Origin: a virus
Lineage: Duplodnaviria; Caudoviricetes
Length of the DNA: 64,000 bases
Reading direction: 5' to 3' (one strand)
IMG/VR virus record: IMGVR_UViG_3300027759_000001
Shown here: positions 1-64,000 of the stretch, piece after piece
Layout of the letters: every line of letters starts with the position of its first letter
Numbering within the stretch: the first letter of the stretch is position 1
Position numbers and translations under genes: made by a program
Notes under the pieces: generated by a model
What the model was told of the DNA's origin: nothing
Database searches by the model: none
The model's input: the letters and a program-made list of their open reading frames with translations, nothing else

Positions 1-1368
1 ACTATTGAAGACTTTGAAGAAATTATTCCAAGAGCACTTAATACAGATAAAGAAAGACAACTTGGAGTTCCATTCAACATTTCGTGGGGTGGGGGTACTC
101 AAGGACTACATGAGAACTTAACTTTCTCATCAACAACTTATCCTTATAACAATTACATTCAGGATCCTGAATTATTCCCTGAGAATATTCTTAGTGGAAC
201 AACATTTGCGGGAATGAAAACAAATATTTTATTGGAACAAAATTTTGGTGGAACATTTGAGGGTGGTATATCTCAATTTAGAATGTATGTGACACCATTA
301 TCATCGGCTGAGGTTAAACATAATTTTAATATATTGAAAGGTACTTTTGATATGTTTGATTACGATTGTCCTGATTGTGATGTATTAGTTTGTGATGTAA
401 ATGATTTCACATATGAAATTGAAACAACAACTACAACTCATCCATTAATAACAACAACTACAACTCATCCATTAATAACAACAACCACCACGACAAATTT
501 AACAACAACAACTACAACACAAAATATTAATTGTCCTTATGTTTTTTTTATGAAACAAGGGAATAATTTGTGTTCTAATATTTATCAATATGACCCAATA
601 AATAATTTAGAAACTAATGTTACAGTTCCAAATTGTAGTACATACGGAGCCCCAACCGGGATAGCCAACACAAATACAAAATTATGGACAATTGATGGAA
701 ATACAAATAATATTACAGAATGGGATATTATAATGTCACCATTTAGTTCCAATTATGTTAAAACTATTACAACCTCAAACCCATTTGATTTTAGAACTAG
801 ATTTATATCTGCATATAGAGACCCTATAAGTGGTTTAGTTGACCCTAATTTTTTAATATCTTCGTCATCTTCAACTATTGTCCCACAATTAACTGAAATT
901 ATAAAAATTAATATTAGCGGTTTAAGTTGGACTAAAATTACTTTATTTAATTGGCCATCATCAATATATGATAATAGGATTATTAAAAAATTGATGATGA
1001 CAACAACTAATAAAATAATAATTTTAAATTATGATAGTCTTACTAGTGACCAATTTATAACCCAATTAGAGTATGTTGGGGGTATTTGGAGTTTAATGTT
1101 AGATGTTAATATTACAGTCTCAAGTGTAACATATGACACAATTTATCAAAATTCTTCATCTAATTATTTATTATCAGATAATATTCCTGCGGATGTTTAC
1201 AGTATTAACAATTCTTTTTCTAAAACTTTTATAGACCAATTAAATATATCTGGTGTGTATTTTTCATCTCAAGACCCAAATTGCGTTAATAATGAATTTA
1301 TTAATGGACCATTAGTTACACCAACTCCAACTCATCCATTAATAACAACAACTACAACAATAATATGA
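1..1368 (+). CDS. 5'-truncated large probable virion protein: end of a LamG/ConA-like domain, Cys motif, Thr-rich linker, beta-propeller-like domain, Thr-rich tail
   Basis: Frame 1 is open from base 1 ([22 protein letters not shown]...) into the tracked ORF at 214, so the true start lies left of the window. [24 protein letters not shown] resembles a LamG C-terminus. HPLITTTTT occurs three times. Confidence 0.6.
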
Positions 1369-1865
1369 GTAATTCAATAATTATAAAAAGTATAAATTAC
1401 GATGGTGAGGTTGCAAATATAATATTTAAACCTGACAATGATAATGTTGTAATTAATTTAGGTGATGTAACTTTACCTTGTACATTTAACCCTTCGTTGT
1501 TAATACCACCAAGAGAAATATATGGTACTTATACTATATTAGTATTAAACGATCAATGTCTTAATAGTGATTGTCCTTACATATTAAATGTTGTTAGACC
1601 AACTCCTACTCCAACTCCTACACCAACATTAACGTCAACTCCAACTAACACACCAACACCAACACCTACACCAACAGAAACAAAATATGTTTGTGTACCA
1701 ACACCAACAATCACGGTAACACAAACAATGACTTCAACACCAACGGCAACACCTCATCCGACGTGTACAAATCCGTGTGGTTGTCCATCACCAAGTAGAA
1801 CTCCTAAACCAACAAGGACACCAACACAAACTGCGACAAATGGGTATTGTCCAATACTACCGTAG
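1365..1865 (+). CDS. Probable virion decoration protein: adaptor domain A plus Pro/Thr-rich tail with Cys motifs
   Basis: ORF overlaps the previous stop. N-terminus ([19 protein letters not shown]...INLGDVTLP...YGTYTILV) aligns by eye with the N-terminus of 38347..39438; a PTPT repeat follows. Confidence 0.6.
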
Positions 1866-1886
1866 TTTGTTTTTTTATTATCAAAC

Positions 1887-1893
1887 TATTTAT
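1887..1893 (+). promoter_or_regulatory. TATTTAT motif, candidate late promoter
   Basis: 5 nt upstream of ATG 1899; the same heptamer recurs before many structural genes. Confidence 0.4.
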
Positions 1894-1898
1894 GGGAT

Positions 1899-2204
1899 AT
1901 GTTAATATTACAAATTGATGGTATAACAGGGGCTACCGCACCTTACAATTTATATGTCTGTGATGTCTATGGTAATCAATGTGCGGTTTTGGCAACAATA
2001 AATACTCCGATCCCACCATCAATAACATTAAACGTACCATCTCAATTTAATAATGTTCCAGCAATTGGTCTTAAAATCATTGATGTAAATGGTTGTGAAC
2101 AATTTGGAATCATCTATTGTGGAGATGTCAAGGGTAAAATATTCCAATCATCAGAGGTATTCTTATTCCAAGATGCAAATATTTATATTTTTGAGGACCA
2201 ATAA
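1899..2204 (+). CDS. Small Cys-containing probable structural protein (domain B)
   Basis: PYNLYVCD...C...KIIDVNGCE matches the N-terminus of 27337..29502 (PYNIYVCD...C...KIIDSRNCE). Confidence 0.6.
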   Translation: MLILQIDGITGATAPYNLYVCDVYGNQCAVLATINTPIPPSITLNVPSQFNNVPAIGLKIIDVNGCEQFGIIYCGDVKGKIFQSSEVFLFQDANIYIFEDQ

Positions 2205-2216
2205 TAACATTTTTAA

Positions 2217-2223
2217 TATTTAT
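2217..2223 (+). promoter_or_regulatory. TATTTAT motif, candidate late promoter
   Basis: 12 nt upstream of ATG 2236. Confidence 0.45.
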
Positions 2224-2235
2224 AAGTAAAAGGGG

Positions 2236-5200
2236 ATGCCGAATTATCAAAGACTTACGGATAGAGTATTAGCACCAAGTGTGTCTATAAATGATATTTT
2301 ACATATTGTTATTACAGGTGACACATCTCAAAACCCTGCTGGTTCATCTTATAAAGCCACATTAGAACAAGTTGCTTCAGTTATTGGTAGTGTTGGTACA
2401 TCAGGAACAAACGGTACAGATGGTACTTCAGGAACAAGCGGAGTGAATGGAACTTCAGGAACTAACGGATCAAGCGGAGCGAATGGAACTTCAGGAACTA
2501 ACGGTACTTCAGGAACTTCAGGAACTTCAGGGACGAGCGGAACTAACGGAACAAATGGAACGAATGGTACTAACGGAACTAATGGTACTTCAGGAACAAG
2601 CGGAGCAAACGGAACTTCAGGGACTAATGGAACAAGCGGAGCAAACGGAACTTCAGGAACTAATGGTACTAGTGGAACAAACGGAACGTCAGGAACTAAC
2701 GGAACAGATGGGTCTTCAGGTACAAATGGTACAAACGGAACGGATGGTACAAACGGAACTAATGGTACAAACGGAACGGATGGTACAGACGGAACAAGTG
2801 GTACTAATGGGTCTTCAGGGACTAACGGAACAAGTGGTACTAATGGGTCTTCAGGGACTAACGGAACAAGTGGTATATCGGGAGTAAATGGAACATCAGG
2901 TACAAACGGAACTTCAGGAACTAATGGTACAGATGGAACTTCAGGAACAAACGGAACAGACGGAACTTCAGGTACAAATGGAACAGATGGTACTTCAGGA
3001 ACAAACGGGACAGACGGAACTAGCGGAACAAATGGTACGGACGGTACTAACGGAACTAATGGTACGGACGGAACTTCAGGAACTAATGGTACGGACGGAA
3101 CTAACGGAACTAATGGTACGGACGGAACTTCAGGAACAAACGGGACAGATGGTACTTCAGGTACAAATGGTACAGACGGAACTAATGGAACAGATGGTAC
3201 TTCAGGAACTAATGGTACAGACGGAACTTCAGGTACAAATGGAACGGACGGAACTTCAGGTACAAACGGAACTGATGGAAGTAGTGGAACAAACGGAACA
3301 GACGGTACTTCAGGAACAAACGGAACAGACGGTACTTCAGGAACTAACGGAACAGATGGAAGTAGTGGTACAAACGGAACAGACGGTACTTCAGGAACAA
3401 ACGGAACAGACGGTACTTCAGGAACTAACGGAACTGATGGTACTTCGGGAACAAATGGTACTAGTGGAACAAATGGTACGAATGGTACATCAGGTACAAA
3501 TGGTACTTCAGGAACTAATGGTACTAATGGTACTAATGGAACTAACGGAACATCAGGTACCAATGGTACAAGTGGAACTAACGGAACGTCAGGAACAAAT
3601 GGCACAAACGGGACTTCAGGAACTAACGGTACTAATGGTACATCAGGAACAAATGGCACATCGGGAACAAACGGAACATCAGGAACTAACGGAACTGATG
3701 GTACTTCAGGAACTAACGGAACTGATGGGACTTCAGGAACTAACGGAACAGATGGAAGTAGTGGTACAAATGGAACGGATGGAAGTAGTGGTACAAATGG
3801 AACGGATGGGACTTCAGGAACAAATGGTACAGACGGCACTTCAGGAACAAATGGTACTGACGGAACTTCAGGGACAAATGGAACCAACGGTACGGACGGA
3901 ACTAATGGAACAGATGGTACTAGCGGAACAAATGGTACAGATGGAACAAACGGTACGGATGGGACTAGTGGCACAAATGGAACTGATGGTACTTCAGGCA
4001 CAAACGGAACAGACGGCACTTCAGGGACAAATGGTACAAATGGAACTGATGGTACTTCAGGTACAAACGGAACAGACGGCACTTCAGGGACAAATGGTAC
4101 AAATGGAACTGATGGGTCAAGCGGTACAAATGGAACTGATGGATCAAGCGGTACTAATGGAACTGATGGATCAAGTGGTACTAACGGCACTTCAGGAACT
4201 GACGGTACGGATGGGACTAGTGGAACAAATGGTACGGATGGAACTAGTGGAACAAATGGAACTGATGGTTCAAGTGGGACTAATGGAACGGATGGAAGTA
4301 GCGGAACAAATGGTACTGATGGTTCAAGTGGGACTAATGGAACGGATGGAAGTAGCGGAACAAATGGTACTGATGGTACTAGCGGAACAAATGGTACTAA
4401 CGGAACAGATGGAACTAGCGGAACAAATGGTACAGACGGAACTAATGGAACTAATGGTACAGACGGAACTAATGGAACAGATGGAAGTTCTGGAACAAAT
4501 GGAACGGATGGTACTTCAGGCACTAATGGAACGGATGGTACTTCAGGGACAAACGGAACAGATGGTACTTCAGGTACTAATGGAACAGATGGTACTTCAG
4601 GTACTAACGGAACGGATGGTACTTCAGGGACAAACGGAACAGATGGTACTAATGGAACGGATGGTACTAGCGGAACAAACGGAACAGATGGGACTTCAGG
4701 GACTAACGGTACTAATGGAACAAATGGTACTGACGGATCAAGTGGTACTAACGGAACAGATGGTACTTCGGGGACAAATGGAACAGATGGTACTAACGGA
4801 ACGGATGGTACTTCAGGGACAAACGGAACAGATGGTACTTCGGGGACAAATGGAACAGATGGTACTTCAGGGACAAACGGAACAGATGGTACTTCGGGGA
4901 CATCACCCTTAATTTGTACTCCATTCTTATCGGGAGATTATTATTTTCAATCGGTAGGCTCAATATACAACGGACCTTCATATCCAAATATGGCATGGGG
5001 TCCTGGTCAAACATTAAGTGTATACGCACCTGAAGGTGTTATAGAATATATGTTAATTACAGGTTATACCGCATCAACAGGTGCGATATCTGCGGTTATC
5101 ACATATTGTTCAAATGTTAATTACAAAACAACATCGGGTGTTAATCTTTGTCTTGTAGGTGAACAAGGAACATCTGGCACAAATGGTACTTCAGGGACAA

Positions 5201-8200
5201 ACGGAACAGATGGTACTAATGGAACTTCAGGGACTAACGGTACTGATGGTACGAATGGTACAGATGGTACAGATGGTACAGATGGTACTAGTGGTACAAA
5301 CGGTACGGATGGAACTAATGGTACCGATGGTACTAGCGGTACTAATGGAACAGATGGTACTAATGGTACTAGCGGTACTAATGGAACAGACGGAACTTCA
5401 GGTACTAATGGAACGGATGGTAGTTCAGGTACTAATGGTACAGATGGTAGTTCAGGTACTAATGGGACAAACGGTACAGACGGTACTTCAGGAACTAACG
5501 GTACAGATGGAACGTCAGGAACAAATGGTACAGACGGTTCAAACGGAACGGATGGTACTAGCGGAACAAATGGTACAGATGGAACAAGTGGGATATCTGG
5601 AGTAAATGGTACAAGTGGAACAAATGGTACTAACGGAACATCAGGAACTAACGGAACGGATGGTACTTCAGGAACAAACGGTACGGACGGAACCTCAGGA
5701 ACTAATGGTACAGATGGAACTTCGGGGACTAATGGTACAGACGGTACTTCAGGTACTAATGGAACTGACGGATCTTCAGGGACTAATGGAACAGATGGAA
5801 CATCAGGTACAAACGGAACAAATGGTACAAATGGAACAGATGGTTCAAGCGGAACTAATGGTACGGACGGAACTAATGGTACAAATGGAACAGATGGTTC
5901 AAGCGGAACGAATGGTACTGACGGAACAAATGGTACTGACGGAACCTCAGGTACAAACGGTACGGATGGAACTTCGGGTACTAATGGTACAGATGGTACA
6001 AACGGAACAGATGGTTCAAGCGGAACTAATGGTACGGACGGAACTAATGGTACAGATGGTACTAGCGGTACAAATGGTACTGATGGATCAAACGGTACGG
6101 ATGGAACTTCAGGTACTAATGGAACTGACGGAACAAGTGGTACTAATGGAACTTCGGGGACTAATGGAACAAGTGGTATATCGGGGGTAAATGGAACTTC
6201 AGGAACAAATGGTACTTCAGGTACAAATGGTACCAACGGAACAAATGGTACTTCAGGGACAAATGGTACTAACGGGACTTCAGGTACAAATGGTTCTTCA
6301 GGAACTAGCGGTGTTAATGGTATTTCAGGTGGAGCTGTTTATTTCTTTAACGAATCAGTAACACAAACACCATACAAAGAATTTTCACCTATACCGACAT
6401 CAGGGTCACAACAAACAGTTACGGTTACTATTGCGAATGGTGTAACATCAACTATTCAATCATATTTAACACCCTCAACTTATCCGAATGTATCAACCAT
6501 ACCTGCGGGAATTTGGTCTTTCTTCTTACACGCGTATAAAGAAAATAATAACGCATCTTTTGATATTTTTTGTGAAGTTTATTCAAGAACAACAGGTGGA
6601 ACGGAAACTTTATTATTTTCAACAGACCCAGCACCTGTAACAACAAATTCACCAAATCCATCAATGGTATTATCTGATGGATTTCAAGGAGGATTTTCAA
6701 TCAATACAACAGATAGGATATTAGTTAAAGTTCGAGCTACAAATACCTCAAATCAATCACATACAATTACTTTCGTAACCGAAGGTACAACTCATTATTC
6801 ATATGGTCAAACTACGTTAGGTGTAATTAATGGAACTAGCGGTACGAATGGAACCTCAGGTACAAATGGTACGAGCGGAACTAATGGTACTAACGGAACA
6901 TCAGGTACCAACGGAACATCTGGTACTAATGGTACAAACGGAACTAGCGGTACGAATGGTACATCAGGTACGAATGGTACCAACGGAACTAGCGGTACGA
7001 ATGGGACTTCAGGTACGAATGGAACAAATGGTACTTCAGGGACAAATGGTACTAACGGGACTTCAGGAACAAATGGATCAAGTGGAACTAATGGAACTTC
7101 GGGCACTAATGGAACATCGGGAACAAACGGTACGAATGGAACATCAGGTACGAACGGAACAAATGGAACGTCAGGAACAAATGGTACTTCAGGTACAAAT
7201 GGTACCAACGGAACAAACGGTACTTCAGGAACTAATGGTACGGACGGTACTTCAGGAACGAATGGTACTGATGGAACAAATGGTACTAGTGGAACGAATG
7301 GTACTAGTGGAACGAACGGAACCAATGGAACAAACGGTACTAGCGGAACTAACGGTACAAACGGAACTAACGGTACAAACGGAACTAATGGTACAGACGG
7401 AACTAGCGGTACAAATGGAACTAATGGAACTAATGGAACAAACGGAACTTCGGGAACTAATGGAACATCAGGAACTAATGGAACTAATGGAACTAATGGA
7501 ACGTCGGGAACAAATGGTACGAATGGAACTAGCGGTACTAACGGTACATCGGGTACAAATGGAACTAACGGAACATCAGGTACAAATGGTACTAACGGAA
7601 CATCAGGTACTAACGGAACATCAGGTACAAATGGAACCAACGGAACGTCAGGAACAAATGGAACCAACGGTACTAGCGGAACTAACGGGACTAATGGAAC
7701 ATCAGGAACAAACGGAACATCAGGTACAAATGGTACTAGTGGTGTAAGTGGAGCGTCTGGTACTTCAGGAACAAACGGAACAAATGGTACAAACGGAACC
7801 TCAGGAACTAACGGAACAAATGGAACTTCAGGAACAAATGGCACAAACGGAACCTCAGGAACTAACGGAACAAATGGAACTTCAGGAACTAACGGAACTA
7901 ACGGTACAAATGGAACTTCAGGTACAAATGGAACTTCAGGTACGAATGGGACATCAGGAACCAATGGAACCAACGGTACAAACGGAACCTCAGGAACTAA
8001 CGGTACTAATGGATCAAGCGGTACCAACGGGACATCAGGTACGAATGGAACTAATGGGACATCAGGTACGAATGGAACTAATGGGACATCAGGTACGAAT
8101 GGAACTAATGGGACAAACGGAACGTCAGGGACTAATGGTACCAATGGAACTTCAGGTACTAATGGAACAAACGGAACATCAGGAACAAATGGTACCAACG

Positions 8201-9651
8201 GAACATCAGGAACTAACGGGACTAGCGGTACTAATGGAACTAGCGGAACAAATGGTACATCGGGAACAAATGGTACCAACGGTACATCAGGTACGAATGG
8301 TACCAATGGAACTTCAGGAACCAACGGGACAAATGGTACATCGGGGACAAATGGTACATCGGGAACAAATGGTACCAACGGTACATCAGGTACGAATGGA
8401 ACAAACGGTACAAATGGAACTTCAGGTACTAACGGAACCAATGGCACTAATGGTACAAGTGGAACAAATGGAACGAATGGTACTAATGGAACCTCAGGAA
8501 CAAATGGAACTAACGGGACTAATGGAACTTCAGGAACAAATGGAACCAATGGTACGAGCGGAACTAATGGGACGAATGGTACTTCAGGTACAAATGGTAC
8601 GAATGGTACTTCAGGTACAAATGGTACGAATGGAACAAATGGTTCAAGTGGTACTAACGGTACTAACGGTACTAACGGAACTAATGGAACGAACGGAACC
8701 TCAGGTACTAATGGAACATCGGGAACAAATGGAACAAATGGAACAAATGGAACATCAGGGACTAACGGAACGAATGGGACATCAGGAACCAATGGAACTT
8801 CTGGAACTAACGGTACGAATGGTACTAACGGAACCTCAGGTACCAACGGAACAAATGGTACTTCAGGTACGAACGGAACTAACGGAACATCAGGAACAAA
8901 CGGTACAAATGGTACAAATGGTACAAATGGTACAAACGGAACAAATGGTACTTCGGGAACAAACGGTACTTCAGGAACGAATGGTACTAACGGAACTTCA
9001 GGAACAAATGGTACCAACGGAACAAATGGTACCAACGGAACTAATGGAACCTCAGGGACTAATGGAACTAACGGAACAAATGGTACCAATGGAACCTCAG
9101 GTACTAACGGAACTAACGGAACTAACGGAACAAATGGTACGAGCGGAACTAATGGTACAAACGGAACATCAGGAACAAATGGAACATCAGGAACGAACGG
9201 TACAAGCGGATCATCACCTGTAGTACCAGGATTAGATAATGAAGTATTAACGTCAGACGGTTCGGGTAATATAGTTGCGGAAACTGATTTTACATATAAC
9301 GGTACTGATAATATATTAACACTAACAAGAAGTTACGATAAGGTTAATACTAAAACGGCAACAAATATTTCAACAACAACAACCATTGACTCATTTACAA
9401 CTAACTTTGGATGTTCGGCAATATTTGAATATTGTATAACAAGTACTAGTGGTCGTAAACGTATGGGTCAAGTATTTGCAACTTGGGACAATACAAGTGC
9501 GGTATTTACAGATATTTCATCCCCCGATTTAAATGCATCAACTGCTGCAGTAACTTGGAAAGTAAGTGTAGTATCGGGTAATGTTGAGTTAGTTGCTAAC
9601 ATTAGTGGTGCTACTTGGGACATATTAGTTGCAACAAGAATCATATTCTAA
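2236..9651 (+). CDS. Giant Gly-X-Y repeat fibre protein 1 (2471 aa): three G-T-(N/S/D) segments separated by two globular domains, with N- and C-terminal domains
   Basis: Gly at every third residue over 2395-4905, 5167-6327 and 6832-9216. Non-repetitive domains at about 4906-5157, 6328-6831 and 9217-9651. Fibre role inferred from context. Confidence 0.8.
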   Translation: MPNYQRLTDRVLAPSVSINDILHIVITGDTSQNPAGSSYKATLEQVASVIGSVGTSGTNGTDGTSGTSGVNGTSGTNGSSGANGTSGTNGTSGTSGTSGTSGTNGTNGTNGTNGTNGTSGTSGANGTSGTNGTSGANGTSGTNGTSGTNGTSGTNGTDGSSGTNGTNGTDGTNGTNGTNGTDGTDGTSGTNGSSGTNGTSGTNGSSGTNGTSGISGVNGTSGTNGTSGTNGTDGTSGTNGTDGTSGTNGTDGTSGTNGTDGTSGTNGTDGTNGTNGTDGTSGTNGTDGTNGTNGTDGTSGTNGTDGTSGTNGTDGTNGTDGTSGTNGTDGTSGTNGTDGTSGTNGTDGSSGTNGTDGTSGTNGTDGTSGTNGTDGSSGTNGTDGTSGTNGTDGTSGTNGTDGTSGTNGTSGTNGTNGTSGTNGTSGTNGTNGTNGTNGTSGTNGTSGTNGTSGTNGTNGTSGTNGTNGTSGTNGTSGTNGTSGTNGTDGTSGTNGTDGTSGTNGTDGSSGTNGTDGSSGTNGTDGTSGTNGTDGTSGTNGTDGTSGTNGTNGTDGTNGTDGTSGTNGTDGTNGTDGTSGTNGTDGTSGTNGTDGTSGTNGTNGTDGTSGTNGTDGTSGTNGTNGTDGSSGTNGTDGSSGTNGTDGSSGTNGTSGTDGTDGTSGTNGTDGTSGTNGTDGSSGTNGTDGSSGTNGTDGSSGTNGTDGSSGTNGTDGTSGTNGTNGTDGTSGTNGTDGTNGTNGTDGTNGTDGSSGTNGTDGTSGTNGTDGTSGTNGTDGTSGTNGTDGTSGTNGTDGTSGTNGTDGTNGTDGTSGTNGTDGTSGTNGTNGTNGTDGSSGTNGTDGTSGTNGTDGTNGTDGTSGTNGTDGTSGTNGTDGTSGTNGTDGTSGTSPLICTPFLSGDYYFQSVGSIYNGPSYPNMAWGPGQTLSVYAPEGVIEYMLITGYTASTGAISAVITYCSNVNYKTTSGVNLCLVGEQGTSGTNGTSGTNGTDGTNGTSGTNGTDGTNGTDGTDGTDGTSGTNGTDGTNGTDGTSGTNGTDGTNGTSGTNGTDGTSGTNGTDGSSGTNGTDGSSGTNGTNGTDGTSGTNGTDGTSGTNGTDGSNGTDGTSGTNGTDGTSGISGVNGTSGTNGTNGTSGTNGTDGTSGTNGTDGTSGTNGTDGTSGTNGTDGTSGTNGTDGSSGTNGTDGTSGTNGTNGTNGTDGSSGTNGTDGTNGTNGTDGSSGTNGTDGTNGTDGTSGTNGTDGTSGTNGTDGTNGTDGSSGTNGTDGTNGTDGTSGTNGTDGSNGTDGTSGTNGTDGTSGTNGTSGTNGTSGISGVNGTSGTNGTSGTNGTNGTNGTSGTNGTNGTSGTNGSSGTSGVNGISGGAVYFFNESVTQTPYKEFSPIPTSGSQQTVTVTIANGVTSTIQSYLTPSTYPNVSTIPAGIWSFFLHAYKENNNASFDIFCEVYSRTTGGTETLLFSTDPAPVTTNSPNPSMVLSDGFQGGFSINTTDRILVKVRATNTSNQSHTITFVTEGTTHYSYGQTTLGVINGTSGTNGTSGTNGTSGTNGTNGTSGTNGTSGTNGTNGTSGTNGTSGTNGTNGTSGTNGTSGTNGTNGTSGTNGTNGTSGTNGSSGTNGTSGTNGTSGTNGTNGTSGTNGTNGTSGTNGTSGTNGTNGTNGTSGTNGTDGTSGTNGTDGTNGTSGTNGTSGTNGTNGTNGTSGTNGTNGTNGTNGTNGTDGTSGTNGTNGTNGTNGTSGTNGTSGTNGTNGTNGTSGTNGTNGTSGTNGTSGTNGTNGTSGTNGTNGTSGTNGTSGTNGTNGTSGTNGTNGTSGTNGTNGTSGTNGTSGTNGTSGVSGASGTSGTNGTNGTNGTSGTNGTNGTSGTNGTNGTSGTNGTNGTSGTNGTNGTNGTSGTNGTSGTNGTSGTNGTNGTNGTSGTNGTNGSSGTNGTSGTNGTNGTSGTNGTNGTSGTNGTNGTNGTSGTNGTNGTSGTNGTNGTSGTNGTNGTSGTNGTSGTNGTSGTNGTSGTNGTNGTSGTNGTNGTSGTNGTNGTSGTNGTSGTNGTNGTSGTNGTNGTNGTSGTNGTNGTNGTSGTNGTNGTNGTSGTNGTNGTNGTSGTNGTNGTSGTNGTNGTSGTNGTNGTSGTNGTNGTNGSSGTNGTNGTNGTNGTNGTSGTNGTSGTNGTNGTNGTSGTNGTNGTSGTNGTSGTNGTNGTNGTSGTNGTNGTSGTNGTNGTSGTNGTNGTNGTNGTNGTNGTSGTNGTSGTNGTNGTSGTNGTNGTNGTNGTNGTSGTNGTNGTNGTNGTSGTNGTNGTNGTNGTSGTNGTNGTSGTNGTSGTNGTSGSSPVVPGLDNEVLTSDGSGNIVAETDFTYNGTDNILTLTRSYDKVNTKTATNISTTTTIDSFTTNFGCSAIFEYCITSTSGRKRMGQVFATWDNTSAVFTDISSPDLNASTAAVTWKVSVVSGNVELVANISGATWDILVATRIIF
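2395..9216 (+). repeat. 9-nt-period coding repeat (Gly-Thr-Asn/Ser/Asp) in three blocks of 279, 129 and 265 triplets
   Basis: Block lengths of 2511, 1161 and 2385 nt are exact multiples of 9; synonymous codons are scrambled between units. Confidence 0.9.
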
Positions 9652-9704
9652 AATCAATCTTTCATTTAATTTTTCTTTTTAGATAATAAAGTTTACTTAA
9701 CTAA

Positions 9705-9711
9705 TATTTAT
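9705..9711 (+). promoter_or_regulatory. TATTTAT motif, candidate late promoter
   Basis: 56 nt upstream of ATG 9768. Confidence 0.35.
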
Positions 9712-9767
9712 TTAATAACAAATAAATCAAAGGATTTTCTTTTGGATAGGGAAAAAAGAAAAAATAG

Positions 9768-12700
9768 ATGGCAAATGAATTCATAGCCCGTAATGGGGTC
9801 AAATCATTAGGTGGTGTTACATTTCCATATACTGGAGTGAGCACCACATACACAATTAATTCGGATAATTATCTAATTGATTGTACTAGCGGGACATTTA
9901 ATGTCACCCTTCCAACTTCTGCAGGTATTGCAGGACAAATCTTTGTAATTAAAAATAGTGGATCAGGAACAATAACTCTTGCAACAACAGGAGGTCAAAC
10001 TATAGATGGAAGTTCAACAAAAACATTAACACAATATGGATCAATAACCGTACAAAGTGACGGTTCAAATTGGGATATTGCGGGATCTGACGGAACGTCA
10101 GGAACTAACGGCACTAGCGGAACATCAGGAACAAATGGTACCAACGGTACTAATGGAACATCAGGTACAAATGGAACTAACGGTTCAAGTGGAACTAACG
10201 GTACAAATGGGACATCGGGAACCAATGGAACTAACGGTACAAACGGTACTTCAGGAACAAATGGTACAAATGGAACAAACGGAACGTCAGGTACAAACGG
10301 TACTAGCGGAACGAATGGTACTAACGGAACAAATGGTACGAGTGGAACTAACGGAACTAATGGTACATCAGGTACAAATGGTACTTCAGGAACTAATGGG
10401 ACTAACGGAACTTCAGGAACTAATGGTACTTCAGGAACTAACGGTACGAATGGAACTAATGGGACTTCAGGTACGAATGGTACTAATGGAACATCAGGGA
10501 CTAACGGAACAAATGGAACTTCAGGTACTAATGGAACTAATGGTACTAATGGAACTTCAGGTACTAATGGAACTAATGGTACTAATGGAACGTCGGGTAC
10601 TAATGGAACCAACGGAACATCGGGAACCAATGGGACTAACGGTACAAATGGAACATCAGGTACAAATGGAACATCAGGTACAAATGGAACTAACGGATCT
10701 TCAGGAACCAATGGAACTAATGGTACAAACGGAACTAGCGGTACGAATGGAACTTCAGGAACAAATGGAACATCAGGAACTAACGGCACAAATGGTACTA
10801 ATGGATCATCAGGAACTAATGGAACGTCAGGAACAAATGGAACCAACGGTACAAATGGTACTTCAGGAACTAACGGAACAAATGGTACAAATGGAACTTC
10901 AGGGACTAACGGAACTTCAGGAACTAATGGTACCAACGGAACATCGGGTACTAATGGAACTAATGGTACTAACGGAACAAATGGAACATCGGGTACTAAC
11001 GGGACTAATGGTACAAACGGAACTTCAGGAACTAACGGAACAAATGGTACGAGTGGGACCAATGGAACTAACGGTACTTCAGGAACTAACGGAACAAATG
11101 GTACGAGTGGGACCAATGGAACAAATGGTACTTCAGGAACTAATGGTACGAGCGGGACTAATGGAACAAATGGAACATCAGGTACTAACGGTACAAACGG
11201 TACTTCAGGAACGAATGGAACTTCAGGTACTAATGGAACTAATGGTACAAACGGAACATCAGGAACCAACGGTACAAATGGTACCAACGGAACTAGCGGA
11301 ACAAATGGAACTAACGGAACTAACGGAACATCAGGTACTAATGGAACTAATGGAACATCAGGAACAAATGGTACCAACGGAACTAGCGGAACAAATGGGT
11401 CTTCAGGTACGAATGGTACCAACGGAACTAGCGGTACAAATGGAACAAATGGAACTAACGGTACAAATGGCACGAGTGGGACCAATGGAACAAACGGTAC
11501 TTCAGGTACAAATGGAACTAATGGTACAAATGGAACAAATGGTACGAGCGGGACTAATGGAACTTCAGGTACAAACGGAACATCAGGAACGAATGGAACT
11601 AATGGAACTAATGGAACTTCAGGTACAAACGGAACCTCAGGAACGAATGGAACTAATGGAACTTCAGGTACTAACGGAACCTCAGGAACAAATGGTACGA
11701 ATGGATCATCAGGTACAAACGGAACGAATGGAACATCAGGAACAAATGGTACCAACGGAACTAGCGGAACAAACGGTACTTCAGGAACAAACGGTACTTC
11801 AGGAACGAATGGTACCAACGGAACTAGCGGTACTAATGGAACAAGCGGCACAAATGGAACGAATGGTACAAATGGAACCAACGGAACATCAGGTACCAAC
11901 GGAACTAATGGTACAAACGGAACTAGCGGACTTTCTGGTGTTGATGGTACTGATGGAACATCAGGAACAAACGGAACTAGCGGAACTAATGGTACCTCAG
12001 GAACAAGAGGAACTAGCGGAACAAATGGTACAAATGGTACCAACGGAACTAGCGGAACAAATGGTACCAACGGAACAAATGGTACTAATGGAACTTCGGG
12101 AACAAATGGCACAAATGGTACTTCAGGAACAAATGGTACTAACGGAACCTCAGGTACTAATGGGACTTCAGGAACTAATGGAACAAATGGCACATCAGGA
12201 ACAAATGGTACTAACGGAACTTCAGGTACAAATGGAACATCTGGGACAAACGGTACAAATGGTACTAACGGAACATCAGGAACGAATGGTACAAATGGAA
12301 CTTCAGGAACGAATGGTACAAACGGAACTAATGGAACAAATGGAACGAATGGAACCTCAGGTACGAATGGTACTTCAGGAACGAATGGAACTAACGGTAC
12401 TAATGGAACTAGCGGTACAAATGGTACGAACGGAACTAGCGGTACAAATGGTACTTCGGGAACAAATGGAACAAACGGAACTTCAGGTACAAATGGTACT
12501 AACGGAACTTCAGGTACAAATGGAACATCTGGGACAAACGGTACAAATGGTACTAACGGAACATCAGGAACAAATGGTACAAATGGAACTTCAGGAACGA
12601 ATGGTACAAACGGAACTAGCGGGACTAATGGAACTTCAGGAACGAATGGTACAAACGGAACTAATGGAACAAATGGAACGAATGGAACCTCAGGTACTAA

Positions 12701-15700
12701 CGGAACGAACGGAACATCAGGAACTAATGGAACCAATGGTACAAATGGAACAAATGGCTCAAGTGGTACAAACGGAACTTCAGGTACTAACGGAACATCG
12801 GGTACAAACGGAACTAACGGCACTTCAGGTACTAATGGAACTAGCGGTACTAACGGAACAAATGGAACTTCAGGAACAAATGGTACTAACGGAACGAATG
12901 GTACGAGCGGGACCAATGGTACATCAGGGACAAACGGAACGAATGGAACTAATGGCACTAGCGGTACAAATGGAACAAATGGTACTAACGGGACAAATGG
13001 TTCAAGTGGAACTAATGGAACTTCGGGCACTAACGGAACAAACGGTACTAGCGGAACGAATGGTACTAGCGGAACGAATGGAACAAATGGAACGTCAGGA
13101 ACTAATGGTACGAACGGAACAAATGGTACATCAGGTACTAATGGAACTAGCGGAACGAATGGTACAAATGGAACTAGCGGTACCAACGGGACTAATGGTA
13201 CAAACGGAACTTCAGGTACCAACGGAACTAATGGTACTAGCGGAACTAATGGTACTAACGGAACATCGGGAACGAATGGGACAAATGGAACTTCAGGTAC
13301 AAACGGAACATCAGGGACTAATGGAACAAATGGAACTAGCGGTACGAATGGAACCAATGGTACAAATGGTACTTCAGGAACTAATGGTACTAATGGAACG
13401 AACGGAACCAATGGTACGTCAGGGACAAATGGAACTTCAGGCACAAACGGGACTAACGGATCATCAGGGACCAATGGAACGAATGGTACAAGCGGTACTA
13501 ACGGAACTAGTGGGACAAACGGAACAAATGGTTCAAGTGGTACCAACGGTACTAATGGTACTAGCGGTACGAATGGAACTAGCGGTACAAACGGAACATC
13601 GGGAACGAATGGTACTAACGGTACAAATGGTACTTCAGGGACAAACGGAACAAATGGTACTAGTGGAACTAATGGAACCAACGGTACTAGCGGAACAAAC
13701 GGAACTAGCGGAACAAACGGAACCTCAGGAACAAATGGAACAAATGGTACTAGCGGAACTAATGGAACGTCAGGAACTAACGGAACAAATGGTTCAAGTG
13801 GAACCAACGGTACGAATGGTACTTCAGGTACAAATGGAACTAGCGGCACAAATGGAACTAACGGAACTAGCGGTACTAATGGTACTTCAGGAACAAATGG
13901 CACAAACGGAACTAATGGAACAAATGGTTCAAGTGGTACCAACGGTACAAATGGAACATCCGGAACTAATGGTACTTCAGGGACAAACGGAACAAACGGT
14001 ACGAATGGTACTAACGGAACAAGTGGAACTAACGGAACAAGTGGGACGAATGGTACTAATGGAACATCAGGAACCAACGGAACTTCTGGAACTAATGGAA
14101 CAAATGGTACTAGTGGAACTAACGGTACTAATGGTTCAAGTGGAACGAATGGTACTAATGGAACTTCAGGTACTAACGGTACTAATGGAACATCAGGAAC
14201 AAACGGAACTTCGGGAACCAATGGAACAAACGGTACATCAGGTACTAACGGAACAAGTGGGACGAATGGTACTAATGGAACTAGCGGAACGAATGGAACA
14301 TCAGGTACGAATGGTACAAACGGAACTTCGGGTACAAACGGAACATCGGGTACGAATGGAACGTCAGGAACGAACGGAACCAATGGCACATCGGGAACTA
14401 ATGGTACTAATGGTACATCAGGGACGAATGGAACAAATGGTACTAACGGAACTAGCGGAACAAACGGAACTAGCGGAACGAATGGTACGAACGGATCTTC
14501 AGGCACTAATGGTACATCGGGGACAAATGGAACCAACGGTACAAATGGAACTAATGGAACCAACGGGACTTCAGGCACAAATGGGACTAGCGGAACGAAT
14601 GGAACTAACGGAACGTCAGGTACAAATGGAACAAACGGAACTAATGGTACTAACGGTACAAGTGGTACAAATGGAACCTCAGGTACAAATGGAACAAACG
14701 GAACTAATGGTACTAACGGTACAAGTGGTACAAATGGGACTTCAGGTACAAACGGTACGAATGGTACTAACGGAACATCAGGTACAAACGGTACTAATGG
14801 TACTAGCGGTACGAATGGAACTAACGGCACATCAGGGACTAACGGAACTTCAGGTACGAATGGAACAAATGGTACGAGCGGGACCAATGGAACTAACGGA
14901 ACTTCAGGTACGAATGGAACATCAGGAACTAACGGAACTAGCGGAACGAATGGTACAAATGGAACTAGCGGAACAAATGGAACATCAGGTACAAATGGTA
15001 CCTCAGGAACAAGAGGAACTAGCGGAACAAATGGTACAAACGGAACCAATGGTACGAGCGGAACAAATGGAACTAATGGAACATCAGGAACTAACGGAAC
15101 ATCCGGTACGAATGGAACAAATGGTTCAAGCGGAACTAACGGAACTAACGGATCATCAGGTACAAACGGAACTTCGGGAACCAATGGTACAAACGGTACA
15201 TCAGGAACTAATGGAACTTCAGGTACAAATGGAACTAACGGTACTAATGGTACGTCAGGTACAAATGGAACCAATGGTACATCAGGTACTAACGGAACTT
15301 CAGGTACTAATGGAACTAATGGTACTAATGGAACAAACGGTACTTCAGGAACAAATGGAACGAATGGTACTAACGGAACTAGTGGAACAAATGGTACTAA
15401 CGGAACAAACGGTACGAATGGGACTTCAGGAACTAACGGCACAAGCGGGACAAATGGTACTAACGGTACAAGCGGGACAAATGGAACGTCAGGAACTAAT
15501 GGTACGAACGGAACAAATGGTACATCAGGTACTAATGGAACTAGCGGAACGAATGGTACAAATGGATCTTCAGGAACAAATGGAACAAATGGATCTTCAG
15601 GAACAAATGGAACAAATGGAACAAATGGATCTTCAGGAACAAATGGAACAAATGGATCTTCAGGTACGAACGGCACATCAGGAACTAATGGTACAAATGG

Positions 15701-16700
15701 TACTTCAGGAACAAATGGTACTTCAGGAACAAATGGTACGAGCGGGACCAATGGAACAAATGGAACCAATGGAACCAATGGAACATCAGGTACTAATGGC
15801 ACTTCAGGTACCAACGGTACAAATGGTACCAACGGAACTAGCGGCACAAATGGTACTAATGGATCATCAGGTACTAACGGAACTTCAGGGACAAATGGCA
15901 CTAACGGAACATCAGGAACCAACGGTACAAATGGAACTTCAGGTACAAATGGCACTAATGGTACTAGCGGAACAAACGGTACAAATGGATCATCAGGTAC
16001 GAATGGAACTTCAGGTGTTAGTGGAGCGTCAGGTACTTCAGGTACTAATGGTACAAATGGATCATCAGGAACTAACGGAACATCGGGTACTAATGGAACA
16101 GGATTTAATTCAATATCACCAACAACAGATAATAATGTGTTAACTGCTAATGGAACCGCAAATTCAGCGAACTCAGAACCAAACTTAACATTCAATGCTT
16201 CAACAAACTTATTAACAGTAACGGGTAATGAAACTGTTAGTGGTATTTTAACTAGTCAATCTTCGGGATCATTAGTTGCAAATGGTAAATGGTCTTTAAT
16301 GGGTAACCCTACAACTTTGTTAACCTCAAATAGTTATTATGGTGAAGTCGTAACATTTGGGGGGGCAGGTGCAACCACCCAATTTTATATGTATTATTGG
16401 TCTAGTGGAAGTACGTGGGAACTTACTGACGCCAACGCGGCGGCAACATCAAGGGGGTTAATATCAATGGCAATAGATACTAGTTTCAGTGGAGGGATGA
16501 TGTTAAGAGGATATGTATATAATTCAACATGGAACTGGACACCAGGAGCAACATTATATTTAAGTGCCTCTGGCGCTGCCGGGGTTATAACATCAACACA
16601 ACCTTCAGGTAGTGCGGATATTGTAAGAGTTGTTGGATATGCCATTAGTGCCGATTTAATTTACTTTAATCCTTCGCAAGATTGGATTGAGTTAGCATAA
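9768..16700 (+). CDS. Giant Gly-X-Y repeat fibre protein 2 (2310 aa): tail-fibre-type N-terminal domain, one uninterrupted G-T-(N/S) segment, DUF2190/cement-like C-terminal domain
   Basis: N-terminus [10 protein letters not shown]...TLP...IKNSG...IDG...SDGSNW is typical of phage fibre proteins. Repeat spans 10083-16094. C-terminus ...GATLYLS...[27 protein letters not shown]. Confidence 0.8.
10083..16094 (+). repeat. 9-nt-period coding repeat, 668 Gly-X-Y triplets (mostly GTN, GTS, GSS)
   Basis: 6012 nt equals 668 x 9; no globular interruption in the translation. Confidence 0.9.
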
Positions 16701-16711
16701 TACTTATAGTA

Positions 16712-17551
16712 ATGGCAATAATAACTAAATTAAATGACGTTTTATGTGTTAACATTTCAAAAATTGATAATGTTTTAAAAAGTAATGCGAAATTTTTTGA
16801 TGATAATACTTTTTGCCCAACACCAACACCTACACCAACAACTCCAGTTGGGACACCAACACCAACACCTACAAGAACATTAACTCCAACACCAACATTA
16901 ACAAGAACATTAACTCCAACACCAACAAATACACCTACATTAACTCAGACATTAACTCCAACACCAACAAATACACCTACATTAACTCAGACATTAACTC
17001 CAACTCCAACAAATACACCAACATTAACTCAGACATTAACTCCAACTCCAACAAATACACCAACATTAACAAGAACATTAACTCCAACTCCAACAAATAC
17101 ACCTACATTAACAAGAACATTAACACCAACGCCAACAAATACTCCTACATTAACAAGAACATTAACTCCAACACCAACAAATACTCCTACATTATCACAA
17201 ACATTAACTCCAACTCCAACAAATACGCCAACACCAACACAAAGATTAAGTTCAACGCCAACACCAACACCAACTCCAACTCTAACACCAACTACACCAT
17301 GTGGTAAAGATTGTTGTTATATAGAACTTTGTTATAGTACAATTGACTGTACGGACGCTTGTCAATGTAATCAAACTGTTAATGTATACCTATCTATTTG
17401 TAAATATACCGCATGTAGATTATCAAACGCATTTGGAATATTTGTAGATGACTCATGTACAACACCTGCGGCAGATGGTTACTATTCTAATACTGTTGAT
17501 TGTTATTATTGGGATGGGTCTTCCTCTTTAACATATCAAGGTCCTTGTTAA
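16712..17551 (+). CDS. Mucin-like protein: short N-terminal domain, Thr/Pro repeat, 12-Cys C-terminal domain
   Basis: Translation shows about 8 copies of TPTLT(R/Q)TLTPTPTN followed by a Cys-rich end. Confidence 0.75.
16817..17299 (+). repeat. 42-nt tandem repeat encoding a 14-aa Thr/Pro unit (about 8 copies plus degenerate flanks)
   Basis: Unit close to acacctacattaactcagacattaactccaacaccaacaaat. Confidence 0.85.
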
Positions 17552-17556
17552 TAAAA

Positions 17557-17581
17557 AACCCCCACTTTAAAGGTGAGGGTT
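17557..17581 (-). terminator. Intrinsic terminator between convergent genes
   Basis: Imperfect stem aacccccactt/aggtgagggtt; the A-run at 17553-17558 gives a U-tract on the minus strand. Confidence 0.55.
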
Positions 17582-17586
17582 AAGAT

Positions 17587-20500
17587 TTATTTTCTGTTAT
17601 CTATATAGAGGATTACTTCACTGTAGTACTCAATAAAATGGTCATTCCACAGATCCCATTTAATATTAACTCCATCCACAGAGAAAACTTGTATGTTATC
17701 AAACTGAGTTAAGATATTATCTCTAAAGTTTCTAAATTCTACTTTATGTTCTGGTGTTCTTAAATGCCATTCACCAACAATTTTTTTAACATTTTTTTTA
17801 ATGAAATCTAAATTTTCGGGTTTAAACATTTCGTATTCACCACCCTCACAATCTGTTTTAACAAAATCAATTCTATTTAATCCGTAAAGTTTAATAAACT
17901 TATCAAATGTAATAGACTCCATATGTGTTTCACCTCCAAATAATTGGTCGTGTTCAATCACACCATTAAAATTTGAAAGTCCTTTATTAATGTGAGTTAC
18001 AGGATGACCCAATGTATTTCTAATTAATGTTGTGAATTCACTTTCACTTGGTTCAATACAAAATACGTGTTTTGGTTTTTTATGTAGGATTGAATATGTA
18101 AAAGGACCAACACTTGATCCAATATCTAAAACGATATCCCCTTCTTCTACTTCAAAGAATTGTTCGTATAATCTCTGTTCAAATATTTCATTATACATTG
18201 CGTGTTTGTGATAATTACCATTATCGTCACCATTATTCATCCATCCCCAATCAAACTTAGGTAATGGATTACTATTGAGTAATTTATTGATTTCACCAAT
18301 AACGACTTCCGAAGTAATTTCTTTTGTACATTCAAACATCCGATCCGTATTCTTATGTAGTGGACACCAATTCCAATCACCGGCATCTAATCTATCTGAG
18401 TTAAAACATCCGTGACAAACACTTTCATTAATAACTCTATATGTATCTAATGTTGTTTCCGCCCATTTTTCACTAAATCCTGAAATCAAAACGACAGGTA
18501 ATTTACAAGCCCAAGCCAACCAAGATAATCCTGATCCGAGACCAATAAAGAACTCACATTCGGATAGGTCGTCAATTACTTCTTGTAAGTTACCTCCTTT
18601 AAAAATGGTTACACCTTTAGGGTAATGGTTATTCATGTATCCGTCACCTTCTTTAGAGTAGATCATACATTCATAACCTAAAGTATTAAGGTGGTCAACA
18701 ACTGCTTGCCATCCGTCAGGGTTGTTCCAATATTTTGATTGTGCGGTTGAGTGAAACCCAATACCAACTTTTTTCTTTTTAGGTGTGTTAGGTAATTTTA
18801 ATAGTGGTCTAACTTCTTCATAATCTAAACCTAAGATATCCGTTGCCGTTTTTTGTAATGGCATTTTCTTAAAATCAAATGGGTGTTTGTTATTATCGTA
18901 AACCCCTTCACTTGTATAATGCCAACCTAACCTATATTGTGCGTGTATATTAGTTACCAATTCACCAGGTTCAACAAACTCAATATCAGGGTATTGATCT
19001 TTAAATAAACTATTAAGGAAGGTTGATACTATAAGTTGGCAACCATGTTTTTTTCTAAATACCTCACAATAAGGAACCCAAGCCATTGTGTCACCTAATG
19101 ATTTTGATCCAAAAGAAATATATACTCTCTTATCTTTTAGATCTAATGTCTCATCATAAATTACTTCACCATTTTCTTCTACGGTTGTTCTCCATTTAAT
19201 AAAGTATTCTTTATTTAATTTAACCCAACTATTGATTGGTAATTCATTTTGATATGATATTTCATTTTTATCATCATAATATTTAATATTCAATTTGTTT
19301 TCTGTTGTCCCTTGTACTTCAAAATAAGGTTGGGTAACATAATGTCTAACAAAAGTATAATCTTTGGTTAATGGTTTGTTTTGGGTAATGTTAAGATTTG
19401 TAACTGCGTTATAAAAATTCAATAAATCTTCACCAAATGTATTATCGGGTAATATTTTATAAACATCTTTATTTTCAATAAGTTCAACCAATTGTTTTGA
19501 TATGGTTTTAACATCACCTTCTATTGGTGTTATATATCCATTAAACATACCCATGTATTGTGGTAAATCTCTTGTAAGGATTTTCATTCCATAATTGATA
19601 GATTCTCTAACAACCAACGGATTACATTCCCAAGTTGAGTTAAACATTAATACATCACAAGCCATCATGAATTTTTCAACGTCATTACGCTCACCCCATA
19701 CTTTTACGTTTGATGGTAAATTATTCATTATTGGACCCCAATAGTCTTCAAAGTTTGGAGCTTGGTTCCCAATAAAATGAAATTGGATGTCAGGGTTTGA
19801 TTCAATTAATTCTCTTGCAACCTCAACCCCTTCACCTTGATTTTTACCACTTGTCCATAACCCAACATTAAGTACGTGAGTTTTAAACATATCCAAACCA
19901 AGTTCTTCTCTTACTACAGTTTTTTTAATTAATGGGACTTGATTAAAATCACCATATATTTCATACTCCTCTAAAATTTTAGTTACCTTATTCTCAATTG
20001 GGTATAACGATAAAAACTTCATTGGTGTTTCATTTAAAAACGTTTCCTTTAAATGATAAGGGGTGACAAAACAATATGATTCAGGATTGAACTTTTTATG
20101 TGTTTGCGGGTTAAACCAAACATTATGACAAGTCTCAACCATTTTCCAAGTCCTATCATTTGAATAAAGTTGATTTAACAATGGTAGTGGGATTTTATTA
20201 AAACTTTCAAATCCTTCTAACATTTCTTCCGAATGAACAATATCAATATTATTGTTTTTAATAATATCAATTAACTCATATTTTCTTTTTGTGTCAGTTG
20301 TATCACCTAAACTAAAAAAATGACCTTCACCCAATAGATCAATTATTTTATCTCTTTGAACAACATATGTATTACTAAACTGAGAAAACTCAACCAAAAA
20401 TATTTCAATTTGGTCTTTGAATTTTTGAAGTTCTTGAATTCTTTTTAATACGAATTGAGGCATTCCACCTGTTGATAGGTGCGGTGTAAGGTACAATAAT

Positions 20501-21246
20501 TTAATTTTTTTATTCATTTCTTTGTTGTGATTTTTTTTTATTATTTCTTTAGATTTTAATAAATTATATTTTCTTTTTTCATCATCTTCACCCGAAAATA
20601 TTCCTTTATTATGTATTCGGTATATACCTCCAGGAAAATTTAAATACTTTATTTTTCCATAACAAGATATACGGTAGTTAATCCCCCAATCAAGATATGG
20701 TAATTCATACATCCACGGTTCAAATAAATTTTCTATTTTTTTAAAAACTTTACCAAAACCAACATAATTTTTTTCTAAAAGATTATCAGTAGTGACACAA
20801 TCTTTAATATCTAATGAAATTCCCCTCCACTCATCTATTTTAGGTGGTTCTATATGATTTTTATGTTTTAACCATTTTTCTCTATGTCCACAAAACACCA
20901 TGGTAGTATCAATATTATTATCTAAATAATCAACACTTTTTTGTAGAAGATCCATATTATCCCAATAGTCATCACCATCCAATATCGCAATATATTCACC
21001 CTTAGCTTTTGAGTATAAAAATTCAAAATTTTTGGTGGGACCTAAATTTTTATCAGGTTCAAAAAATTTAATCTTTTTATTTAGTTCGGCAATTCTCCTT
21101 ATATGTTGCATGCTTTTATCTGAGGAAAAATCATCTCTAACTAAAATCTCATAATCAAAATTTGTTTTTTGACCTAACGCAGAGATTAAAGCCTGTTCTA
21201 TATATTCCTCAAACATATATGAAACTATAATAACACTAACTTTCAT
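17587..21246 (-). CDS. Four-domain glycosylation enzyme: GT2 + GT4-like + Aah/TibC-like protein O-heptosyltransferase + FkbM-like methyltransferase
   Basis: GT2: VSVIIVSY...DD.S.D...YIAILDGDDYW. GT4: GG...VGLWTSGKNQ...GERNDV...CDVLMFNSTWECNPLVVRES. Aah/TibC: SKSLGDTMAW...FIGLGSGLSWLAWA...CHGC...WCP...FECTKEI. FkbM: VLDIGSSVG...IEP...KTDCEGGE. Confidence 0.8.
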   Translation of the reverse strand: MKVSVIIVSYMFEEYIEQALISALGQKTNFDYEILVRDDFSSDKSMQHIRRIAELNKKIKFFEPDKNLGPTKNFEFLYSKAKGEYIAILDGDDYWDNMDLLQKSVDYLDNNIDTTMVFCGHREKWLKHKNHIEPPKIDEWRGISLDIKDCVTTDNLLEKNYVGFGKVFKKIENLFEPWMYELPYLDWGINYRISCYGKIKYLNFPGGIYRIHNKGIFSGEDDEKRKYNLLKSKEIIKKNHNKEMNKKIKLLYLTPHLSTGGMPQFVLKRIQELQKFKDQIEIFLVEFSQFSNTYVVQRDKIIDLLGEGHFFSLGDTTDTKRKYELIDIIKNNNIDIVHSEEMLEGFESFNKIPLPLLNQLYSNDRTWKMVETCHNVWFNPQTHKKFNPESYCFVTPYHLKETFLNETPMKFLSLYPIENKVTKILEEYEIYGDFNQVPLIKKTVVREELGLDMFKTHVLNVGLWTSGKNQGEGVEVARELIESNPDIQFHFIGNQAPNFEDYWGPIMNNLPSNVKVWGERNDVEKFMMACDVLMFNSTWECNPLVVRESINYGMKILTRDLPQYMGMFNGYITPIEGDVKTISKQLVELIENKDVYKILPDNTFGEDLLNFYNAVTNLNITQNKPLTKDYTFVRHYVTQPYFEVQGTTENKLNIKYYDDKNEISYQNELPINSWVKLNKEYFIKWRTTVEENGEVIYDETLDLKDKRVYISFGSKSLGDTMAWVPYCEVFRKKHGCQLIVSTFLNSLFKDQYPDIEFVEPGELVTNIHAQYRLGWHYTSEGVYDNNKHPFDFKKMPLQKTATDILGLDYEEVRPLLKLPNTPKKKKVGIGFHSTAQSKYWNNPDGWQAVVDHLNTLGYECMIYSKEGDGYMNNHYPKGVTIFKGGNLQEVIDDLSECEFFIGLGSGLSWLAWACKLPVVLISGFSEKWAETTLDTYRVINESVCHGCFNSDRLDAGDWNWCPLHKNTDRMFECTKEITSEVVIGEINKLLNSNPLPKFDWGWMNNGDDNGNYHKHAMYNEIFEQRLYEQFFEVEEGDIVLDIGSSVGPFTYSILHKKPKHVFCIEPSESEFTTLIRNTLGHPVTHINKGLSNFNGVIEHDQLFGGETHMESITFDKFIKLYGLNRIDFVKTDCEGGEYEMFKPENLDFIKKNVKKIVGEWHLRTPEHKVEFRNFRDNILTQFDNIQVFSVDGVNIKWDLWNDHFIEYYSEVILYIDNRK

Positions 21247-22192
21247 TTAATAATTTTATTTCTATAACATTGTGTATGATATTTTTTATTTTTTCTGTTA
21301 TATCCGATGATATTCCATCATAAGATATTACCACATTTTTTATATTGTATGGTTTAAACCCTAAATTAACAATATCCCTATTGGATATATCATAAGAGGT
21401 CTCAACACCATCTACGTTAATTAAAACATTTATTTTTTCTTTGTTATTGTAAAAATATAAACAAACCTCATCATTGTGTACGACATCTTTAACTATAAAA
21501 AAAACTAAACCATTAATGTCGGAGTAGTCAAATAAATTATCGTCTTTATGGAATAATATTAAATCCTCAATTTTTTCTAATTCAATTTTATAATCCATAT
21601 TACTCGTAATTAAAGTATCGTAAAGCCAGTTCTCAACTATACAATTAAATTTAAGGTAACTATCAAAAGTGATCAGATTTGAAAATTTCAATAGGTTTTC
21701 TCTATCTAACGCAATTAAATGTAAACTAACTTTGTGTTCGTGAAATGGATAAAAGTTACATTTTTTATCTGATAAAAAAGTAGAAACCACCGTATTATCA
21801 ATTTCCGTATCATATATAATATGATAATATCTGTCATAGTCATAAGTTAAAGCATATTCAGATAATTTTTTGGTTTGGTAAAGTGCCGCCCACCCATAAT
21901 CAATTAAGGCTCTTTTAATTACAATTTCTTTACCTTTATCCGTATTTTTTACCCATGACATAACAGATTTTTGGGGCCAATAAAGTAATGGATTTTCTTT
22001 TGTTTGTACATAAAAATCACACATATTTATCACATCGGAAGGTAAAGGTAAAGGACTATTTACCATTACATCTAAATTGTGACTTTTAATGGTTTTGATG
22101 GTATTTATCAGAATGTCAATTTTTTCTTTGGTATCACAATAAGAACTTATTAAAACTATCCTCTTATCTTGTAAATTATTTATATTTTCCAT
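21236..22192 (-). CDS. Hypothetical protein, possibly glycosyltransferase-like
   Basis: 318-aa ORF overlapping the start of the GT polyprotein by 11 nt; no family recognised with confidence. Confidence 0.5.
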   Translation of the reverse strand: MENINNLQDKRIVLISSYCDTKEKIDILINTIKTIKSHNLDVMVNSPLPLPSDVINMCDFYVQTKENPLLYWPQKSVMSWVKNTDKGKEIVIKRALIDYGWAALYQTKKLSEYALTYDYDRYYHIIYDTEIDNTVVSTFLSDKKCNFYPFHEHKVSLHLIALDRENLLKFSNLITFDSYLKFNCIVENWLYDTLITSNMDYKIELEKIEDLILFHKDDNLFDYSDINGLVFFIVKDVVHNDEVCLYFYNNKEKINVLINVDGVETSYDISNRDIVNLGFKPYNIKNVVISYDGISSDITEKIKNIIHNVIEIKLLNES

Positions 22193-22229
22193 ACCATTAA
22201 AAATAGGGGTTTAATTATTAAAATTAAAG

Positions 22230-22236
22230 TATTTAT
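22230..22236 (+). promoter_or_regulatory. TATTTAT motif, candidate late promoter
   Basis: 14 nt upstream of ATG 22251. Confidence 0.45.
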
Positions 22237-22250
22237 AACATAAAGAATAG

Positions 22251-23222
22251 ATGCCAATACCAAATGTTATAAAATACTCTACAACTCCTGACTCAAAATC
22301 TTTAAAGGTTGGTAATTTTTCTTTGGGTGTGTCTGATAGTGCTTACGGGGATACTAATTCAACAGGATATTGGAATGGATATGACATTCAATCCAATAAA
22401 CTAGTTATTTATCAAAATAAAGCATTAAATGGTCCATCAATTAGAGTTTTTGATATAGCATCTTTTGATTTCCTTGATTGGGTAAATAATACATTCAATC
22501 AAAATTTCACAATTGGTGAAATTGAATTAACATATGTTTATATCAATAGTTTAGGATCCACAATACTTGTTGATAAAAGTTATCCTGTAATATCTACAAG
22601 TGGTTTGACATTACATTTAGATGCTGGATTTATGCCATCATATCCACAATCAGGATCAACATGGACCGATTTAAGTTTTAGTGGTAATAATTCTACTTTG
22701 TTTAATAGTCCAGTTTGGGCTTCAACTTTTGGTGGTGGTTTTATTTTTGATGGAACTAATGATTATGGTACTGCCGGTTCAGGTTTAGCCATTACCGGTA
22801 ACCTTACGGTAGCCGCTTGGGTTAGACCAACTACATCATTTGCAAATCAAGGTAATATTATGGCTAAAAGTGGTAATCAAGGATATAGAATGAGATTCCA
22901 AACTGATGGTACTTTTTGGATGTCTGCCAATGGAAATACAATCACATCACCATCTGCATATACAGTAAATAATTGGTTTTATACTGTGGGGGTATTTTCT
23001 TCTTCAGGTTTACGAATGTATATAAATGGTAGTTTAGTACAATCAAATGGTACCGCATTTTCACCGTCCTACGATGCAGGTAATTTTTTTATTGCGGGAC
23101 TTACGTCAACTCAAGAACTTTTTCGTGGTAGAATCGCGACTCTGAGTGTATACAATAGGTCTTTAGATGCGACTGAAATATTGAATAACTATAATAATCA
23201 AAAATCAAGATTCGGATTATAA
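22251..23222 (+). CDS. Adaptor domain C (divergent) plus LamG/ConA-like lectin domain
   Basis: GLTLHLDAG...SYP.SG.TW.DLS, FDGTNDY, TVAAWVRP, MYINGSL, GRIATLSVYNRSL..TEI..NYN..KSRFGL. Confidence 0.75.
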   Translation: MPIPNVIKYSTTPDSKSLKVGNFSLGVSDSAYGDTNSTGYWNGYDIQSNKLVIYQNKALNGPSIRVFDIASFDFLDWVNNTFNQNFTIGEIELTYVYINSLGSTILVDKSYPVISTSGLTLHLDAGFMPSYPQSGSTWTDLSFSGNNSTLFNSPVWASTFGGGFIFDGTNDYGTAGSGLAITGNLTVAAWVRPTTSFANQGNIMAKSGNQGYRMRFQTDGTFWMSANGNTITSPSAYTVNNWFYTVGVFSSSGLRMYINGSLVQSNGTAFSPSYDAGNFFIAGLTSTQELFRGRIATLSVYNRSLDATEILNNYNNQKSRFGL

Positions 23223-23234
23223 CTATTTATATAT

Positions 23235-23501
23235 ATGGAAACACAATTACAAGAATACAAAAACAGAAAATTTATAATCTTTAATGTCTCAGAATTGAAT
23301 CAGATTGATTTCACTCAGGTATTAGAAACATCAATTGATACTGTTAGAAAATCTGTTGATCAAACAAAAACATTTGTTAAATGGGATGGGGTAACTCCAG
23401 AGTGTGTAAATAATTTAACAACAAAAGAAGGACCTTACACTTATGATGAGATTATTCCAATTTTATTGACAACAGAATGGACGGATCAAAGTGAAATATA
23501 A
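23235..23501 (+). CDS. Conserved small phage protein often found next to LamG genes
   Basis: IDFTQVLETS.DTVRKS.D.TKTFVKW.G...YTYDEI..IL...EWT pattern, recognised from memory only. Confidence 0.55.
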   Translation: METQLQEYKNRKFIIFNVSELNQIDFTQVLETSIDTVRKSVDQTKTFVKWDGVTPECVNNLTTKEGPYTYDEIIPILLTTEWTDQSEI

Positions 23502-23541
23502 TTTATCTTTATTTTAATATTTCATATTTTATATTTAACAT

Positions 23542-24468
23542 ATGAAAAAAGTATGTTTAGATGTATTAGGATGTAGAGCGTTAGGTGATACTTTAGCAGT
23601 AACACCAACTTTAAGAAAACTTTATAATTCTTACGGTAAAAAAATATCTGTTGCGACTCATCACCCTTATCTATTTTTAGATAACCCATATGTTGATAAC
23701 ATCTATACCGATGTAACCGATGAAATAAAAGAAACTCACGAAGTATTCGTATCGTTTAATATTGGTTATCATCCAAATGGTATTTGTTATAAACATAACG
23801 CAATGGACATTAGACAATTCCATGCGATTAATCTTGGTTTTATGTTATCCAAAGATGAGATGGAAATGGATTACATTCCAAAACCAATTGACACAATAGA
23901 AGGTTTACCTGAAAAATATGTTTTAATTCATCCCGTGCAAAATTGGGACTCAAGAACTTGGGATGCAAAGAAATGGCAAATGTTAACCAAACTATTAAAC
24001 GAAAGAGGTATTGCCGTTGTGTCTATTGGTAAAGATTCGTCTGAACTTGGTGGATCTAATGTGGATAAACCTGTATTCAATTTCAAAATTGATTTAGGAT
24101 TAAACTTAATGAATAATACAGATATGGATCAGGCTTGGTACCTCATCCAAAATAGTATGTGTTTTATTACAATGGATTCAGGACTATTACATTTGGCGGG
24201 AACAACCGACGCAGAGATAATTCAATTAGGTAGTTCAATTAATCCTGAGTTTAGATCACCATATAGAAAAGGTTCACAAGAATATAAATATCATTACGTG
24301 GTTGGTGGTTGTGGTTTGAATTGCGCTTCCGACATGAGGTATGGTGTTAGAGAATGGCAATCAATACAAGGTATACCATCACTAGTTAATTGTTTGGAAA
24401 GAAAAGAAACCTTTGAGTGTCACCCAACAATTTTTGCGGTTTATAATAAAGTGTTAGAAATAGTTTAG
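23542..24468 (+). CDS. GT9-like (ADP-heptose transferase fold) glycosyltransferase
   Basis: LGDTLAVTP, YVLIHP...SRTW...W, FITMDSGLLHLAG, C-terminal Cys cluster. Confidence 0.75.
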   Translation: MKKVCLDVLGCRALGDTLAVTPTLRKLYNSYGKKISVATHHPYLFLDNPYVDNIYTDVTDEIKETHEVFVSFNIGYHPNGICYKHNAMDIRQFHAINLGFMLSKDEMEMDYIPKPIDTIEGLPEKYVLIHPVQNWDSRTWDAKKWQMLTKLLNERGIAVVSIGKDSSELGGSNVDKPVFNFKIDLGLNLMNNTDMDQAWYLIQNSMCFITMDSGLLHLAGTTDAEIIQLGSSINPEFRSPYRKGSQEYKYHYVVGGCGLNCASDMRYGVREWQSIQGIPSLVNCLERKETFECHPTIFAVYNKVLEIV

Positions 24469-24497
24469 TTAATGATATTTATTGTTAAACAACAATA

Positions 24498-26066
24498 ATG
24501 GCAACAACAAGACCTTTTTCGTATAATACAGGATCACCAATCTCAGGAACAATTCAGGTTGGTAATTTAGCCGTTGGTTACCCAACAACAGGATTTACAG
24601 GGATGGAATGGTGGAACGGACCTGATGAGGATTTAGGTTATGTGATTGCACAACCCGTTTCAGGAGATACCCAACCAACACCTATAACAATAAATGAAAT
24701 TTTTTTAAGTTCAACTTACAGGGGTACTGATATTATCCTAAGTAATAATAATCAAACCGCATATCAACAATTTGGGTATCAACAATCTGTTTTGGGAACC
24801 AACCCAATTGGTTCTACGGATAAAGTAATGTTTAGTATTTTATGTACCTTGGCAACACCACCAGCATTACCAAACAGTCACTTTGTTGGTATTGGATATA
24901 CTTCAATGAATTATCAAGGAAATCCTTATGGTGGTTACCCCGGTAATGATGGTAATAGTATGGGATATGGTAGCGATGGAAATATTTGGTATAACGGAAG
25001 CATATATTTAGGTGGTCTTCAAACTTGGGGTGATGGTGACATAATTGATATTATTATCAATAATAATGTTAATACATTGTGGGTTAGAGTTAATGGTGGT
25101 AATTGGAATAATAGTCTTTCGGATAACCCTGAAACAAATGCGGGAGGACTTGAAATTATAGGAGACCCATTTTATCCTGTGTTATGTCCAGGATATGAAG
25201 GTACAATGATAGTACAAAATTCACCAACATATAATGTTCCAAATGGATATACATTTTTAGGGTTAACATCTGCATCTGTTGGTTTTTTTAGAACAAATGG
25301 TTTTGATGATAATGAATTTATTAATATTACAAATACCCTTTTAAATTCAAATTATACTGCAACAACCGATGCTTCAACAGGGTTAACAATAAATGGATAT
25401 TGGAATTCATATACTGTAAATGGTGGGAATGGTTTAACCCCCGAAACTGCAGGAGATAACGCTCTTCAAATAAAAACGGATTATTCCGGATCAACTGATG
25501 GTTTATATTGGATTAAAAATAATAATATAAGTGGTGGAACACCATTCCAAATATATGCTGATATGACAACAGATGGTGGTGGTTGGACATTATTGGTTAC
25601 AAACCAAAACACCGATGGATGGACATATGAAAACTCTATATTATTAAATGAATTTAACCCTGTTTCAGGTGGTTCAAACTATTCAATAGTTGCTTACGCT
25701 GATTATTTAAAAAGTTCAGGTGCGACATTCCAATATATGATAGACGCTTACCAAAGAAATCAATTTGGTGGTATATGGTCAGCCCCACAATTTTATTCAT
25801 TTGTTTATACTGCTAATACACAAACATTTGTGACTATTAACACTAAATTTGGTACTTGGAATTATAATGATGGTAGTATTGAACAATATATGCCTTGGCG
25901 TAGTACTAGTAGTGGTTTATTAACCACATCATCCAATCCTGGTGGTGAATGGTGGGGAACTTTAATCACTAATGGTGGTTGGAACCCCGCACCTTGGATT
26001 AGTGGTGATTGTGGTTTAGATGGATGTATGCCTAATCCAGGAATTATATGGTATTGGGTAAGATAA
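24498..26066 (+). CDS. Adaptor domain C interrupted by a SPRY/B30.2-like domain, followed by a fibrinogen-related C-terminal domain
   Basis: N-terminus WWNGPDEDLGYVI. SPRY-like FVGIG...G.DGNS.GY.SDG...GD.IDI...LW.R.NGG.W. Fibrinogen-like IYADMTTDGGGWTLL. Confidence 0.7.
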   Translation: MATTRPFSYNTGSPISGTIQVGNLAVGYPTTGFTGMEWWNGPDEDLGYVIAQPVSGDTQPTPITINEIFLSSTYRGTDIILSNNNQTAYQQFGYQQSVLGTNPIGSTDKVMFSILCTLATPPALPNSHFVGIGYTSMNYQGNPYGGYPGNDGNSMGYGSDGNIWYNGSIYLGGLQTWGDGDIIDIIINNNVNTLWVRVNGGNWNNSLSDNPETNAGGLEIIGDPFYPVLCPGYEGTMIVQNSPTYNVPNGYTFLGLTSASVGFFRTNGFDDNEFINITNTLLNSNYTATTDASTGLTINGYWNSYTVNGGNGLTPETAGDNALQIKTDYSGSTDGLYWIKNNNISGGTPFQIYADMTTDGGGWTLLVTNQNTDGWTYENSILLNEFNPVSGGSNYSIVAYADYLKSSGATFQYMIDAYQRNQFGGIWSAPQFYSFVYTANTQTFVTINTKFGTWNYNDGSIEQYMPWRSTSSGLLTTSSNPGGEWWGTLITNGGWNPAPWISGDCGLDGCMPNPGIIWYWVR

Positions 26067-26083
26067 AATATAATTAAATTAGT

Positions 26084-27181
26084 ATGGCAACTGCAAGACC
26101 TTTCGCATATAACACAGGTTCAACCATAACAGGAACAATACAAATTGGTTCATTGGCCGTTGGTACGCCAACATCGGGATTTACTGGAAACCCTAGATGG
26201 TGGAATGGACCTGATGAAGATTTAGGGTATGTTATTTGTAGACCAAATACTAATGGAAATCAACCAAATCCTGATAATGTACCGGCTTATATCAGATTCT
26301 CAAGGTCAAAATTAAAAACAGACCAATCATTTATTAACTTAGTTAATTCTGTATTTAAACAAACATTTACAACGACCAGTGAGTGTACATCGTATTTAAC
26401 GACAAATGGGTATTGGACTTCTTATGTTTCTCCCCCAACACCAACACCAACATTAACTAATACGCCGACATTAACACCAACTCAAACACCAACATTAACT
26501 CAGACATTAACACCAACTAATACGCCAACATTAACAAGAACATTAACACCAACTCCAACTAATACACCAACACCTACAAACATTAATTCACAAGGATTTA
26601 GTTATTCTAACTTTGCGTCAACTGGAGGCACTGTTTCTGTTGGTAACGTATCACTTTCATCAAACATTCTTTTTTTAACAACTGCGGCTAATGGTCAGGT
26701 TGGTAATGTTTATAGAACAACCGCAATTCAATTTAATAGAAATTTCTCGGCTCAATGGTCAACATTTATCGGAGGAGGTACAGGTGCCGATGGATACTGT
26801 ATTCAATGGACACCAACTAATAACACTAACGGGACTGCAGGTGGTGGTGTAGGATACGTTAGTTCCGCAATAAACGCAATTACATTCTTAACATATTCAA
26901 ATAACAATTATACTTGGTATAAAAATAATGTTTCACAAGGTTCAACGAGTGTTACCCCAGGACTTTGGAGACAAACATTATATTTCTGGGGTGACTATAA
27001 TCATTCGGCACAAACATTTGCACTTTATTGGAGCACAACAAATAGTAAACCTGGTTCGGCAAATAAAACATTTACTAGTTTCTCATTTGACACAAGTTCT
27101 TATTACATGGGATTTGGTGCGGCAACGGGAGGAGCAAATGATAACCATCAATTACTTTCTTGGGTTTTAACATTCACATAA
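26084..27181 (+). CDS. Adaptor domain C + Pro/Thr linker + L-type (legume-like) lectin domain
   Basis: N-terminus near-identical to 24498. LTTAANGQVG, GADG, YMGFGAATGG..DNHQLLSW. Confidence 0.75.
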   Translation: MATARPFAYNTGSTITGTIQIGSLAVGTPTSGFTGNPRWWNGPDEDLGYVICRPNTNGNQPNPDNVPAYIRFSRSKLKTDQSFINLVNSVFKQTFTTTSECTSYLTTNGYWTSYVSPPTPTPTLTNTPTLTPTQTPTLTQTLTPTNTPTLTRTLTPTPTNTPTPTNINSQGFSYSNFASTGGTVSVGNVSLSSNILFLTTAANGQVGNVYRTTAIQFNRNFSAQWSTFIGGGTGADGYCIQWTPTNNTNGTAGGGVGYVSSAINAITFLTYSNNNYTWYKNNVSQGSTSVTPGLWRQTLYFWGDYNHSAQTFALYWSTTNSKPGSANKTFTSFSFDTSSYYMGFGAATGGANDNHQLLSWVLTFT

Positions 27182-27200
27182 TTTAATTAATAGTATTAAT

Positions 27201-27263
27201 TTGATATATGGATCTAATGTATTATCAAATTACAACGCAACTAAATCAAAATTTGGTTTATAA
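27201..27263 (+). pseudogene. Start-less relic of a LamG-protein C-terminus
   Basis: Reads LIYGSNVLSNYNATKSKFGL*, compared with ILNNYNNQKSRFGL* at the end of 22251..23222. No ATG in frame. Confidence 0.55.
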
Positions 27264-27315
27264 TCATATATTTACAGTTATCTAACCTTACCTATTAATT
27301 AAATATAAAAATCTA

Positions 27316-27322
27316 TATTTAT
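27316..27322 (+). promoter_or_regulatory. TATTTAT motif, candidate late promoter
   Basis: 14 nt upstream of ATG 27337. Confidence 0.45.
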
Positions 27323-27336
27323 ATTAAAAGAATTTA

Positions 27337-29502
27337 ATGCCAAATCAAATAACATTAACGGTATCAACTGGAACACCACCATATAATATTTATGTGTGTG
27401 ATATAACAAATACGTATTGTTATTTTGCAACAACTTTTGTTGGTGGAACAATAACCTTTGATTCTCCGGCACCATTAGAATATACAACACCAATTTTAAT
27501 AAAAATAATTGATTCACGTAATTGTGAATCATTCCAATATTACCAATGTGTCCCTACTCCAACACCAACATTGACACCAACATTAACACCAACCCCAACT
27601 GGTCCTTGTACTTGTTGTTGTCTTGCGGTTAGTTGTAATAATGGTAGTGGAGGATCTTTCACTTATACCGATTGTTTTGGAAACGTTATAGGTAATGTTT
27701 TGGTTGCTGGTAATTCTATTGTGTATTATTGTGGTAGTAATGTTACTAATTTAAATAACGTTGCGGTTAATTATGGATCACCTTGTGTTAGTGGAACTTG
27801 TATATTACCTGTTCCAACTGCAACTCTTACACCAACTCAAACACCAACTCCCACTAACACTCAGACTTTAACGCCAACACCTACATTAACACAAACTGTA
27901 ACACAAACATTAACGCCAACTCAAACACCAACACCTACTAACACTCAGACTTTAACTCCAACACCTACATTAACACAAACGTTAACTCAAACTAATACTC
28001 AAACATTAACTCCAACACCAACTAATACTCAGACGTTAACACAAACATTAACACCAACTAATACTCAGCCTTTAACTCAAACACCTACATTAACACCTAC
28101 ATTAACACAAACAGTTACAAGAACTTTAACCCCAACACCTACATTAACAAAAACATTAACACAAACTGTAACACAAACTTTAACACCAACCCCAACTAAT
28201 ACTCAGACGTTAACGCAAACTTTAACTCCAACACCTACATTAACACCTACATTAACTCAAACTAACACTCAAACATTAACGCCAACTTTAACTCCAACAC
28301 CTACTAACACTCAGACTTTAACTCCAACTCCAACTAATACTCAAACTGTAACTCCAACTAACACACAAACTTTAACTCCAACTCCAACTAATACTCAGAC
28401 GTTAACGCAAACTTTAACTCCAACACCTACATTAACACCTACATTAACACAAACTAATACACAAACTTTAACGCCAACTCCAACTAACACACAAACATTA
28501 ACACAAACAGTTACGAAAACTTTAACTCCAACACCTACATTAACACAAACTAATACTCAAACTTTAACTCCAACTCCAACTAATACTCAGACGTTAACGC
28601 AAACTTTAACTCCAACACCTACATTAACACAAACAGTTACGGGAACTTTAACTCCAACACCTACTAACACTCAAACTTTAACGCAAACTGTAACACCAAC
28701 TTTAACTCCAACACCTACATTAACACAAACAGTTACAAGAACTTTAACCCCAACACCTACATTAACTCAAACTTTAACGCAAACTGTAACACCTACATTA
28801 ACACAAACGTTAACTCAAACTAATACTCAAACATTAACTCCAACTCCAACTAACACACAAACATTAACTCAAACTGTAACACAAACTTTAACTCCAACTC
28901 CAACTAATACTCAAACTCCAACTCCAACTAATACTCAAACTGTAACCCCAACTCAAACATTAACGCAAACAGTTACGGGAACTTTAACACCAACTCCAAC
29001 TAATACTCAGACATTAACTCAAACATTAACACAAACAGTTACGAAAACTTTAACTCCAACACCGACATTAACACAAACTGTAACACAAACTTTAACTCCA
29101 ACTCCAACTAATACTCAGACGTTAACACAAACGGTTACGAGAACTGTAACTCCAACACAGACGTTAACACAAACAGTTACAAAAACTTTAACTCCAACTC
29201 CTACACCAACTCAAACTTTAACACAAACATTAACACAAACAGTTACAAAAACTTTAACTCCAACACCTACATTAACTCAAACTTTAACACAAACATTAAC
29301 ACAAACAGTTACGAAAACTTTAACTCCAACACCTACATTAACTCAAACATTAACACAAACAGTTACGAAAACTTTAACTCCAACACCTACATTAACTCAA
29401 ACTGTAACACCAACTCTAACTAGAACCGTAACACCAACTTTAACTACAACACCAACTAAAACTCCAACACCTACATTAACAAAAACTAAACCTCTTCCAT
29501 AA
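27337..29502 (+). CDS. Cys-rich domain B and a second Cys-rich domain, followed by an approximately 555-aa (Thr-X)n mucin-like tail
   Basis: Thr at almost every second residue from 27817 to about 29487; ends KPLP* with no C-terminal domain. Confidence 0.75.
27817..29487 (+). repeat. 6-nt-period (ACN-NNN) Thr-X repeat built from reshuffled [14 protein letters not shown] blocks
   Basis: Visible directly in DNA and translation. Confidence 0.85.
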
Positions 29503-29564
29503 TATATTTTAATTAAACTATTGTTTTTATTTTATTTAATTATATTTTTTATTAAAAAAGAAAT

Positions 29565-30812
29565 ATGAGAATATTTGTACAAATTGCATCTTACAGAGAT
29601 CCCCAATTAATCCCAACAATTAAAGATATGTTGGAAAAATCAAAAAAACCAAAAAACATTAGACTTGGTATCGCAAGACAATTTCACCCTGAAGACGGTT
29701 TTGACGATCTTTCAGAATATGAAAATGACAACAGATTTAGAATTTTAAATATACCTTACACCGATTCAACAGGAGTTTGTTGGGCAAGAAACTTGACACA
29801 ACAATTATATGAAGGTGAAGAATATACATTACAATTAGATTCTCACATGAGATTTGAACAGGATTGGGATGACACCTTAATCAAAATGATTAAACAATTA
29901 CAAAAGAAAGGATATAAGAAACCTTTGTTGACGGGATATGTTTCTTCATTTGATCCTGATAATGATCCACAAGGGAGAGTTAAAGAGCCATGGAGAATGG
30001 CATTTGACAGATTCACACCTGAAGGTTGTGTTTTCTTTTTACCTGAAACAATACCAGGTTGGGACAAATTAAAGTCTCCAATCCCCTCAAGATTTTATTC
30101 GGCACATTTCTGTTTTACTTTAGGTCAATTTTCAACTGAAGTACAACATGATCCTGAGTTTTATTTTCACGGAGAAGAAATTTCAATTGCGGTAAGAGCA
30201 TATACTCACGGATATGATTTATTCCACCCACATAAAACGGTTATTTGGCATGAGTATACTCGTAAGGGTAGAACAAAACAATGGGATGATGATAAAGAAT
30301 GGGGTAAACGAAATGAAAGATGTCATCAAAAGAATAGACAATTATTAGGTGTTGATGGTGAAGTTCCCGATAGTGATTTTGGGATCTATGGTTTAGGAAC
30401 TGAAAGAACAATACAAGATTATGAAAAATATTCTGGTCTATTATTTTCAAAAAGAGCGGTACAACAACACACATTAGATAAACAATACCCACCAAACCCT
30501 TACACATATAGTTCTGAAGAAGAATGGAAAGAATCTTTCTCTTCAATATTTAAACATTGTATTGATGTTAATTATGGTAGCGTACCTGAAACAGATTATG
30601 ATTTTTGGGTGGTAGCATTCCATAATGCAAAAGATGAAACGTTATATAGATTAGATGCTGGAATCGATGAGATTAATAGAATGAAAAATGATCCTGATGG
30701 TTATTGTAAAGTATGGAGAGAATTTAATGCTACGGATAAACCAACCTATTGGGTTGTATGGCCTCACTCTGTATCAAAAGGGTGGTGTGATAGATTAACA
30801 GGTAATTTATAA
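29565..30812 (+). CDS. GT60-like polypeptide alpha-GlcNAc transferase (GlcNAc/PF11397-like)
   Basis: IFVQIASYRD...TI, G.CWAR...Q.LY.GE.Y.LQLDSHMRF...WD, F.SAHF.F, FHGEE, ..RAYTHGYD...P...V.WH.Y.R. Confidence 0.75.
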   Translation: MRIFVQIASYRDPQLIPTIKDMLEKSKKPKNIRLGIARQFHPEDGFDDLSEYENDNRFRILNIPYTDSTGVCWARNLTQQLYEGEEYTLQLDSHMRFEQDWDDTLIKMIKQLQKKGYKKPLLTGYVSSFDPDNDPQGRVKEPWRMAFDRFTPEGCVFFLPETIPGWDKLKSPIPSRFYSAHFCFTLGQFSTEVQHDPEFYFHGEEISIAVRAYTHGYDLFHPHKTVIWHEYTRKGRTKQWDDDKEWGKRNERCHQKNRQLLGVDGEVPDSDFGIYGLGTERTIQDYEKYSGLLFSKRAVQQHTLDKQYPPNPYTYSSEEEWKESFSSIFKHCIDVNYGSVPETDYDFWVVAFHNAKDETLYRLDAGIDEINRMKNDPDGYCKVWREFNATDKPTYWVVWPHSVSKGWCDRLTGNL

Positions 30813-30815
30813 AAT

Positions 30816-31529
30816 ATGACTTTAGCAGTAATAACTCAAATTAGGAATGAATCAAAAAGATTAAAAGAGTGGGTAGAATTTCATTCTTCTTTTCATAAAA
30901 TAGACCATTTTTTATTTTATTTAGATAATCCTGAAGATAATTCTGAAGAAATGTTAAATGAATTAAAAAAAACATATAGCATTGATTATAAATTTACAAA
31001 TCCTATTGGTGAATATAATGGCAATAATTGTACAATAGCAACAGAAAGACAAAAAGAATCGTTTAAAGATGGTTTTATATTTTTAAGAGATAAATTTGAT
31101 TGGGTTGCAATTTTTGACGTTGATGAATGGATTGTACCTAATAACATAGATGATTATGATTTAAAAAAAACGTTATCTGAAGTTAGTGAAAACATTCTTT
31201 ATCTTCCTATGTATAATTTTATCCCACCTTTTGATTACGATAAATCAATTACTGAACAAAATTTTTATAGATGGTCGTGTCAAGAACGAATAGATAATGA
31301 ACATTTAAGTTGTGGTAAATCAATTATTAGAGGTAAAATTTATTTAGATAGAATATTTGATGTAGATGTTCATATAGGTCCAGCTCTTGATGGATATAGA
31401 AATAATGTAGATTTTAATTCAACAAACCACACATTTAGGTTACATCAATTTCAAGGACATATGGGACATTCTAATAAAAAATATGAAATTTTTGATGACT
31501 CAATAAAAAAAATAATAAATAAAAAATAA
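30816..31529 (+). CDS. GT-A fold glycosyltransferase (GT2_4/GT92-like)
   Basis: IRNE...LKEW..FH......F..Y.DN..D, W.AIFDVDEW, KSI.R. Confidence 0.7.
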   Translation: MTLAVITQIRNESKRLKEWVEFHSSFHKIDHFLFYLDNPEDNSEEMLNELKKTYSIDYKFTNPIGEYNGNNCTIATERQKESFKDGFIFLRDKFDWVAIFDVDEWIVPNNIDDYDLKKTLSEVSENILYLPMYNFIPPFDYDKSITEQNFYRWSCQERIDNEHLSCGKSIIRGKIYLDRIFDVDVHIGPALDGYRNNVDFNSTNHTFRLHQFQGHMGHSNKKYEIFDDSIKKIINKK

Positions 31530-31535
31530 AAAAAT

Positions 31536-32078
31536 ATGAAGAAAATTTTTATAGATGGTGGAGCAAGAATTGCCGAATCATTTGACATAATTAATCGTGA
31601 TATGCCTCAATACTCTAATTTTGAATTTATATTGTACGAACCTCACCCAAATCATACTGATTTTTTAGAAAATCTTTCTAAAGAAAAAAATTTTAAATTT
31701 GTTAATGGTGCTATTTGGGATAAAACAGGATTATCCGATTTTTATCTTGCTATTGATTTTTATGGTGATCAAGGAAGTACATTATGTGATGACAAAAAAG
31801 AAAAATTAGATTTAGAAAATCCTATTAAAGTTAACACATATGATATTGTTGATATATTAAATGAGTTTAGTGATGATGATTATATTGTATTAAAATTAGA
31901 TGTTGAGGGTGGAGAGTATGATATTATACAGAGATTAATAGATACTAATAATTTACATAGAGTTAATGAGTATATTATAGAATGGCATGACCAATTTTAT
32001 GAGGGTAAACGAAAACCAAGATGGTATTTTATTGATGAAATAAATAAATTTAGCACACATAGAGATTGGGTGTATTAA
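31536..32078 (+). CDS. FkbM-family methyltransferase
   Basis: FIDGGAR, YEP.P, GAIW...G, LKLDVEGGEYDI. Confidence 0.75.
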   Translation: MKKIFIDGGARIAESFDIINRDMPQYSNFEFILYEPHPNHTDFLENLSKEKNFKFVNGAIWDKTGLSDFYLAIDFYGDQGSTLCDDKKEKLDLENPIKVNTYDIVDILNEFSDDDYIVLKLDVEGGEYDIIQRLIDTNNLHRVNEYIIEWHDQFYEGKRKPRWYFIDEINKFSTHRDWVY

Positions 32079-32088
32079 AAATAAAATT

Positions 32089-32871
32089 ATGAAAAAAAAA
32101 ATAGCAGTTATATCAGGTTGGTATAACTTTGGGGAAAATAACGGAATTAGTGATGACAATAGGTTTATGACTAATTGTTTTTATGAAAGTGCAAAAAAAC
32201 ACTTTTTACCTCATCACGATGTTGAATTTATTTTTATGAACAATAGTGATATCACAATAGATGGGGTAACAAATATAAATTTTGATTATCAAATTGAGGG
32301 GTTTTGGGAAATGTGTTTAATGAAAATTTTAAGTTTAAAATTTTTAAAAAACGAATATGACTATATATTTGTTCATGATAATGATCAAGTTTACATTAAA
32401 GACGTAAATAACAAAATATTAGAATCTGATTTTACATTTGTGGACCATTTTTATCCATCACCCGTTAAGGATATTTACGAACAAGTAACAGATATAGTAG
32501 AACTAAACTTCAACACATCTGAAGAAAAATGGACTATGGGTAATTTTTTTGGTGGAAAACAAAAAAATATGATGGAGTTATTATCAATAACTGAAGAACA
32601 AAATAAAAAATATTTTGGTTATAATTTTAATCAAAATTATTTTTATTCAAGGTATCCTGAAGAACTTTTTATTGTTAAATATGTTTATGAAAATAATATT
32701 AACCATAAAAGGCTTAATACGTGTGTACATCCATTACAATCTGAGGGGGAATATTTTTTAAGCGATTGGGGTGATGATGATTCGGTTCCTTTTGAGGTTA
32801 CAAACGTAAATTTATTACACAACACTAAAAAAAATTTAAATAAATTAAGAAAATTATATAAACAAAATTAA
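32089..32871 (+). CDS. Divergent GT6-like (ABO/alpha-1,3-Gal(NAc) transferase-like) glycosyltransferase
   Basis: FYESAKKHFL.HHDVEFIF, YDYIFVHDND (DxD), GNFFGG, YPEELF..KY in place of WHDESHLNKY. Confidence 0.55.
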   Translation: MKKKIAVISGWYNFGENNGISDDNRFMTNCFYESAKKHFLPHHDVEFIFMNNSDITIDGVTNINFDYQIEGFWEMCLMKILSLKFLKNEYDYIFVHDNDQVYIKDVNNKILESDFTFVDHFYPSPVKDIYEQVTDIVELNFNTSEEKWTMGNFFGGKQKNMMELLSITEEQNKKYFGYNFNQNYFYSRYPEELFIVKYVYENNINHKRLNTCVHPLQSEGEYFLSDWGDDDSVPFEVTNVNLLHNTKKNLNKLRKLYKQN

Positions 32872-32880
32872 AAAAATTAT

Positions 32881-34218
32881 ATGGAAGAAAATAAAAAAAT
32901 AGTTATAGCACAATTTTTTACCACTAACCTTAGTTATGGTAAATTTACAAAAGAAATAAATAAAAAGTATTGTGATGAAAAAGGATACATATATCATTTA
33001 GAGTCCGACAATAATAAAATAAAAACTGCATTAGAAGGTAGATCCCCAACATGGTATAAACCAAAATTTATTAATGAGGTTTTTGAGTTATATAATCCTG
33101 ATTACATTCTTTTTTTAGATGCAGATGCGATAGTATGTGATTTTAGTTATAAAGTGGAAGATTTTATTGATTCAGATTATAATATTATATGTACCGAAGA
33201 TTATGGACCTAGTAAATTAAATGCTGGTGTTTTCATAATGAAAAATTCAGATTGGACAAAACGAGTAATGAATAAATGGTGGGAGACAGGTAATAATTTA
33301 GTTGGAGGACCAAATAATGAAATGGGGTTCTATAAAACGGGATTATGGCACGATCAAACTTGTTTCGGACATTTAATGGATATTATGCCCGATTCTAAAA
33401 CAAACATTAAATTAATAACTAATAAAGTATTAAACGGTAGAGAGTATAAAAATAACGTAGATAAAAATTTTATATTTCACGCCTTCTCTTATGGTATGTT
33501 ACCAAATAGAACCATTGATAAATGTTATTACGACATCTTCAATATAGATATCCCTGATGGTGAAAAATTATCTGATATTGTAGAATATTACGATACGGAT
33601 AAACATTATGAACATAATTATTTAAGATTAATTTACGATGATTTATTTCTTCCCATACGAGAAGAAGTTAAAACTTTTGTTGAGATAGGTGTGAATCATG
33701 GAGGATCTATTTTAATGTGGAGAGATTATTTTAAAAACTCAAAAGTTTTAGGGTTAGATAATAATTTACCTTTCTGTGAAGAAAAATTAAGAGATAAAAA
33801 TTTAGATCGTATTGAATTAATTAATCTTGACCAATCAATTCCTGAAATGTTAGAAACATTTGCAAACCAATATAGTGACATTGATGTTATATTAGAAGAT
33901 GGTTCACATAGAATGCACGATCAACAAATCACATTAGCAAAATTATTTAAAACATTAAAGTCAGGGGGGATATATGTACTTGAGGACTTACATACTAGTT
34001 TAGAGGCTCCGATGCCTGAAAAGGCTTGGTGTGGGTGGGGAGACTCAACAAAAACATTAACCTTAGATATGTTAAACAATTTCATATCAACGGGCAAAAT
34101 ACAATCCGATTATTTAACGGAAGATGAGATTAATTATTTAAATGATAATATTTTATCTGTAGAGATATATCAAAATAGACCCGATTGGAGTATAACAAGT
34201 GTAATAATAAAAAAATAA
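32881..34218 (+). CDS. GT34/GMA12-MNN10-like glycosyltransferase fused to a class I SAM sugar O-methyltransferase (MycE/TylE-like)
   Basis: W.KP..I...YILFLDADA...LNAGVFI.KN..W...WHDQ, then DK...H.Y...EIGV..GGS..MWRDYF....LGLD...EDGSH...GG.YVLED. Confidence 0.7.
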   Translation: MEENKKIVIAQFFTTNLSYGKFTKEINKKYCDEKGYIYHLESDNNKIKTALEGRSPTWYKPKFINEVFELYNPDYILFLDADAIVCDFSYKVEDFIDSDYNIICTEDYGPSKLNAGVFIMKNSDWTKRVMNKWWETGNNLVGGPNNEMGFYKTGLWHDQTCFGHLMDIMPDSKTNIKLITNKVLNGREYKNNVDKNFIFHAFSYGMLPNRTIDKCYYDIFNIDIPDGEKLSDIVEYYDTDKHYEHNYLRLIYDDLFLPIREEVKTFVEIGVNHGGSILMWRDYFKNSKVLGLDNNLPFCEEKLRDKNLDRIELINLDQSIPEMLETFANQYSDIDVILEDGSHRMHDQQITLAKLFKTLKSGGIYVLEDLHTSLEAPMPEKAWCGWGDSTKTLTLDMLNNFISTGKIQSDYLTEDEINYLNDNILSVEIYQNRPDWSITSVIIKK

Positions 34219-35180
34219 TGATAGGTATAGTTCACCACACATTTCTTACAGGTAACTGGCAAGAAATATTAAATTCCCAAATAGAAAGACTTATATCTTC
34301 TGGGTTATATGACAACGCAGATATTATATGGTTTACTTGTAATTTAAATGGAAATGATGAAAATGTATTCACCGACTTTCTTAAAGATTACAATAAAATA
34401 CAAACCGAATGTCATGTTAATAATGGAGCTGAATACCCTGGTATTCATAAAGTAAAAGAATTAGGTGATAACAATGAGGACATGAAGATCCTTTATTTTC
34501 ATGGTAAAGGAGTTAGTAATACATATACAAATAACGAAACTAAAGAAGTTAATGAAGATAAAGTAAAAAATATACAATCATGGAGAGAGTGTTTGGAATA
34601 TTTTGTCATTGATAAATGGAAAGATTGTGTTGATAAATTAGACGAATATGATAATGTTGGTGTTACTTGTAATGGTGGTTGGTATTGGGGTAACTTTTGG
34701 TGGTCACAATCTAAACACATAAAAAAATGTAGACCCGTTGATTATTGGGGTAGGTGGGATTATGAAGCTTGGTTAAATTCGTATGTGGAAAATCAAACTA
34801 ATTATGAATTTTTTAAATTTACGTATAACCCATATGTTACTATTATACATGAGGATTGGTATAAAAAAATAAGAACTGAAAATGACCCAATTAAAATAAC
34901 GGTATTAAATGCATTTTATGGTACCCCTCCATTTGAAATTGATGAGGGTTATTCAAATATTCCATTAAATGTTACGGAAGATGTTAAGAGTGTAATAGAA
35001 GAAAAATTGAAGGAACAGAATAATGAAAAATTTTATTTTCCCGTTAATAACGAATCTATGGGTTGTGACCCATCACCTGGAAATAGAAAGTTTTTATTTA
35101 TTGAATTTTATTTAAGTAACAGTAATAACATTTATAAATTAGGACTTCATGAAGGGATGTTCTTTGACCAAAAATTTTAA
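34218..35180 (+). CDS. Putative glycosyltransferase (YFHGKG...GNFWW family) with a C-terminal SUEL-like lectin domain
   Basis: Start moved to ATG 34218 (TAATG overlap with the previous stop). ILYFHGKG, GNFWWS; C-terminus LNAFYG...DV...MGCDPSPG.RKFLFIEF. Confidence 0.5.
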   Translation: MIGIVHHTFLTGNWQEILNSQIERLISSGLYDNADIIWFTCNLNGNDENVFTDFLKDYNKIQTECHVNNGAEYPGIHKVKELGDNNEDMKILYFHGKGVSNTYTNNETKEVNEDKVKNIQSWRECLEYFVIDKWKDCVDKLDEYDNVGVTCNGGWYWGNFWWSQSKHIKKCRPVDYWGRWDYEAWLNSYVENQTNYEFFKFTYNPYVTIIHEDWYKKIRTENDPIKITVLNAFYGTPPFEIDEGYSNIPLNVTEDVKSVIEEKLKEQNNEKFYFPVNNESMGCDPSPGNRKFLFIEFYLSNSNNIYKLGLHEGMFFDQKF

Positions 35181-35189
35181 AAAATAATT

Positions 35190-37550
35190 ATGGAAGATTT
35201 TTTTGACAAGGTTTTACACTACTATGGTAGAAAAGGTGAAAAACTATTTATGATTAACATTGGTGCAATGGACGGTGTTTTATTTGATAGTATGAGTGGT
35301 TATGCGGATATGTATAATTCAGATGTGTTATATGTGGAACCAATGAAACCTCACTTTGACAGATTGGTTAAACATAAAGGAGGTAACCCAGCTAATAAGT
35401 TTGAGAACTCCGCAATTAGTAACTACAACGGAACTATAAACATGAAAACAATTCCAATTGAGATTGTTGATCAAGGATTAGTTCATCAAGCATTTTATGG
35501 TATGAGCGTTATTGACCCAACAAAGAATGGTATGGGTAGTGAAGGAGATAGAGAAGTTGTTGAGAAGTATGCCGTAGATGTTGAGGTTAATTGCATTACT
35601 TGGGATACGTTAGTTAAAAAACACGATATAGATTATTTTGATGTATTATCTGTAGATACGGAGGGACATGACTATACAATATTCAAACAAATTGATTTAG
35701 AAAAATTTAGACCTATTTTAATACGTTTAGAATGGTGTAATATGACAGACGAAGAAAAAACTAACATCCTTAATAAATTTACCTCATCAGGATATGTTTA
35801 TGAAATTTTGGATAATATGGATATTGATGCGGTTAGAGAAGATGTGTATGAAGAAATAAAGTCAAAATTAGAACCAAAACAAATAATTGAAACCTCAAAC
35901 TCAAAACTTACATTAGTGACAGGTCTTTGGGATATTGGAAGAGGTGACCTTCAAGAAGGGTGGTCTAGATCATTTCAACATTATTTAGATAAATTTCAAC
36001 AACTATTACAGGTTGATGTGAATATGATAATATTTGGAGATAAAGAATTAGAAGAATTTGTATTAAACAATAGAAGTAGTGAAAACACACAATTTGTAAT
36101 CAGGGATTTATCTTGGTTTAAAAATAATGATTTTTATGATAAAATACAAAAGATAAGAACTAACCCTGATTGGTATAATCAAATTGGTTGGTTAACAAAT
36201 TCTACACAAGCTAAATTAGAAATGTATAATCCTTTGGTAATGTCCAAAGTTTATCTTTTACACGATGCAAAGATTTTAGATAAGTTTGATTCAGAATATA
36301 TGTTTTGGATTGATGCTGGTTTAACAAATACAATTCATCCAGGATACTTCACTCAAGATAAAGTTTTAAATAAATTACCTCAATTGGTTAAGAATTTTCA
36401 CTTTGTTTGTTTCCCTTATGAAACAAATAGTGAAATACATGGATTTAAATATCAAGAGTTGTGTGATTTAGCGGGTAAACCTGTTAATATGGTTGCTAGA
36501 GCTGGTTTCTTTGGTGGAAAAAAAGATGTTATTTCTGAAATCAATAGTATATACTATGGATTAATGAACGATACTTTATCACAAGGGTTAATGGGAACTG
36601 AAGAGTCGTTATTTACAATTATGACCTACAAATATCCTAATTTAATAACGTATTCCGAAATAGAAAATAATGGTTTGATGGGTAAATTTTTTGAGGATTT
36701 AAAAAATATGACGGTTGAAACTAAAATTAATGATATTGGTAGTGAGATAGGATTATATGTTATTACGTTTAATTCACCAAAACAATTTGAGACTCTAATT
36801 GAGTCAATGTTAGACTACGATCCATCATTCGTAACTAAAACTAAAAAATATTTACTTAATAACTCAACAGATTTAACGACAACCGAAAGATATATTCAAC
36901 TATGTAACCAATATGGGTTTGAACATATTAAAAAAGATAATATTGGTATAACAGGTGGAAGACAATTTATTGCTGAACATTTTAATGAACAAAATAATTT
37001 AAGTCATTATTATTTTTTTGAGGATGATATGTTTTTTTATAATGGGGGAGATATAACTTGTAAAAATGGATTTGTTAGAAAAATAAAAAACATATTTGAC
37101 AACACATTAAAAATAATAAAAGAAGAAAATTTTGATTTTTTAAAGTTAAACTTTAGTGAATTTTATGGTAGTCACAATAAACAATGGGCTTGGTATAATG
37201 TTCCACAATCTTTCAGAGAATCCCATTGGGTAAACAATCCAAGATTACCCGAACATGGTTTGGATGCTAACTCACCTAATTTAGAATTTAAACACATAAA
37301 ATCTTATAATGGAATACCATATGCTACAGGTGAAATTTATTTGTGTAACTGGCCAATAGTCATGTCAAAAGAAGGTAATTACAAATGTTATCTTAAAACA
37401 AAATATGGTATGCCTTATGAACAAACTCTTATGTCCCATTGTTATCAAGAAATGGTAAAGGGTAATATAACGGGTTCTGTATTACTTTCAACACCAACTG
37501 ATCACAATAGATTTGATTTTTATGATGGTAATTTGAGAAAAGAATGTTAA
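35190..37550 (+). CDS. Three-domain enzyme: FkbM-like methyltransferase + HtrL/YibB-like glycosyltransferase + GT2-like domain
   Basis: IGAMDG...VEP...VDTEGHD; TLVTGLWDIGR...WIDAG...FFGG...GTEE; VITFNSP...FFEDDM. Confidence 0.65.
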   Translation: MEDFFDKVLHYYGRKGEKLFMINIGAMDGVLFDSMSGYADMYNSDVLYVEPMKPHFDRLVKHKGGNPANKFENSAISNYNGTINMKTIPIEIVDQGLVHQAFYGMSVIDPTKNGMGSEGDREVVEKYAVDVEVNCITWDTLVKKHDIDYFDVLSVDTEGHDYTIFKQIDLEKFRPILIRLEWCNMTDEEKTNILNKFTSSGYVYEILDNMDIDAVREDVYEEIKSKLEPKQIIETSNSKLTLVTGLWDIGRGDLQEGWSRSFQHYLDKFQQLLQVDVNMIIFGDKELEEFVLNNRSSENTQFVIRDLSWFKNNDFYDKIQKIRTNPDWYNQIGWLTNSTQAKLEMYNPLVMSKVYLLHDAKILDKFDSEYMFWIDAGLTNTIHPGYFTQDKVLNKLPQLVKNFHFVCFPYETNSEIHGFKYQELCDLAGKPVNMVARAGFFGGKKDVISEINSIYYGLMNDTLSQGLMGTEESLFTIMTYKYPNLITYSEIENNGLMGKFFEDLKNMTVETKINDIGSEIGLYVITFNSPKQFETLIESMLDYDPSFVTKTKKYLLNNSTDLTTTERYIQLCNQYGFEHIKKDNIGITGGRQFIAEHFNEQNNLSHYYFFEDDMFFYNGGDITCKNGFVRKIKNIFDNTLKIIKEENFDFLKLNFSEFYGSHNKQWAWYNVPQSFRESHWVNNPRLPEHGLDANSPNLEFKHIKSYNGIPYATGEIYLCNWPIVMSKEGNYKCYLKTKYGMPYEQTLMSHCYQEMVKGNITGSVLLSTPTDHNRFDFYDGNLRKEC

Positions 37551-37556
37551 TTGCAA

Positions 37557-37563
37557 TATTTAT
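37557..37563 (+). promoter_or_regulatory. TATTTAT motif, candidate late promoter
   Basis: 14 nt upstream of ATG 37578, directly after the GT operon. Confidence 0.45.
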
Positions 37564-37577
37564 TGTAAAATCAAATA

Positions 37578-38300
37578 ATGGAATTTTACATTAAGAAAAA
37601 TGCTACGTTACCCGTTTTAAAGATGCAAGTCGTTAAAGACGGTAGAAGTGATTATAATAAGATGATGGAAATGATTGAGGAATCTTCTATCTTCTTTTCA
37701 ATGGTAGATACTGAGACTGGAATTCCAAGAATTGTTACAAGACCCGCAGGATTTGTTGAGAAAACATTATTGGACCCAAATGCTGAGTATGAGTATTATG
37801 TTTATTATCAGTTCACATCAAATGATACAAGAAAAGTTGGTAGATATGAAGGTCAGTTCTTATTAAGAAATTCAGATGGCACATTAATTTTACCAATCAG
37901 AGAAAAACTTTATATAAACGTACAAGAAAGTTTCATTGCGGATGATCTTCCGTATGAATCTTGTTATGTTGTTGGTTTCCCTTGTTGTGCTAGTATACCT
38001 ACAACAACTACAACCACAACAACACCTTGTCCTAGTTGTAGGGCTTGTTGCCCACCAACTCCAACACCATTACCGACAACAACAACTACTACATATATAC
38101 CAATCACAACAACAACAACAATCCACAATGATTTTGTTGTTTTAGACATACCAGAAAATGATGTAAACTTTGGTTTAGTAATAACTAATTTAGTTCCTAT
38201 AGAAATACCTGAAGATGATGTAAACTTTGATTTGGTTATTACAAATTTAGTCCCTATAGAAATACCTGAAGATGATGTAAACTTTGATTTAATAATTTAA
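37578..38300 (+). CDS. BppU-like Ig-fold structural protein with Cys/Thr linker and acidic 19-aa repeats
   Basis: YIKKNATLP.L...Y.F...DT...GRYEGQF...LPI.E.LYINV; then PTTTTTTTTPC; then repeats. Confidence 0.55.
   Translation: MEFYIKKNATLPVLKMQVVKDGRSDYNKMMEMIEESSIFFSMVDTETGIPRIVTRPAGFVEKTLLDPNAEYEYYVYYQFTSNDTRKVGRYEGQFLLRNSDGTLILPIREKLYINVQESFIADDLPYESCYVVGFPCCASIPTTTTTTTTPCPSCRACCPPTPTPLPTTTTTTYIPITTTTTIHNDFVVLDIPENDVNFGLVITNLVPIEIPEDDVNFDLVITNLVPIEIPEDDVNFDLII
38148..38297 (+). repeat. 57-nt tandem repeat (about 2.6 copies) encoding IPE(D/N)DVNF(D/G)LVITNLVPIE
   Basis: Copies start at 38148, 38205 and 38262. Confidence 0.85.
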
Positions 38301-38346
38301 AATTATAAGATATTTATAAATAAAAATAAAAAGAAAAATAAAAAAA

Positions 38347-39438
38347 ATGATACAAGGAATAAGAATTACAAGTCAAAATTTATCGGGGGATACCGCTAAT
38401 GTTACTTTTAACCCACAAACGGGTGGTACAATTAATTTAGGTACACAAACAATACCTTTTAATAATATCACAAATTATCCTTATGGTACTTATGAATTAT
38501 TTGTACCTGAATTTAATTACACATATGATGTAATTGTCCCAGCCCCGCAAAATGGTCAGGATGCATATACGACAACAGTTAGAGACGTTACAATAGATGG
38601 TGGATTAAAACCATTCTCAGGAGCGGTATTATCTGAAGTATGGGGGACATATACAACTGATTATATTACAAATCAAGGAATACCATCAACATCTATTGTT
38701 TTAGCTGAAGGTATTTGTTCTGATGATGTTGACGCATCAAAAGTACCATCAAATATTGGTCAATGGCCAAATAGTATTAATTCGTTTTTAGGTCCATTTA
38801 TGTCAGGTGGATTAGCGGGATATCCATTTGTGGGTAGTGTTGGTTTTGGGGCATTTGCAAGTCACGTAGCAACAAGTGGTGCTACCGAAACAAATGCCAC
38901 TTTATTTGTTACGAGTATGCCACATATTGGTGTGACTGAAGATGGTCGTTCAGGAAGAATGTTACGTAGAGGTAAAGCTGATAGTATAACAGATAATACT
39001 TGTGGTGCAGTTTGGGGAGCAATTAACCAAGTTGTAAATGTTTTATCAGCACCTCCAAGTCAAAGTAATCCACCATTTGATAATGGTAATTATTCTTTTT
39101 GGAAGTTAACAGATATTTTATGGCCATTTAAAAACGTATTATCAGGATTTACAGGAACTAGTGAGGAAATATATAATAAACAAATGATTTTTGCGACAGA
39201 AACAATTAGAGATGCCGCATATGATTATATTATTGATGTTTTACCAAGTCAAGTGACGGGTAACACACAAAACGATGTATATTTTTTAAGTGGTATTTTT
39301 ATCAATACTGATGTTATTCCTGACAGTACATTACAATTTGAATCTTATGTTGTTGTTGATAAAGTTATGAAATATGAATTTGGTATTGGTTGGAGTGATA
39401 TTACCATTAGTTATAACACTGGATTACCAATTGACTAA
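38347..39438 (+). CDS. Adaptor domain A fused to an LCIB/LCIC-type beta-carbonic anhydrase domain
   Basis: ICSDD, F.SGGLAGYPF.G..GFGAF.SHV, PHIGV...G..G...RRG, TCGA. The Cys/His/Cys zinc ligands are all present. Confidence 0.7.
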   Translation: MIQGIRITSQNLSGDTANVTFNPQTGGTINLGTQTIPFNNITNYPYGTYELFVPEFNYTYDVIVPAPQNGQDAYTTTVRDVTIDGGLKPFSGAVLSEVWGTYTTDYITNQGIPSTSIVLAEGICSDDVDASKVPSNIGQWPNSINSFLGPFMSGGLAGYPFVGSVGFGAFASHVATSGATETNATLFVTSMPHIGVTEDGRSGRMLRRGKADSITDNTCGAVWGAINQVVNVLSAPPSQSNPPFDNGNYSFWKLTDILWPFKNVLSGFTGTSEEIYNKQMIFATETIRDAAYDYIIDVLPSQVTGNTQNDVYFLSGIFINTDVIPDSTLQFESYVVVDKVMKYEFGIGWSDITISYNTGLPID

Positions 39439-39459
39439 TTAAAAAAATTAACAAATCAG

Positions 39460-39488
39460 TTGATAAGAGTAATTTTTACTCCTATATT
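39460..39488 (+). promoter_or_regulatory. Sigma70-like promoter candidate for the DNA polymerase gene
   Basis: TTGATA-17 nt-TATATT; the -10 box overlaps a TATTTAT motif at 39485-39491. Confidence 0.4.
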
Positions 39489-39505
39489 TATTTTACGAAG
39501 GTAAA

Positions 39506-39523
39506 TGCCGACCTAATTCGGCA
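39506..39523 (+). promoter_or_regulatory. 5' UTR hairpin upstream of the DNA polymerase gene
   Basis: Perfect 6-bp stem TGCCGA/TCGGCA, loop CCTAAT, no U-tract, 28 nt before the GTG start. Confidence 0.4.
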
Positions 39524-39551
39524 GCTAATAAACCAACTAAAATAATTTATA

Positions 39552-42335
39552 GTGATATCACAAGAAGAAATAAAAAGTTTCCTAGAAGGGAACGATCCTG
39601 AGGAACATATTGTTTCCGTAGAGTTTGATTACGTATCAGACCACATTTTCAAAATTAAAGAAGTACCTGGTAAAGGTAAAATTATACAACAAGATTCGTT
39701 AATCGCGTTTGCTTGGGTTGGTGATCTACGTGGTCTTAACTTTTACGAAGGTTCCAAAGCATTGCAAAAACAGGCGATGGGTAAATATGGTATCCTCATA
39801 GAAAAACTCCGAACAGATGGTAATGAACGATTAGAAGAAGGATTAACCTTTATGGTTAAATCCATTAAAGGATATCGTTCTTTAACCCAATTCTTCCGTG
39901 ATGGTGGAATTGATCCGTGGGGTGAAAAGGCAAAAGATAAAATCCTAATGGTTTCTCCTGTGGAACAATACCTCATCTCAAAAGAGAAAAGATTGTTCAA
40001 AGGGTTTGAGGAATACAATGATATAACGAGGTTTGTATTTGACCTTGAGACGACCGCATTAGAACCAAAGGATGGTCGTATCTTTATGATTGGAATGAAA
40101 ACAAATAAAGGATTCCAAAAAGTTATTGAATGTTCAAACGAAGATGAGGAACGAGCAGGTCTTGTGGAGTTCTTCAAAACAATAGACCAACTTAAACCAT
40201 CAATCATTGCGGGGTATAACTCAGCAAACTTTGACTGGTTTTGGATATTTGAAAGATGTAAATCACTTCATTTAGATATTAAGAAGATTGCAATCTCAAT
40301 GAATGCTAAAAAGACAATATCACAAAAAGAATCAATGTTAAAGTTGGCAAATGAGGTTGAAAGATTTAATCAAGTTCAAATGTGGGGTTATAATGTAATT
40401 GATATTATTCACTCAGTTCGTAGATCACAAGCGATCAACTCAAACATTAAAGAGGCAGGTTTGAAGTATATTACCAAGTTTATTGATGCCGAAGCAAAAG
40501 ATCGTATCTATATTGACCACACAAGTATTGGTCCAATGTATGCAGAAAAGGACGAATATTGGTTAAACGTAGAAAATGGTAATTACAAAAAAGTTGGATC
40601 CGATCCAAAGGTAGATGAGATATGTGTAAGACGAGGGGATGTATATCTTAAAACAACGGGGGACGACATAGTTGAGCGTTATCTTGACGATGACCTTGAG
40701 GAAACGTTGATTGTGGATGACGAGTTCAACCAAGCAACGTTTCTATTAGCATCCTTGGTACCAACAACATATGAAAGAGCATCCACAATGGGAACGGCAA
40801 CATTATGGAAAATGGTAATGTTGGCTTGGTCATATAAATATGGTTTGGCAATACCACAGAAAAAAGAACGAAGAAGTTTTGTTGGTGGTTTATCACGTTT
40901 ACTTAAAGTAGGTTATTCTAAGGACGTTCTTAAGCTTGACTACTCGTCACTATACCCATCCATTCAGTTAGTTCACGACGTGTTCCCTGAGTGTGATATA
41001 ACGGGAGCAATGAAGGGGTTATTAACCTACTTCCGTAACTCTCGTATTATGTATAAGAACTTGGCGGCAGAATATAAAACCATAGATAAGAAGAAATCAA
41101 CATCTTTTGACCGTAAACAATTACCTATTAAGATCTTTATTAATGCGTTCTTCGGATCGTTATCAGCACCACAGGTATTTCCGTGGGGTGATATTGACAT
41201 GGGGGAACAGATTACTTGTACAGGTAGACAATACCTACGACAAATGTTAAAGTTCTTTAGTAAACGAGGATATAGTCCTTTGGTATGTGATACCGATGGT
41301 ATGAACTTCTCATTACCTGATGGTGGTGTTGATGACAGAGTTTATATAGGTAAAGGAAAAAATTGGTTGGTTAAAGAGGGTAAAGAATATCGTGGTTATG
41401 ATGCCGATGTTGCAGAGTTTAATGATATCTTTATGAAAGGTGAAATGGGACTTGATTGTGATGGTACTTGGGATTCTTGTATTAACTTGGCTCGTAAGAA
41501 CTACGCAACAATGGAACAAAATGGTAAGGTTAAATTAACGGGTAATAGTATTAAGTCTAAGAAGATGCCAAAATACATTGAGAAGTTTTTGGATAAGGGA
41601 GTTAAACAATTACTTAGAGGTGAGGGTAAAGAATTTATTGAGTGGTATTATGAGTATATCCAAAAGATATTTGACCAAAGAGTTCCGTTGGCTGAGATTG
41701 CATCTAAATCAAGAGTTAAATTAAGTGTTGAGGATTACATCAAACGTAGTAAACAAACTACTAAAGCGGGTAATCTTAATTCACGAATGGCTCATATGGA
41801 ACTTCTTATTAGAGATGGGATACAATCAAATCTTGGAGATACAATCCTTTATGTTAACAACGGAACAAAGGCATCTCATGGTGATGTTCAGAAAGTTAAT
41901 GAAAAAATGACTAAGAAGGAAAAAGATGAATACTTTGAGAAACACGGTAAAATGCCAGTACTTGGTTCACACGTAGAATTAAATTGTTATCGTATTGAAC
42001 CATCGGATTTAGAAAATAACCCCGAAATGTTAGGGGAATATAATATCCAAAGAGCAATTGCAACTTTTAACAAACGAGTTGAACCTTTGATGATTGTATT
42101 TGATGATGAGGTTAGAGATACTTTATTAGTTAAGGATCCTGAAGATAGAAGTTTCTATACATCAGACCAATGTAAATTGATTAATGGTAAACCATTTAGT
42201 CCTGGTGACCAAGATGATGTTTACGAAAACTTAATTAAAATGGAACAAGGTGAAGTAGAGTTTTGGGAATCTGTCGGTATTGATCCAAACTATATGTATG
42301 GATTGGCCGAAGAAGGTTGGGAAGAATTCGTGTGA
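39552..42335 (+). CDS. polB: Family B DNA polymerase with 3'-5' exonuclease
   Basis: ExoI FDLETT, ExoII YNSANFD, ExoIII Y..DD; Pol DYSSLYPSI, KIFINAFFG, CDTDG. GTG start. Confidence 0.95.
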   Translation: MISQEEIKSFLEGNDPEEHIVSVEFDYVSDHIFKIKEVPGKGKIIQQDSLIAFAWVGDLRGLNFYEGSKALQKQAMGKYGILIEKLRTDGNERLEEGLTFMVKSIKGYRSLTQFFRDGGIDPWGEKAKDKILMVSPVEQYLISKEKRLFKGFEEYNDITRFVFDLETTALEPKDGRIFMIGMKTNKGFQKVIECSNEDEERAGLVEFFKTIDQLKPSIIAGYNSANFDWFWIFERCKSLHLDIKKIAISMNAKKTISQKESMLKLANEVERFNQVQMWGYNVIDIIHSVRRSQAINSNIKEAGLKYITKFIDAEAKDRIYIDHTSIGPMYAEKDEYWLNVENGNYKKVGSDPKVDEICVRRGDVYLKTTGDDIVERYLDDDLEETLIVDDEFNQATFLLASLVPTTYERASTMGTATLWKMVMLAWSYKYGLAIPQKKERRSFVGGLSRLLKVGYSKDVLKLDYSSLYPSIQLVHDVFPECDITGAMKGLLTYFRNSRIMYKNLAAEYKTIDKKKSTSFDRKQLPIKIFINAFFGSLSAPQVFPWGDIDMGEQITCTGRQYLRQMLKFFSKRGYSPLVCDTDGMNFSLPDGGVDDRVYIGKGKNWLVKEGKEYRGYDADVAEFNDIFMKGEMGLDCDGTWDSCINLARKNYATMEQNGKVKLTGNSIKSKKMPKYIEKFLDKGVKQLLRGEGKEFIEWYYEYIQKIFDQRVPLAEIASKSRVKLSVEDYIKRSKQTTKAGNLNSRMAHMELLIRDGIQSNLGDTILYVNNGTKASHGDVQKVNEKMTKKEKDEYFEKHGKMPVLGSHVELNCYRIEPSDLENNPEMLGEYNIQRAIATFNKRVEPLMIVFDDEVRDTLLVKDPEDRSFYTSDQCKLINGKPFSPGDQDDVYENLIKMEQGEVEFWESVGIDPNYMYGLAEEGWEEFV

Positions 42336-42343
42336 TGAGGTGT

Positions 42344-42694
42344 TTATGACATCTTCAACCCGTCTGAAGATAGGATATACCAGTTACCCTGAACAAATTG
42401 AAATTGGACACAAGCCCCCTTTTCTAACAATAGTTCATCCCACTCCTCATCAATTTTTCCTGTGTTAGGTTTAACTAAAACACTAACCAATGATTTTATA
42501 ATAATACGATTGGTGGTTTCAGAGTTTAATAAAATTTCTGACCCACCGATTGTTTTAACAATAATTAAATCCTCACCATTGGTGGTGTGATTCTTTTCTA
42601 ACAAAATTAAATTATTATATTCAGTTTTGTGTTCTATTACAATATTTTGTTTCATTACTGTTTTTCTTATTGGTATTTCTTTAATTATTGGCAT
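42344..42694 (-). CDS. Small beta-rich probable structural protein resembling the N-terminal domain of fibre 2
   Basis: IIIKS...V......KIDE.....L......V......GNWYI compared with FVIKNS...I......TIDG....L......TV..DGSNWDI. Confidence 0.5.
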   Translation of the reverse strand: MPIIKEIPIRKTVMKQNIVIEHKTEYNNLILLEKNHTTNGEDLIIVKTIGGSEILLNSETTNRIIIKSLVSVLVKPNTGKIDEEWDELLLEKGACVQFQFVQGNWYILSSDGLKMS

Positions 42695-42695
42695 A

Positions 42696-43820
42696 TTAAA
42701 TAACGTAAATTTGTCTTGGAAACGCTCTAAATTTCATTGCCTTATTTAAGTTTTCGGCAATTAACGCTTCACGTTCCATTACCTTTTCAGGTTTTAATCT
42801 TGTTAGACGACCTTCGGCACCAATTAATTCATCAATTAATTTTGTTTTTTCATCTTTTGCCTCAGTTGCTAATGCCGCATAATCCATAGTTAAATCACCA
42901 TCAGGGGATTTAAGGTTACCACTGAATTTACCTCTTACTCTTGCCAATGTTTCTTTACAATAAGCAATAAACCATCTTCTAACCCAAACTTGAGCTGGAT
43001 TATTAAGATCCAACCAACTAATTTTATCGTATGGTACATCAGAAGGTAATTTAATAATATCAGGATTGTTTTTTAAACATTCGTCCCTATCTTCAGGACC
43101 AACATCATAATACCAATACCAAACTCTACCTTTCATCATTGTGGAATTACCAAAGTCAAATTTACCACCAGGAGTGTTCATTAAGTGAACTGCTTTCTTA
43201 CCTCCCGGTAATGCGGTTACCCTATAAGTTAAATCTCCCGAAATAATTCTTTTCTGAATGTTGATCTCTTGCATTCTTAATAACATATCAAATGCTGGCA
43301 TCATAAAATAACTTCCTGCCATGTTACCCATTTGTGCAAATCCACCTGCTCCACCAATACCACCACCAAATTCTCCGAATCCAAATCCTGCCCCAAACAT
43401 TGAATTATTTAAAGTTGCCGGTGTAAACCATAACAATTCATTAAGTTCTCTGTTTTCAGGAATTTCGTATATTTGTTGGTTATGAACTAATTGTATAAAA
43501 TCTTTTTTCAATACTGAATCACCACCCGCTTGTAGACCTACAATTTTAGAATAAGCATAAGTGTATCGTGTTTCGTAATCTAAACTTCTTGTTGTAAACG
43601 CTTTTGATAATGATTGAGTGTCCATGTTTAAGTTATACAAATTAGTCCACTGAGATTCAGTTAACCAATCTTGGACGTATTGTGAATATTCGTCAATAGA
43701 AAATTCAAGAAGAGTGTCCATTTGTTCCTCTTCCAATTCTACACTTCTAAGTGGAGCGCCTAAAACGTGTTTTACTTTTTTGTATAGGTCACTTCTTTCT
43801 GGTTCGTTAATTATTGACAT
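42696..43820 (-). CDS. Neck/adaptor protein (T4 gp13-like)
   Basis: LGAP...VEL...Q.D..LE.S..EY.Q and WVRRW..A..KE.L..VRGKF.G....PDG....D...L..EA..E...L..EL. Confidence 0.75.
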   Translation of the reverse strand: MSIINEPERSDLYKKVKHVLGAPLRSVELEEEQMDTLLEFSIDEYSQYVQDWLTESQWTNLYNLNMDTQSLSKAFTTRSLDYETRYTYAYSKIVGLQAGGDSVLKKDFIQLVHNQQIYEIPENRELNELLWFTPATLNNSMFGAGFGFGEFGGGIGGAGGFAQMGNMAGSYFMMPAFDMLLRMQEINIQKRIISGDLTYRVTALPGGKKAVHLMNTPGGKFDFGNSTMMKGRVWYWYYDVGPEDRDECLKNNPDIIKLPSDVPYDKISWLDLNNPAQVWVRRWFIAYCKETLARVRGKFSGNLKSPDGDLTMDYAALATEAKDEKTKLIDELIGAEGRLTRLKPEKVMEREALIAENLNKAMKFRAFPRQIYVI

Positions 43821-43845
43821 ATGAGTTTTATTTATAAATATCTTA

Positions 43846-44934
43846 TTATTTTGTTCTTAACAAATATAATTCGTTAACAAATTCCCAATTAACGTGATTC
43901 CAAAAATTATTTATATATTCGTCACGTTTATTACGATATTTTAGATAGTATGCGTGTTCCCACACATCAAGTCCTAATAGTGGATACCCACCATCTTTGA
44001 CTACATTCATTAATGGATTATCTTGATTAGATGTGGAAATAATTTTTAATCTATTATTTTTAGTTAAAATTAACCAAGCCCACCCTGATCCAAATCTATC
44101 TTTAGCAACCTGATTAAATTCATCTTTTAATTTTTTAATATTTCCGTATTGTTTTGTAATTTTTTCAAATACTTCACCACTTGGTTTTTGTTTGGTTGGA
44201 CTTAACATTTTCCAAAATAAAGCGTGATTAAAGGCACCACCAGCATTATTTCTAACTTTAGTATCATACTTACTAATATTTTTGATTATGTCTTCTAATT
44301 CAACATCACCTTTTTTATTTGATAACGCATCATTTAATTTCTTAACATAACCTTTATAATGTTTGTTGTAATGGATATCCATAGTTTCAGGATCTACAAA
44401 TTGTTTCATTGATGAATATGAATATGGTAATTTTTCAATACCAATTTTTTTCATTTCCATTATAAAATCTTTTTTGATATTTTGTTTTTCTGAAATTAAA
44501 ATTTGTTCATTAATAAGATTAATTTTATTGTTAATCCCTTTAAACCCTTCAAAAACATATTCATTAAATTGTGGGTATTCTTCTTCAAACATTTTAATTA
44601 GTCGGCCACCATATGCATTTGCTTCATCTTCATTCTGACCACCAATGTTTGGACCTTGTTCTCTTTTAAGAACATTTATTTGGTAAGCATGAACCCACTC
44701 ATGAGCTAATGTTCTCATTATATCACGATTTAATCTACCATCAGTTAATACTTTAATTCCATTTTTTGGGTGTTGACTACCTGTAGACATTCCACCTATT
44801 TTTTTACCCACAAATTGAATAGTGATATCCTCCTTTAATTGATAATTCTTTTGTAAGAATTTAATAAAGGTGTGAATTAACTCGTTATACTTTGAATCAA
44901 GTCCTGAATTTATACGTTTGATGCTTACTTTCAT
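43846..44934 (-). CDS. sodA: HExxH metallopeptidase-like domain fused to Mn/Fe superoxide dismutase (Mn-type signature)
   Basis: LPY.Y....., H..KH..Y, NAGG..NH, FGSGWAWL, NQDNP, DVWEHAYY; N-terminal LAHEWVH...EDEANA. Confidence 0.85.
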   Translation of the reverse strand: MKVSIKRINSGLDSKYNELIHTFIKFLQKNYQLKEDITIQFVGKKIGGMSTGSQHPKNGIKVLTDGRLNRDIMRTLAHEWVHAYQINVLKREQGPNIGGQNEDEANAYGGRLIKMFEEEYPQFNEYVFEGFKGINNKINLINEQILISEKQNIKKDFIMEMKKIGIEKLPYSYSSMKQFVDPETMDIHYNKHYKGYVKKLNDALSNKKGDVELEDIIKNISKYDTKVRNNAGGAFNHALFWKMLSPTKQKPSGEVFEKITKQYGNIKKLKDEFNQVAKDRFGSGWAWLILTKNNRLKIISTSNQDNPLMNVVKDGGYPLLGLDVWEHAYYLKYRNKRDEYINNFWNHVNWEFVNELYLLRTK

Positions 44935-44965
44935 TAATGATAAATATTATCAATAACAAAAAGAT

Positions 44966-46735
44966 TTATCTTCTCTTGTTAATTAAACCAAGGATTTCCT
45001 CAACAACATCACCAACGTTTTCAGGTTGTTGATCACCCATAACGGTTCTAATGATTTCTTTTTTACGATTTAGTATGTCATATACCGCACCTTCTATTGT
45101 ATTTTCATACAATGGGTAATAAACAAGTACGTTTGATTTTTGACCATAACGATACGCTCTATCTTCAGCCTGAGCGTGTTCAGCGGGAACAAATGATAGG
45201 TCATTCATAATAACAACCTCAGCGGCAGTTAAAGTTAAACCAACACCAGCAGCTTTTAAATTCCCCACAAATACTTTAATCTTATCGTTCTCTTGAAACT
45301 CATCAACTGCGTTTTGACGATGAGGTTTGGAACAACTACCGTCTAAATAAACTGCTTGTTTACCAAAGTGTTGGTAAATTGTTTGTAAGGTATCTGTAAA
45401 ATTAGTAAAGATTATAACTTTCTTACCTTGTTCAATGATGTTTTCAGCAAATTCAATTGTCTGTTTTGTTTTTTCATTTGCAATAACCTTCCTTACTTTC
45501 ATCAATTTTGAGAACTGAACGGTAAGGGAAGAGGATTCGTCTTTTTTATTATCAAACCAATCATAGTATTCACCCATCAGTTCTTCATACTCTTTTGATT
45601 TCAAACGAAGATATACAGGAGAAATAATTTTATCGGGAAGATCTAACACATCTTCTTTTAACCTACGAAGAATTTGTTTTGAAGTTCTATCTCTTAACTC
45701 TTCCAAATTAGATGCCCCCGTTACGTTCCAAACTTTTCTTCTACCCGCCATAAATTGGTAACCCTGACAATAACGAATAGCGTAAGCCATCCAATTTTGT
45801 GCAACAGGTGATTCAATAATATTCAGTAAGTTATAGTAGTTCATTGGACGAGAAGTCATTGGAGTTCCCGTTAATAACCAAACTCTTTTAATATCCTTAA
45901 CAAAATGATTTATGATTTTTGTTCGTTGAGCTTGGGGATTTGAAATCATATGTGCCTCATCTAAAATAACAAGATCAAAGTTTGATTGATTTAATATTGA
46001 TCCATTTTTCTTTTTTGGATCAGTATCGTGGAAATTTTTTAGGATATCATAATTAACGATAACAAAATCAGATTCAGTTGAAAATTTCTTTCCTTCTGCA
46101 ATATAAACAGGTCTATCTGAATAATTTTCAATTTCACGTTGCCAGTTAATCTTTAATGATGCAGGACAAATAATCAATATTTTCTTTGATCCTGTCTCTA
46201 AAGCGGCAATAATTGTTGCGGTTGTTTTACCAAGACCCATATCATCAGCAAGAATGAATCGTCTTGATCCTGCCAACTTTTCTACCGCTTCTTTTTGATG
46301 TTCCAATGGAGGTCGGTGATCATATTTAGAATAATCTACCTCAACTTTTTCAACATTGTGAGTTTTTATTAATGAAGATTTAGGAACCCAAAATTCTGTT
46401 AAAGGATCCTTTTCAAAGAACTTACCCCAAATATGATATGATTTTTCTTTCTCAACTAATAATTTCTCAATGTAAATTTTTTCAGGAGTTTCCATCAAAT
46501 ATCTTTCTTCGGCAAACTTCTTTGCAAAATATGTATCAAGATCAACCCACTTACGAGCAACCTTAGGAACCGTATCAAAATAATTTATAATGTAATCTGA
46601 TTGAGTTCTTGTTGGGTAAAACTTTTTACTAGTTTCTTTTTTTGTTTTTAGATACAATATATGATTGTTGGCACCCGAATACGAGTCCAATAAGGACAAA
46701 GCTTTATGCTCTATTAGTGATGGGGCAACTTCCAA
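44966..46735 (-). CDS. SNF2-family (SF2) helicase/ATPase
   Basis: ILADDMGLGKT, DEAH, LTGTP, AAGVGLTL, QAEDRAYRYGQ. Start moved to TTG 46735 to avoid overlap with the divergent gene. Confidence 0.9.
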   Translation of the reverse strand: MEVAPSLIEHKALSLLDSYSGANNHILYLKTKKETSKKFYPTRTQSDYIINYFDTVPKVARKWVDLDTYFAKKFAEERYLMETPEKIYIEKLLVEKEKSYHIWGKFFEKDPLTEFWVPKSSLIKTHNVEKVEVDYSKYDHRPPLEHQKEAVEKLAGSRRFILADDMGLGKTTATIIAALETGSKKILIICPASLKINWQREIENYSDRPVYIAEGKKFSTESDFVIVNYDILKNFHDTDPKKKNGSILNQSNFDLVILDEAHMISNPQAQRTKIINHFVKDIKRVWLLTGTPMTSRPMNYYNLLNIIESPVAQNWMAYAIRYCQGYQFMAGRRKVWNVTGASNLEELRDRTSKQILRRLKEDVLDLPDKIISPVYLRLKSKEYEELMGEYYDWFDNKKDESSSLTVQFSKLMKVRKVIANEKTKQTIEFAENIIEQGKKVIIFTNFTDTLQTIYQHFGKQAVYLDGSCSKPHRQNAVDEFQENDKIKVFVGNLKAAGVGLTLTAAEVVIMNDLSFVPAEHAQAEDRAYRYGQKSNVLVYYPLYENTIEGAVYDILNRKKEIIRTVMGDQQPENVGDVVEEILGLINKRR

Positions 46736-46793
46736 AATTTTGTTTTTTATAAAAATAACAATAAAAAAGATATTTATCAATAAATACGACAAA

Positions 46794-47306
46794 ATGGCGA
46801 ATAGAGTTCCTATAACAAGACTAGGTAAATTTTTTGGTGATAACGATTTTAACCTTGAGGTTGAGATGGGTCAAGAGTGGTTGGTTGGTGATATGAATTT
46901 CACTTGTGTACTTTATAGAGTTGATAAAGTAAAAACCAAAATTGATGATGTGTATGGTGAAACGGTTAAGGACGGTGTTAAATTTTTACCCCCTGTTGAG
47001 TTCAACGCATATATTGCAATTGCTGCACCTGAAAATAAATTCTTGGGTTCCACAAAAATGGATCAACTTGAGCCTGGTAATATTACAATGTCGGTTTATT
47101 TAAAAACTTTAGAAGATTTAGAAATTGATATTCAGTTTGGTGATTATGTTGGTTATTACGATACGGAAAGTTTTGTGAGATACTATACCGTGGTTAATGA
47201 TGGTCGTGTCACTTCAGATATAAAACATACTTATAAAGGATATAAACCTTTTTATAGGACAATAATTGGATCACCTGTCGGACCAAACGAATTTAGAGGA
47301 TTATGA
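46794..47306 (+). CDS. Head-closure/neck protein (T4 gp14-like)
   Basis: Start at ATG 46794 (MANRVP), 16 nt after a TATTTAT motif. DDVYGE....KF..PVE pattern; lies upstream of the gp15-like gene. Confidence 0.65.
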   Translation: MANRVPITRLGKFFGDNDFNLEVEMGQEWLVGDMNFTCVLYRVDKVKTKIDDVYGETVKDGVKFLPPVEFNAYIAIAAPENKFLGSTKMDQLEPGNITMSVYLKTLEDLEIDIQFGDYVGYYDTESFVRYYTVVNDGRVTSDIKHTYKGYKPFYRTIIGSPVGPNEFRGL

Positions 47307-47728
47307 AAATAATAGCTGATGAAAAAGAAGGGTTGTTAAAAAATAAAATTAACAATTTAATTGGTAAAAAAGTAATGTGTTATTATGACTTACATAGACA
47401 CACATTTTCGGTAACCCATAAAGGACTTCTTATGTTAAAGGCTGACTATTTAAAATTAAATGATGTTGAGTTTAGAGTAAGACAAGGTGGAAAACAAAAA
47501 GTAAGAGACGAAAAAAGAAAAAATGTTCACGCATTTGTTATTGGTAATTTAGATGATTATTGTGAATTTCCTTGTAGGAATATTCCAGTACCTGAATCAA
47601 ATGATGTGGTTACATACAATCCTTACAAATATGATTCTTTTGTTAATAAAACAACGGAAGAACCAATTTATAAGTCAAATGAAATTGAAATGATTAACAT
47701 TAAAGATAAAATATTTTTAATAAACTAA
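47303..47728 (+). CDS. Conserved phage hypothetical protein
   Basis: YYDLH...FSV...L.DV.F.V.Q.G..KV..EKRKNVHAFV.G motif. Confidence 0.6.
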   Translation: MKIIADEKEGLLKNKINNLIGKKVMCYYDLHRHTFSVTHKGLLMLKADYLKLNDVEFRVRQGGKQKVRDEKRKNVHAFVIGNLDDYCEFPCRNIPVPESNDVVTYNPYKYDSFVNKTTEEPIYKSNEIEMINIKDKIFLIN

Positions 47729-47729
47729 T

Positions 47730-48767
47730 ATGGGGTTACCTAAAAAAATAAAAAAAGACATATCATTAATACCTAAGAAGACACTTCTTCCTAGACGACA
47801 TGAGATTGCCGATATGATTTCGGAAGATGGTACTTATTTACCTAAAAGTTTATTACATGCTGATTTAGATAGGGGGTTTTTAGATTTTGTTAAAGACGGA
47901 CTTAAAACTGTAGTTGAAGGAAAAACGGTACCAATGGTGGATGTTTTAATAACAACACAAAATTGGGCTCAATTTGTTGAGACGTGGAACTTTGAAAATA
48001 TTGATAAGAATGTTGAACCACCATTTATTACGGTAATCAGAACACCTGAAGTTAAGTATGGTAGTAACCCAGCGGTTATGTATAATATCCCAAACAGAAG
48101 ATTATATTACTACGCCAAAGTACCAACTTGGGATGGTCAACGTCATGGAATGGATATTTACAAGATTCCACAACCTGTTCCTGTTGATATAAAATACACC
48201 GTTGCAATTGTTTGTAATAGAATGAGAGAGTTAAATAAATTCAATCAAATTGTATTAGAAAAATTTGCGTCAAGACAATCATATCAAACTATTAAAGGTC
48301 ACTATATTCCAATTGTTAATGATGATATTTCTGATGAGTCAATAATGGATTTGGAAAAGAGAAAAGTATACATTCAAAAATATACTTTCACAATGATGGG
48401 ATTCTTAATTGATGAAGATGAGTTTGAGGTACAACCTGCGGTTACAAGAATATTCCAAATATACGAAACTGAAAGTAAAATTAAAAAAAGAAAACCTAAA
48501 AAAGAAGTTCCTAATTCACCACAAACTGCAACCTTTACATATTCAGATATTAACACAGAAAAGGAGGAAACATTTCATTATACCGTAAATATGCGTTTTA
48601 TGGGTAGTGAAAACGTGGATTCATATTCTGTTTTTATTAATGGTGATTACTATGGTGATGATGTAGTTGTGGTATTAGTTAATAATGGGGATGTAATTAA
48701 AATAACAATTATTAAAGATAATCCTTCTGAACAATCTTCAATAGTATTTAGTGAAGAGTTACTTTAA
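47730..48767 (+). CDS. Tail terminator/sheath stabiliser (T4 gp15-like)
   Basis: P.ITVIR, PVPVDIKY.V.I....M..LN, and position between neck and sheath genes. Confidence 0.65.
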   Translation: MGLPKKIKKDISLIPKKTLLPRRHEIADMISEDGTYLPKSLLHADLDRGFLDFVKDGLKTVVEGKTVPMVDVLITTQNWAQFVETWNFENIDKNVEPPFITVIRTPEVKYGSNPAVMYNIPNRRLYYYAKVPTWDGQRHGMDIYKIPQPVPVDIKYTVAIVCNRMRELNKFNQIVLEKFASRQSYQTIKGHYIPIVNDDISDESIMDLEKRKVYIQKYTFTMMGFLIDEDEFEVQPAVTRIFQIYETESKIKKRKPKKEVPNSPQTATFTYSDINTEKEETFHYTVNMRFMGSENVDSYSVFINGDYYGDDVVVVLVNNGDVIKITIIKDNPSEQSSIVFSEELL

Positions 48768-48928
48768 TCCTCCCCGTAGATATCTTTTTTTTCCTTACAT
48801 TTTTCAAAAATAAGGTTCTCCAAAAACCTATACATTTTAATACCACGTTTATCGCAATACTTCTTTAGGGTCTCGTGTGATTCAACCGAAATCTTCAGGT
48901 TTTTTATCTTCTTAGTATCTTTATCCAT
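48764..48928 (-). CDS. Ribbon-helix-helix-like small DNA-binding protein (54 aa), absent from the ORF track
   Basis: MDKDTKKIKNLKISVESHETLKKYCDKRGIKMYRFLENLIFEKCKEKKDIYGED; strand-helix-G-helix pattern; TATTTATA on the minus strand 36 nt upstream. Confidence 0.6.
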   Translation of the reverse strand: MDKDTKKIKNLKISVESHETLKKYCDKRGIKMYRFLENLIFEKCKEKKDIYGED

Positions 48929-49008
48929 AGGGCAGAAAAAAGGCAGAATAAAATCTTACCAAAATATAAATACTTTCTAATAAGTAAAGTTTTTCCTCAA
49001 ATTATCAA

Positions 49009-49015
49009 TATTTAT
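49009..49015 (+). promoter_or_regulatory. TATTTAT motif, candidate late promoter of the sheath gene
   Basis: 37 nt upstream of ATG 49053, followed by an A-rich leader without a Shine-Dalgarno sequence. Confidence 0.45.
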
Positions 49016-49052
49016 ATAATAAATAAAATTAAAACCAAAAATAAACTAAATT

Positions 49053-52000
49053 ATGGCAACTAACGGTAAAGTATTCGTATCACCTGGTGTTTATACTTCT
49101 GAAGTGGATTTAAGTTTTGTGGCACAAAGTGTGGGAGTTACCACATTGGGTATTGCAGGTGAAACTTTAAAAGGTCCAGCTTTTGAACCGATATTCATCA
49201 AAAACTATGAGGAATTTCAAACTTACTTCGGAGGAACATCCGCAGAAAAATTCATAAACACACAGATCCCTAAGTATGAGGCCGCTTACATAGCAAAATC
49301 ATATTTACAACAATCTAATCAATTATTTGTAACAAGAGTTTTAGGACTTTCTGGTTATGATGCAGGACCATCTTGGTCTATTGTAACTAAAGCAAATGTT
49401 GATCCAACTACCATTGACTTTTATTGTGATACACCACAAATAGTTGATTGTTTACCTTATTGTGATCCTGCAGATTATAAGATTATACCTTATGTTGTAG
49501 AATTTACGGGGTGTTCAAACTCACAAACAACTATTAGTTATACAACTAATTTCCCTGCTGAGATTGAAACTATATTAACTACTCAGTTTGAACAATTTAA
49601 TGGAGATGTATCAACATTAGAAACTCAAATCAATACTATGATTTTTGATGTACTTACTGATGCTAACCCATTTACTGCACAAACTAACACAATAGATTAT
49701 TTCGGAACAATTTATGGTCCTGATTATGATGCGTTATCAACAGTTTTCGTAAATGAAACTAATGTTTATGGTGTACCTTCAGTATCAAGTACTGAAACTA
49801 ATTATGAATCACCATATAATGACCCTTGGTATTATTCATTATTTACAAATAATGGTAATAATAGTTATTCAGGATTCTCATTCTTTGCATATGTTGATGA
49901 TTTGACTTTAATACCGGTAACTACAACAACAACAATTCCATTTACACCGACACCAACACCGTCGGCAGTTAATCCATGTGCTACGGCAACGCCAGCATTA
50001 TCACCTACACCTACACCAACCGCAGTTAATACTAATTGTTATACAGGTACAATTAATGGATCGGTTTATTATTATACAGGTACATCATATACTAACTTTG
50101 ATGATTTAGTTGTTGGTACATTAAGATCAAGAGGTATTGCAACATACGCAGATTCAACAAACCCATTGTTTGAAGTGACAAATATTAATAATGTAAATTT
50201 AAATATGTCAGGACAATATGTGGGAGTTCTTAAAAATCCATATTTACCATTCGTTGTTAATGTAACAAATGATGATGGAACTGCATTCTCTTTTGAGACA
50301 TCATTTGCAACTTCAGATTCTCAGTACATTTCTAAAGTATTTGGATCAACTAACTTCCAAAAACCAAGAAAGAATGTTCCTTTATTCTTAGAGGAAAAAT
50401 TCCAAGCTTTATTAAACTATGGATGGAACAAAGGTTTCATTAGAGGTTTGAGTTCAAACTTAATTGAATTAGATTCCGCACAAAGTGGACAACAAGATAG
50501 TATTGGATGGTACTTAGATAGATACCAATCACCAAGTACCCCTTGGATTGTATCTGAATTAAGAGGTACTAAAGTATTTAACTTGTTCAAGTTCTACTCA
50601 ATTTCTGATGGTAACTCAGCAAACTCTGAAATTAAAGTTTCAATTATCAATATGTCATTCTCCAATGGAACATTTGATGTAATTGTAAGAGATTTCTACG
50701 ATTCAGATGCCAACCCTACAGTTTTAGAGAAATTTACAAATTGTAGTATGGATTTAAATCAAAATAATTTCATCGGTAAAAAAATAGGTTCATTAGACGG
50801 AGAATATGCGTTGAACTCTAAATTTGTAATGGTTGAAATGAATGAGGACGCACCTATTGATTCATTACCTTGTGGTTTTGATGGATATACATTTAGAGAA
50901 TATGCTGATGTAACACCTCCATTCCCTGTTTATAAAACTAAATATGATTACCCTGGTGAAATTATTTATAATCCACCTTTCGGTTTTACAAGTGGTAACG
51001 ATGATTCAATCAGATCAAATGGTGATAACGTTAGAAGAACTTATTTAGGTTTCTCTAATAACATCGGATTTGACACAGACTTCTTCCAATACAAAGGAAA
51101 AAGAGCTCCAATTGATTTATGTAATGTTGATGGAGTTGAGTGGTCATACCAAACAAGAGGATTCCACATGGATAAAGATGCTAGTGTTATTGTAATAGGA
51201 CCAGCATTTGCAACAAGTGGAACACCTAAATACTATGTTGGTGATGCTACATTCCAACAAGAACCTACAAGTGAAACAAGTCCATATTACAGAATTTACT
51301 CAAGAAAATTCACAACAATGTTCTATGGTGGTTTTGACGGATGGGATATCTATAGAGAATACAGAACAAATTCAGACAGATTTGTACTTGGTAGAAATGG
51401 ATTCTTGAACGGAGCTTGTCCTTCACCAAGATATCCATTAGCAACAGGATGGGGAGCATTTAAACAAATCTCTATCGGTGATGGAACACAAAGTTTCGCA
51501 AATACTGACTACTACGCTTACTTATTAGGAATCCAAACATTCTCTAATCCTGAGGCGGTTAACATCAATGTATTTGTATCCCCAGGTATTGACTACGTAA
51601 ACAATAGTGACTTAGTTGAAGCTACAATTGATATGATTGAAAACGACAGAGCTGACTCATTGTATATTGCAACAACACCTGACTACAATATGTTCTTACC
51701 TACTACTACAGGTGGTGATGGATTGATCTACCCACAACAAGCGGTTGACGACTTAGAACAAACAGGAATTGACTCTAACTACACGGCAACTTATTACCCT
51801 TGGGTATTAACTCGTGATAGTGTGAACAATACTCAAATCTACATCCCAGCAACGGCTGAGGTAACAAGAAACTTGGCATTGACCGACAACATTGCATTCC
51901 CTTGGTTCGCAGCGGCAGGTTACACAAGAGGTATTGTAAACTCAATCAAAGCACGTAAGAAGTTGACTCAAGAAGATAGAGATACTCTTTACCAAGGAAG

Positions 52001-52394
52001 AATCAACCCAATTGCAACCTTCTCTGATGTTGGTACAGTAATTTGGGGTAACAAGACTCTTCAAGTTAGAGAATCTGCTCTTGATAGAATTAACGTGAGA
52101 AGATTATTATTACAAGCTCGTAAATTGATATCTGCAGTTTCTGTGAGATTGTTATTTGACCAAAACGACGAACAAGTAAGACAAGACTTCTTAAATGCGG
52201 TTAATCCAATCTTAGATGCAATCAGAAGAGACAGAGGTTTATACGACTTTAGAGTTACGGTTTCAAGTGACACTGAAGACTTAGACAGAAATCAAATGGT
52301 AGGTAAAATCTATATCAAACCAACTCGTTCTTTAGAGTTCATAGATATAACATTCTACATCACTCCAACAGGAGCATCGTTTGACAATATCTAA
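49053..52394 (+). CDS. Contractile tail sheath protein (1113 aa) with a large insertion
   Basis: SPGVYTSE.D, G..LKGP.F.P, WFA.AG..RG, RD.LY..RINPI, WG.KTL, LDRINVRRLL, IKPTRSLEFI. Confidence 0.95.
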   Translation: MATNGKVFVSPGVYTSEVDLSFVAQSVGVTTLGIAGETLKGPAFEPIFIKNYEEFQTYFGGTSAEKFINTQIPKYEAAYIAKSYLQQSNQLFVTRVLGLSGYDAGPSWSIVTKANVDPTTIDFYCDTPQIVDCLPYCDPADYKIIPYVVEFTGCSNSQTTISYTTNFPAEIETILTTQFEQFNGDVSTLETQINTMIFDVLTDANPFTAQTNTIDYFGTIYGPDYDALSTVFVNETNVYGVPSVSSTETNYESPYNDPWYYSLFTNNGNNSYSGFSFFAYVDDLTLIPVTTTTTIPFTPTPTPSAVNPCATATPALSPTPTPTAVNTNCYTGTINGSVYYYTGTSYTNFDDLVVGTLRSRGIATYADSTNPLFEVTNINNVNLNMSGQYVGVLKNPYLPFVVNVTNDDGTAFSFETSFATSDSQYISKVFGSTNFQKPRKNVPLFLEEKFQALLNYGWNKGFIRGLSSNLIELDSAQSGQQDSIGWYLDRYQSPSTPWIVSELRGTKVFNLFKFYSISDGNSANSEIKVSIINMSFSNGTFDVIVRDFYDSDANPTVLEKFTNCSMDLNQNNFIGKKIGSLDGEYALNSKFVMVEMNEDAPIDSLPCGFDGYTFREYADVTPPFPVYKTKYDYPGEIIYNPPFGFTSGNDDSIRSNGDNVRRTYLGFSNNIGFDTDFFQYKGKRAPIDLCNVDGVEWSYQTRGFHMDKDASVIVIGPAFATSGTPKYYVGDATFQQEPTSETSPYYRIYSRKFTTMFYGGFDGWDIYREYRTNSDRFVLGRNGFLNGACPSPRYPLATGWGAFKQISIGDGTQSFANTDYYAYLLGIQTFSNPEAVNINVFVSPGIDYVNNSDLVEATIDMIENDRADSLYIATTPDYNMFLPTTTGGDGLIYPQQAVDDLEQTGIDSNYTATYYPWVLTRDSVNNTQIYIPATAEVTRNLALTDNIAFPWFAAAGYTRGIVNSIKARKKLTQEDRDTLYQGRINPIATFSDVGTVIWGNKTLQVRESALDRINVRRLLLQARKLISAVSVRLLFDQNDEQVRQDFLNAVNPILDAIRRDRGLYDFRVTVSSDTEDLDRNQMVGKIYIKPTRSLEFIDITFYITPTGASFDNI

Positions 52395-52414
52395 TCAGAC
52401 AAATAAATTAAAGG

Positions 52415-52445
52415 AAAAGGGGAATTCGTTCCCCTTTTTTTATTT
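52415..52445 (+). terminator. Intrinsic terminator after the sheath gene
   Basis: AAAAGGGGAA-TTCG-TTCCCCTTTT followed by TTTATTT. Confidence 0.85.
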
Positions 52446-52464
52446 TCCTAATATTTATTAGTGT

Positions 52465-53304
52465 ATGAAAGATTACCATAAAGTTATTGTTAAAGAAATT
52501 ATCAACGAAATTATTCAGGAAAAACAAACACCGGTAATGAAATATTACGCTTTTGATTGGGATGATAATCTTATGTTTATGCCAACAAAAATATATCTTA
52601 AAGATGATAAAGGTAAAAGTGTTGGAATGTCAACTGAAGATTTTGCGGAATACAGAACTGATATTGGTGAAGAACCTTTTGAATATAAGGGACACACCAT
52701 AGTATCTTTTGATAAAGAACCTTTCAGAGATTTCAGGGTGTCAGGAGACAAACAATTTATAACGGATGCAATGTCTGCACCAACAGGACCGGCATGGGAT
52801 GATTTTGTGGAGGCAGTTAACAATGGTTCAATATTCGCTATTGTTACTGCGAGAGGACACACACCTTCCACGTTAAAAGAGGGGGTTTATAGATTAATTA
52901 AACAGAATAAATATGGTTTGGATTCAAATCAGTTAGCGAAAAATCTTTTAAAGTATAGGGATTTAGCGGATGAAGATAAATTATCTAAAGATCAACTAAT
53001 ACGATCTTACTTAGATATGTGTCGTTTTCACCCTGTGTCTTTCGGAGATGGTTCTGCAACTAACCCCGAACAAGGAAAAATAGATGCAATGGAAGAATTT
53101 GTGGGTTATGTAAAAAACTTATCACATTCATTACAACAAAAGGCATTTATGAAGAACAAGATTAGTAACTACTTTACACCATTTATTGGTTTTTCAGATG
53201 ACGATGTAAGAAATGTAGAAACTATGAAGAAACATTTTGATAAAAAAGAAGATAATATATTAAAGACTTATTTAACTGCAGGAGGACAAAAGAAATTATA
53301 TTAA
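52465..53304 (+). CDS. HAD-superfamily phosphatase-like protein
   Basis: AFDWDDN (DxD), IVTARG, K, FSDDD motifs. Confidence 0.7.
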   Translation: MKDYHKVIVKEIINEIIQEKQTPVMKYYAFDWDDNLMFMPTKIYLKDDKGKSVGMSTEDFAEYRTDIGEEPFEYKGHTIVSFDKEPFRDFRVSGDKQFITDAMSAPTGPAWDDFVEAVNNGSIFAIVTARGHTPSTLKEGVYRLIKQNKYGLDSNQLAKNLLKYRDLADEDKLSKDQLIRSYLDMCRFHPVSFGDGSATNPEQGKIDAMEEFVGYVKNLSHSLQQKAFMKNKISNYFTPFIGFSDDDVRNVETMKKHFDKKEDNILKTYLTAGGQKKLY

Positions 53305-53425
53305 CTAGTTTGTCTGGTCTAGTATAAGAATATGTTCAAAAAAAATGTAAGTAAATAGAAAAAATTCATTATCGTGATATTTATAATAAAAAACTAAAAT
53401 AAACTAAAAAATAAAATAAAAAATT

Positions 53426-53914
53426 ATGGCTGATTTGTTAATGAAAATGCCGATTCCTTACGAACCAAAAAGAGACAATCGTTGGATTTTAAGGTTCCCT
53501 TCATCACTTGGAATTAATGAGTGGTATGTGGAAAGTACTGCGAGACCTAAATTAAAAATCGCTTCAGTTGAGATTCCCTTCTTAAACACTTCAACCTACG
53601 TTGCAGGTAGATTTAACTGGGAAGAAATTTCAGTTAAATTCAGAGATCCAATTGGACCTTCAGCGTCTCAAGCGGTTATGGAATGGATTCGTCTATGTGC
53701 GGAGTCTGTAACAGGTCGTATGGGTTATGCTGCGGGATACAAGAAAAATGTGGATTTGGAAATGTTAGACCCAACAGGAGTTGTTGTTGAGAAATGGATT
53801 TTAGAAGGGGCTTGGTTAACAGGATATGATGGTGGATCGTTAGATTATTCAAGTGATAAGATTGTGGGAATCACTTCAAGTATTCGTATGGATCGTTGTA
53901 TATTAGTATACTAA
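53426..53914 (+). CDS. Tail tube protein (T4 gp19-like)
   Basis: EPKR.NRW, RP......EIPFLN...YVAGR..W..I...F.DP, YKK...L..LDP.G..VE.W.L.GAW. Confidence 0.9.
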   Translation: MADLLMKMPIPYEPKRDNRWILRFPSSLGINEWYVESTARPKLKIASVEIPFLNTSTYVAGRFNWEEISVKFRDPIGPSASQAVMEWIRLCAESVTGRMGYAAGYKKNVDLEMLDPTGVVVEKWILEGAWLTGYDGGSLDYSSDKIVGITSSIRMDRCILVY

Positions 53915-53934
53915 AAAAATTTACTTTTAATATT

Positions 53935-53967
53935 AACCGTGTACATTTATGATGTATACGGTTTTTT
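53935..53967 (+). terminator. Intrinsic terminator after the tube gene
   Basis: 12-bp stem AACCGTGTACAT/ATGTATACGGTT (one G-U pair), 5-nt loop, T-tract. Confidence 0.7.
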
Positions 53968-53999
53968 GTGCAAAAATAAATTAAAAAAATATAAAAAAA

Positions 54000-54764
54000 A
54001 TGGATCAAGACACGGCCTCTCATGGGCAAATGGATTTTAACTTACCACATGACGTGGTAACACTACCTTCAGGTGGTTTATTCTACAAATCAAAAAAGAA
54101 AAGTGTTAAGGTTGGTTACTTAACCGCAAGTGATGAAAATATTTTAGTTAATATTGAATCAAGAAAATCTATTAATGAGGGTGTTGTTTTACCCTTATTA
54201 AGAAATAAACTTTATGAAAAGGACTTAAGACCTGAAGAATTAATGGAAAGTGATATTGAAGCAATCCTTTTATTTTTACGTAATACATCATTTGGTCCTG
54301 AATATAGAATCACAACTATAGACCCTAGTAATGGGCAATCATTTGAAACATCGGTTATGTTGGATGAGTTAAATTTGACAAGACCAAAAGTACAACCTGA
54401 TGAAGATGGAACATTTACGGTTAAATTACCAAAATCAAACGCGGACGTTAAACTTAAAATGTTAAGTTTATATGACACCATTGAAATTGCTAAAATAATT
54501 GACTCATACCCTGTAGGGTATACCGCACCTACAATAACGACAAGATTAAATAAAACTATTTTGGAATTAAATGGTAGTCCAGATAGAAATGAAATAAGTG
54601 TATTTTGTCAAAATATGCCAATTGGTGATTCTAAGTTCATAAGAAATTTCCTTAAAGAAAACGAACCGAGATTGGATCTAAGGAAAACAGTTTACGCCCC
54701 ATCAGGAGAAAAAGTTGATGTCATCATCAACTTTGGGGTGGAGTTTTTTCGGCCTTTCTTCTAA
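54000..54764 (+). CDS. Tail assembly chaperone/baseplate hub assembly protein (T4 gp26-like)
   Basis: V.LPSGG.FY, LTA.DE.IL, D..AILLFLR..SFG.EY; lies between tube and tape measure genes. Confidence 0.7.
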   Translation: MDQDTASHGQMDFNLPHDVVTLPSGGLFYKSKKKSVKVGYLTASDENILVNIESRKSINEGVVLPLLRNKLYEKDLRPEELMESDIEAILLFLRNTSFGPEYRITTIDPSNGQSFETSVMLDELNLTRPKVQPDEDGTFTVKLPKSNADVKLKMLSLYDTIEIAKIIDSYPVGYTAPTITTRLNKTILELNGSPDRNEISVFCQNMPIGDSKFIRNFLKENEPRLDLRKTVYAPSGEKVDVIINFGVEFFRPFF

Positions 54765-54906
54765 CCACTCAAAATTTTTATTAGACGAATTTTATTATTT
54801 AGCAAAATTCTTGAGGATATCGTATAACGATTTCTTAAAACTTCCAACCTACATCAGAAGATATCTCTTAGATAAGATAGTTGAGGAAAATACTCCTAAA
54901 ACCTAA
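54715..54906 (+). CDS. Small gp51/gpT-like chaperone segment, possibly expressed by frameshift from the upstream gene
   Basis: E.YYL.K....SY.D..K.P...R.Y....I.E. Lies in the +1 frame and overlaps GAG TTT TTT CGG. Confidence 0.55.
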   Translation: MMSSSTLGWSFFGLSSNHSKFLLDEFYYLAKFLRISYNDFLKLPTYIRRYLLDKIVEENTPKT

Positions 54907-54935
54907 TGATTAAATATTTATTGTAAAAACTATCA

Positions 54936-56888
54936 ATGGGACCAAAATTTGATTTTAAAACCGCAACCAACGAACAGATAACGGAGTATATTAAAACACT
55001 TGTTGATGCCGGTTATCAAGAAGGTAAATCTGATGGGGAAGAAATTCAAACCGAAAGATCTTATACGTCGAAGAAAGGTGATGCGGGAGATACAAACACA
55101 GCATATATAACTGATGTTACCAACCTTACCGAAGTGGGAAAGGGGTTAGAATCCGTTATCAAAGATTTTACTGCTGCTGCTAATCCAGAAAATTTTAAAG
55201 GAGCCGATTATTTACGAGACGCATCTCAAGAAATGGCAAATTCGTTAGGTCTTGGTCAGGCTAGAATGTCTGAAATGAAAACAACAATTGCCGATGCGTT
55301 ACCTGAAATGCTCAGACTTGGAATTGAAGAAAACGATGCGTTAGACGCTATGGTAAATATACCAAAAGAGTTGGGTATTAACACTTCTTTAGGTAAAGAG
55401 GCTCTTGTTGAGATGGCGGTAGCCGCTAATGTAACGGGTGTAAATGTAGGTAAATTAGCGACAGAATTTAAGGGTGTTGGTATTTCATTATATGATGTTG
55501 GTGATAAAATGGCCGAAGTTGCAAATTATGCTAAAAGTGTTGGAGTAAACGTAAAGGCGGTTTCAAGTGAGGTTGTTACTAATTTAAAACAATTAAATTT
55601 ATTCAATTTTGATAGTGGTGTTAAAGGGTTGGCTAAAATGGCGGCACAAGCGTCTATGTTAGGTATTGATATGGCCACCACATTTGAATTGGCAGAAGAT
55701 CTTATGTCACCTGAAAAGGCAATTGAGATGTCGGCAGCACTACAACGTTTAGGTGTTTCAAGTAGTGCGTTATTAGATCCATTGAAAGCGATGGATTTGG
55801 CTCAAAATGATCCTGAAGCATTACAAAAAGAAATGATTAATGTTTCTAAAGAATTTACCAAATTAAAAGCGGATGGTTCAGGTTTTGAAATTTTACCTGG
55901 TGCAAAACGTAGGTTAAGAGAAGTTGCGGAAGCGATGGGTATGAGCGCCACTGAATTGGCAAATATGTCAATTAAAAGTGCTGATTTGGACATGAAGATG
56001 AGTAAAATTAAATTCCCAAGTTTGGCGTCATCTGAAGAGGATAAATTGTTAATTGCTAATATGGCCCAAATGAAAGGTGGCGAGGCGGTACTTCAGATTA
56101 GAAATGACAAAACAGGTGAAATGGATGACATTAATGTTAAAGATTTAACGGCAGATCAAATTACAAAATTAAAAGAACAACAATCAAATGAAAATAAAAC
56201 AATTGAAGAAATTGCTTTAGATCAATTAACTGCTTTAGAAAAAATTAACACCTCGTTAAATGCGGGTAAACAGGCGGTAAATCTTGGTAAGGCATCAACA
56301 CCAACAATGGATAGGTTTTATAATGTTATTAATAACGCCGGAGCAATAAGTGCAACAAATTTAACTAAAGGTATTACAACAGAAAATGTTAGGGGAGCGG
56401 CAACTGAAGTCCTTACTCCTTTAGAAGAACAAGTAGTTAAATTCTTTCAAGGTGATGCTACTTGGGCATCAGTTACGGAAACTTTAGTTGGGGTTAAAGA
56501 CAGTCTTTTGGGTATTGCTGGCGATCTTACTAAAGGCGGGTCAAATGTTTTACTTAAAACAAGTACGGATGTAATTAATATGTTTACTAAAGAATATTCT
56601 TCAGCTGGTGTAAACCCAACTCAAATGACATTTGATCCAAATAATCCATTTTTAACACAGATGACGGATTGGGTTGACCAATTAACAAAAGGTGGAGTTA
56701 AGGAAACAAAATCTACCTCTGACGTTAATCTTAATATTAAAGTAGATGGATCAAGTACGTTACCAAACGGACTAAGTGCGGAAGTATTTAAACCTGCCTT
56801 TGAAAGATATTTAAGTGAACCAGCAAATACATCTAAAGTAAAAGAAATATTAGGATCTAATAATTCAGGACTTCTTACAAATCAATAA
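54936..56888 (+). CDS. Tape measure-like protein (650 aa)
   Basis: Ala/Gly/Met-rich helical composition and canonical position after the chaperones. Confidence 0.7.
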   Translation: MGPKFDFKTATNEQITEYIKTLVDAGYQEGKSDGEEIQTERSYTSKKGDAGDTNTAYITDVTNLTEVGKGLESVIKDFTAAANPENFKGADYLRDASQEMANSLGLGQARMSEMKTTIADALPEMLRLGIEENDALDAMVNIPKELGINTSLGKEALVEMAVAANVTGVNVGKLATEFKGVGISLYDVGDKMAEVANYAKSVGVNVKAVSSEVVTNLKQLNLFNFDSGVKGLAKMAAQASMLGIDMATTFELAEDLMSPEKAIEMSAALQRLGVSSSALLDPLKAMDLAQNDPEALQKEMINVSKEFTKLKADGSGFEILPGAKRRLREVAEAMGMSATELANMSIKSADLDMKMSKIKFPSLASSEEDKLLIANMAQMKGGEAVLQIRNDKTGEMDDINVKDLTADQITKLKEQQSNENKTIEEIALDQLTALEKINTSLNAGKQAVNLGKASTPTMDRFYNVINNAGAISATNLTKGITTENVRGAATEVLTPLEEQVVKFFQGDATWASVTETLVGVKDSLLGIAGDLTKGGSNVLLKTSTDVINMFTKEYSSAGVNPTQMTFDPNNPFLTQMTDWVDQLTKGGVKETKSTSDVNLNIKVDGSSTLPNGLSAEVFKPAFERYLSEPANTSKVKEILGSNNSGLLTNQ

Positions 56889-56952
56889 TAGAAAATTATC
56901 AAAATTATGTTTTCTATAAAAAAGATCTCAAGGTATTTATTAATAAAAAAGT

Positions 56953-59900
56953 ATGTCGGATAGTACATTATCGTTTGCGTCCTCGTCAAATTTTAGGGAT
57001 ATATTATTAGCCCGTAATTTACAACCATATTCGGTACCAGGGTCTTATTCTCCTAGTAGTAATAGTGTTAATTACGAGACTAATCTTTCTGTAGCAAATG
57101 TTATTGACTCACCAAACGGATTAATTTCAACAAACCAACTTGCTAATAGTTTATATTCACTCAATGAATACGGACCCGAAGGTGGTTATGACGGGAAATA
57201 TTCTGTACCTGGAGCACCACTACCCGTGGAATCAAATTCAGGGCCATACGCACCAACAGATACAGTATTAGATTTAGTTAATGAGTTTTATATTGATGCG
57301 GCATACGTACAAAACATTTACGGACCTGAAGGTGGTTTTAAAGATTTAGTTATTATAACCGATGTGGTTGGTAATCCTAAAATGTATACACCATATTGGG
57401 ATCCCTCAACATTTGTAACCTCATCCTATTCTCCATACGAGATAGTTTTTAGTAATAATCCAAATGGAAGTAATGGTCCTCTATCTCAAGATACTTATTT
57501 AGCAAAAATTGGTGCGGCACAACTTAAAAGTTTATTTGAAGAAAGAATTGCAAGTGAAATACTACAAGCAAGTGTTGGTAGTGTTAATTTAGATTCATTA
57601 CAAGATCCGTTTAGTGCAAGTATGATTGCCACAGGTCAACAACCATTCTTTACAAAAAATTGGAGAATTACCGTACCTGAAAACCCAATAAGTGCTTCTG
57701 TAACATTGGCAAATAGATTAACAGGAACATATTTCCCTGTATCATTTATTCCTGGTGATTATTTTGATGAATCGTTTATAGATAATCCACAAACTGAAGC
57801 TGCTTTAAATGTTGCAAATAATTTAACAGGTGGATTTTTGGGACCAATCTTAAATAAATTTAAGAATCCCTCTGAAATATTTGTTGCAAACACAGGATTT
57901 GGACAAAGGTCAGTATTATTCTCAAGTTTAGATTATAATAAATATAGACCGGCTTATAGTAGAGGTATCATACAAGGTGCAACAACTGCAATAGATAGAT
58001 TATTCAATCAAGATAAATCACAAAGTGGTGGTTATTATGTTGGTAGTCCGAATTCTGAACCTTCTCAGATTGATTCACCGGCAAATCAAGTCCCAATTGG
58101 GAAAAATGGTAGACAAGTACAAACTATTGTTTATGGACCACAAGAACTTGGTATTCTATATGAAGGTAATGAAGCTCAATTACAATTTGGTTTAAAAGGA
58201 AAATCATATACCGATGGTGGTGGTATTGATGGGCAATTTATTTGGACATCACCAAAATATAAAGACAATGCAGGATTTAAAGTGGGTCCTGGTGGAGTTG
58301 TCACAAGATTAGATAATGAATTTGAAACAATTAAAAGTGATTATGGTAGATACCAATCAACAGATATTGATTTCAAAGGTGATTCAATCTTAGATAAAAC
58401 ACAAAGACTTATTGAATCTGCGGATCAAGTACAAGGTCAAGCAAGATTAAAACACGTTGGTAATGCAATTAACCAAGTGTCTAAGGTATTCAACGATGGG
58501 TACAAAGAGATGACAAAGGGTTCTATGGTATTATCTTATACTGATCAAGCTGATGGGTCTCAAGCGGGTATTGAGTATTGTAGAGTGTTCCAAAAAGACA
58601 CACCTTACTTTACATATGCTGACTTACAAAAGAGTGATGGTATTACAACTGAAGGTAGAAAATTCTCGTATTCAGTTTTGGATAAGACATATAATCTTAA
58701 CATTGCTCCACTTAAAAATCCTGGATCAACAAATATTGTAGATAACAAAGTTAAAAAATATATGTTCTCTATTGAAAATTTAGCGTGGAGAACTTCAGAT
58801 AGACCTGGATTTACTTACGATGATTTACCTGTTTGTGAAAAAGGACCAAATGGAGGTAGAGTCATGTGGTTTCCACCATATGATATTTCATTTAGTGATG
58901 ATAGTACTCCTGATTTCTCATCAACTAATTTCTTGGGTAGACCCGAACCAATATACACTTATAAGAACACTTCAAGAAAGGGTAGTATAAGTTGGAAGAT
59001 TGTTGTGGATCATCCGGCAATTATGAATACTATTATTCAGAAACAATTGGCGGGAGTTGCAAAACAAAGAGTAGATTCAATTGTTGATTCATTCTTTGCG
59101 GGGTGTACAAAATATGATATGTATGAATTAGGTATTAAATTTAACACAATACCGACAAGAGATTTATTTACATACCAACAAATATTAAATAACCCAAGAT
59201 TAACCAATGAAGAGTTGGGTCAGGTTGCGTTTGAAATACCTGTTGATCCTCAAGTTATTGTTGAAAAAACTGCGGAAGGTGGTGATAGTGGAAAAGATGG
59301 CACGGGTAGTAATAGTACCATAACAAATGCAACATCAACATTACAAAATTCGGATGAGTTAAAAGAATTTTTAAATTATGCATTTTATTTTGAAAATGAT
59401 TGTCCTGAATGTTACGGTTCATATGCAACAACCTCATCAAAACCATTTGATAGTTGGTATGATTCATATATTCCTAAACAAAGTACAACATATGTAACAA
59501 AAGCTCCGGCAACAGTTTATGTTGGATCAGAACCGTTTACCAAAGAAGGTGTACAAACATTTTTTAATAATGTAATTAAAAATAATTTTGATAAATTAAA
59601 AACTGATTTCTTAAAAAAATTAAAAGAAATAATAATAGATAAAAATGGTACGGTTGTATTAACATTAAGAGGTTCGGCATCGGCACCTGCAAAAGTAGGG
59701 TATAACAAAAAATTATCACAAAGAAGGGTAGATAGTGTACAAAAATGGTTTAAAAATCAAAAACTTGGGGATAAACTTATAAGTGAATTACCTGAAGATA
59801 AATTTAAAATTATAATTGAAACACAGGGTGAGGAGGAAGTCGTAACTGTTGGTAATTCTAGTTCTAATACCGCATCTGCAAGTGGATCCACTAGTCCTGT

Positions 59901-61995
59901 AAATGGTATATCTGTTAATTGTAGTACAAATATAACTACAACTCCGTCTGTGAATACAACTGGTGGTGATATTGTGGGAGCTTCTTCTAATAGTGCAGCG
60001 CAATGGTGGTCAGTACCTGCAATGGCTTGTAGACGAGTTGCTTTAACTAAAATTGAGGCTAAGGTCCCACCCGACCCAATCCCTGTTGAAAAACCAAAAG
60101 ACCCAAAAGAAAATGAGACAGGAGATGGTGACGGAACTAACACATTTAAACCTGGTGATCCATCTAAAACAATCAAACCATCACCTAATTTAAGGATTGA
60201 ACAAAAAATTAAAGAAGGTATATCTAAAAAAATATTAAGATTTTTATTCTCAGAATGTGATTACTTTGAGGTTATTAAGGAAAGTGATCCTATGATATAT
60301 GATAGTATCAAACAAAAGATTAAGTACTTTAATCCTGCGTTCCACTCAACAACACCTGAGGGATTAAATGCTAGACTAACGTTTTTGAATCAATGTATGA
60401 GACCTGGTCAAACAATTCCTGTAATTGGACCTGATGGTAGACCAAAATATAATGATGCGTTAAATACGTCATTTGGAGCACCTCCAATCTTAATTTTAAG
60501 AATGGGTGACTTTTATAATAGTAAGATTGTCCCAACATCATTATCTATTGCTTATGATCCAATAACATTTGATTTAAATCCTGAAGGTATTGGTGTACAA
60601 CCAATGATTGCTAAAGTGACAATGGCGTTTAACTTTATTGGTGGTCATGGACTTAAAGAACCTGTTGAAGAATTACAAAACGCATTATCGTTTAACTATT
60701 ATGCGAACACCGAAATTTATGACGAAAGAGCAACGGCAACTGAAAGTACTGAGGCAAGAGATAAATACATGGTTGAGAAGATATTGGCTAACCAACCAAA
60801 AGTAACAACTGCCAGTGTTGTAAATCAACAACCAAAAAGAGGTGGGGAAGCAATTGGAACAATATCGGGGGATACTGATATTGATTACACTAAATTCGTA
60901 AATGACTATTGGAATAGTACTAAAGAATATTTTGATGCTTATATTAATACAAATGCGACAATTGGTAAAAACTATAACATAGGTATTTTAGATTTATTAT
61001 TTACAGAAAGAGATTACTCTACAGGTACTGCAGAATTTACACCTGTAATTGAAGTTCCAATTTATGGTAAACCAAGTAATGTTGAAGACAAATTGGATAA
61101 ATTATTTAATAAAGTTAATGGGGATATTTCACAAAGGAACGATCCTTTTATGCAAGTGGTTACCATAAATGATCAATCTATAACTAATGGTGACAAAAGA
61201 GAAATTGAAAATAAATTAAAAGAGTATGTAACAGGAATTAAAACAGATTTTATTACAAATGTTAGTAATAGTGTAAACGATTTAGTTTTATTACAACAGG
61301 ACTATATTCAATATATAAGAAAGGCAAATTTGGTATTATCAAAAACTGACGGAATAATGAATTCAAATAATGAACCTGATGTCTATGATATTTCAGGAGT
61401 TACAGATTCATTTACTCAGTTACAAACTTATTTGAAAAAAATAACAGATAAACATATTGAATTTTATCTTGTAAATGAAGGAATAGTTGAAGCACAGGAA
61501 TGTTTATATTTAAAAGAAGATTATTATAAAAAATTATCTTCAACTTTTACAGATGATAGAGGTGGTCCCCCTAGTGATTATAAAACCTCTAGGGAAAATT
61601 TAATGAATAGTGATCCTTCTAATAGATTTTATCAAGTGATGGCAAACATATTTAATGATGAAAATAGTAAAAATGAGTTAAAAACGTTCATACTTAATGG
61701 CCAATATAGTAACATAACTTTTGTTACGGATGTTGTTGATAAAGCAATTTTAAGTTGTTCAAATAACTTTAACCCATACACTAAAGTTAATAAAGATAGT
61801 TATGACAAAATAAAGACCAATCAATTATATTTAAATTTAATGATAAGTCCAATAGAGGATGATGTTAAATTTGGATTAACATATAAAAAAGTTAGTGGTA
61901 CCTCATCACAAAAAAAGGCGGTAAAAGAATTATATTCAAATGTGAATGTGGATAATAAAGAAAAAACCTTTGATGGTAAAATTAAATTTAATTAA
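56953..61995 (+). CDS. Large baseplate/tube-initiator protein with an inserted OmpA-like peptidoglycan-binding domain
   Basis: FPPYD..FSD...DF....FLGRPEPIYTY.NT.R motif; YFEND...LRGSASA......N..LS.RR..SV...GE...RRV. Confidence 0.6.
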   Translation: MSDSTLSFASSSNFRDILLARNLQPYSVPGSYSPSSNSVNYETNLSVANVIDSPNGLISTNQLANSLYSLNEYGPEGGYDGKYSVPGAPLPVESNSGPYAPTDTVLDLVNEFYIDAAYVQNIYGPEGGFKDLVIITDVVGNPKMYTPYWDPSTFVTSSYSPYEIVFSNNPNGSNGPLSQDTYLAKIGAAQLKSLFEERIASEILQASVGSVNLDSLQDPFSASMIATGQQPFFTKNWRITVPENPISASVTLANRLTGTYFPVSFIPGDYFDESFIDNPQTEAALNVANNLTGGFLGPILNKFKNPSEIFVANTGFGQRSVLFSSLDYNKYRPAYSRGIIQGATTAIDRLFNQDKSQSGGYYVGSPNSEPSQIDSPANQVPIGKNGRQVQTIVYGPQELGILYEGNEAQLQFGLKGKSYTDGGGIDGQFIWTSPKYKDNAGFKVGPGGVVTRLDNEFETIKSDYGRYQSTDIDFKGDSILDKTQRLIESADQVQGQARLKHVGNAINQVSKVFNDGYKEMTKGSMVLSYTDQADGSQAGIEYCRVFQKDTPYFTYADLQKSDGITTEGRKFSYSVLDKTYNLNIAPLKNPGSTNIVDNKVKKYMFSIENLAWRTSDRPGFTYDDLPVCEKGPNGGRVMWFPPYDISFSDDSTPDFSSTNFLGRPEPIYTYKNTSRKGSISWKIVVDHPAIMNTIIQKQLAGVAKQRVDSIVDSFFAGCTKYDMYELGIKFNTIPTRDLFTYQQILNNPRLTNEELGQVAFEIPVDPQVIVEKTAEGGDSGKDGTGSNSTITNATSTLQNSDELKEFLNYAFYFENDCPECYGSYATTSSKPFDSWYDSYIPKQSTTYVTKAPATVYVGSEPFTKEGVQTFFNNVIKNNFDKLKTDFLKKLKEIIIDKNGTVVLTLRGSASAPAKVGYNKKLSQRRVDSVQKWFKNQKLGDKLISELPEDKFKIIIETQGEEEVVTVGNSSSNTASASGSTSPVNGISVNCSTNITTTPSVNTTGGDIVGASSNSAAQWWSVPAMACRRVALTKIEAKVPPDPIPVEKPKDPKENETGDGDGTNTFKPGDPSKTIKPSPNLRIEQKIKEGISKKILRFLFSECDYFEVIKESDPMIYDSIKQKIKYFNPAFHSTTPEGLNARLTFLNQCMRPGQTIPVIGPDGRPKYNDALNTSFGAPPILILRMGDFYNSKIVPTSLSIAYDPITFDLNPEGIGVQPMIAKVTMAFNFIGGHGLKEPVEELQNALSFNYYANTEIYDERATATESTEARDKYMVEKILANQPKVTTASVVNQQPKRGGEAIGTISGDTDIDYTKFVNDYWNSTKEYFDAYINTNATIGKNYNIGILDLLFTERDYSTGTAEFTPVIEVPIYGKPSNVEDKLDKLFNKVNGDISQRNDPFMQVVTINDQSITNGDKREIENKLKEYVTGIKTDFITNVSNSVNDLVLLQQDYIQYIRKANLVLSKTDGIMNSNNEPDVYDISGVTDSFTQLQTYLKKITDKHIEFYLVNEGIVEAQECLYLKEDYYKKLSSTFTDDRGGPPSDYKTSRENLMNSDPSNRFYQVMANIFNDENSKNELKTFILNGQYSNITFVTDVVDKAILSCSNNFNPYTKVNKDSYDKIKTNQLYLNLMISPIEDDVKFGLTYKKVSGTSSQKKAVKELYSNVNVDNKEKTFDGKIKFN

Positions 61996-61997
61996 AA

Positions 61998-62321
61998 ATG
62001 AATTTACAATATTATAACAGATATAATGAGTTTTTAATAAATGGACAACAAACAGTTGTTCCGTACATAAATTTACCTGCAAAAACAACTGATAAAAATT
62101 TCATATACAAAGTTGGACAATCAAGGTTAGATAAGGTATCATTCCAATTTTATAATACACCATATTTTGGTTGGTTAGTACAAATGGCAAACCCCCAATA
62201 TAGTGGTATGGAATCAAACATACCCGATGGAGCAATTTTAACAATACCATTCCCCCTTGTTAAGTCATTACAGGATTATAAAAACGAATTAGAAAATTAT
62301 TACTTCTATTATGGTAGATAA
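61998..62321 (+). CDS. LysM-like baseplate wedge protein (gp53/P2 gpX-like)
   Basis: RLDKVS.QFY..P..GWL...ANP......IP.G..L.IP. Confidence 0.7.
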   Translation: MNLQYYNRYNEFLINGQQTVVPYINLPAKTTDKNFIYKVGQSRLDKVSFQFYNTPYFGWLVQMANPQYSGMESNIPDGAILTIPFPLVKSLQDYKNELENYYFYYGR

Positions 62322-64000
62322 AGGTGAAAATATATTAGTGGAATTTGATTATGATAACATTACCTTAATAGACCCAAATAAAATTGTAGATAGTGAAGGT
62401 AAAGTTAGTGATAGATTAGTTAAACATGAGAACCTTGTGTTTTATGCAAATTTAGAATGTAATGTATTACCAAGAACTAAATTAGCCTTAGGTTCGGCAT
62501 TGAATGATTCCGTTAGAACTGTTTCCGTTGGTAAGATTAATTTCTTAAATCCTGGTAACAAAACGTTCATGGATAACAGATATACCGATGAAATCACCGG
62601 TAAAGGATCTTTACAGGGTCAAGGGGTAAATCAACCAAAATTAAACGCAGTTCAAAACCCAAACAAATCCGATGATTTTTACCTTACACAGAGTACGTAT
62701 TCAAATGGTACACCTGGTGCGGTTGACAATGGTTTATTAGGTATAACTGAGATACAGGTTGCAATTGATACAAGTTTCTTACCTACCGTAACGGTTAACT
62801 TAACAGATGTTAAAGGAAGAGCATTATTTGAAGGTGGGAACAACTCACCTTACTCTGCGTTTTTCCAATTACCATATCCTATGTTTTATTTAACATTAAA
62901 GGGATATTACGGTAAGGCAGTTAGATTACCATTAATGTTACAATCGTTTACATCAAACTTTGATAATACAACAGGTAACTTTAAGATTGTATTAAAGTTT
63001 TTTGGGTATAAGTATACGGTGATGTCTTATGTGAATTGGGGGGCTATGATGGCGGTACCACATATGTATAATAATTTTGTGTCAACTGCACAAGCAAGTA
63101 CAAACACACCTGCGGGATCTAACCTTGATAAAATGTCAGCAAAACAAGTTAGTAGGGGGTATCAAAAAATGAAAGAATTATATTCTGAATATAAATCAAA
63201 AGGTTTAATTGACGATGATTTTCCTGAGATAACAATTACACAATTAAAGGCTCGTTTAGATAGATTTATTAATAATATATTAGAAAAATTTACCAAAGAA
63301 AATTTGGGATCAATAACAGAATTAGATAATTTTCAAACTCAGTTAACGGAATTTCAGAAAAAAGTATTTTTTTATGGTGATTCATGGTTTGAAACATACA
63401 TGGATAAAACAACTTCATATAATTTAAAAGACACTAAGGAAGTTGTTTATACGTATAAGAAAGACTATTCGGATCCTAACAAACAAGCTGAGGCTGAAAC
63501 TAAATTGGCGGGTATTTTTACTGAATATCAAAAATTATTACAAAGTAATAGTGTTGCGGGAAAAAATGGTAGTTATACGGTTGGTGGTAAAATCACAAAA
63601 AGTGAAGTACCTATTGATGCAACTGTAGAAAAATGTTACGCAAAAATTAATCCACTTACGGATATTGATTTTGCAAAAACGTATGAAGAAAGAAACGGTA
63701 AACCTGCAAAGACACAAACTGAATTAGATACGTTCATTGCGACTAACTCAATTGTACCTGGAACTAAGTTCTTTGTGTTTGAGGGTACTGATCACTTTAT
63801 TGATATAACAGAAAAGGCGGCCAAAGAATCGTCAAAACTTAGAAGAGAAATTGAAGAAAAAATTACCGATAATCTTAATGAACAATTAAGTAATAAAGAC
63901 ACTGGTGTTGGGTTTAAACCATCTATTAGAAACGTATTAGCAGTTTTCTTTGCACAAGGTGAAGCGTTTATTCGTTTAATGGATGATGTCCATTCTAAAG
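62311..64000 (+). CDS. 3'-truncated large probable baseplate hub protein, absent from the ORF track
   Basis: ATG 62311 (MVDKGENILVEFDYDNITLIDP...), reading open towards the window end. Contains LGI..I.......F.P.V...L.DV.GR.LF...FF.LPYP.F.L..KGYYG. Confidence 0.65.
   Translation, partial: MVDKGENILVEFDYDNITLIDPNKIVDSEGKVSDRLVKHENLVFYANLECNVLPRTKLALGSALNDSVRTVSVGKINFLNPGNKTFMDNRYTDEITGKGSLQGQGVNQPKLNAVQNPNKSDDFYLTQSTYSNGTPGAVDNGLLGITEIQVAIDTSFLPTVTVNLTDVKGRALFEGGNNSPYSAFFQLPYPMFYLTLKGYYGKAVRLPLMLQSFTSNFDNTTGNFKIVLKFFGYKYTVMSYVNWGAMMAVPHMYNNFVSTAQASTNTPAGSNLDKMSAKQVSRGYQKMKELYSEYKSKGLIDDDFPEITITQLKARLDRFINNILEKFTKENLGSITELDNFQTQLTEFQKKVFFYGDSWFETYMDKTTSYNLKDTKEVVYTYKKDYSDPNKQAEAETKLAGIFTEYQKLLQSNSVAGKNGSYTVGGKITKSEVPIDATVEKCYAKINPLTDIDFAKTYEERNGKPAKTQTELDTFIATNSIVPGTKFFVFEGTDHFIDITEKAAKESSKLRREIEEKITDNLNEQLSNKDTGVGFKPSIRNVLAVFFAQGEAFIRLMDDVHSK

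Follow-up and report, generated by a model that had tools for sequence, protein, structure and literature searches.

Organization of the island

Does a phage that sets glycosyltransferase (GT) genes among genes for Ser/Thr-rich repeat proteins glycosylate its own particle? The question is posed by an uncultured freshwater jumbo phage, of which a stretch of 64,000 nucleotides (the window) was analysed. About 38 kb of it is given to soluble sugar-adding and methylating enzymes, whose genes are interleaved with those of giant proline-free Gly-Thr-Asn/Ser fibres and Thr/Pro-rich stalk proteins. Nine genes encode 9 supported GT domains, 2 GT leads and 4 methyltransferase domains (Pfam, NCBIfam, PDB and fold matches), in line with the eight genes and about 10 GT and 4 methyltransferase domains of the initial annotation. 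The 'at least eight' Thr/Ser-rich repeat proteins reported there were recovered as eight products in positions 1-39438 with a Ser/Thr-dense tract, defined as at least 40% Ser/Thr over 30 residues (1-1368, 1365-1865, 2236-9651, 9768-16700, 16712-17551, 26084-27181, 27337-29502 and 37578-38300). Beyond 39438, such tracts occur in the tail sheath (49053-52394) and in the product of 56953-61995. Recognisable myovirus structural genes (sheath, gp19 tube and T4 baseplate; Pfam) lie at 49-64 kb, separated from the island by genes for PolB, SOD and an SNF2 helicase. The island, which had been placed inside the structural region, is beside the core tail module.

Two separable systems make up the island: A, a four-domain enzyme with a TibC/Aah-type (BAHT) domain together with the fibres, and B, a GT60 module. 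Judged from sequence, the best reading, to which we give a probability of roughly 0.6, is that these two systems O-glycosylate the fibre and stalk proteins of the phage itself, in the cytoplasm.

Giant fibres and the four-domain enzyme

System A and the genes around it are as follows.

1 to 1368, plus strand: partial ORF, open at its 5′ end; residues 131-189 form a poly-Thr tract and the C terminus a Thr tail
1365 to 1865, plus strand: small protein with a conserved 76-residue N-terminal domain and a variable Thr/Pro tail (tract at residues 71-152)
2236 to 9651, plus strand: 2,471-residue proline-free collagen-like (Gly-Thr-Asn/Ser/Asp)n protein with short non-repeat inserts
9768 to 16700, plus strand: (Gly-Thr-Asn/Ser)n fibre of 2,310 residues, its N-terminal domain tail-fibre-like and its C-terminal tip globular
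16712 to 17551, plus strand: protein with about 175 residues of Thr/Pro repeats, ending in a Cys-rich domain
17587 to 21246, minus strand: four-domain enzyme, GT2, GT4, TibC/Aah-type and FkbM (Pfam, NCBIfam, PDB)
21236 to 22192, minus strand: 318-residue protein of no clear family, its gene sharing its last 11 nt with the beginning of the four-domain enzyme gene
22251 to 23222, plus strand: fibre-type protein with a C-terminal LamG/concanavalin-like lectin domain (Pfam Laminin_G_3, 1e-23)
23542 to 24468, plus strand: GT9-family glycosyltransferase, 308 residues (Pfam Glyco_transf_9, 1.7e-15)
24498 to 26066, plus strand: fibre-type protein with weak SPRY and fibrinogen-C-like matches (Pfam)
26084 to 27181, plus strand: fibre-type protein with an N-terminal domain, a Pro/Thr linker (about 117-165) and a legume-lectin-like C-terminal domain

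The 2,471-residue product (composition G29 T28 N15 S12) matches Pfam Collagen with 895 bits, and its C terminus is 78% identical in contig L166. This independent contig carries a 2,397-residue Gly-Thr-Asn/Ser ORF that is homologous at both termini and is a homologue of the 2,310-residue fibre, and ORFs of 1,700-3,100 residues are present on other contigs; the giant repeat genes are therefore not an artefact of one assembly. The N terminus of the 2,310-residue fibre matches PHROG families annotated as baseplate and as unknown, and in two distant phages (L175, L176) its C-terminal domain family lies 2 kb ahead of the genes for sheath, tube and baseplate. Among the smaller products, the partial ORF has no match in Pfam or PHROG, its N-terminal part being 66% identical to part of a 1,167-residue ORF in L101. 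The 76-residue domain of the next protein recurs in 28 of 80 GT60 loci (median identity 60%) with tails of varying length, and the Cys-rich domain of the Thr/Pro repeat protein holds its position between fibre and BAHT gene in L164, L165, L166 and L195.

The four-domain enzyme gene lies tail-to-tail with the two genes for (Gly-Thr-Asn/Ser)n fibres of 2,300-2,500 residues. Its product consists of GT2 (residues 1-130), GT4 (about 440-600), a TibC/Aah-type protein O-heptosyltransferase domain (about 655-990) and an FkbM methyltransferase (about 1040-1180). The third domain scores 288.7 bits with the NCBIfam equivalog TIGR04414, whose cut-off is 200, and aligns to TibC (PDB 4RAP) with E 2e-72; by sequence it is a true member of the BAHT family, in agreement with the initial annotation's call of a protein-directed enzyme. 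Compared with the functional residues of TibC (PMC4358343), and counted on the 4RAP alignment, it keeps Asp110, Thr226, Lys230, Trp305 and all four iron-finger cysteines, with Arg286 replaced by Val and Pro300 by Gly. Since Arg286 binds sugar in TibC, the donor may not be heptose. BAHT-bearing relatives are mostly devoid of ADP-heptose pathway genes, which counts against the glycosylation reading as a whole.

The overlapping 318-residue product gave no match in Pfam, PHROG or NCBIfam and no clear family in a language-model search. It is 88% identical at the same position in L181 and L182, and weakly resembles a segment within the BAHT multi-domain protein of Microcystis phage Mel-JY01 (24% identity, E 6e-6). 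The LamG-type protein matches PHROG 8510 'virion structural protein' (1e-15), and its gene has a TATTTAT motif 21 nt upstream. The GT9 protein shows weak, nearly equal matches below cut-off to the TibC/Aah and lipopolysaccharide (LPS) heptosyltransferase models of NCBIfam, and is conserved beside the BAHT gene in L164, L181, L188 and L218 (68-90% identity, with synteny). The two fibre-type proteins that follow have a common N-terminal domain (sequence; overlapping tblastn matches), and the lectin assignment of the second rests on a Lectin_L-type_dom match of 5.5e-7, under the Pfam cut-off.

Linkage of BAHT genes to Ser/Thr-rich fibres

A G-X-Y ORF lies within 10 kb of the BAHT gene in 43 of 79 IMG/VR BAHT loci; for sheath loci the count is 0 of 80, for GT60 loci 11 of 80. 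Many of the loci counted are close relatives. With the BAHT loci clustered at 90% identity the pairing is seen in 23 of 38 clusters, and at 75% in 11 of 19; the 36 of 79 BAHT loci that have no fibre are often, not always, on incomplete contigs. Among five large relatives, G006 alone exceeds the BAHT family cut-off and alone has a collagen-like ORF, the two being adjacent. In all 39 distinct BAHT-linked fibres Ser plus Thr fill 64-98% of the X/Y positions and Pro 0-5%. The linkage of enzyme to Ser/Thr-rich protein spans many divergent phages, well outside the window.

Each Asn of the (Gly-Thr-Asn)n repeats falls in an N-X-T sequon, as N-linked glycosylation of phage proteins would need. Hydroxyproline in the Thr/Pro tracts could likewise be an O-linked target, since Gnt1, a characterised GT60 enzyme, acts on hydroxyproline. 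In BAHT-linked fibres of other phages, however, the Y position is 87-98% Ser and Asn is not conserved, while Ser/Thr is always kept, and Pfam detected no GT41/HMW1C-type N-glycosyltransferase, oligosaccharyltransferase or prolyl hydroxylase family in the window. We regard such other linkages as improbable. Modification of host proteins such as surface adhesins, as TibC modifies TibA, would suit a family known from bacterial adhesin systems only. It is the most improbable of the alternatives, as no autotransporter is encoded in the window (Pfam) and the enzyme travels with fibre genes across very different phages, presumably of different hosts. O-glycosylation of the fibres by System A has its own difficulty: TibC acts on Ser, not Thr, in a β-helix acceptor, and the candidate acceptor here is a repeat quite unlike it.

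The GT60 module

System B follows directly on the plus strand.

27337 to 29502, plus strand: 721-residue mucin-like protein, a 150-residue N-terminal domain followed by Thr-X repeats
29565 to 30812, plus strand: GT60-family glycosyltransferase, candidate initiator (PF11397, 244 bits, 3.4e-72)
30816 to 35180, plus strand: strain-variable tailoring cassette (Pfam and language-model (Atlas) leads), with the five genes below
30816 to 31529, plus strand: GT92/GT2-like (Pfam)
31536 to 32078, plus strand: FkbM methyltransferase (Pfam)
32089 to 32871, plus strand: GT6-like, a lead from the language model only
32881 to 34218, plus strand: GT34 and Methyltransf_24/CmcI (Pfam)
34185 to 35180, plus strand: DUF8361-like, a lead from the language model only
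35190 to 37550, plus strand: FkbM methyltransferase fused to a tandem GT-A enzyme (HtrL_YibB and a second GT-A)
37578 to 38300, plus strand: small BppU-like protein with an Ig-like BppU-N-type domain (1-138), a poly-Thr/Cys/Pro tail and three 17-residue repeats

The assignment to GT60 is beyond doubt, again in agreement with the protein-directed call. Searches gave 448 related IMG/VR contigs and, separately, more than 7,000 related proteins; all 7 large clade records examined carry the gene, and it was found in none of 14 control cellular genomes. The Thr-X repeats of the preceding protein cover 574 residues to the C terminus (42% Thr), and no terminator-like site was found between the two genes. 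Its N-terminal domain is conserved in the ORF immediately 5′ of GT60 in 49 of 80 loci, and in 57 of 71 loci the ORF at this position has at least 16 Ser/Thr per 40 residues, a density reached by 18% of all ORFs in these loci.

Downstream, the locus has a glycan-like architecture in which the end genes are kept and the middle genes differ among strains. The cassette GT92 and FkbM genes of the window occur in 0 of 80 related loci; cassettes range from 0 to 8 genes, and those of relatives hold GT25, GT10, GT2, CmcI, GNAT and DegT in their place. The co-variation of GT number with Thr-repeat load anticipated by the initial annotation did not appear, inspection of the listing giving no visible trend of cassette size with upstream ORF length or Ser/Thr density. 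Residues 238-786 of the 35190-37550 product are conserved in 77 of 80 loci, and its model (pLDDT 65) matches the two-GT-A enzymes R699 (Mimivirus), LH3, COLGALT1, LARGE1 and K4CP with E 1e-8 to 1e-10. The N-terminal domain of the BppU-like protein is found in 71 of 80 loci, the Thr tail in some only; its fold matches TP901-1 BppU (Z 8.6 and 8.1) and the phage 80alpha baseplate (Z 8.3), with antibody domains nearly tied, and its BFVD matches bear the names BppU, minor tail and baseplate.

Xanthomonas jumbo phage XacN1 (AP018399), grouped with Xoo-sp13 and Stenotrophomonas phages CM1 and RAS14, shares the gene order of GT60 (ORF334, 45% identity, LDSH motif conserved), a variable cassette and the tandem GT-A enzyme (ORF330, 43%), with GT9 close and PolB near. 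Its cassette has a carbamoyltransferase, which the listing for the window lacks; its neighbouring giant protein ORF325 (3,313 residues) is neither mucin- nor collagen-like, and no BAHT match was found in its record. Virions of this cultured phage were reported in 2018 to contain at least 2 glycoproteins, and the authors proposed the phage GTs as the cause (PMC5852040). The earlier suggestion that glycosylation on this scale was new among described phages was therefore too strong.

PolB adjoins the module here and in XacN1, an arrangement that would also fit a role of the module in building glycans on hydroxymethylated phage DNA bases. Phage GT-A enzymes that modify DNA are commonly near polymerase and sugar-tailoring genes (preprint 10.1101/2023.12.21.572611), and a thymidylate-synthase-family protein, which could be a hydroxymethylase, is present in 5 of 5 large relatives. 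These ThyA-family genes are, however, distant from the GT60 module (in G002, 31 kb versus about 196 kb). GT60 has no known DNA-acting member, Ser/Thr-tract proteins flank the module on both sides, and the glycoproteins of XacN1 are in its virions; no Tet/JBP match was obtained, with the control for that family also silent. We consider DNA modification rather improbable, by a shade less so than the other protein linkages above.

Shared upstream motif and solubility

Of the 8-mers made only of A and T, ATATTTAT ranks first ahead of genes, where 14 of its 22 copies lie. Copies stand before the sheath and tube genes and before those of both giant fibres (20 nt from 2236-9651), of the Thr-X protein (22 nt from 27337-29502) and of the BppU-like protein (22 nt from 37578-38300); another lies 23 nt before the fibre-type gene at 24498-26066. 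The sheath, identified by Phage_sheath_1C and Phage_sheath_1 (Pfam), is a certain virion protein and bears the same kind of tract as the island proteins.

49902 to 50015, plus strand: Thr/Pro tract within the tail sheath (residues 284-321 of the 49053-52394 product)

Membrane segments were found in no island enzyme or repeat protein. Peripheral LPS transferases likewise have none, and GT2, GT4, GT9, GT25 and HtrL_YibB are typical of LPS and polysaccharide loci, so that the transferases might instead remodel host envelope glycans (LPS, capsule or other polysaccharide), for example to block superinfection, with the tracts as unglycosylated spacers. The variable cassette does resemble an O-antigen locus, and GT clusters of unknown role are frequent in large phages (PMC12619734). 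We nevertheless consider this unlikely. For the two enzymes with the clearest assignment, the family members characterised so far modify polypeptides; Pfam found no flippase, polymerase, ligase, oligosaccharyltransferase or priming phosphotransferase in the window, which has no lipid-carrier machinery; and the recurrent adjacency of BAHT to proline-free Gly-Ser/Thr fibres and of GT60 to Ser/Thr-rich ORFs would be left unexplained. Domain identities, conserved catalytic residues, solubility, cross-phage gene linkage and the common upstream motif are direct observations.

Proposed pathway

We infer acceptors, sugars, order of steps, virion location and coat function as follows. In System A the TibC/Aah-type domain would put the first sugar on fibre Ser, possibly Thr, while the fibre is being synthesised in the host cytoplasm. 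Extension of the chain would fall to GT4 and GT2 of the same polypeptide and to the adjacent GT9, and its methylation to the fused FkbM domain. In System B, GT60 would start a HexNAc-type chain on Thr of Thr/Pro tracts, the candidate acceptors being the upstream 721-residue protein, the insert in the sheath and small structural proteins through their Thr tails. The strain-variable transferase/methyltransferase cassette would tailor this chain and the conserved tandem GT-A enzyme would add to it further. Against this reading, many proteins carry unglycosylated Pro/Thr linkers. Donor sugars would be mostly host-derived; as first noted, nucleotide-sugar synthesis enzymes have no Pfam match anywhere in the window. 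The virion glycan coat originally proposed is partly supported by the initiator identities, solubility, cross-phage linkage and upstream motif, and its single system gives way to two.

Relation to known systems

TibC/TibA and Aah/AIDA-I of E. coli (TIGR04414; 4RAP, 4RB4; PMC4358343) offer the closest parallel to the BAHT domain: both are soluble cytoplasmic GT-B enzymes, Asp110 is kept, as are three of the four residues that bind sugar and the iron finger with its four Cys, and the gene is likewise beside a highly repetitive, hydroxyl-rich acceptor candidate. The phage domain differs in sharing its polypeptide with three others (GT2, GT4 and FkbM), and its presumed acceptor is a proline-free Gly-X-Y fibre where theirs is a β-helical autotransporter.

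For System B, CAZy GT60 includes polypeptide α-GlcNAc-transferases of Dictyostelium and Trypanosoma cruzi. The phage enzyme is of the same Pfam family (PF11397), keeps the Asp-Ser-His motif and has Thr-rich mucin-like candidate acceptors, but is soluble, has an extra C-terminal region and is predicted to act in the bacterial cytoplasm.

In mycobacteriophages, as far as the account in PMC12619734 of Freeman et al. 2023 goes, soluble phage-encoded GTs, of other families, are thought to modify Ser/Thr-rich structural-protein extensions in the cytoplasm. Acceptors in that case are the short tails at the C termini of capsid and tail-tube proteins, whereas the candidates in the window are dedicated fibres of thousands of residues, and the gene set is far larger. 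Mimivirus fibrils and chlorovirus capsids acquire methylated and unusual sugars by virus-encoded, host-independent cytoplasmic glycosylation (PMC9614988, PMC9546862, PMC12279948). Mimivirus resembles the window in having collagen-like genes together with dedicated transferases, and its R699, among the top fold matches of the tandem GT-A enzyme, shows only a common tandem GT-A architecture (TM about 0.25). Both are eukaryotic giant viruses, however, and Mimivirus collagen is glycosylated via hydroxylysine. BclA of the Bacillus anthracis exosporium is a collagen-like Gly-X-Thr filament bearing an O-linked oligosaccharide with a terminal methylated sugar, and forms a hair-like nap (PMC6222408, PMC10050317); unlike the window fibres its repeats are Pro-rich (GPT) and about 10 times shorter, and it is bacterial and served by other transferases.

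Glycosylation of phage virions was known before this case, with the report on XacN1 dating from 2018 (PMC5852040). Because protein-directed enzyme families and methylating enzymes interleave here with Ser/Thr-rich fibres and stalks, this phage probably sugar-coats its own particle. Its glycoprotein fibres would then have a brush-like build and a glycan that varies from strain to strain; with the repeats in a collagen-type helix, their length would come to about 0.6 micrometre.

Enzymes and repeat proteins of the island

Profile searches and one structural model of the island identified nine supported glycosyltransferase (GT) domains and four methyltransferase domains, and a tract scan of positions 1-39438 found Ser/Thr-dense tracts in eight proteins. 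The initial annotation had described GT and methyltransferase genes interleaved with at least eight Thr/Ser-rich proteins, and both searches agree with it. It had also put the island inside a myovirus structural region; in fact it is a neighbour of the recognisable tail genes, from which replication genes separate it.

Enzyme domains of the island, with the evidence for each
17587-21246, minus strand: GT2, GT4, GT9-fold and FkbM domains in one 1,219-residue chain (profile search)
23542-24468: GT9 (profile search)
29565-30812: GT60 (PF11397, 244 bits; profile search)
30816-31529: GT92/GT2-like (profile search)
31536-32078: FkbM (profile search)
32881-34218: GT34 and CmcI-type methyltransferase (profile search)
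35190-37550: FkbM and HtrL_YibB (profile search)
32089-32871: GT6-like, a lead (language-model look-alike alone)
34185-35180: DUF8361-like, a lead (language-model look-alike alone)

System A denotes the four-domain enzyme at 17587-21246, which contains a bacterial autotransporter heptosyltransferase (BAHT) domain, and two giant fibres (2236-9651 and 9768-16700). System B denotes the GT60 gene, a variable cassette (30816-35180), the tandem GT-A enzyme at 35190-37550 and a BppU-like protein (37578-38300). Membrane segments were absent from the island enzymes and repeat proteins, and Pfam searches of the window gave no match to flippase, polymerase, ligase, priming transferase or oligosaccharyltransferase families. 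The reading that we favour, at a probability of about 0.6, is that these two modules would O-glycosylate the phage's own fibres and stalks in the cytoplasm.

Giant fibres

The two giant fibres (2,471 and 2,310 residues) are built of Gly-Thr-Asn/Ser/Asp triplets, and in the 2236-9651 product the Gly-X-Y periodicity is uninterrupted (PF01391, 894.7 bits). By composition, Pro is not among the commonest residues of either fibre, and the helix-stabilising Pro/Hyp-rich X/Y feature of collagen is absent; 'collagen-like' is used here as a label for the periodicity alone, not for a triple helix. The 721-residue Thr-X protein (27337-29502), encoded directly upstream of GT60, is 42% Thr, and like tracts are found in two further proteins, the tail sheath (49053-52394; residues 284-321) and the 56953-61995 product, which is 1,680 residues long. 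PHROG searches gave almost no yield for the repeat proteins.

An independent contig (L166) encodes a 2,397-residue homologue in a single frame with matching N and C termini, and further contigs carry ORFs of up to 3,100 residues, which indicates that the giant genes are not an assembly accident. Many short-read contigs stop just past the neighbouring enzyme gene, as expected where a repeat is hard to assemble. The C-terminal tip domain of the fibre recurs in distant phages, where the genes for sheath, tube and baseplate follow 2 kb downstream of it; this location supports a tail-fibre role.

Over the two giant genes (2001-16000) G+C is 0.40-0.45, compared with 0.26-0.35 elsewhere, and AT and GC skew are strongly positive, which follows simply from the recurring Gly-Thr-Asn/Ser codons. 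Other frames of the repeats are open as well, giving long spurious ORFs. Three consecutive fibre-type proteins are encoded at 22251-27181, with C-terminal domains of LamG, SPRY/fibrinogen-like and legume-lectin-like type respectively. The last two share a clear common N-terminal domain and the first begins similarly; the three look like swappable receptor-binding or glycan-binding heads.

The BAHT enzyme of system A

The BAHT domain (residues 655-988) scored 288.7 bits against NCBIfam TIGR04414, for which the equivalog cut-off is 200, and matched the sequence of the TibC crystal structure, 4RAP, with an E-value of 2e-72. The Aah/TibC-type, protein-directed enzyme named in the initial annotation is thus present. 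Functional residues of TibC, as defined in PMC4358343, were read off the 4RAP alignment. The catalytic base Asp110 is kept (TLGDLLGW in TibC aligned with SLGDTMAW), as are all four iron-finger cysteines, 339, 342, 358 and 370 (CHGC ... WCP ... FEC and CYGC ... WCP ... FEC). Among the sugar-binding residues, Thr226, Lys230 and Trp305 are kept and Arg286 is replaced by Val, by manual count on the alignment; the stereoselectivity residue Pro300 is Gly in the phage enzyme. At the thumb tip, which bears on the dodecameric ring assembly of BAHT enzymes, Phe265 and Val266 are replaced by Tyr and Met. Because of the changes at Arg286 and Pro300, the donor may differ from ADP-heptose. Searches of five large relatives for donor pathways found NTP_transferase in 0/5, a GmhA-type SIS gene in 1/5, small cytidylyltransferase-like genes in 2/5 and two epimerase/dehydratase genes in 2/5, so that these relatives appear to show no consistent route to ADP-heptose or another donor.

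The acceptor type known for BAHT is an autotransporter beta-helix modified on Ser, and Pfam matched no autotransporter family in the window. The four-domain enzyme is best classed among BAHT-fold relatives, its presumed acceptor being a different one, the Gly-Ser/Thr-X fibre. Its gene lies tail-to-tail with that of the second giant fibre, and the order fibre, Thr/Pro-Cys protein, BAHT enzyme, GT9, lectin-type fibre is retained where the BAHT proteins are merely 51-72% identical. The enzyme is modular: some relatives lack the GT2 domain or have another methyltransferase, and the Microcystis phage Mel-JY01 (L162) encodes a 1,226-residue version with other partners. Beside the BAHT gene of Mel-JY01, two ORFs at positions 1-2298 have products that are 30-33% Pro and also contain Val, Glu and Leu, a repeat protein of another kind than the Gly-Ser/Thr fibres.

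A scan of IMG/VR for the BAHT domain yielded 79 loci, many of them mutually related, and a G-X-Y ORF lay within 10 kb in 43 of the 79, compared with 0/80 sheath-centred and 11/80 GT60-centred loci. After clustering of the BAHT sequences the pairing was seen in 23 of 38 clusters at 90% identity and in 11 of 19 at 75%. Among the five large relatives, the sole BAHT match above the family cut-off was in the sole carrier of a collagen-like ORF, with the two genes adjacent. A literature search joining heptosyltransferase, collagen-like and phage found no paper.

All 39 distinct paired repeats have Ser or Thr at 64-98% of X/Y positions and 0-5% Pro, and the repeat moves from Gly-Thr-Asn/Ser near the window phage to Gly-Ser-Ser in distant phages. 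Across the pairs Asn varies and Ser/Thr is constant, which favours O-linkage over the use of Asn-Gly-Thr sequons. Linkage through hydroxyproline or Asn is a very improbable alternative; the enzyme families that it requires were not matched in the window by Pfam. For O-linked glycans, Ser at the Y position would be the likeliest first acceptor in the fibre, since TibC is described in the literature as acting on Ser and not on Thr.

The GT60 module of system B

The GT60 domain scored 244.3 bits against PF11397 (gathering score 21), in keeping with the initial annotation, and a phmmer search of PDB sequences gave no match. The GT-A metal-binding motif (Asp-x-His) is present as LDSH, invariant in 22 aligned sequences that include the cultured Xanthomonas jumbo phage XacN1. 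GT60 was found in 448 related contigs and in more than 7,000 database proteins at 75-95% identity; it was present in 7/7 large clade records examined and in 0/14 control cellular genomes.

Over 80 loci the gene order is fixed: a Ser/Thr-rich ORF, GT60, zero to eight small genes, the tandem GT-A enzyme (77/80), a 138-residue domain (71/80) and PolB. In 57 of 71 loci the ORF immediately before GT60 reaches 16 or more Ser/Thr per 40 residues, compared with 18% of all ORFs there. For the phage GT60 a polypeptide acceptor (Thr or Hyp) and a UDP-GlcNAc donor, as in the family, are putative, and the one indication is the adjacency of its gene to these Ser/Thr-rich ORFs. The initial annotation had raised the prospect that GT number co-varies with Thr-repeat load; no trend was visible between cassette size and how long or how Ser/Thr-dense the upstream ORF is, as judged by eye over loci of which many are near-duplicates.

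Enzymes that remodel host envelope glycans would account for the LPS-type GT families of the island, but not for two protein-directed initiators, and they would leave the recurrent adjacency to Ser/Thr repeats unexplained; we regard this explanation as unlikely. Glycan hypermodification of phage DNA would suit a module placed next to PolB, and there is a literature on such pathways. It is nevertheless quite improbable here, as Pfam searches of the window matched neither a hydroxymethylase (ThyS-type) nor a 5-methylpyrimidine dioxygenase, and the ThyA-family gene of relatives lies far from the GT60 module. A Tet_JBP search in relatives gave no match, but as control genomes were equally silent it is uninformative.

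For O-glycosylation of the phage's own proteins, the cassette would be the variable part. The middle genes of the window, GT92 and FkbM, occur in 0/80 loci, and the cassettes of other strains contain GT25, GT10, GT2, GT34, CmcI-type methyltransferases, a GNAT acetyltransferase and a DegT sugar aminotransferase. Conserved ends with a variable middle are the architecture of a glycan locus that is apparently under diversification. In one relative (L135:11255-12282) the first cassette genes after GT60 encode a GNAT acetyltransferase and a DegT-type sugar aminotransferase, which suggests that some strains produce their own N-acetylated amino sugar.

A structural model of residues 238-786 of the 35190-37550 product (pLDDT 65) matched Mimivirus R699, LH3, COLGALT1, LARGE1 and K4CP with E-values of 1e-8 to 1e-10; as these are two-domain GT-A enzymes, the product holds two GT-A domains. 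The 138-residue domain has an Ig-like sandwich fold. It matched TP901-1 BppU (Z 8.6 and 8.1) and the 80alpha baseplate (Z 8.3), with antibody domains nearly level (Z 7.7-8.1), and its BFVD matches (E 1e-4 to 1e-5) are named BppU, minor tail or baseplate. Because antibody domains score almost as high, this is a moderate indication of a BppU/baseplate-like protein. The domain bears a poly-Thr tail in the window phage and some relatives, and no such tail in others. After the poly-Thr/Cys/Pro tail of the BppU-like protein, a 17-residue unit (VITNLVPIEIPEDDVNF type) is repeated about three times at 38120-38300. Systems A and B are adjacent in the window and in some relatives (L182, L188) and about 114 kb apart in another, G007, and are therefore separable modules.

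Upstream motif and possible co-transcription

The most upstream-biased AT-only 8-mer of the window is ATATTTAT, with 22 copies, 14 of which lie no more than 80 nt upstream of same-strand starts, ahead of 13 genes. It precedes both giant fibres, the Thr-X protein, the BppU-like protein, the sheath and the tube; example sites are 2216, 24475, 27315, 37556, 49008, 53377 and 54914. We interpret it as a strong promoter-like word. The T4 late promoter word TATAAATA, with 17 copies against 12 expected, was not significant, and ATATTTAT was taken instead. Scans for sigma-70 promoters and terminators were at or below shuffle level.

No ATATTTAT copy belongs to the GT60 operon itself, and the terminator scan, which was at or below shuffle level, gave no site between the Thr-X gene (27337) and this operon; co-transcription of the two is plausible. 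Metatranscriptome libraries from four studies contain short contigs that match parts of the GT operon at 99-100% identity. DNA carry-over is possible, so these contigs are no proof of transcription, and gaps in their coverage carry no meaning. Contigs in metatranscriptome libraries also join 30812/32899 and 29646/32563, leaving out 2.1 and 2.9 kb of the cassette respectively. The 30812/32899 junction matches the gene order of a relative (L083) in which GT60 is followed directly by the GT34-methyltransferase gene, and the junction contigs look like co-occurring strain variants with other cassettes.

Phage lineage

The source is an uncultured tailed phage. Profile searches of the window recognised a tail sheath of 1,113 residues, a gp19-type tube and a T4-type baseplate protein, together with a family B DNA polymerase, an SNF2 helicase, an Fe/Mn superoxide dismutase and an LCIB-type carbonic anhydrase. 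Among cultured phages, the polymerase has only distant matches. Hundreds of relatives were found in IMG/VR, including records of 215-304 kb with CheckV completeness of 73-100%, and near-identical DNA occurs in freshwater and sediment metagenomes from more than 10 studies. Together these data indicate that the source is a widespread freshwater jumbo myovirus lineage.

Moraphage identity was considered and dropped. Lysine-tRNA ligase is a near-core moraphage marker, present in 24/28 genomes (PMC12619734), and PF00152 was found in 0/5 large relatives, with 14/14 controls positive; the clade therefore probably belongs outside the moraphages of that study.

The superoxide dismutase (43846-44934, minus strand) has an N-terminal extension of about 165 residues with no family assigned, is preceded by ATATTTAT, and is about 70% identical in relatives. 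The carbonic anhydrase (38347-39438, plus strand; LCIB/theta type, PF18599, 1.7e-27) has a Thr/Gly-rich N-terminal extension and ATATTTAT ahead of it, with homologues in some relatives (L123, L135).

Comparison with known systems

To our knowledge, glycosylated phage particles are known from few cases, with small acceptor tails. In mycobacteriophages Ser/Thr extensions are glycosylated, as summarised in PMC12619734. The window likewise combines phage GTs with Thr tails (on the BppU-like protein and the 1365-1865 product) and a Thr/Pro insert in the sheath. XacN1 has GT60 (45% identity) and the tandem GT-A enzyme (43%) in the same order as the window, near its PolB, with a different cassette between them. 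The study that described XacN1 found at least two glycoproteins in its virions and suggested that the phage GTs make them (PMC5852040). Phage virion glycosylation itself is thus already known, and what is notable here is the scale, the enzyme families and the wide distribution.

Overall, the virion glycan coat proposed in the initial annotation is supported in part. A collagen-type rise is 0.286 nm per residue. A bolder reading, which we hold tentatively at somewhat less than even odds, is that of a true viral glycocalyx, in which fibres of up to about 0.6 micrometre (assuming a collagen-type rise, and a proline-free repeat may not adopt that helix) of Gly-Ser/Thr-X repeats, together with Thr/Pro stalks, would be densely O-glycosylated in the bacterial cytoplasm by TibC-type and GT60-type initiators, with a strain-specific, methyl-capped glycan from the swappable cassette. 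Such a coat would be found in a very abundant freshwater jumbo phage clade and many unrelated large phages, and would be a counterpart, under diversifying selection, of Mimivirus fibrils and the Bacillus exosporium nap. As XacN1, with a GT60 system, and Mel-JY01, with a BAHT enzyme, are in culture, the reading is directly testable.

If it is correct, soluble single-chain enzymes that initiate, extend and methylate, with simple repeat acceptors, would be available for glyco-engineering. Enzyme types of E. coli adhesins and protist mucins would have a second life in viruses. The GT60 gene has thousands of variants in metagenomes, and heavy, strain-variable protein glycosylation would be common in large aquatic phages. 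A glycan coat could alter adsorption, aggregation, grazing, enzyme attack and particle size, and thereby how phages are filtered and counted.

Follow-up and report, generated by a model that had tools for sequence, protein, structure and literature searches.

The analysed window is a 64,000-nucleotide stretch of DNA, best explained as coming from an uncultured freshwater (lake) myovirus of approximately 290 kb. Two very long open reading frames lie side by side on its plus strand, fibre A (2236..9651, 2471 aa) and fibre B (9768..16700, 2310 aa), with translations as previously described. Their reading frame has start codons and globular end domains with homologues elsewhere, and codon variation in the repeats is concentrated at third positions. 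Other long open reading frames in the region, such as 2349-4523 (minus strand) and 10057-16143 (plus strand), were rejected as genes and considered by-products of the repeats. Seven nucleotides 5' of the fibre A ATG (2217..2228, plus strand) there is a TATTTATAAGTA motif containing a T4-late-promoter-like TATAAGTA. With up to one mismatch it has 9 matches in the window against 2.3 expected, and from sequence alone it is putatively promoter-like. The upstream open reading frames (1-1368, 1365-1865 and 1899-2204) gave no family match. The 650-aa product of 54936-56888 had no family match either and is a candidate tape measure by position only, coming after the tube and hub genes. A megablast search of window positions 47000-62000 against cultured phages returned no match.

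Fibre A consists of an N-terminal segment of 50 aa with no family match, three collagen-like blocks, two globular inserts and a C-terminal beta-sandwich, all encoded on the plus strand. Block 1 (aa 51-890; 2386..4905) contains 280 triplets in an ordered GTN-GTD-GTS cycle and is followed by globular insert 1 (aa 891-974; 4906..5157), for which no family match was found. Block 2 (aa 975-1367; 5158..6336) has 131 triplets. Between blocks 2 and 3 lies globular insert 2 (aa 1368-1532; 6337..6831), which is 98.8% identical to a segment of a fused 3726-aa fibre in another record (G006). Block 3 (aa 1533-2327; 6832..9216, 265 triplets) is B-like, with Asp nearly absent. Together the three runs hold 676 triplets (GTN 333, GTS 188, GTD 108, GSS 28), with Thr at X in 629 of them. 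The C-terminal domain (aa 2328-2471; 9217..9651) is a predicted beta-sandwich (model pLDDT 80) with 44-80% identity among orthologues. Its model matches 9f4a (Z 11.2, rmsd 2.1 over 104 aa), 6e1r (Z 10.0) and 7xy1 (Z 9.3), which are C-terminal domains of phage baseplate, tailspike and tail-fibre proteins. Judged by the model, the domain has a tailspike/tail-fibre-type fold.

Fibre B, also on the plus strand throughout, is simpler. Its N-terminal domain (aa 1-105; 9768..10082) is a Phage_depo_C-like beta-sandwich: the match to PF25692 (E 7e-5) scores 23.6 bits, slightly below the cut-off of 25, and the domain also matches phrog_37034 (E 9e-9) and phrog_20556, 'baseplate protein' (E 2e-5). The collagen-like run (aa 106-2112; 10083..16103) comprises 669 uninterrupted, Pro-free triplets (GTN 436, GTS 202, GSS 22), 642 of which have Thr at X. 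The C-terminal tip domain (aa 2113-2310; 16104..16700; model pLDDT 71) also has orthologues. A counterpart of it (41% identity, tblastn) forms the tip of a 578-aa protein of immuto, a cultured Flavobacterium myophage that encodes this protein, annotated as a tail fibre, within its tail gene cluster. For the tip domain, Foldseek found nothing in the PDB at E <= 0.001. The top 12 structure matches of its model are capsid decoration proteins, with borderline scores (Z 8.8, 8.4, 8.0) of a kind common for unmatched models; because of this likeness a head-fibre location of fibre B is also a candidate. Both proteins are most likely virion fibres, specifically tail-fibre-type adhesins.

The triplet counts (676 in A and 669 in B as assembled, the exact number depending on the assembly) agree with the preliminary description of two Gly-X-Y megafibres in which X is almost always Thr (93-96%) and Y is Asn, Ser or Asp. 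The repeats are indeed proline-free, with zero Pro in any Gly-X-Y run of either protein. They also belong to the collagen type by Pfam (Collagen, PF01391: E 5e-46 and 154.7 bits for A, E 3e-54 and 181.1 bits for B, cut-off 27.2), as had been proposed. Gly occupies every third residue over long runs in A and B, and the run of B is unbroken. The earlier length estimate of ~570 nm holds arithmetically, since 2007 residues of fibre B at 0.286 nm each give ~574 nm. No stabilising imino acids or charged pairs were found at X and Y of the repeats, and of the 2310 residues of fibre B just 20 are acidic and 10 basic. Both of the usual triple-helix stabilisers are therefore missing. Orthologous fibre pairs from independent assemblies contain between 200 and >3300 repeat residues, and all are Pro-free with Ser or Thr at X. 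A and B have nearly the same number of triplets, which is treated as a coincidence because relatives do not keep this equality (346 versus 566 in G003, 783 versus 852 in G002).

Immediately downstream of fibre B (16712..17551, plus strand) is a gene for a 279-aa protein (phrog_15511) with a mucin-like (T-P-T-x)n tract and a Cys-rich C-terminal domain. Its position between fibre B and a glycosyltransferase is conserved. A search for the Cys-rich domain, made without a positive control, found no match in G002, G007, G008, G010 and G011. The glycosyltransferase gene (17587..21246, minus strand) is convergent to the fibres and encodes a 1219-aa enzyme of four domains: GT2 (aa 4-130), GT4 (aa 446-597), a TibC/Aah-type domain (aa 655-988; 18283..19284) and an FkbM methyltransferase (aa 1039-1176). 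The region also contains a second, GT9-type (heptosyltransferase-like) enzyme of 308 aa (23542..24468, plus strand; PF01075 E 1.7e-15) with weak matches to TIGR04414 and to LPS heptosyltransferase models, several more Thr/Pro-rich proteins and many further glycosyltransferases. The nearest record, G001, is without this region. No GT60-like enzyme was found in five fibre-bearing fragments, from records that are 16-31% complete.

By its sequence the TibC/Aah-type protein O-heptosyltransferase domain is a true member of the family of bacterial autotransporter heptosyltransferases (BAHT). It scores 288.7 bits against the equivalog model TIGR04414 (curated cut-off 200) and E 2.6e-72 against TibC (4RAP), and nine relatives of the enzyme score 270-291 bits against TIGR04414. 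Hallmarks of the BAHT family are heptosyl transfer to protein Ser and a dodecameric ring. The roles of the catalytic Asp, the sugar-binding residues and the iron-finger Cys have been established in TibC (PMC4358343). The catalytic base Asp110 corresponds to D719 in an SLGD motif and the iron-finger Cys339/342/358/370 to C944/C947/C961/C973, all invariant in 7 phage orthologues. The sugar-binding residues Thr226, Lys230 and Trp305 are kept as T834, K838 and W909, and likewise in the 7 orthologues. Arg286 is V890 in the window enzyme and Val or Thr across all phage orthologues, so the donor sugar may not be ADP-heptose. The substrates known for BAHT are not collagen-like repeats but beta-helical autotransporters, which are glycosylated on Ser (PMC4358343). 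No autotransporter substrate lies next to the phage enzyme, whose neighbours are the collagen-like fibres and the PT-rich protein. No paper linking TibC-type enzymes with phages was found in the literature searched. Phage BAHT seems to be widespread among lake phages; IMG/VR contains 317 relatives.

The gene order of fibre(s), small mucin-like protein and convergent BAHT is kept in six other records. Among the best 80 of the 317 phage BAHT loci, 55 have a G-T/S-X collagen-like open reading frame within 10 kb, versus 0/80 control loci centred on the sheath gene in the same clade. At the whole-genome level, seven genomes at least 93% complete were compared. BAHT and fibre are both present in four of them (G013-G016), while the searches of G007 and G008 found neither BAHT nor collagen. 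Phage immuto has no BAHT, and its B-type tail fibre is without Gly-X-Y repeats. Because G007 and G008 retain the GT60-like enzyme and mucin-like proteins without BAHT, BAHT tracks collagen fibres specifically. On bacterial contigs, collagen-like neighbours occur only beside the closest BAHT relatives (45-51% identity), and 0/37 more distant ones have such a neighbour.

The favoured reading, to which we assign a probability of roughly 0.55, is that A and B are long collagen-type virion fibres O-glycosylated by the adjacent TibC/Aah-type enzyme. It starts from what is observed directly (sequence anatomy, enzyme family membership, conserved synteny and co-occurrence). Since a TibC relative adjoins the fibres, they are probably O-glycosylated on Ser/Thr and not at Asn sequons, and would carry an O-linked sugar coat on these residues. 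Each chain carries ~670 Gly-(Thr/Ser)-(Asn/Ser/Asp) triplets, flanked on either side by a globular head. From the sequence we infer that three such chains wind into a collagen-type triple helix ~0.57 micrometres long, with two hinge domains in fibre A and none in the unbroken fibre B; substrate, sugar and virion location are inferred in the same way. In the host cytoplasm the TibC/Aah-type domain would add a heptose-like sugar to hydroxyl groups of Ser/Thr in the repeats; GT2 and GT4, fused to it, would lengthen the glycan, and the FkbM domain would methylate it. The sugar would substitute for the missing Pro and charge stabilisers, the glycan coat and polar side chains would stiffen and shield the fibre, and with such a fibre the phage would have a wider capture radius in dilute lake water. 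A stronger version is put forward tentatively, as possible but not probable. In it, O-linked heptose-based Ser/Thr glycans, added along the chain by a ring-shaped TibC-type enzyme, replace Pro/Hyp as the triple-helix stabiliser and produce rigid, protease-shielded fibres of >0.5 micrometre, the longest known on any phage.

The fibres could also be real but unglycosylated, with the TibC-like enzyme modifying the PT-rich mucin-like protein, other mucin-like virion proteins or a host protein, although this is doubtful. The small mucin-like protein, conserved beside the enzyme in the records with this gene order, may itself be the true substrate, the region contains several other Thr/Pro-rich proteins and many other glycosyltransferases, and 25 of the best 80 of the 317 phage BAHT loci have no collagen-like open reading frame detectable within the available flanks. 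However, complete relatives with neither BAHT nor collagen still carry phrog_15511 mucin-like proteins and the GT60-like enzyme, and the feature that co-varies with BAHT is the collagen-like open reading frame (55/80 versus 0/80).

Glycosylated or not, the repeats might form something other than a collagen helix, namely a polyglycine-II bundle, another beta-type rod or a flexible brush resembling glycosylated mucin or antifreeze glycoprotein. The lack of both known stabilisers fits such structures. Thr, Asn and Ser are reportedly not strong triple-helix formers in host-guest peptide studies, which weighs against a triple helix. These structures are nonetheless improbable. Although the DNA has diverged, not one of the 669 triplets of fibre B departs from Gly at every third position, and the same holds in all orthologues, whereas a disordered brush has no need for a strict Gly register. 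As the repeat DNA has diverged and varies mainly at third positions, the retained Gly points to selection on the protein register. A single-chain polyglycine-II bundle requires turns and the uniform repeat has none. The Pfam Collagen match also argues for the collagen type, and globular domains at both ends suit a registered trimer.

The preliminary description placed emphasis on the hundreds of N-X-S/T sequons in the repeats. These include 354 of the 374 Asn in fibre A and 443 of the 460 in fibre B (95-96%), and bacteria do have cytoplasmic N-glycosyltransferases that use N-X-S/T (HMW1C/NGT family). That they are functional N-glycosylation sites is nonetheless very improbable. The sequons are forced by the Gly-X-Y register: with Thr or Ser at X, any Asn at Y necessarily falls in a sequon, as the description had itself partly anticipated. 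Ser takes the place of Asn in orthologues, and in the L118-L127 orthologue of fibre A only 14 of 783 triplets are GTN (GSS 340, GTS 285, GTD 91). PglB-type enzymes require Asp or Glu at -2; position -2 of each sequon is Gly, so the D/E-X-N-X-S/T motif is absent. Among the window open reading frames scanned with Pfam, in the flanks and the glycosylation island, no oligosaccharyltransferase (STT3/PglB) and no GT41 was detected. The suggestion that the fibres would need glycosylation thus gains strong genomic support from the adjacent TibC/Aah-type O-glycosyltransferase, but its Asn-sequon form does not stand.

It is extremely unlikely that the extreme fibre length is an assembly artefact produced by expansion or chimerism inside the repeats: although Logan contigs of four freshwater runs cover every part yet break inside the repeats with none bridging them, and the fused 3726-aa fibre of G006 may be a recombination product or a chimera, no exact repeat in 2236-16700 exceeds 90 bp (the longest one), all 101-mers are unique, giant orthologues of >2000 aa recur across many contigs, and ten separate metagenome assemblies give an orthologue of fibre A of 2553 or 2556 aa. 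The repeat DNA copies are only ~65-70% alike (Tandem Repeats Finder, TRF, match between copies 60-79%), and 98% of the 51-mers in 2236-16700 are unique. On 1500-17800 the Logan contigs provide identical short pieces in every bin. The apparent 'joints' there are considered repeat noise because their sides are only 20-29 letters long.

The closest counterparts of the proposed glycosylated collagen-type phage fibres are the TibC-TibA and Aah-AIDA-I systems of E. coli (BAHT; TIGR04414; PDB 4RAP/4RB4; PMC4358343). The phage enzyme belongs to the same family, scoring higher than the curated cut-off and retaining the catalytic Asp together with the iron-finger Cys4. In both settings the enzyme gene adjoins a long, highly repetitive Ser/Thr-rich surface protein, and the bacterial enzymes act in the cytoplasm, where phage proteins are made. 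In contrast to these systems, the phage neighbour is a Gly-X-Y collagen-like fibre and not a beta-helical autotransporter, and the enzyme is phage-carried, fused to GT2, GT4 and methyltransferase domains, and has Val/Thr in place of Arg286.

A resemblance in architecture is found in BclA of the Bacillus anthracis exosporium nap, a collagen-like Thr-rich protein with a globular C-terminal trimer domain that forms hair-like filaments and is O-glycosylated on Thr with methylated sugars. Its repeats number tens to ~90 triplets, most of them Gly-Pro-Thr, which contains Pro and places Thr at Y. The phage fibres, unlike BclA, are Pro-free with Thr at X, have ~670 triplets and are accompanied by another glycosyltransferase family. 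Riftia cuticle collagen and Gly-Pro-Thr(Gal) peptides demonstrate that a triple helix can do without hydroxyproline when O-glycosylated Thr stabilises it, but in them Thr occupies Y and Pro occupies X, whereas the phage repeats have Thr at X and are Pro-free.

Collagen-like fibres already known from phages and prophages have short runs with Pro and charged residues, and we know of no dedicated glycosyltransferase associated with them. Gly-X-Y repeats flanked by trimerising fibre domains occur in phage tail-fibre proteins among the collagen-like proteins of E. coli O157 prophages (PMC3368898). The streptococcal phage protein HylP is similar, with Gly-X-Y repeats in a tail-fibre protein between trimerising phage fibre domains. 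Glycosylation of virions by the virus itself also has precedents. In mycobacteriophages the acceptors are reportedly short tails at the C termini of capsid and tail-tube proteins, and in giant viruses they are the fibrils of eukaryotic viruses, with different enzyme families in each case; to our knowledge, none pairs a collagen-like substrate with a BAHT. For mycobacteriophage virions (Freeman et al. 2023, cited in PMC12619734) and the glycosylated fibrils of giant viruses (PMC9614988), it has been predicted or shown that glycosyltransferases encoded by a virus decorate its own structural proteins.

If the stronger version of the favoured reading is true, the fibres would represent a new class of BAHT substrate and a new mode of collagen stabilisation. 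A Pro-free, sugar-stabilised triple helix would broaden the sequence rules of collagen and, if real, would open a way to make designer collagen-like materials in bacteria. If the TibC-type enzyme modifies the fibres of the phage that encodes it, this would add a second case of phage virion glycosylation, unrelated to that of the mycobacteriophages. It would bear on how phages find their hosts, resist proteases and grazers, and are recognised. With fibres half a micrometre long, the adsorption cross-section estimated for jumbo phages in dilute waters would also change.

Fibre A (2236-9651, plus strand, 2471 aa) and the adjoining fibre B (9768-16700, plus strand, 2310 aa) translate into proteins that are nearly all Gly-X-Y. 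In fibre A the triplets form three runs (aa 51-890, 975-1367, and 1533-2327; 676 triplets in total) separated by two globular inserts. Fibre B has a single uninterrupted run of 669 triplets (aa 106-2112). Position X is Thr in 93% (fibre A) and 96% (fibre B) of triplets, the remainder being mainly Ser, and position Y is Asn, Ser or Asp in both fibres. Counting of the translations found no proline within any of the Gly-X-Y runs of the two fibres. Both match Pfam Collagen (E-values of 5e-46 for fibre A and 3e-54 for fibre B), so translations, triplet counts and family match all agree with the preliminary description of two proline-free Gly-Thr-Asn fibre ORFs. Beyond what the preliminary description covers, the Y residues are ordered non-randomly. 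In fibre B (10083-16103) two Ser triplets adjoin in 5 cases where 77 would be expected, and the spacing between Ser triplets is 2-4 triplets. In fibre A, blocks 1-2 (2386-6336) follow a GTN-GTD-GTS cycle (ND 67, DS 58, SN 84, SD 1), and block 3 is B-like, with Asp nearly absent. This order could mirror the spacing of glycan sites; it is absent from Ser-rich orthologues.

The repeat exists at the level of the protein and not of the DNA. Copy-to-copy matches reported by TRF were just 60-79%, the longest exact repeat across the entire 14.5 kb fibre region was 90 bp, and 98% of 51-mers and all 101-mers were unique. Synonymous-codon shuffles gave longest repeats of 30-50 bp, so the residual DNA repetition is only slight. 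In the Gly-Thr-Asn frame, which also encodes the conserved end domains, sequence variation falls on third codon positions, and the repeat generates the region's further long ORFs as by-products. In 10 separate metagenome assemblies a fibre A orthologue of 2553 or 2556 aa precedes a second, 3122-aa fibre; further records yield lengths of 1234, 1715, 2396, 2702, and 3726 aa. Exact matches to all parts of the fibre region came from short Logan contigs of four freshwater runs, but none of them spans the repeats, and the counts of 676 and 669 triplets are therefore those of the assembly. The 3726-aa protein is a single fused fibre in a related record (G006, 1734-12911) with 1104 triplets. Over one segment it shares 98.8% identity with fibre A insert 2 (6337-6831), but its C-terminus is B-type and only 50% identical; it is the product of either recent recombination within the collagen repeats or a chimeric assembly.

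The end domains favour an assignment of both proteins as tail fibres. The C-terminal model of fibre A (pLDDT 80) aligns with the beta-sandwich found at the C-termini of phage baseplate, tailspike, and tail-fibre proteins (best Z 11.2 with an rmsd of 2.1 over 104 residues; the next two matches have Z 10.0 and 9.3). The N-terminal domain of fibre B matches a 'baseplate protein' PHROG and, slightly below the cut-off, the related Pfam family Phage_depo_C. Its C-terminal domain is 41% identical to the tip of the annotated tail fibre of the cultured Flavobacterium phage immuto, encoded within the tail gene cluster. The model of this same domain (pLDDT 71) also resembles capsid decoration proteins with borderline Z of 8.0-8.8, and head fibres anchored via a decoration-like trimer are a possible alternative.

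Directly after fibre B lies a small mucin-like protein (16712-17551, plus strand, 279 aa) that has an extended Thr-Pro tract and ends in a Cys-rich part. It is followed by a convergent 1219-aa enzyme (17587-21246, minus strand) composed of GT2, GT4, a GT9-like region and an FkbM methyltransferase. By its sequence, the GT9-like region is a genuine representative of the bacterial autotransporter O-heptosyltransferases (BAHT), the family of TibC and Aah: it scores 288.7 bits against TIGR04414 (cut-off 200) and aligns to the sequence of the TibC crystal structure with an E-value of 2.6e-72. Residue roles were taken from the TibC structure paper (PMC4358343). The catalytic Asp110 corresponds to D719 of the phage enzyme; Thr226, Lys230, and Trp305 correspond to T834, K838, and W909; and the four iron-finger cysteines are C944, C947, C961, and C973. 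All eight are invariant across seven phage orthologues. The position of TibC Arg286 is occupied by Val or Thr in the phage enzymes, so the donor sugar may differ. In the closest near-complete relative, G013 (IMGVR_UViG_3300034117_001582, 292 kb), whose enzyme domain is 95% identical to that of the window, the TibC-like domain (177087-178097) lies in a 1497-aa open frame, vs 1219 aa here, and a second, weaker TibC-like match nearby has an in-frame TGA.

Six other records share the gene order of fibre(s), small mucin-like protein and convergent enzyme, and their enzyme domains are 42-77% identical. All five fibre-bearing fragment records tested scored above cut-off for both Pfam Collagen and TIGR04414, and all four complete relatives with the enzyme (G013-G016) have an adjoining collagen-like ORF. 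The complete relatives G007 and G008 have neither the collagen-like fibre nor the TibC-like enzyme; they retain a GT60-like enzyme and phrog_15511 mucin-like proteins. The tail fibre of immuto (578 aa) has the fibre B-type tip without Gly-X-Y repeats, and no TibC-like enzyme was found in this phage. A wider sample comprised the best 80 of 317 enzyme-centred IMG/VR loci, with 80 sheath-centred loci of the same clade as controls. Proline-free G-T/S-X ORFs (at least 150 repeat residues, within 10 kb) were present at 46 of these best 80 enzyme loci and shorter ones at another 9, vs none of the 80 control loci. Among bacterial contigs, a collagen-like neighbour was seen only beside the closest relatives of the phage enzyme (45-51% identity), in three of the five cases. 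All are MAG contigs, the collagen-flanked ones from Rickettsiaceae, Bacteroidetes, and Methylococcales bins, and could represent phage or prophage DNA. Such a neighbour was absent from all 37 more distant bacterial homologues; in Acetobacter, Burkholderia, Paraburkholderia, and similar genomes, TibC-like genes (33-40% identity) have none within 10 kb. Synteny and co-occurrence together indicate that the TibC-type enzyme follows collagen-like fibres specifically, and the GT60-like enzyme follows mucin-like proteins.

Nearly every Asn of the fibres falls within N-X-S/T (354 of 374 in fibre A, 443 of 460 in fibre B). As the preliminary description remarked, this frequency follows partly from the periodicity: with Thr or Ser fixed at X, every Asn at Y falls in N-G-T/S by construction. 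Asn and Ser exchange freely among orthologues (one fibre A orthologue has GSS 340, GTS 285, GTD 91, and GTN only 14); the conserved features are the Gly, a hydroxyl-bearing X, a small and polar Y, and the absence of proline. Position -2 of the sequons is Gly throughout, vs the Asp/Glu needed by PglB-type enzymes, and the Pfam scans run on window ORFs turned up neither an STT3 nor a GT41 domain. N-glycosylation of the repeats is therefore unlikely. The guess that the fibres need glycosylation gains from the adjoining, co-occurring TibC-type enzyme, but for Ser/Thr and not for the Asn sequons; O-glycosylation is the better-supported version of that idea.

In the proposed mechanism, an end domain would bring three chains into register to form a triple helix, the TibC-like domain would add a glycan, and the fused domains would extend and methylate it. 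Since the fibres lack proline and charge pairs, this glycan is the obvious candidate for stabilising and shielding them; Riftia collagen and BclA, with their glycosylated Thr, provide the precedent. At 0.286 nm per residue a triple-helical fibre B would measure about 574 nm, in line with an earlier estimate of about 570 nm, and fibre A 240 + 112 + 227 nm with two hinges. The tail would be about 100 nm long (0.15 nm per residue) if the 650-aa protein at 54936-56888, which has no family match, is the tape measure.

A GT60-like polypeptide GlcNAc-transferase (29565-30812; PF11397, E-value 3e-72), which shares 44-47% identity with enzymes from the jumbo phages XacN1, Xoo-sp13, CM1, and RAS14, adjoins a 721-aa Thr-X mucin-like protein (27337-29502). 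This pair is kept in relatives without collagen fibres and TibC-like enzyme and so looks like a separate glycosylation system. A 101-aa protein (1899-2204) resembles the N-terminus of the same mucin-like protein. Long Thr-Pro tracts occur in two small proteins (1365-1865 and 16712-17551). The latter has a Cys-rich C-terminal domain of 53-63% identity in relatives, its position is always between fibre B and the glycosyltransferase, and it may act as a substrate, chaperone or fibre accessory. Three lectin-type proteins (22251-27181; LamG, SPRY/fibrinogen-like, and legume-lectin-like) are encoded within the glycosylation island; the N-terminal 93 residues of the proteins at 24498 and 26084 are 54% identical to each other. 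Allowing one mismatch, there are 9 copies of the motif TATTTATAAATA vs 2.3 expected (2217-2228, 38311-38322, and 56934-56945 among them); the motif includes the T4 late-promoter core TATAAATA, and in two cases, fibre A and a 1680-aa protein, it ends 7 nt before the start codon. Also phage-encoded are an LCIB-type beta-carbonic anhydrase (38347-39438; PF18599, E-value 2e-27) and an Fe/Mn superoxide dismutase (43846-44934) whose N-terminus is extended by 165 aa.

The source of the window is a contractile-tailed phage, with genes for sheath (49053-52394), tube (53426-53914), baseplate hub (54000-54764), PolB (39552-42335), and an SNF2 helicase. IMG/VR contains 244 relatives of its sheath, the near-complete relatives range from 257 to 344 kb, and all runs containing window DNA are freshwater or lake metagenomes. 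The 'moraphages' described in 2025 (PMC12619734) are freshwater phages of 200-307 kb that have four core glycosyltransferase families and are predicted to infect Bacteroidota. Each element by itself has precedents, be it collagen-like stretches within phage fibres, BAHT enzymes or glycosylation of phage virions, and no paper tying TibC-type enzymes to phages was found in the library searched. What is distinctive here is the size of the fibres, their arrangement as a tandem pair, and the Asn-rich variant of the repeat.

Follow-up and report, generated by a model that had tools for sequence, protein, structure and literature searches.

To our knowledge, the only role described for enzymes of the TibC/Aah type is the virulence-linked modification of autotransporter adhesins of the E. 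coli kind. Among phages, Freeman and colleagues (2023, cited in PMC12582341) are said to have found that mycobacteriophage-encoded glycosyltransferases modify the phage's own virion proteins. These are reportedly the products of separate single-domain GT genes and target actinobacteriophage capsid and tail-tube proteins, without involvement of a TibC-type enzyme or a collagen-like acceptor.

TibC (ETEC H10407) and Aah (E. coli 2787), collectively BAHT (TIGR04414; PDB 4RAP and 4RB4), are stand-alone bacterial proteins of 400 aa whose partner is an AIDA-type self-associating autotransporter (PMC4358343). TibC is a ring-shaped dodecamer with iron, and residues 1-97 form an N-terminal β-barrel (PMC4358343). 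The enzyme heptosylates Ser in Gly/Ser/Thr/Asn-rich repeats and is also active on short synthetic peptides. Viral parallels are provided by chlorovirus PBCV-1 A064R and the three-GT A111/114R, which are virus-encoded cytoplasmic multi-domain enzymes (PMC9614988, PMC7826918). A064R carries two GT domains and a methyltransferase in a single polypeptide, which assembles the end of a glycan on the virus's own structural protein and methylates it. Mimivirus combines Gly-X-Y collagen-like proteins (L71 and others) with a glycosylating enzyme, L230, a PLOD-type lysyl hydroxylase and glucosyltransferase acting on hydroxylysine (PMC9614988). The locus described here, in a 64,000-nucleotide window of the roughly 292-kb genome of an uncultured jumbo phage from fresh water, carries a TibC/Aah-type module within a four-domain phage protein, P0001, beside two genes for collagen-like fibres.

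Domain architecture of P0001

The ORF list, together with Pfam and NCBIfam profiles, defines P0001 as an intact single ORF of 1219 aa (17587..21246, minus strand; stop codon 17587-17589) with the domain order GT2-GT4-BAHT-FkbM. The sequence-only reading had proposed GT2, GT4-like, Aah/TibC-like and FkbM domains in this one chain, and all four were found in those places with profile scores above the cut-offs. Catalytic motifs are present in each domain, as judged from the sequence: a DXD, an EX7E, a SAM motif and the TibC-type residues.

The GT2 domain, of the GT-A fold, spans aa 1-245 (20512..21246, minus strand) and matches PF00535 over aa 4-130 with 74.5 bits (cut-off 23.3). Its DXD motif, LDGDD, occupies residues 88-92 (D90-D92). 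This region of the structure model, for which the alignment is thin, is of low confidence, with pLDDT values of 25-65. The domain ends next to Met244, the position at which the start Met of the common 975-aa relatives falls in the alignment. The GT4 domain, of the GT-B fold and retaining type, comprises aa 247-617 (19396..20508, minus strand), with an EX7E motif at E540-E548 and matches to PF13692 and to PF00534 (aa 446-597, 36.7 bits, cut-off 26.4). It was modeled with pLDDT of about 92, and Foldseek matched it to BshA, MshA, WaaG and PimB' (E about 1e-11). The C-terminal FkbM-family SAM methyltransferase domain, aa 1000-1219 (17590..18249, minus strand), contains motif I as VLDIGSSVG and scores 37.7 bits with PF05050 over aa 1099-1176 (cut-off 22.7) and 40.6 bits with TIGR01444 (cut-off 37.7). 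Its pLDDT is about 85.

The identical protein occurs on 6 contigs, of which the longest measures 291,788 bp, and separate ENA assemblies contain 1219-aa proteins that differ from it only slightly. Overlapping contigs from a second lake study span 17698-22159 free of gaps, with no indel listed within the ORF. The recurrence of the same protein in independent assemblies and the gap-free contigs show that the fusion is genuine and not an assembly artefact. In IMG/VR, 317 freshwater phage contigs carry the family, and 766 protein clusters match it at E ≤ 1e-30. Its common core is GT4-BAHT-FkbM (47/80 loci), the four-domain form of P0001 being rarer. In loci L057 and L058, a GT2 homologue (38.6% identity) is encoded by an ORF of its own, which lies upstream and overlaps. 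Together with the Met244 alignment, the common core and this separate GT2 ORF support a functional link between the modules.

The sequence-only reading had cited A064R as a precedent for a fusion of glycosyltransferase and methyltransferase, and the two GTs and methyltransferase of that protein bear this out (PMC9614988). The GT families differ. A064R and P0001 are alike in architecture and logic only, and the 50 PDB fold matches listed by Foldseek include no chlorovirus protein. The A064R system makes an N-linked glycan on the capsid protein of a eukaryotic virus, whereas an O-glycan on a phage fibre is proposed for P0001; A064R elongates an existing glycan and does not initiate one; the P0001 chain, by contrast, includes a putative initiating protein O-transferase. 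The only relative found in a cultured phage is the product of CDS 4750-8430 of Microcystis phage Mel-JY01 (PP395634), a 1226-aa multi-domain protein with 48% identity that combines GT4 with a TibC-type domain at its C-terminus; unlike in P0001, the BAHT domain is the last in order. No collagen-like gene is annotated within the 17 kb inspected. The PP395634 entry names this CDS 'methyltransferase FkbM' and does not mention the TibC-type domain.

The TibC/Aah-type module

The third module comprises aa 630-990 and consists of an N-terminal β-barrel (aa 630-712; 19111..19359, minus strand), modeled as strands within residues 631-712 with pLDDT of about 94, and a catalytic domain (aa 713-990; 18277..19110, minus strand) assigned by TIGR04414, the match to 4RAP, and a residue map and census. 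The profile search against TibC/Aah that the sequence-only reading had proposed as its check gave a match to TIGR04414 (hepto_Aah_TibC) over aa 655-988 with E of 6e-86 and 288.7 bits (cut-off 200). On the LPS heptosyltransferase I profile TIGR02193 the same domain scores only 18.7 bits, and the possibility that it better matches LPS heptosyltransferases was therefore rejected. The broader GT9 profile PF01075 matches aa 822-921 with 25.3 bits (cut-off 22). The sequence match to TibC (4RAP) has an E value of 2e-72, and Foldseek aligned the modeled domain with TibC chains of 381-390 residues over about 380 columns (E 3e-38, target-normalised TM 0.81-0.84). The third domain of P0001 is a true Aah/TibC-type relative, with the β-barrel, GT-B core, hairpin thumb and iron finger of TibC.

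The catalytic base, Asp719 in SLGDTMAW, corresponds to TibC Asp110 and is invariant in 157/157 relatives. The donor-contact residues Thr834, Lys838 and Trp909 correspond to TibC Thr226, Lys230 and Trp305, positions that are invariant or nearly so in the same set. The predicted iron-finger motif (aa 944-973; 18328..18417, minus strand) had been recognized earlier as CHGC, WCP and FEC. Its Cys944, Cys947, Cys961 and Cys973 align with the TibC iron ligands Cys339, Cys342, Cys358 and Cys370, and all four are retained in 151/157 relatives. The accompanying suggestion that heptose is transferred through this four-Cys site does not hold: in TibC the iron site is some 20 Å away from the active site, and its role is in dimerisation and in binding the substrate, not in catalysis (PMC4358343). 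The thumb tip, Tyr870-Met871, forms a hydrophobic pair equivalent to TibC Phe265-Val266, with Tyr and Met being the majority residues among relatives, and the conserved Phe971 is the equivalent of TibC Phe368. The residues at the interfaces of the TibC dodecamer, in the thumb and the iron finger, are kept.

The donor-binding site

One of the four conserved ADP-heptose-binding residues of TibC (Thr226, Lys230, Arg286 and Trp305) is lost, as Arg286 is replaced by Val890 in P0001. All 50 unique phage copies have Val, Leu, Ile, Thr or Ala at this position, and on the tree a phage-rich branch of 118 tips is entirely without this Arg. It is retained in the three classical plasmid-borne enzymes, which lie on a separate branch. 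TibC Arg286 contacts adenine N1, and its mutation to Ala abolished or strongly reduced activity, although the TibC authors term the hydrogen bond weak (PMC4358343). In addition, TibC Pro300, which is Ser in Aah and with it (Pro300/Ser294) acts as the selector between D,D- and L,D-heptose, is Gly904 in P0001 and Gly in 46/50 unique phage copies.

Because Arg286 is replaced in every unique phage copy, the nucleotide or the sugar could differ from that of TibC. The phage-branch module might transfer another sugar, or use another nucleotide, onto the same fibre target, and the family name would then mislead as to the product. The loss of the adenine contact, the Pro300 substitution and the lack of a GmhA match in the nearest near-complete relatives (G002 and G015) all point in this direction. 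However, Thr226 and Lys230, which contact the β-phosphate, and Trp305, which contacts heptose O4, are preserved, and the Val/Gly signature is shared by complete relatives of 343-373 kb whose genes include those for GmhA (238.7 bits) and for HldE-kinase-like (301 bits) and HldE-adenylyltransferase-like (107 bits) domains, i.e. the ADP-heptose route. With the Arg286 bond itself described as weak, such a change of chemistry seems unlikely. The enzymes encoded by these relatives make ADP-heptose the likely donor, which the Val at position 890 keeps short of certainty; the supply of ADP-heptose is an assumption, since G002 and G015 lack GmhA.

Genomic neighborhood

Two collagen-like megafibre genes, the proposed acceptors, lie on the plus strand at 2236..9651 and 9768..16700. 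The first encodes 2471 aa with 676 Gly-X-Y triplets (X = Thr; Y = Asn/Ser/Asp) and a C-terminal part that matches tail-fibre families. The second encodes 2310 aa with 669 uninterrupted triplets and contains 250 Ser, 642 Thr and 436 Asn. Each fibre has about 250 Ser, nearly all with Gly next; neither contains Pro in its repeat, and both have almost no Lys or Pro overall. Direct O-glycosylation of Ser/Thr is therefore proposed here, in contrast to the hydroxylysine route of mimivirus L230. Among the BAHT relatives, one from a metagenome carries a fused PLOD-type GT domain. The TibC and Aah genes likewise adjoin a hyper-repetitive Gly/Ser/Thr/Asn-rich protein with hundreds of Ser, and the difference lies in the nature of the neighbor, an AIDA-type autotransporter there and a Gly-X-Y fibre here. 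A classical plasmid BAHT copy adjoins an AIDA-repeat gene, while no autotransporter or AIDA repeat was found among the scanned neighbors of P0001.

A collagen-like G-T-[N/S] ORF lies within 10 kb at 50/80 viral loci and, once duplicates are excluded and 5 kb or more of sequence is required on either side, at 22 of 25, often 9-100 bp away; the remaining three fully flanked loci have no collagen-like gene within that distance. The association persists down to 51% BAHT identity. At 13 loci the contig stops just past the BAHT gene, as expected if a repeat comes next. A 99%-complete relative of 291,867 bp has exactly one collagen-like gene, 1.9 kb from the BAHT gene.

Between the fibres and the fusion, and convergent with the latter, a gene on the plus strand (16712..17551) encodes a mucin-like protein of 279 aa with Thr-Pro/Leu-Thr repeats and a Cys-rich C-terminus, a possible second acceptor and a less conserved neighbor. 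It ends 35 nt from the fusion stop. A terminator-like hairpin (17557..17581, minus strand; consensus match only), with a 9-bp stem followed by a T run, lies 6 nt past that stop. The proximity of this gene, a second Thr-Pro mucin-like protein at 27337-29502, and several further repeat and lectin-domain proteins in the same island allow the view that the enzyme modifies the Thr-Pro proteins, another virion protein or a host protein, and that the collagen-like genes are nearby merely as part of a shared structural or late module. This has very little probability: TibC has been shown to modify Ser, not Thr, and the 279-aa protein has only 13 Ser; Thr-Pro-type ORFs occur near the BAHT gene at 13/81 loci versus 51/81 for collagen-like ORFs; and a GT60-like gene that directly follows a large Thr-X protein is the more natural partner for a protein of that kind. 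The earlier proposal that the glycan is placed on neighboring Ser/Thr repeats is thus retained in part. The link between repeats and enzyme is supported by gene neighborhood in dozens of divergent phages, but the conserved neighbor is a proline-free collagen-like (Gly-Thr-Asn/Ser)n protein, and of the two acceptor residues only Ser is a target of TibC.

Upstream, P0134 (318 aa; 21236..22192, minus strand), a member of a phage-only family, overlaps the start of the fusion by 11 nt. P0135 (308 aa; 23542..24468, plus strand) is a separate GT9 heptosyltransferase-like gene assigned by profile match; in relative L001 the fusion is likewise neighbored by a GT9 gene. GT60-like, GT92-like and FkbM genes are also found nearby. 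These genes and the fusion might instead build or alter host lipopolysaccharide or capsular glycan during infection, e.g. against superinfection, leaving the phage proteins unglycosylated; pathways for O-antigen and LPS core typically contain GT2, GT4, GT9 and FkbM domains. Glycosyltransferase clusters of jumbo cyanophages have been interpreted in this way (PMC7824862), and for P0135 the scores on LPS heptosyltransferase II (35.9 bits) and TIGR04414 (38.3 bits) are close to each other. Such host-surface remodeling is nevertheless highly unlikely to be the function of P0001, as its central domain belongs specifically to the TibC/Aah type, which modifies proteins, and has a β-barrel, thumb and iron finger that are insertions in or additions to the catalytic domain not described in WaaC by the TibC authors. 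The tight, recurrent adjacency to collagen-like fibre genes would remain unexplained, and the scanned neighbors include no flippase, polymerase or lipid-carrier transferase family.

Proposed glycosylation of the collagen-like fibres

The best explanation, to which a probability of roughly two in three is assigned, is that P0001 is a soluble, cytoplasmic phage enzyme with four active modules that initiates, extends and methylates O-glycans on the phage's own collagen-like fibres. The fold, the domain identities, the catalytic residues and the conserved fibre neighborhood are established; the donor, the acceptor residue, the order of action, the oligomeric state and the biological role are inferred. 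The TibC/Aah-type module would transfer heptose, most likely from ADP-glycero-manno-heptose drawn from the host pool, onto Ser of the Gly-Thr-Ser triplets and perhaps onto other hydroxyls. The retaining GT4 and inverting GT2 modules may then add further sugars, and the FkbM module may O-methylate a sugar and so cap the chain. Decoration would occur before or during virion assembly, yielding two fibres that bear hundreds of short methylated glycans and, if triple-helical throughout, measure about 580 nm each. These glycans could stabilise a helix that lacks proline or hydroxyproline, protect it against proteases and influence adsorption. The TibC iron finger, according to the TibC authors, tracks a right-handed β-helix (PMC4358343), and a collagen-like chain is a very different acceptor, which counts against this reading.

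More tentatively, and at somewhat below even odds, the large and mostly phage-borne branch without Arg286 may be specialised for Ser hyper-glycosylation of proline-free collagen-like helices. Dense, methyl-capped, heptose-based glycans would then replace the stabilising role that hydroxyproline plays in animals, and related freshwater jumbo phages would vary the glycan by swapping GT2, GT4, FkbM and other modules around the BAHT domain. No description of a widespread virion O-glycosylation system of this kind was found in the literature searched.

Implications

TibC/Aah machinery recurs across hundreds of contigs of freshwater phages, usually as part of a fusion with further glycan-building enzymes and next to collagen-like fibres, and the automatic name "autotransporter strand-loop-strand O-heptosyltransferase" gives the wrong acceptor for the phage proteins. 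Glyco-engineering in E. coli, a bacterium that itself makes ADP-heptose, would benefit from one soluble enzyme able to initiate, elongate and cap a glycan on a simple repeat peptide. If the proposed function is correct, phages make heavily glycosylated collagen-like fibres using their own enzymes, which would bear on the resistance of the fibres to degradation, on host recognition and on the stability of a triple helix without proline.

Domain organization of the fusion protein

Translation of window 17587-21246 (-) yields one open frame of 1219 residues (P0001), in which four Pfam families score above their gathering thresholds: Glycos_transf_2 (aa 4-130, 74.5 bits), Glycos_transf_1 of the GT4 type (aa 446-597, 36.7 bits), Glyco_transf_9 (aa 822-921, 25.3 bits) and the FkbM methyltransferase domain (aa 1099-1176, 37.7 bits). 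The single four-domain chain proposed by the sequence-only reading is thereby upheld. Inspection of the sequence located the DXD motif of the GT2 domain (LDGDD, 88-92), the EX7E motif of the GT4 domain (E540-E548) and the SAM motif I of the FkbM domain (VLDIGSSVG); no signal peptide or membrane segment was seen when the P0001 sequence was read by eye.

A frameshift or assembly artefact as the source of the fusion is ruled out by three sets of data. The exact protein is found on six contigs, the longest of 291,788 bp; separate ENA assemblies yield 1219-aa proteins with 97-99% identity in the TibC-type domain; and contigs of a different lake study give overlapping cover of 17698-22159 with no gap in any, the indels listed in them being confined to an intergenic spacer. 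RNA-library contigs of two freshwater studies also match the fusion gene, but these are strandless and possibly DNA carry-over, so that expression is not claimed. Likewise, no promoter is claimed, because a promoter scan returned fewer sites than shuffled sequence.

The domain parsing proposed earlier was carried out on an AlphaFold2 model of the full-length protein, for which 79 relatives were used (mean pLDDT 80). The GT4 domain (aa 247-617, pLDDT about 92), a β-barrel (aa 630-712) followed by a catalytic core with thumb and finger (aa 713-990, both about 94) and the FkbM domain (aa 1000-1185, about 85) are modeled with confidence. The GT2 domain (aa 1-245) is poorly modeled because few relatives carry it. 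With a pTM of 0.54 for the full-length model, the relative placement of the domains was left uninterpreted.

The third domain is a TibC/Aah homologue

The NCBIfam model TIGR04414, "autotransporter strand-loop-strand O-heptosyltransferase", matches aa 655-988 over almost its whole length (E 6e-86, 288.7 bits, against a curated cut-off of 200 bits), whereas the LPS heptosyltransferase I model gives the same domain just 18.7 bits. The Aah/TibC likeness first read from the sequence is therefore confirmed by profile search, and LPS heptosyltransferases are not the better match. The sequence also matches the solved structures of TibC (E 2e-72, P0001 aa 672-991 versus TibC 61-388), and TibC is the top Foldseek match of the P0001 model (E 3e-38, target-normalised TM 0.81-0.84 over about 380 columns), followed by the GT4 enzymes BshA, MshA, WaaG and PimB' for the second domain. 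By both homology and structure, the third domain belongs to the TibC/Aah family.

Residues important in TibC according to Yao et al. (PMC4358343) were mapped onto the P0001 sequence (TibC numbering first). Conserved are the catalytic base (Asp110 = Asp719), the β-phosphate contacts (Thr226 = Thr834, Lys230 = Lys838), the heptose O4 contact (Trp305 = Trp909), the iron ligands (Cys339/342/358/370 = Cys944/947/961/973) and Phe368 = Phe971, and the tip of the thumb stays hydrophobic (Phe265-Val266 = Tyr870-Met871). Two positions are replaced, Arg286 by Val890 and Pro300 by Gly904. In TibC, Arg286 forms a hydrogen bond to adenine N1, and its mutation to Ala abolishes or strongly reduces activity; Pro300 is the D,D-heptose selector and is a Ser in Aah (PMC4358343). 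The Arg286 contact and an autotransporter partner, both defining features of the bacterial autotransporter heptosyltransferases (BAHT), are lacking in P0001, and the domain is therefore classed as a phage-associated variant in its own right, and not as an "autotransporter heptosyltransferase".

Loss of Arg286 and the sugar donor

Position 286 is Val, Leu, Ile, Thr or Ala in all 50 unique phage copies, and position 300 is Gly in 46 of the 50. Arg286 is kept in three classical plasmid-borne enzymes, one of which adjoins an AIDA-repeat gene. In a FastTree phylogeny rooted on the GT9 protein P0135, a 118-tip branch with no Arg286 at all takes in 49 of the 50 phage copies. The loss is not peculiar to P0001 and marks a distinct subfamily.

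The loss of this adenine contact leaves room for a changed donor, with the fibres described below still as the target. We regard this as unlikely: complete relatives of 343-373 kb that share the Val/Gly signature count against it, as they carry predicted genes for GmhA (238.7 bits on NF001628) and for proteins resembling the HldE kinase (301 bits) and the HldE adenylyltransferase (107 bits). In the complete 373-kb relative G003, where no GmhB was found, genes for three of the four steps leading to ADP-heptose are dispersed through the genome: HldE-kinase-like at G003:C1 39139-40074 (locus L110), GmhA at 118794-119264 (L082) and HldE-adenylyltransferase-like at 317253-317645 (L083). GmhB was not found in five relatives, the records of which are possibly incomplete or the enzyme divergent. 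GmhA is absent from the closest near-complete relatives, G002 and G015, so the phage represented by the window would take the donor from its host.

Modularity and fusion history

TibC-type domains occur in several architectures. Among 80 loci, GT4-BAHT-FkbM is found 47 times, BAHT alone 18 times, GT4-BAHT 14 times and BAHT-FkbM four times. A representative library contains 766 clusters with a match at E <= 1e-30; among the best 150 of these, 120 are at least 600 aa long and some have two or three tandem BAHT domains (the metagenomic representatives P0138, P0146, P0149, P0152 and P0262 are of this kind). A Pfam census of 50 of the best 150 gave 18 with GT4, 16 with FkbM, about ten with other methyltransferases and two or three with GT2. 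A PLOD-type (collagen) glycosyltransferase domain appears once in this census. In one member of alignment A2 such a domain (PF25342, E 5e-45) is fused to the TibC-type domain, and in another member a SET domain is.

The 1219-aa form with an N-terminal GT2 domain is the rare one. The common 975-aa proteins start (MxKIKLLYLTPHLSTGG) with a Met that aligns with Met244 of P0001, and at loci L057 and L058 an overlapping upstream ORF encodes a GT2 homologue (38.6% identity) on its own, which provides a gene-fusion argument for GT2 acting in the same pathway. Close relatives at L002 7871-12361 and L043 7187-11767 encode versions of 1497-1535 aa, extended at the N- or C-terminus by long regions that have no family match or just a weak one to GT25, which suggests that additional modules for glycan modification have gone unrecognised.

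Multi-enzyme chains of comparable logic are known from other viruses. Chlorovirus A064R, with two glycosyltransferases and a methyltransferase, builds the end of a capsid glycan, and mimivirus L230 occurs with collagen-like proteins (PMC9614988), but neither has any visible relationship to P0001. A literature search returned nothing relevant on TibC-type enzymes in phages, or on phage collagen-like proteins together with a heptosyltransferase. One cultured phage provides an example: Microcystis phage Mel-JY01 (L093, PP395634) encodes at 4750-8430 a 1226-aa protein that combines a GT4 domain with a TibC-type domain at its C-terminus, the latter 48% identical to that of P0001. It is annotated only as 'methyltransferase FkbM', and a Pfam search at E <= 0.001 detects no such domain.

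Collagen-like fibres as candidate acceptors

The neighboring Ser/Thr repeats singled out in the sequence-only reading are two giant collagen-like proteins of 2471 aa (2236-9651, +) and 2310 aa (9768-16700, +), each scoring about 894 bits on Pfam Collagen. Each has about 670 Gly-X-Y triplets, in which X is Thr in 94% and Y is Asn, Ser or Asp, and contains about 250 Ser, about 630 Thr and zero Pro, with about 220 Ser-Gly sites. If triple-helical, each fibre would be about 580 nm long. Nearly every fibre Asn lies in an N-G-T/S sequon (342 and 436 in window 2236-16700 (+)). These sequons pose a question of their own, that of N-glycosylation or of deamidation at Asn-Gly, and no GT41-type N-glycosyltransferase was found among the genes scanned.

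The association with such fibres extends across relatives. In IMG/VR, relatives of the TibC-type domain are encoded on 317 contigs, 80 of which were taken with 10-kb flanks. A collagen-like G-T-[N/S] ORF accompanies the gene at 50 of these loci, and at 22 of 25 once duplicates are removed and at least 5 kb is required on both flanks, often at a distance of only 9-100 bp. It persists down to 51% enzyme identity and in all architectures, stand-alone 380-aa copies included. Thirteen loci stop within 1.5 kb after the BAHT gene, as expected if assemblies break within a long repeat. As a baseline, one relative (291,867 bp, 99% complete) was read whole, and its only collagen-like gene lies 1.9 kb from the BAHT gene. 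TibC targets Ser, not Thr, in Gly/Ser/Thr/Asn-rich repeats, and also modifies short synthetic peptides. Given this preference and the Ser-Gly sites of the fibres, the collagen-like proteins are the best candidate acceptor. An acceptor other than these fibres is very improbable; a 279-aa Thr-Pro repeat protein is encoded between fibres and fusion gene, and Thr-Pro mucin-like ORFs lie near the BAHT gene in only 13 of 81 loci. Within the Thr-Pro repeat gene (window 16840-17290), contigs of two lake metagenomes show many differing internal skips and very high summed depth, which suggests that the number of repeats varies or that similar repeats of many organisms cross-match.

Upstream of the fusion gene, the stop of P0134 (318 aa, 21236-22192, -) overlaps the fusion start by 11 nt. 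None of its 204 homologues, apparently all from phages or metagenomes, has a Pfam domain, and its single-sequence fold has a pLDDT of 36.5. Weak similarity to Atlas clusters with GT25/WavE is the sole lead; P0134 may be a further unrecognised glycosyltransferase. The 308-aa GT9 protein P0135 (23542-24468, +) fits the TibC/Aah and LPS heptosyltransferase II models with roughly the same score. Its C-terminal end, rich in Cys (GGCGLNC...NCLERKETFEC), resembles the iron finger, and a GT9 gene likewise flanks the fusion in relative L001. Lectin-domain proteins and a further operon with GT60-like, GT92-like, FkbM and GT34-like genes are encoded on the same side. Remodelling of host LPS or capsule, as proposed for other jumbo-phage glycosyltransferase clusters (PMC7824862), is quite an unlikely role for the fusion protein.

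Phage, habitat and proposed pathway

The window is phage DNA, with genes for a tail sheath, a family-B DNA polymerase and a helicase, from a genome of about 292 kb. The 31-mers of the fusion gene occur in freshwater and lake metagenomes of more than ten studies. DNA searches of a phage collection gave short FkbM matches only, and no close cultured relative was found with the replication genes. An LCIB/LCIC-type β-carbonic-anhydrase domain (PF18599, E 2e-27) is encoded at 38347-39438 (+). This family is known from the CO2-concentrating mechanisms of algae, and the gene may hint that the host is phototrophic.

In the scheme that we infer, which covers order of action, acceptor residue, donor, oligomeric state and biological role, P0001 would be cytoplasmic and act on newly made fibre chains. 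The TibC-type module would put heptose on Ser, the retaining GT4 and inverting GT2 domains would extend the glycan, and FkbM would methylate it; the separate GT9 protein P0135 and perhaps P0134 may contribute. The resulting glycan may serve in stabilisation of the collagen-like helix, protease shielding and adsorption.

Follow-up and report, generated by a model that had tools for sequence, protein, structure and literature searches.

A giant lake phage encodes, within the 64,000-nt stretch of IMGVR_UViG_3300027759_000001 analysed here (the window), three open reading frames (ORFs) which raise the question of whether a single N-terminal domain, the adaptor, carries many different binding domains (heads), and what such a carrier would do for the phage. 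The initial annotation had placed these ORFs at 22251, 24498 and 26084, and both their existence and their layout were borne out. The features are as follows, with the kind of evidence in brackets:

22251-23222, + strand: P0003 (ORF as earlier described)
22251-22580, + strand: P0003 N-terminal domain, aa 1 to ~110, assigned as a divergent member of the adaptor superfamily (hhalign, jackhmmer)
22584-23222, + strand: P0003 head, LamG_3, concanavalin-like (PF13385)
23235-23501, + strand: 88-aa ORF, conserved companion of P0003-type genes (homologues)
24498-26066, + strand: P0001 (ORF as earlier described)
24498-24689, + strand: P0001 adaptor, first half, aa 1-64 (similarity to P0002 and to an unsplit orthologue)
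24690-25268, + strand: SPRY-like insert, aa 65-257, in a surface loop of the adaptor (absent from the L013 orthologue; SPRY matches)
25269-25415, + strand: P0001 adaptor, second half, aa 258-306 (similarity to P0002 67-114)
25416-26066, + strand: P0001 head, putatively fibrinogen-related/intelectin-like (PF00147, PDB matches)
26084-27181, + strand: P0002 (ORF as earlier described)
26084-26428, + strand: P0002 adaptor, aa 1-115, unsplit (query for the family searches)
26429-26608, + strand: P0002 Thr/Pro-X mucin-like stalk, aa 116-175 (read from the sequence)
26609-27181, + strand: P0002 head, L-type (legume/ERGIC-53-like) lectin, moderately supported (PF18483, PF03388, PDB matches)
27216-27263, + strand: 3' remnant of a former LamG head, comprising 15-16 codons and the stop but no start codon (C-terminus of P0012)

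Joints such as 25408 to 26437 and 24686 to 25374, encountered in two lake metagenomes, were not counted because their flanks measured just 22-35 nt.

The adaptor domain and its split and divergent forms

The adaptor is an N-terminal domain of about 116 residues common to P0001 and P0002 and defined by the motifs RPFxYN, G-T-x-Q-x-G, WNGPDE-LGY and NGYW-SY. As had been claimed for this pair, residues 1 to ~60 of P0001 match P0002 with 54% identity (93 aligned residues, E 7e-25), and the second-half motif F.R...D..FIN..N...LT.NGYW.SY is likewise present in both, with P0001 258-305 aligning to P0002 67-114 (38% identity over 48 residues, E 8e-12). When the two P0001 halves are fused, they give a single match to P0002 of 114 bits. 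The intervening stretch of about 193 residues had been described as a SPRY-like domain nested inside the adaptor, and this nesting is confirmed by an orthologue in an 88-kb relative (L013:606-1601), which does not contain the insert and is 92% identical to P0001 over residues 1-64 and 80% over 258-522. In the AlphaFold model of the P0002 adaptor, an alpha/beta domain of six strands and two helices (pLDDT 84, pTM 0.75), the insertion site lies in a loop formed by residues 55-69. In addition, a relative that bears SPRY has a BFVD model which aligns structurally with the adaptor (TM 0.86, 311 alignment columns), and the BFVD relative A0A6J5SUH7 carries the name B30.2/SPRY protein. The insert recurs in relatives. 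Its match to PF00622 (SPRY) in P0001 is weak (E 9.5e-4, 19.7 bits, below the cut-off of 26.3), the homologous insert in P0288 reaches 26.6 bits and thus passes this cut-off, and a profile of nine inserts matches RanBP9/10 SPRY structures with E 4e-4. Single-sequence AlphaFold prediction of full-length P0001 was of too low confidence (pLDDT 31) to show how the split protein and its heads fold.

For P0003, a divergent version of the adaptor had been suggested. Comparison of P0003 with the adaptor by BLAST and phmmer returned no similarity. Nevertheless, hhalign pairs residues 1-108 of the P0003 family with the adaptor alignment end to end over 96 columns (P 5.9e-5, probability 65%), and jackhmmer searches from P0002 1-116 attain P0003-type proteins via intermediates (L051_8744, 5.9e-12), with P0003 itself not attained at E 1e-3. 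The profile-profile alignment and the bridging sequences uphold the suggestion, and the N-terminus of P0003 can be regarded as a distant but true member of the adaptor superfamily. Its head is a LamG_3 domain matching positions 1-150 of the 151 in PF13385 (E 1.3e-23, 84.2 bits, cut-off 27.6, residues 167-310), and PF13385 is found in all but one of 50 relatives of the P0003 N-terminal domain. In 20 of 77 related loci, an adaptor gene immediately follows a P0003-type gene. The 88-aa ORF behind P0003, which matches nothing in Pfam or PHROG, has seven homologues in three lineages, all of which immediately follow a P0003-type gene, and in some of these pairs stop and start codons overlap.

Database searches assigned the adaptor to no known family or fold. 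No match was found in Pfam or, using 110 adaptor sequences, in PHROGs; the fold had best values of E 2.9 against the PDB with Foldseek and Z 3.0 against 48,161 chains with VIA-align; the adaptor profile reached at best E 0.83 against PDB sequences; and the ESM Atlas, searched by shape and by features, held nothing except the adaptor's own uncultured relatives. Likewise, the adaptor is absent from 50,697 deposited phage records at the sensitivity of tblastn (megablast was also used), and no description of the carrier domain was found in the literature. The genome record nearest to the window among those compared, a 44-kb fragment (G001), does not contain the domain. The adaptor is a previously undescribed protein domain with no Pfam or PHROG entry and no solved-structure match. 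A complex prediction with three adaptor copies scored 0.00, which is uninformative either way on oligomerization.

Between clusters, adaptors are 48-69% identical, a conservation far above that of the heads, and the motif WNGPDEDLGY, starting at W40, is strongly conserved, with W40, G42, E45 and G48 invariant. Such invariance might be expected if the N-terminal domain were itself the working part, i.e., a new carbohydrate-binding or enzymatic module which acts, perhaps free after lysis, on different glycans targeted by the C-terminal domains. PT-linked binding modules target cellulases, and the domain-PT linker-domain architecture of secreted glycoside hydrolases resembles that of the proteins studied here; moreover, no structural partner of the adaptor was found. 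The acidic motif is, however, not retained in the homologous P0003-type branch, which argues against a catalytic site common to both branches, and the fold resembles no enzyme or binding module (best VIA-align Z 3.0). Furthermore, neither a signal peptide nor a hydrophobic N-terminus is present, and of the best 150 adaptor proteins all except one match from residue 1-7 onward, a strict position which is more typical of the attachment domains of phage fibres and spikes. A working module at the N-terminus is thus considered unlikely.

Heads, stalks and their exchange between relatives

An adaptor profile and a catalogue of the fused heads had been proposed as a check of the claim that one adaptor carries many heads. 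The profile collects about 995 metagenomic clusters at 50% identity, stemming from hundreds of uncultured relatives, and 127 representatives feature heads of at least 12 Pfam families, with about two thirds having no family at all. Together with four unrelated heads found on near-identical adaptors, this substantiates the claim. Head types include LamG, PA14/GLEYA, L-type lectin, fibrinogen/intelectin-like, F5/8-C, beta-propeller and BspA-type repeats besides many with no family assignment, and the proteins span 144-958 aa. BLAST clustering separated the heads into at least 44 components, a lower bound because low-complexity stalks fuse one large component. These mucin-like stalks, Thr/Ser-X runs of six or more dipeptides behind the adaptor, occur in 78 of 150 family representatives and are probably O-glycosylated. 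Two to five family members sometimes stand side by side in tandem arrays.

The heads of P0001 and P0002 were assigned by weak matches, as was the SPRY-like insert, and are accordingly termed putative. The P0002 head stays below the cut-offs of PF18483 (E 5.5e-7, 30.1 bits, cut-off 78.3) and PF03388 (E 3.9e-4, 20.3 bits, cut-off 24), and finds legume lectin (E 1.8e-3) and ERGIC-53 (0.03) in the PDB; its relative P0121 has a precomputed PF18483 match. The P0001 head matches PF00147 (Fibrinogen_C) marginally and over model positions 14-51 only (E 1.5e-4, 22.1 bits, cut-off 22). In phmmer searches of the PDB it recovers intelectin-1 (1.4e-4), XEEL (4.5e-4), FIBCD1 (2e-3) and the tenascin FReD, with E values from 1e-4 to 8e-3, all confined to the first ~45 residues of a domain that measures about 220 residues in full.

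A clear record of head replacement is preserved at P0002. Adaptors 89-98% identical to that of P0002 are joined to LamG_3, PA14 plus GLEYA, L-type lectin or no-family heads, and protein identity to these relatives collapses at residue ~116. On the nucleotide level, relatives are 91-95% identical over 26084-26432, and this identity ends at 26429-26432, i.e., at codon ~116. The LamG-bearing relative L088 is homologous again from 27219 onward, 45 nt before the stop codon of its gene. The stretch behind P0002 reads in frame 3 as SNVLSNYNATKSKFGL followed by a stop and is 80% identical to the C-terminus of the adaptor-LamG protein P0012; on this comparison it is evidently the fossil of a replaced head. 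Alignments of close phage relatives thereby demonstrate that heads are exchanged by recombination with the breakpoint at the border of anchor and head, so that the binding target varies from strain to strain on an unchanged anchor. Of the modular decoration platform put forward in the initial annotation, the modularity is well supported by the cluster count, the breakpoints, the fossil LamG end and the insert-free variant; the decoration would require a place on the virion.

Genomic setting and the place of the adaptor

All five large adaptor-bearing contigs examined (190-321 kb) encode the T4-type capsid protein Gp23 and are, by this gene content, T4-type jumbo phages; the carriers are probably phages of freshwater Bacteroidota. 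In 33 of 77 loci, an adaptor gene has a collagen-repeat fibre gene no more than 10 kb away, and in one relative the adaptor gene is directly upstream of the portal gene. Otherwise, the neighbours differ among the 21 lineages and most have no known function, large neighbouring genes in other lineages being mostly blank against PHROG. The start codons of P0003, P0001, the megafibre gene and two genes after the baseplate gene (54936, 56953) are all preceded, at a distance of 19-22 nt, by the promoter-like motif TATTTATW. This motif also precedes a carbonic-anhydrase-like gene and may therefore not be specific to structural genes.

Gp23 on all large contigs, the nearby fibre genes, the adjacency to the portal gene and the common TATTTATW point to a structural role, and the invariant N-terminal position of the adaptor, its higher conservation compared to the heads and the stalk in half of the representatives are consistent with this. 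In line with that, a survey of jumbo phages connected LamG3 and SPRY domains with tail fibres and further components of the virion (PMC7824862). Given the absence of a signal peptide and heads of typically extracellular kinds, the proteins would exit the cell only on the particle or at lysis. That the adaptor anchors them on the virion is accordingly given a chance a little better than even. It would dock on a conserved component of the particle, i.e., capsid, tail or a collagen-like fibre. Behind the anchor there often follows the stalk, the binding domain sits at the end, and a surface loop of the anchor can accept an extra SPRY domain. The docked anchor would display exchangeable glycan-binding heads and thus modulate adsorption to hosts or other surfaces. 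Searches of 50,697 phage records, PHROGs and the PDB returned no cultured phage, proteome or structure with the adaptor. Taken as a whole, the explanation of a recombination-driven family, restricted to phages and built to a plan of anchor, stalk and head, with the adaptor docking the heads on the T4-type jumbo phage particle, is regarded as moderately probable.

Alternatively, the shared N-terminus could be a cleavable or transient tag for targeting or assembly, e.g., for capsid loading, instead of a permanent anchor. A leader would comprise 10-20 residues, whereas the adaptor is a folded domain of 116 residues (pLDDT 84) which tolerates a domain inserted in its loop and still refolds in models, and stalked lectin heads make little sense within a capsid. 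This possibility is judged very improbable.

The glycan-related genes of the locus allow a further reading, according to which the proteins are intracellular lectin-type helpers of phage glycosylation, which would bind either host envelope precursors or, during assembly, glycosylated fibre proteins of the collagen-like or Thr-X type. ERGIC-53 and calnexin are handlers of glycoproteins, and one of the heads is ERGIC-53-like. The interleaving with glycan-making genes that was initially noted for this phage involves GT9, GT60-like, GT2 and methyltransferase genes and extends to three other lineages, and a GT60-like gene is present on all five large contigs examined. The link to glycan genes is less general than had been suggested: homologues of the window's transferases occur within 10 kb of an adaptor gene in only 29 of 77 loci, belonging to 4 of the 21 lineages, and the distance to the GT60-like gene may exceed 100 kb. 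Moreover, fast head exchange among near-identical phages fits host-facing binders and not chaperones of the phage's own conserved glycans, and the Thr-X stalks suggest that the family proteins are themselves substrates. A helper function is therefore rated quite unlikely. More speculatively, and with a low probability, the adaptor might be a lectin-like domain that docks on the phage's own glycosylated fibres, either the collagen-like megafibres or the Thr-X stalks produced by co-encoded transferases. The virion would then wear an exchangeable, glycan-mediated 'bottle-brush' coat, and recombination at the border would act as a population-level cassette system which re-tunes adhesion and leaves the virion core untouched.

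Relation to known systems and significance

Mosaic tail fibres and tailspikes (P2/Mu/lambda fibre mosaics, K1-5, CBA120 tailspike adaptors) consist of a constant N-terminal virion-attachment domain and an exchangeable C-terminal receptor-binding part. The adaptor family shares with them the constant N-terminus, the C-terminus that is mosaic between relatives, breakpoints at the domain border and several paralogues per genome with different specificities. It differs in that no sign of a trimeric fibre, beta-helix or coiled coil is seen, in its small, lectin-type heads of a usually monomeric kind on a Thr-X mucin-like stalk, and in an anchor which matched no known attachment domain in sequence or fold searches. 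Hoc of T4 and pb10 of T5 are capsid decoration proteins, dispensable and variable, in which a capsid-binding domain carries Ig-like domains outward. Here, too, a single small domain would bind to the T4-type particle and keep adhesion domains exposed on it; however, the adaptor is N-terminal while the binding domain of Hoc is C-terminal, and exchangeable lectin heads take the place of Ig-like domains. Neither protein is among the PDB matches listed for the adaptor fold (Foldseek best E 2.9, VIA-align best Z 3.0). In the targets of diversity-generating retroelements, i.e., Mtd-type C-type lectin tips varied by mutagenic retrohoming, a ligand-binding tip is likewise varied on a constant base, whereas whole domains are replaced by recombination in the adaptor family.

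Virions of lactococcal and streptococcal siphophages bear carbohydrate-binding modules, including 'evolved' Dit and Tal proteins with loop-inserted modules, and the plugging in of accessory glycan-binding domains, even of a whole domain in a scaffold loop, resembles the situation in P0001 (PMC7533335). Those scaffolds are known baseplate proteins of small siphophages with Gram-positive hosts (PMC7533335), whereas in the T4-type jumbo phages the scaffold is a stand-alone domain not previously described. The survey by Iyer et al. (2021) assigned LamG3, SPRY and discoidin lectin domains of jumbo phages to tail fibres or other virion components and thus covers the same head families in the same kind of phage; it is a list of heads and contains no account of a common carrier at the N-terminus, of its loop insertion or of an exchange of cassettes (PMC7824862).

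The finding defines a large, phage-only domain family of about 1,000 clusters for which Pfam, PHROGs and the solved structures offer no counterpart. It further provides an unusually clean natural record of domain shuffling, comprising near-identical carriers with unrelated heads, exact breakpoints, a fossil head and one domain present with and without a second domain nested in its loop. An HMM of the adaptor would allow phage-borne glycan-binding heads to be catalogued directly in virome surveys. If the carrier is a virion anchor, it would offer a ready-made scaffold for the display of binding domains on phage particles, and much of the adsorption or host range of abundant freshwater jumbo phages would hinge on the family.

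Exchange of head domains on a constant adaptor

The three open reading frames (ORFs), for which the initial annotation had proposed an N-terminal adaptor carrying different binding heads at the C-terminus, are present as claimed:

22251-23222, P0003, LamG_3 protein with a divergent N-terminus
24498-26066, P0001, adaptor with a SPRY-like insert and a fibrinogen-related or intelectin-like C-terminus
26084-27181, P0002, adaptor, stalk and L-type-lectin-like head

P0001 and P0002 have a common N-terminus (54% identical across 93 aligned residues, E 7e-25), and the proposal of one adaptor with many heads holds beyond the window, as adaptors 89-98% identical to that of P0002 bear unrelated heads, namely LamG_3 (341-346 aa), PA14+GLEYA (281 aa), L-type lectin or an uncharacterised head with a helical end (367 aa), with identity dropping off at residue ~116. 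The same boundary region is met at the nucleotide level. In the relatives L005 and L011, one adaptor-PA14 gene fills the slot behind the GT9 gene, and their 91% nucleotide identity to the window stops at 26429. Compared with the LamG-bearing contig L088, identity amounts to 94.6% over 26084-26432, is nil over the heads and returns to 84.7% from 27219 on, a position at which 45 nt of the LamG gene of L088 remain. As identity thus resumes inside the end of this gene, the window retains a remnant of it:

27216-27263, stranded LamG 3' end behind the lectin gene P0002, reading SNVLSNYNATKSKFGL-stop

Modular head exchange on a constant N-terminal domain is hereby demonstrated. In addition, 23216 is connected to 26084, 24686 to 25374 and 25408 to 26437 in contigs of the lake metagenomes X5 and X7, which suggests variants without the small ORF w88, GT9 and P0001, without the SPRY insert, or with the P0001 adaptor fused to the P0002 stalk; these joints are unconfirmed because their flanks comprise only 22-35 nt.

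With regard to the head folds originally assigned, LamG_3 of P0003 is secure, whereas the other three correspond to weak or partial matches. The match of the P0001 C-terminus to fibrinogen-related or intelectin-like domains is confined to the first ~45 residues, and the L-type-lectin-like head of P0002 scores under the Pfam cut-offs. Single scores for the SPRY-like insert of P0001 are weak; the match recurs in relatives, and a profile match to RanBP9/10 SPRY structures supports the call.

A domain nested in the adaptor and a distant relative

The suspected second half of the adaptor in P0001 is genuine (residues 258-305 versus P0002 67-114, 38% identity, E 8e-12), and joining the two P0001 pieces yields one 114-bit match to P0002. 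Decisive evidence for the insertion comes from a relative of 88 kb, in which a natural variant of the gene (L013:606-1601) encodes the same protein with two residues in place of 193, being 92% identical to P0001 over residues 1-64 and 80% over residues 258-522. A confident AlphaFold model of the adaptor (110 diverse sequences as input; pLDDT 84, pTM 0.75) shows six strands and then two helices, with the insert mapping to the loop at residues 55-69. Moreover, the adaptor can be superposed on the BFVD model of a 'B30.2/SPRY' protein from an uncultured phage (311 alignment columns, TM 0.86), so that in this model both halves meet around the insert.

The divergent adaptor version postulated for P0003 escaped BLAST and phmmer, which detected no similarity between its N-terminus and the adaptor, and is backed by three other lines of evidence. 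First, when profiles were compared after trimming off the beginning of the LamG domain, the P0003 N-terminal family (50 proteins, LamG heads in all but one) and the adaptor family aligned end-to-end (96 columns, P 5.9e-5, probability 65%). Second, jackhmmer started from P0002 1-116 alone reached P0003-type proteins via intermediates (L078, 3e-28; L071, 2e-26; L051_8744, 6e-12), P0003 itself not being reached at E 1e-3. Third, a P0003-type gene lies directly upstream of the adaptor gene in 20 of 77 related loci. P0003 is therefore accepted as a distant homologue of the adaptor proteins. The ORF w88 (23235-23501; 88 aa, no known family) has seven homologues in three lineages, every one directly downstream of a P0003-type gene and some with overlapping stop and start codons; its product may be a partner or assembly factor.

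Distribution and genomic setting

The adaptor profile retrieved 995 clusters at 50% identity, 827 of them at E <= 1e-10; among the best 150, every match except one starts at residue 1-7. Among 127 representatives, in which the adaptor itself is covered by no Pfam family, the heads comprise LamG_3 (24), Toxin_R_bind_N, SPRY, DUF285, Gly_rich_2, L-type lectin, Sialidase-N, Fibrinogen_C, Fib_succ_major, DUF5122 propeller, F5/8-C and LamG_2, the majority being without a Pfam family. The domain is present on 293 viral contigs, and in the genomes of 185,579 prokaryote species it occurred on three short MAG contigs only. It was found neither in deposited phage records or PHROGs nor, by sequence or by fold, in the PDB. 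A T4-type Gp23 capsid gene was present on every one of the five large contigs examined (190-321 kb; one of them complete). On a small contig (L070), an adaptor gene (341-1204) lies directly upstream of a portal protein gene (1253-3157; phrog_213, E 1e-60).

The window derives from an uncultured, low-GC freshwater phage of ~292 kb, which is abundant in the lakes of runs X1-X7. Genes identical to its own lie on contigs from lake metagenomes, the longest measuring 291,788 bp. Besides a family B DNA polymerase, it encodes:

2236-9651, giant collagen-repeat ORF upstream of the three adaptor-family genes
9768-16700, second giant collagen-repeat ORF, likewise upstream
49053-52394, tail sheath
54000-54764, T4-type baseplate protein

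The sheath protein comprises 1113 aa, and sheath families match its last ~290 residues only, so that the first ~820 residues are extra. Two further genes, at 38347-39438 and 43846-44934 (-), encode a homologue of LCIB-type beta-carbonic anhydrases (PF18599, E 1.7e-27) and an Fe/Mn superoxide dismutase extended at its N-terminus by ~160 residues.

The motif TATTTATW, the reverse complement of the T4 late -10 box, occurs on the coding strand in 13 of 38 upstream windows of 60 nt, compared with about 2 expected from composition, and is a candidate phage promoter element:

2217, 22230, 24476, 27316, 54915, 56934, examples of upstream TATTTATW sites

In eight genes it stands 19-22 nt before the ATG, including the first megafibre, P0003, P0001, the Thr-X protein and two genes after the baseplate gene, a weak hint at co-regulation of adaptor-family and structural genes. 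Three stretches (24400-24599, 25311-25542 and 25582-25784) are matched exactly by contigs of the lake metatranscriptome libraries X19 and X20. As RNA libraries can contain DNA, this is likewise no more than a weak indication of natural transcription of P0001.

Possible roles of the adaptor proteins

On balance, it seems somewhat more probable than not that the adaptor anchors its protein to the phage particle. This is suggested by its conservation and position at residue 1, by the stalk directly behind it (Thr/Ser-X runs of at least six dipeptides, resembling that of P0002, in 78 of 150 representatives) and by extracellular-type heads on proteins without a signal peptide. In 33 of 77 loci, collagen-repeat genes are found no further than 10 kb away. 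Moreover, LamG3 and SPRY domains of jumbo phages have been noted with tail fibres and virion components (PMC7824862), an association consistent with anchoring. Less probably, the adaptor could be a free effector or binding domain, or a transient tag; loss of the acidic motif from the P0003 branch speaks against a common active site and was counted in favour of anchoring. An intracellular lectin helper of glycosylation would be another option. The proposed interleaving with glycan-making genes applies to the window, where a 1219-residue multi-transferase precedes the three genes; downstream of them come a Thr-X protein of 721 residues and the GT60-like transferase encoded at 29565-30812 (PF11397). 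Among relatives it is limited: homologues of the window's transferases are found no further than 10 kb from the adaptor gene in only 29 of 77 loci, representing 4 of 21 lineages. Each of the five large contigs has a GT60-like gene, yet this can be >100 kb from the adaptor gene.

Other proteins show a similar build. The 101-aa ORF that immediately precedes the first collagen megafibre (1899-2204) belongs to a family known from five lineages. Its members occur by themselves next to collagen-fibre or adaptor genes, or form the N-terminal part of Thr-X stalk proteins, and the family may represent a second carrier domain of this kind. In the 279-aa protein at 16712-17551, an N-terminus of 35 residues is followed by a Thr-X/Pro stalk of ~160 residues and a C-terminal domain rich in Cys; its numerous apparent homologues match the stalk only. 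In the close relative L088, two tandem proteins (8507-10171 and 10238-11899) have a different N-terminal domain in common, followed by a TPTPT linker and heads of the Fib_succ_major family, repeating the anchor-stalk-head logic with another anchor.

The adaptor-head family follows the same logic as mosaic tail fibres and tailspikes and the binding modules decorating phages of lactic acid bacteria (PMC7533335). A literature search yielded no description of the carrier domain, mucin-like stalk, nested insertion or breadth of heads.
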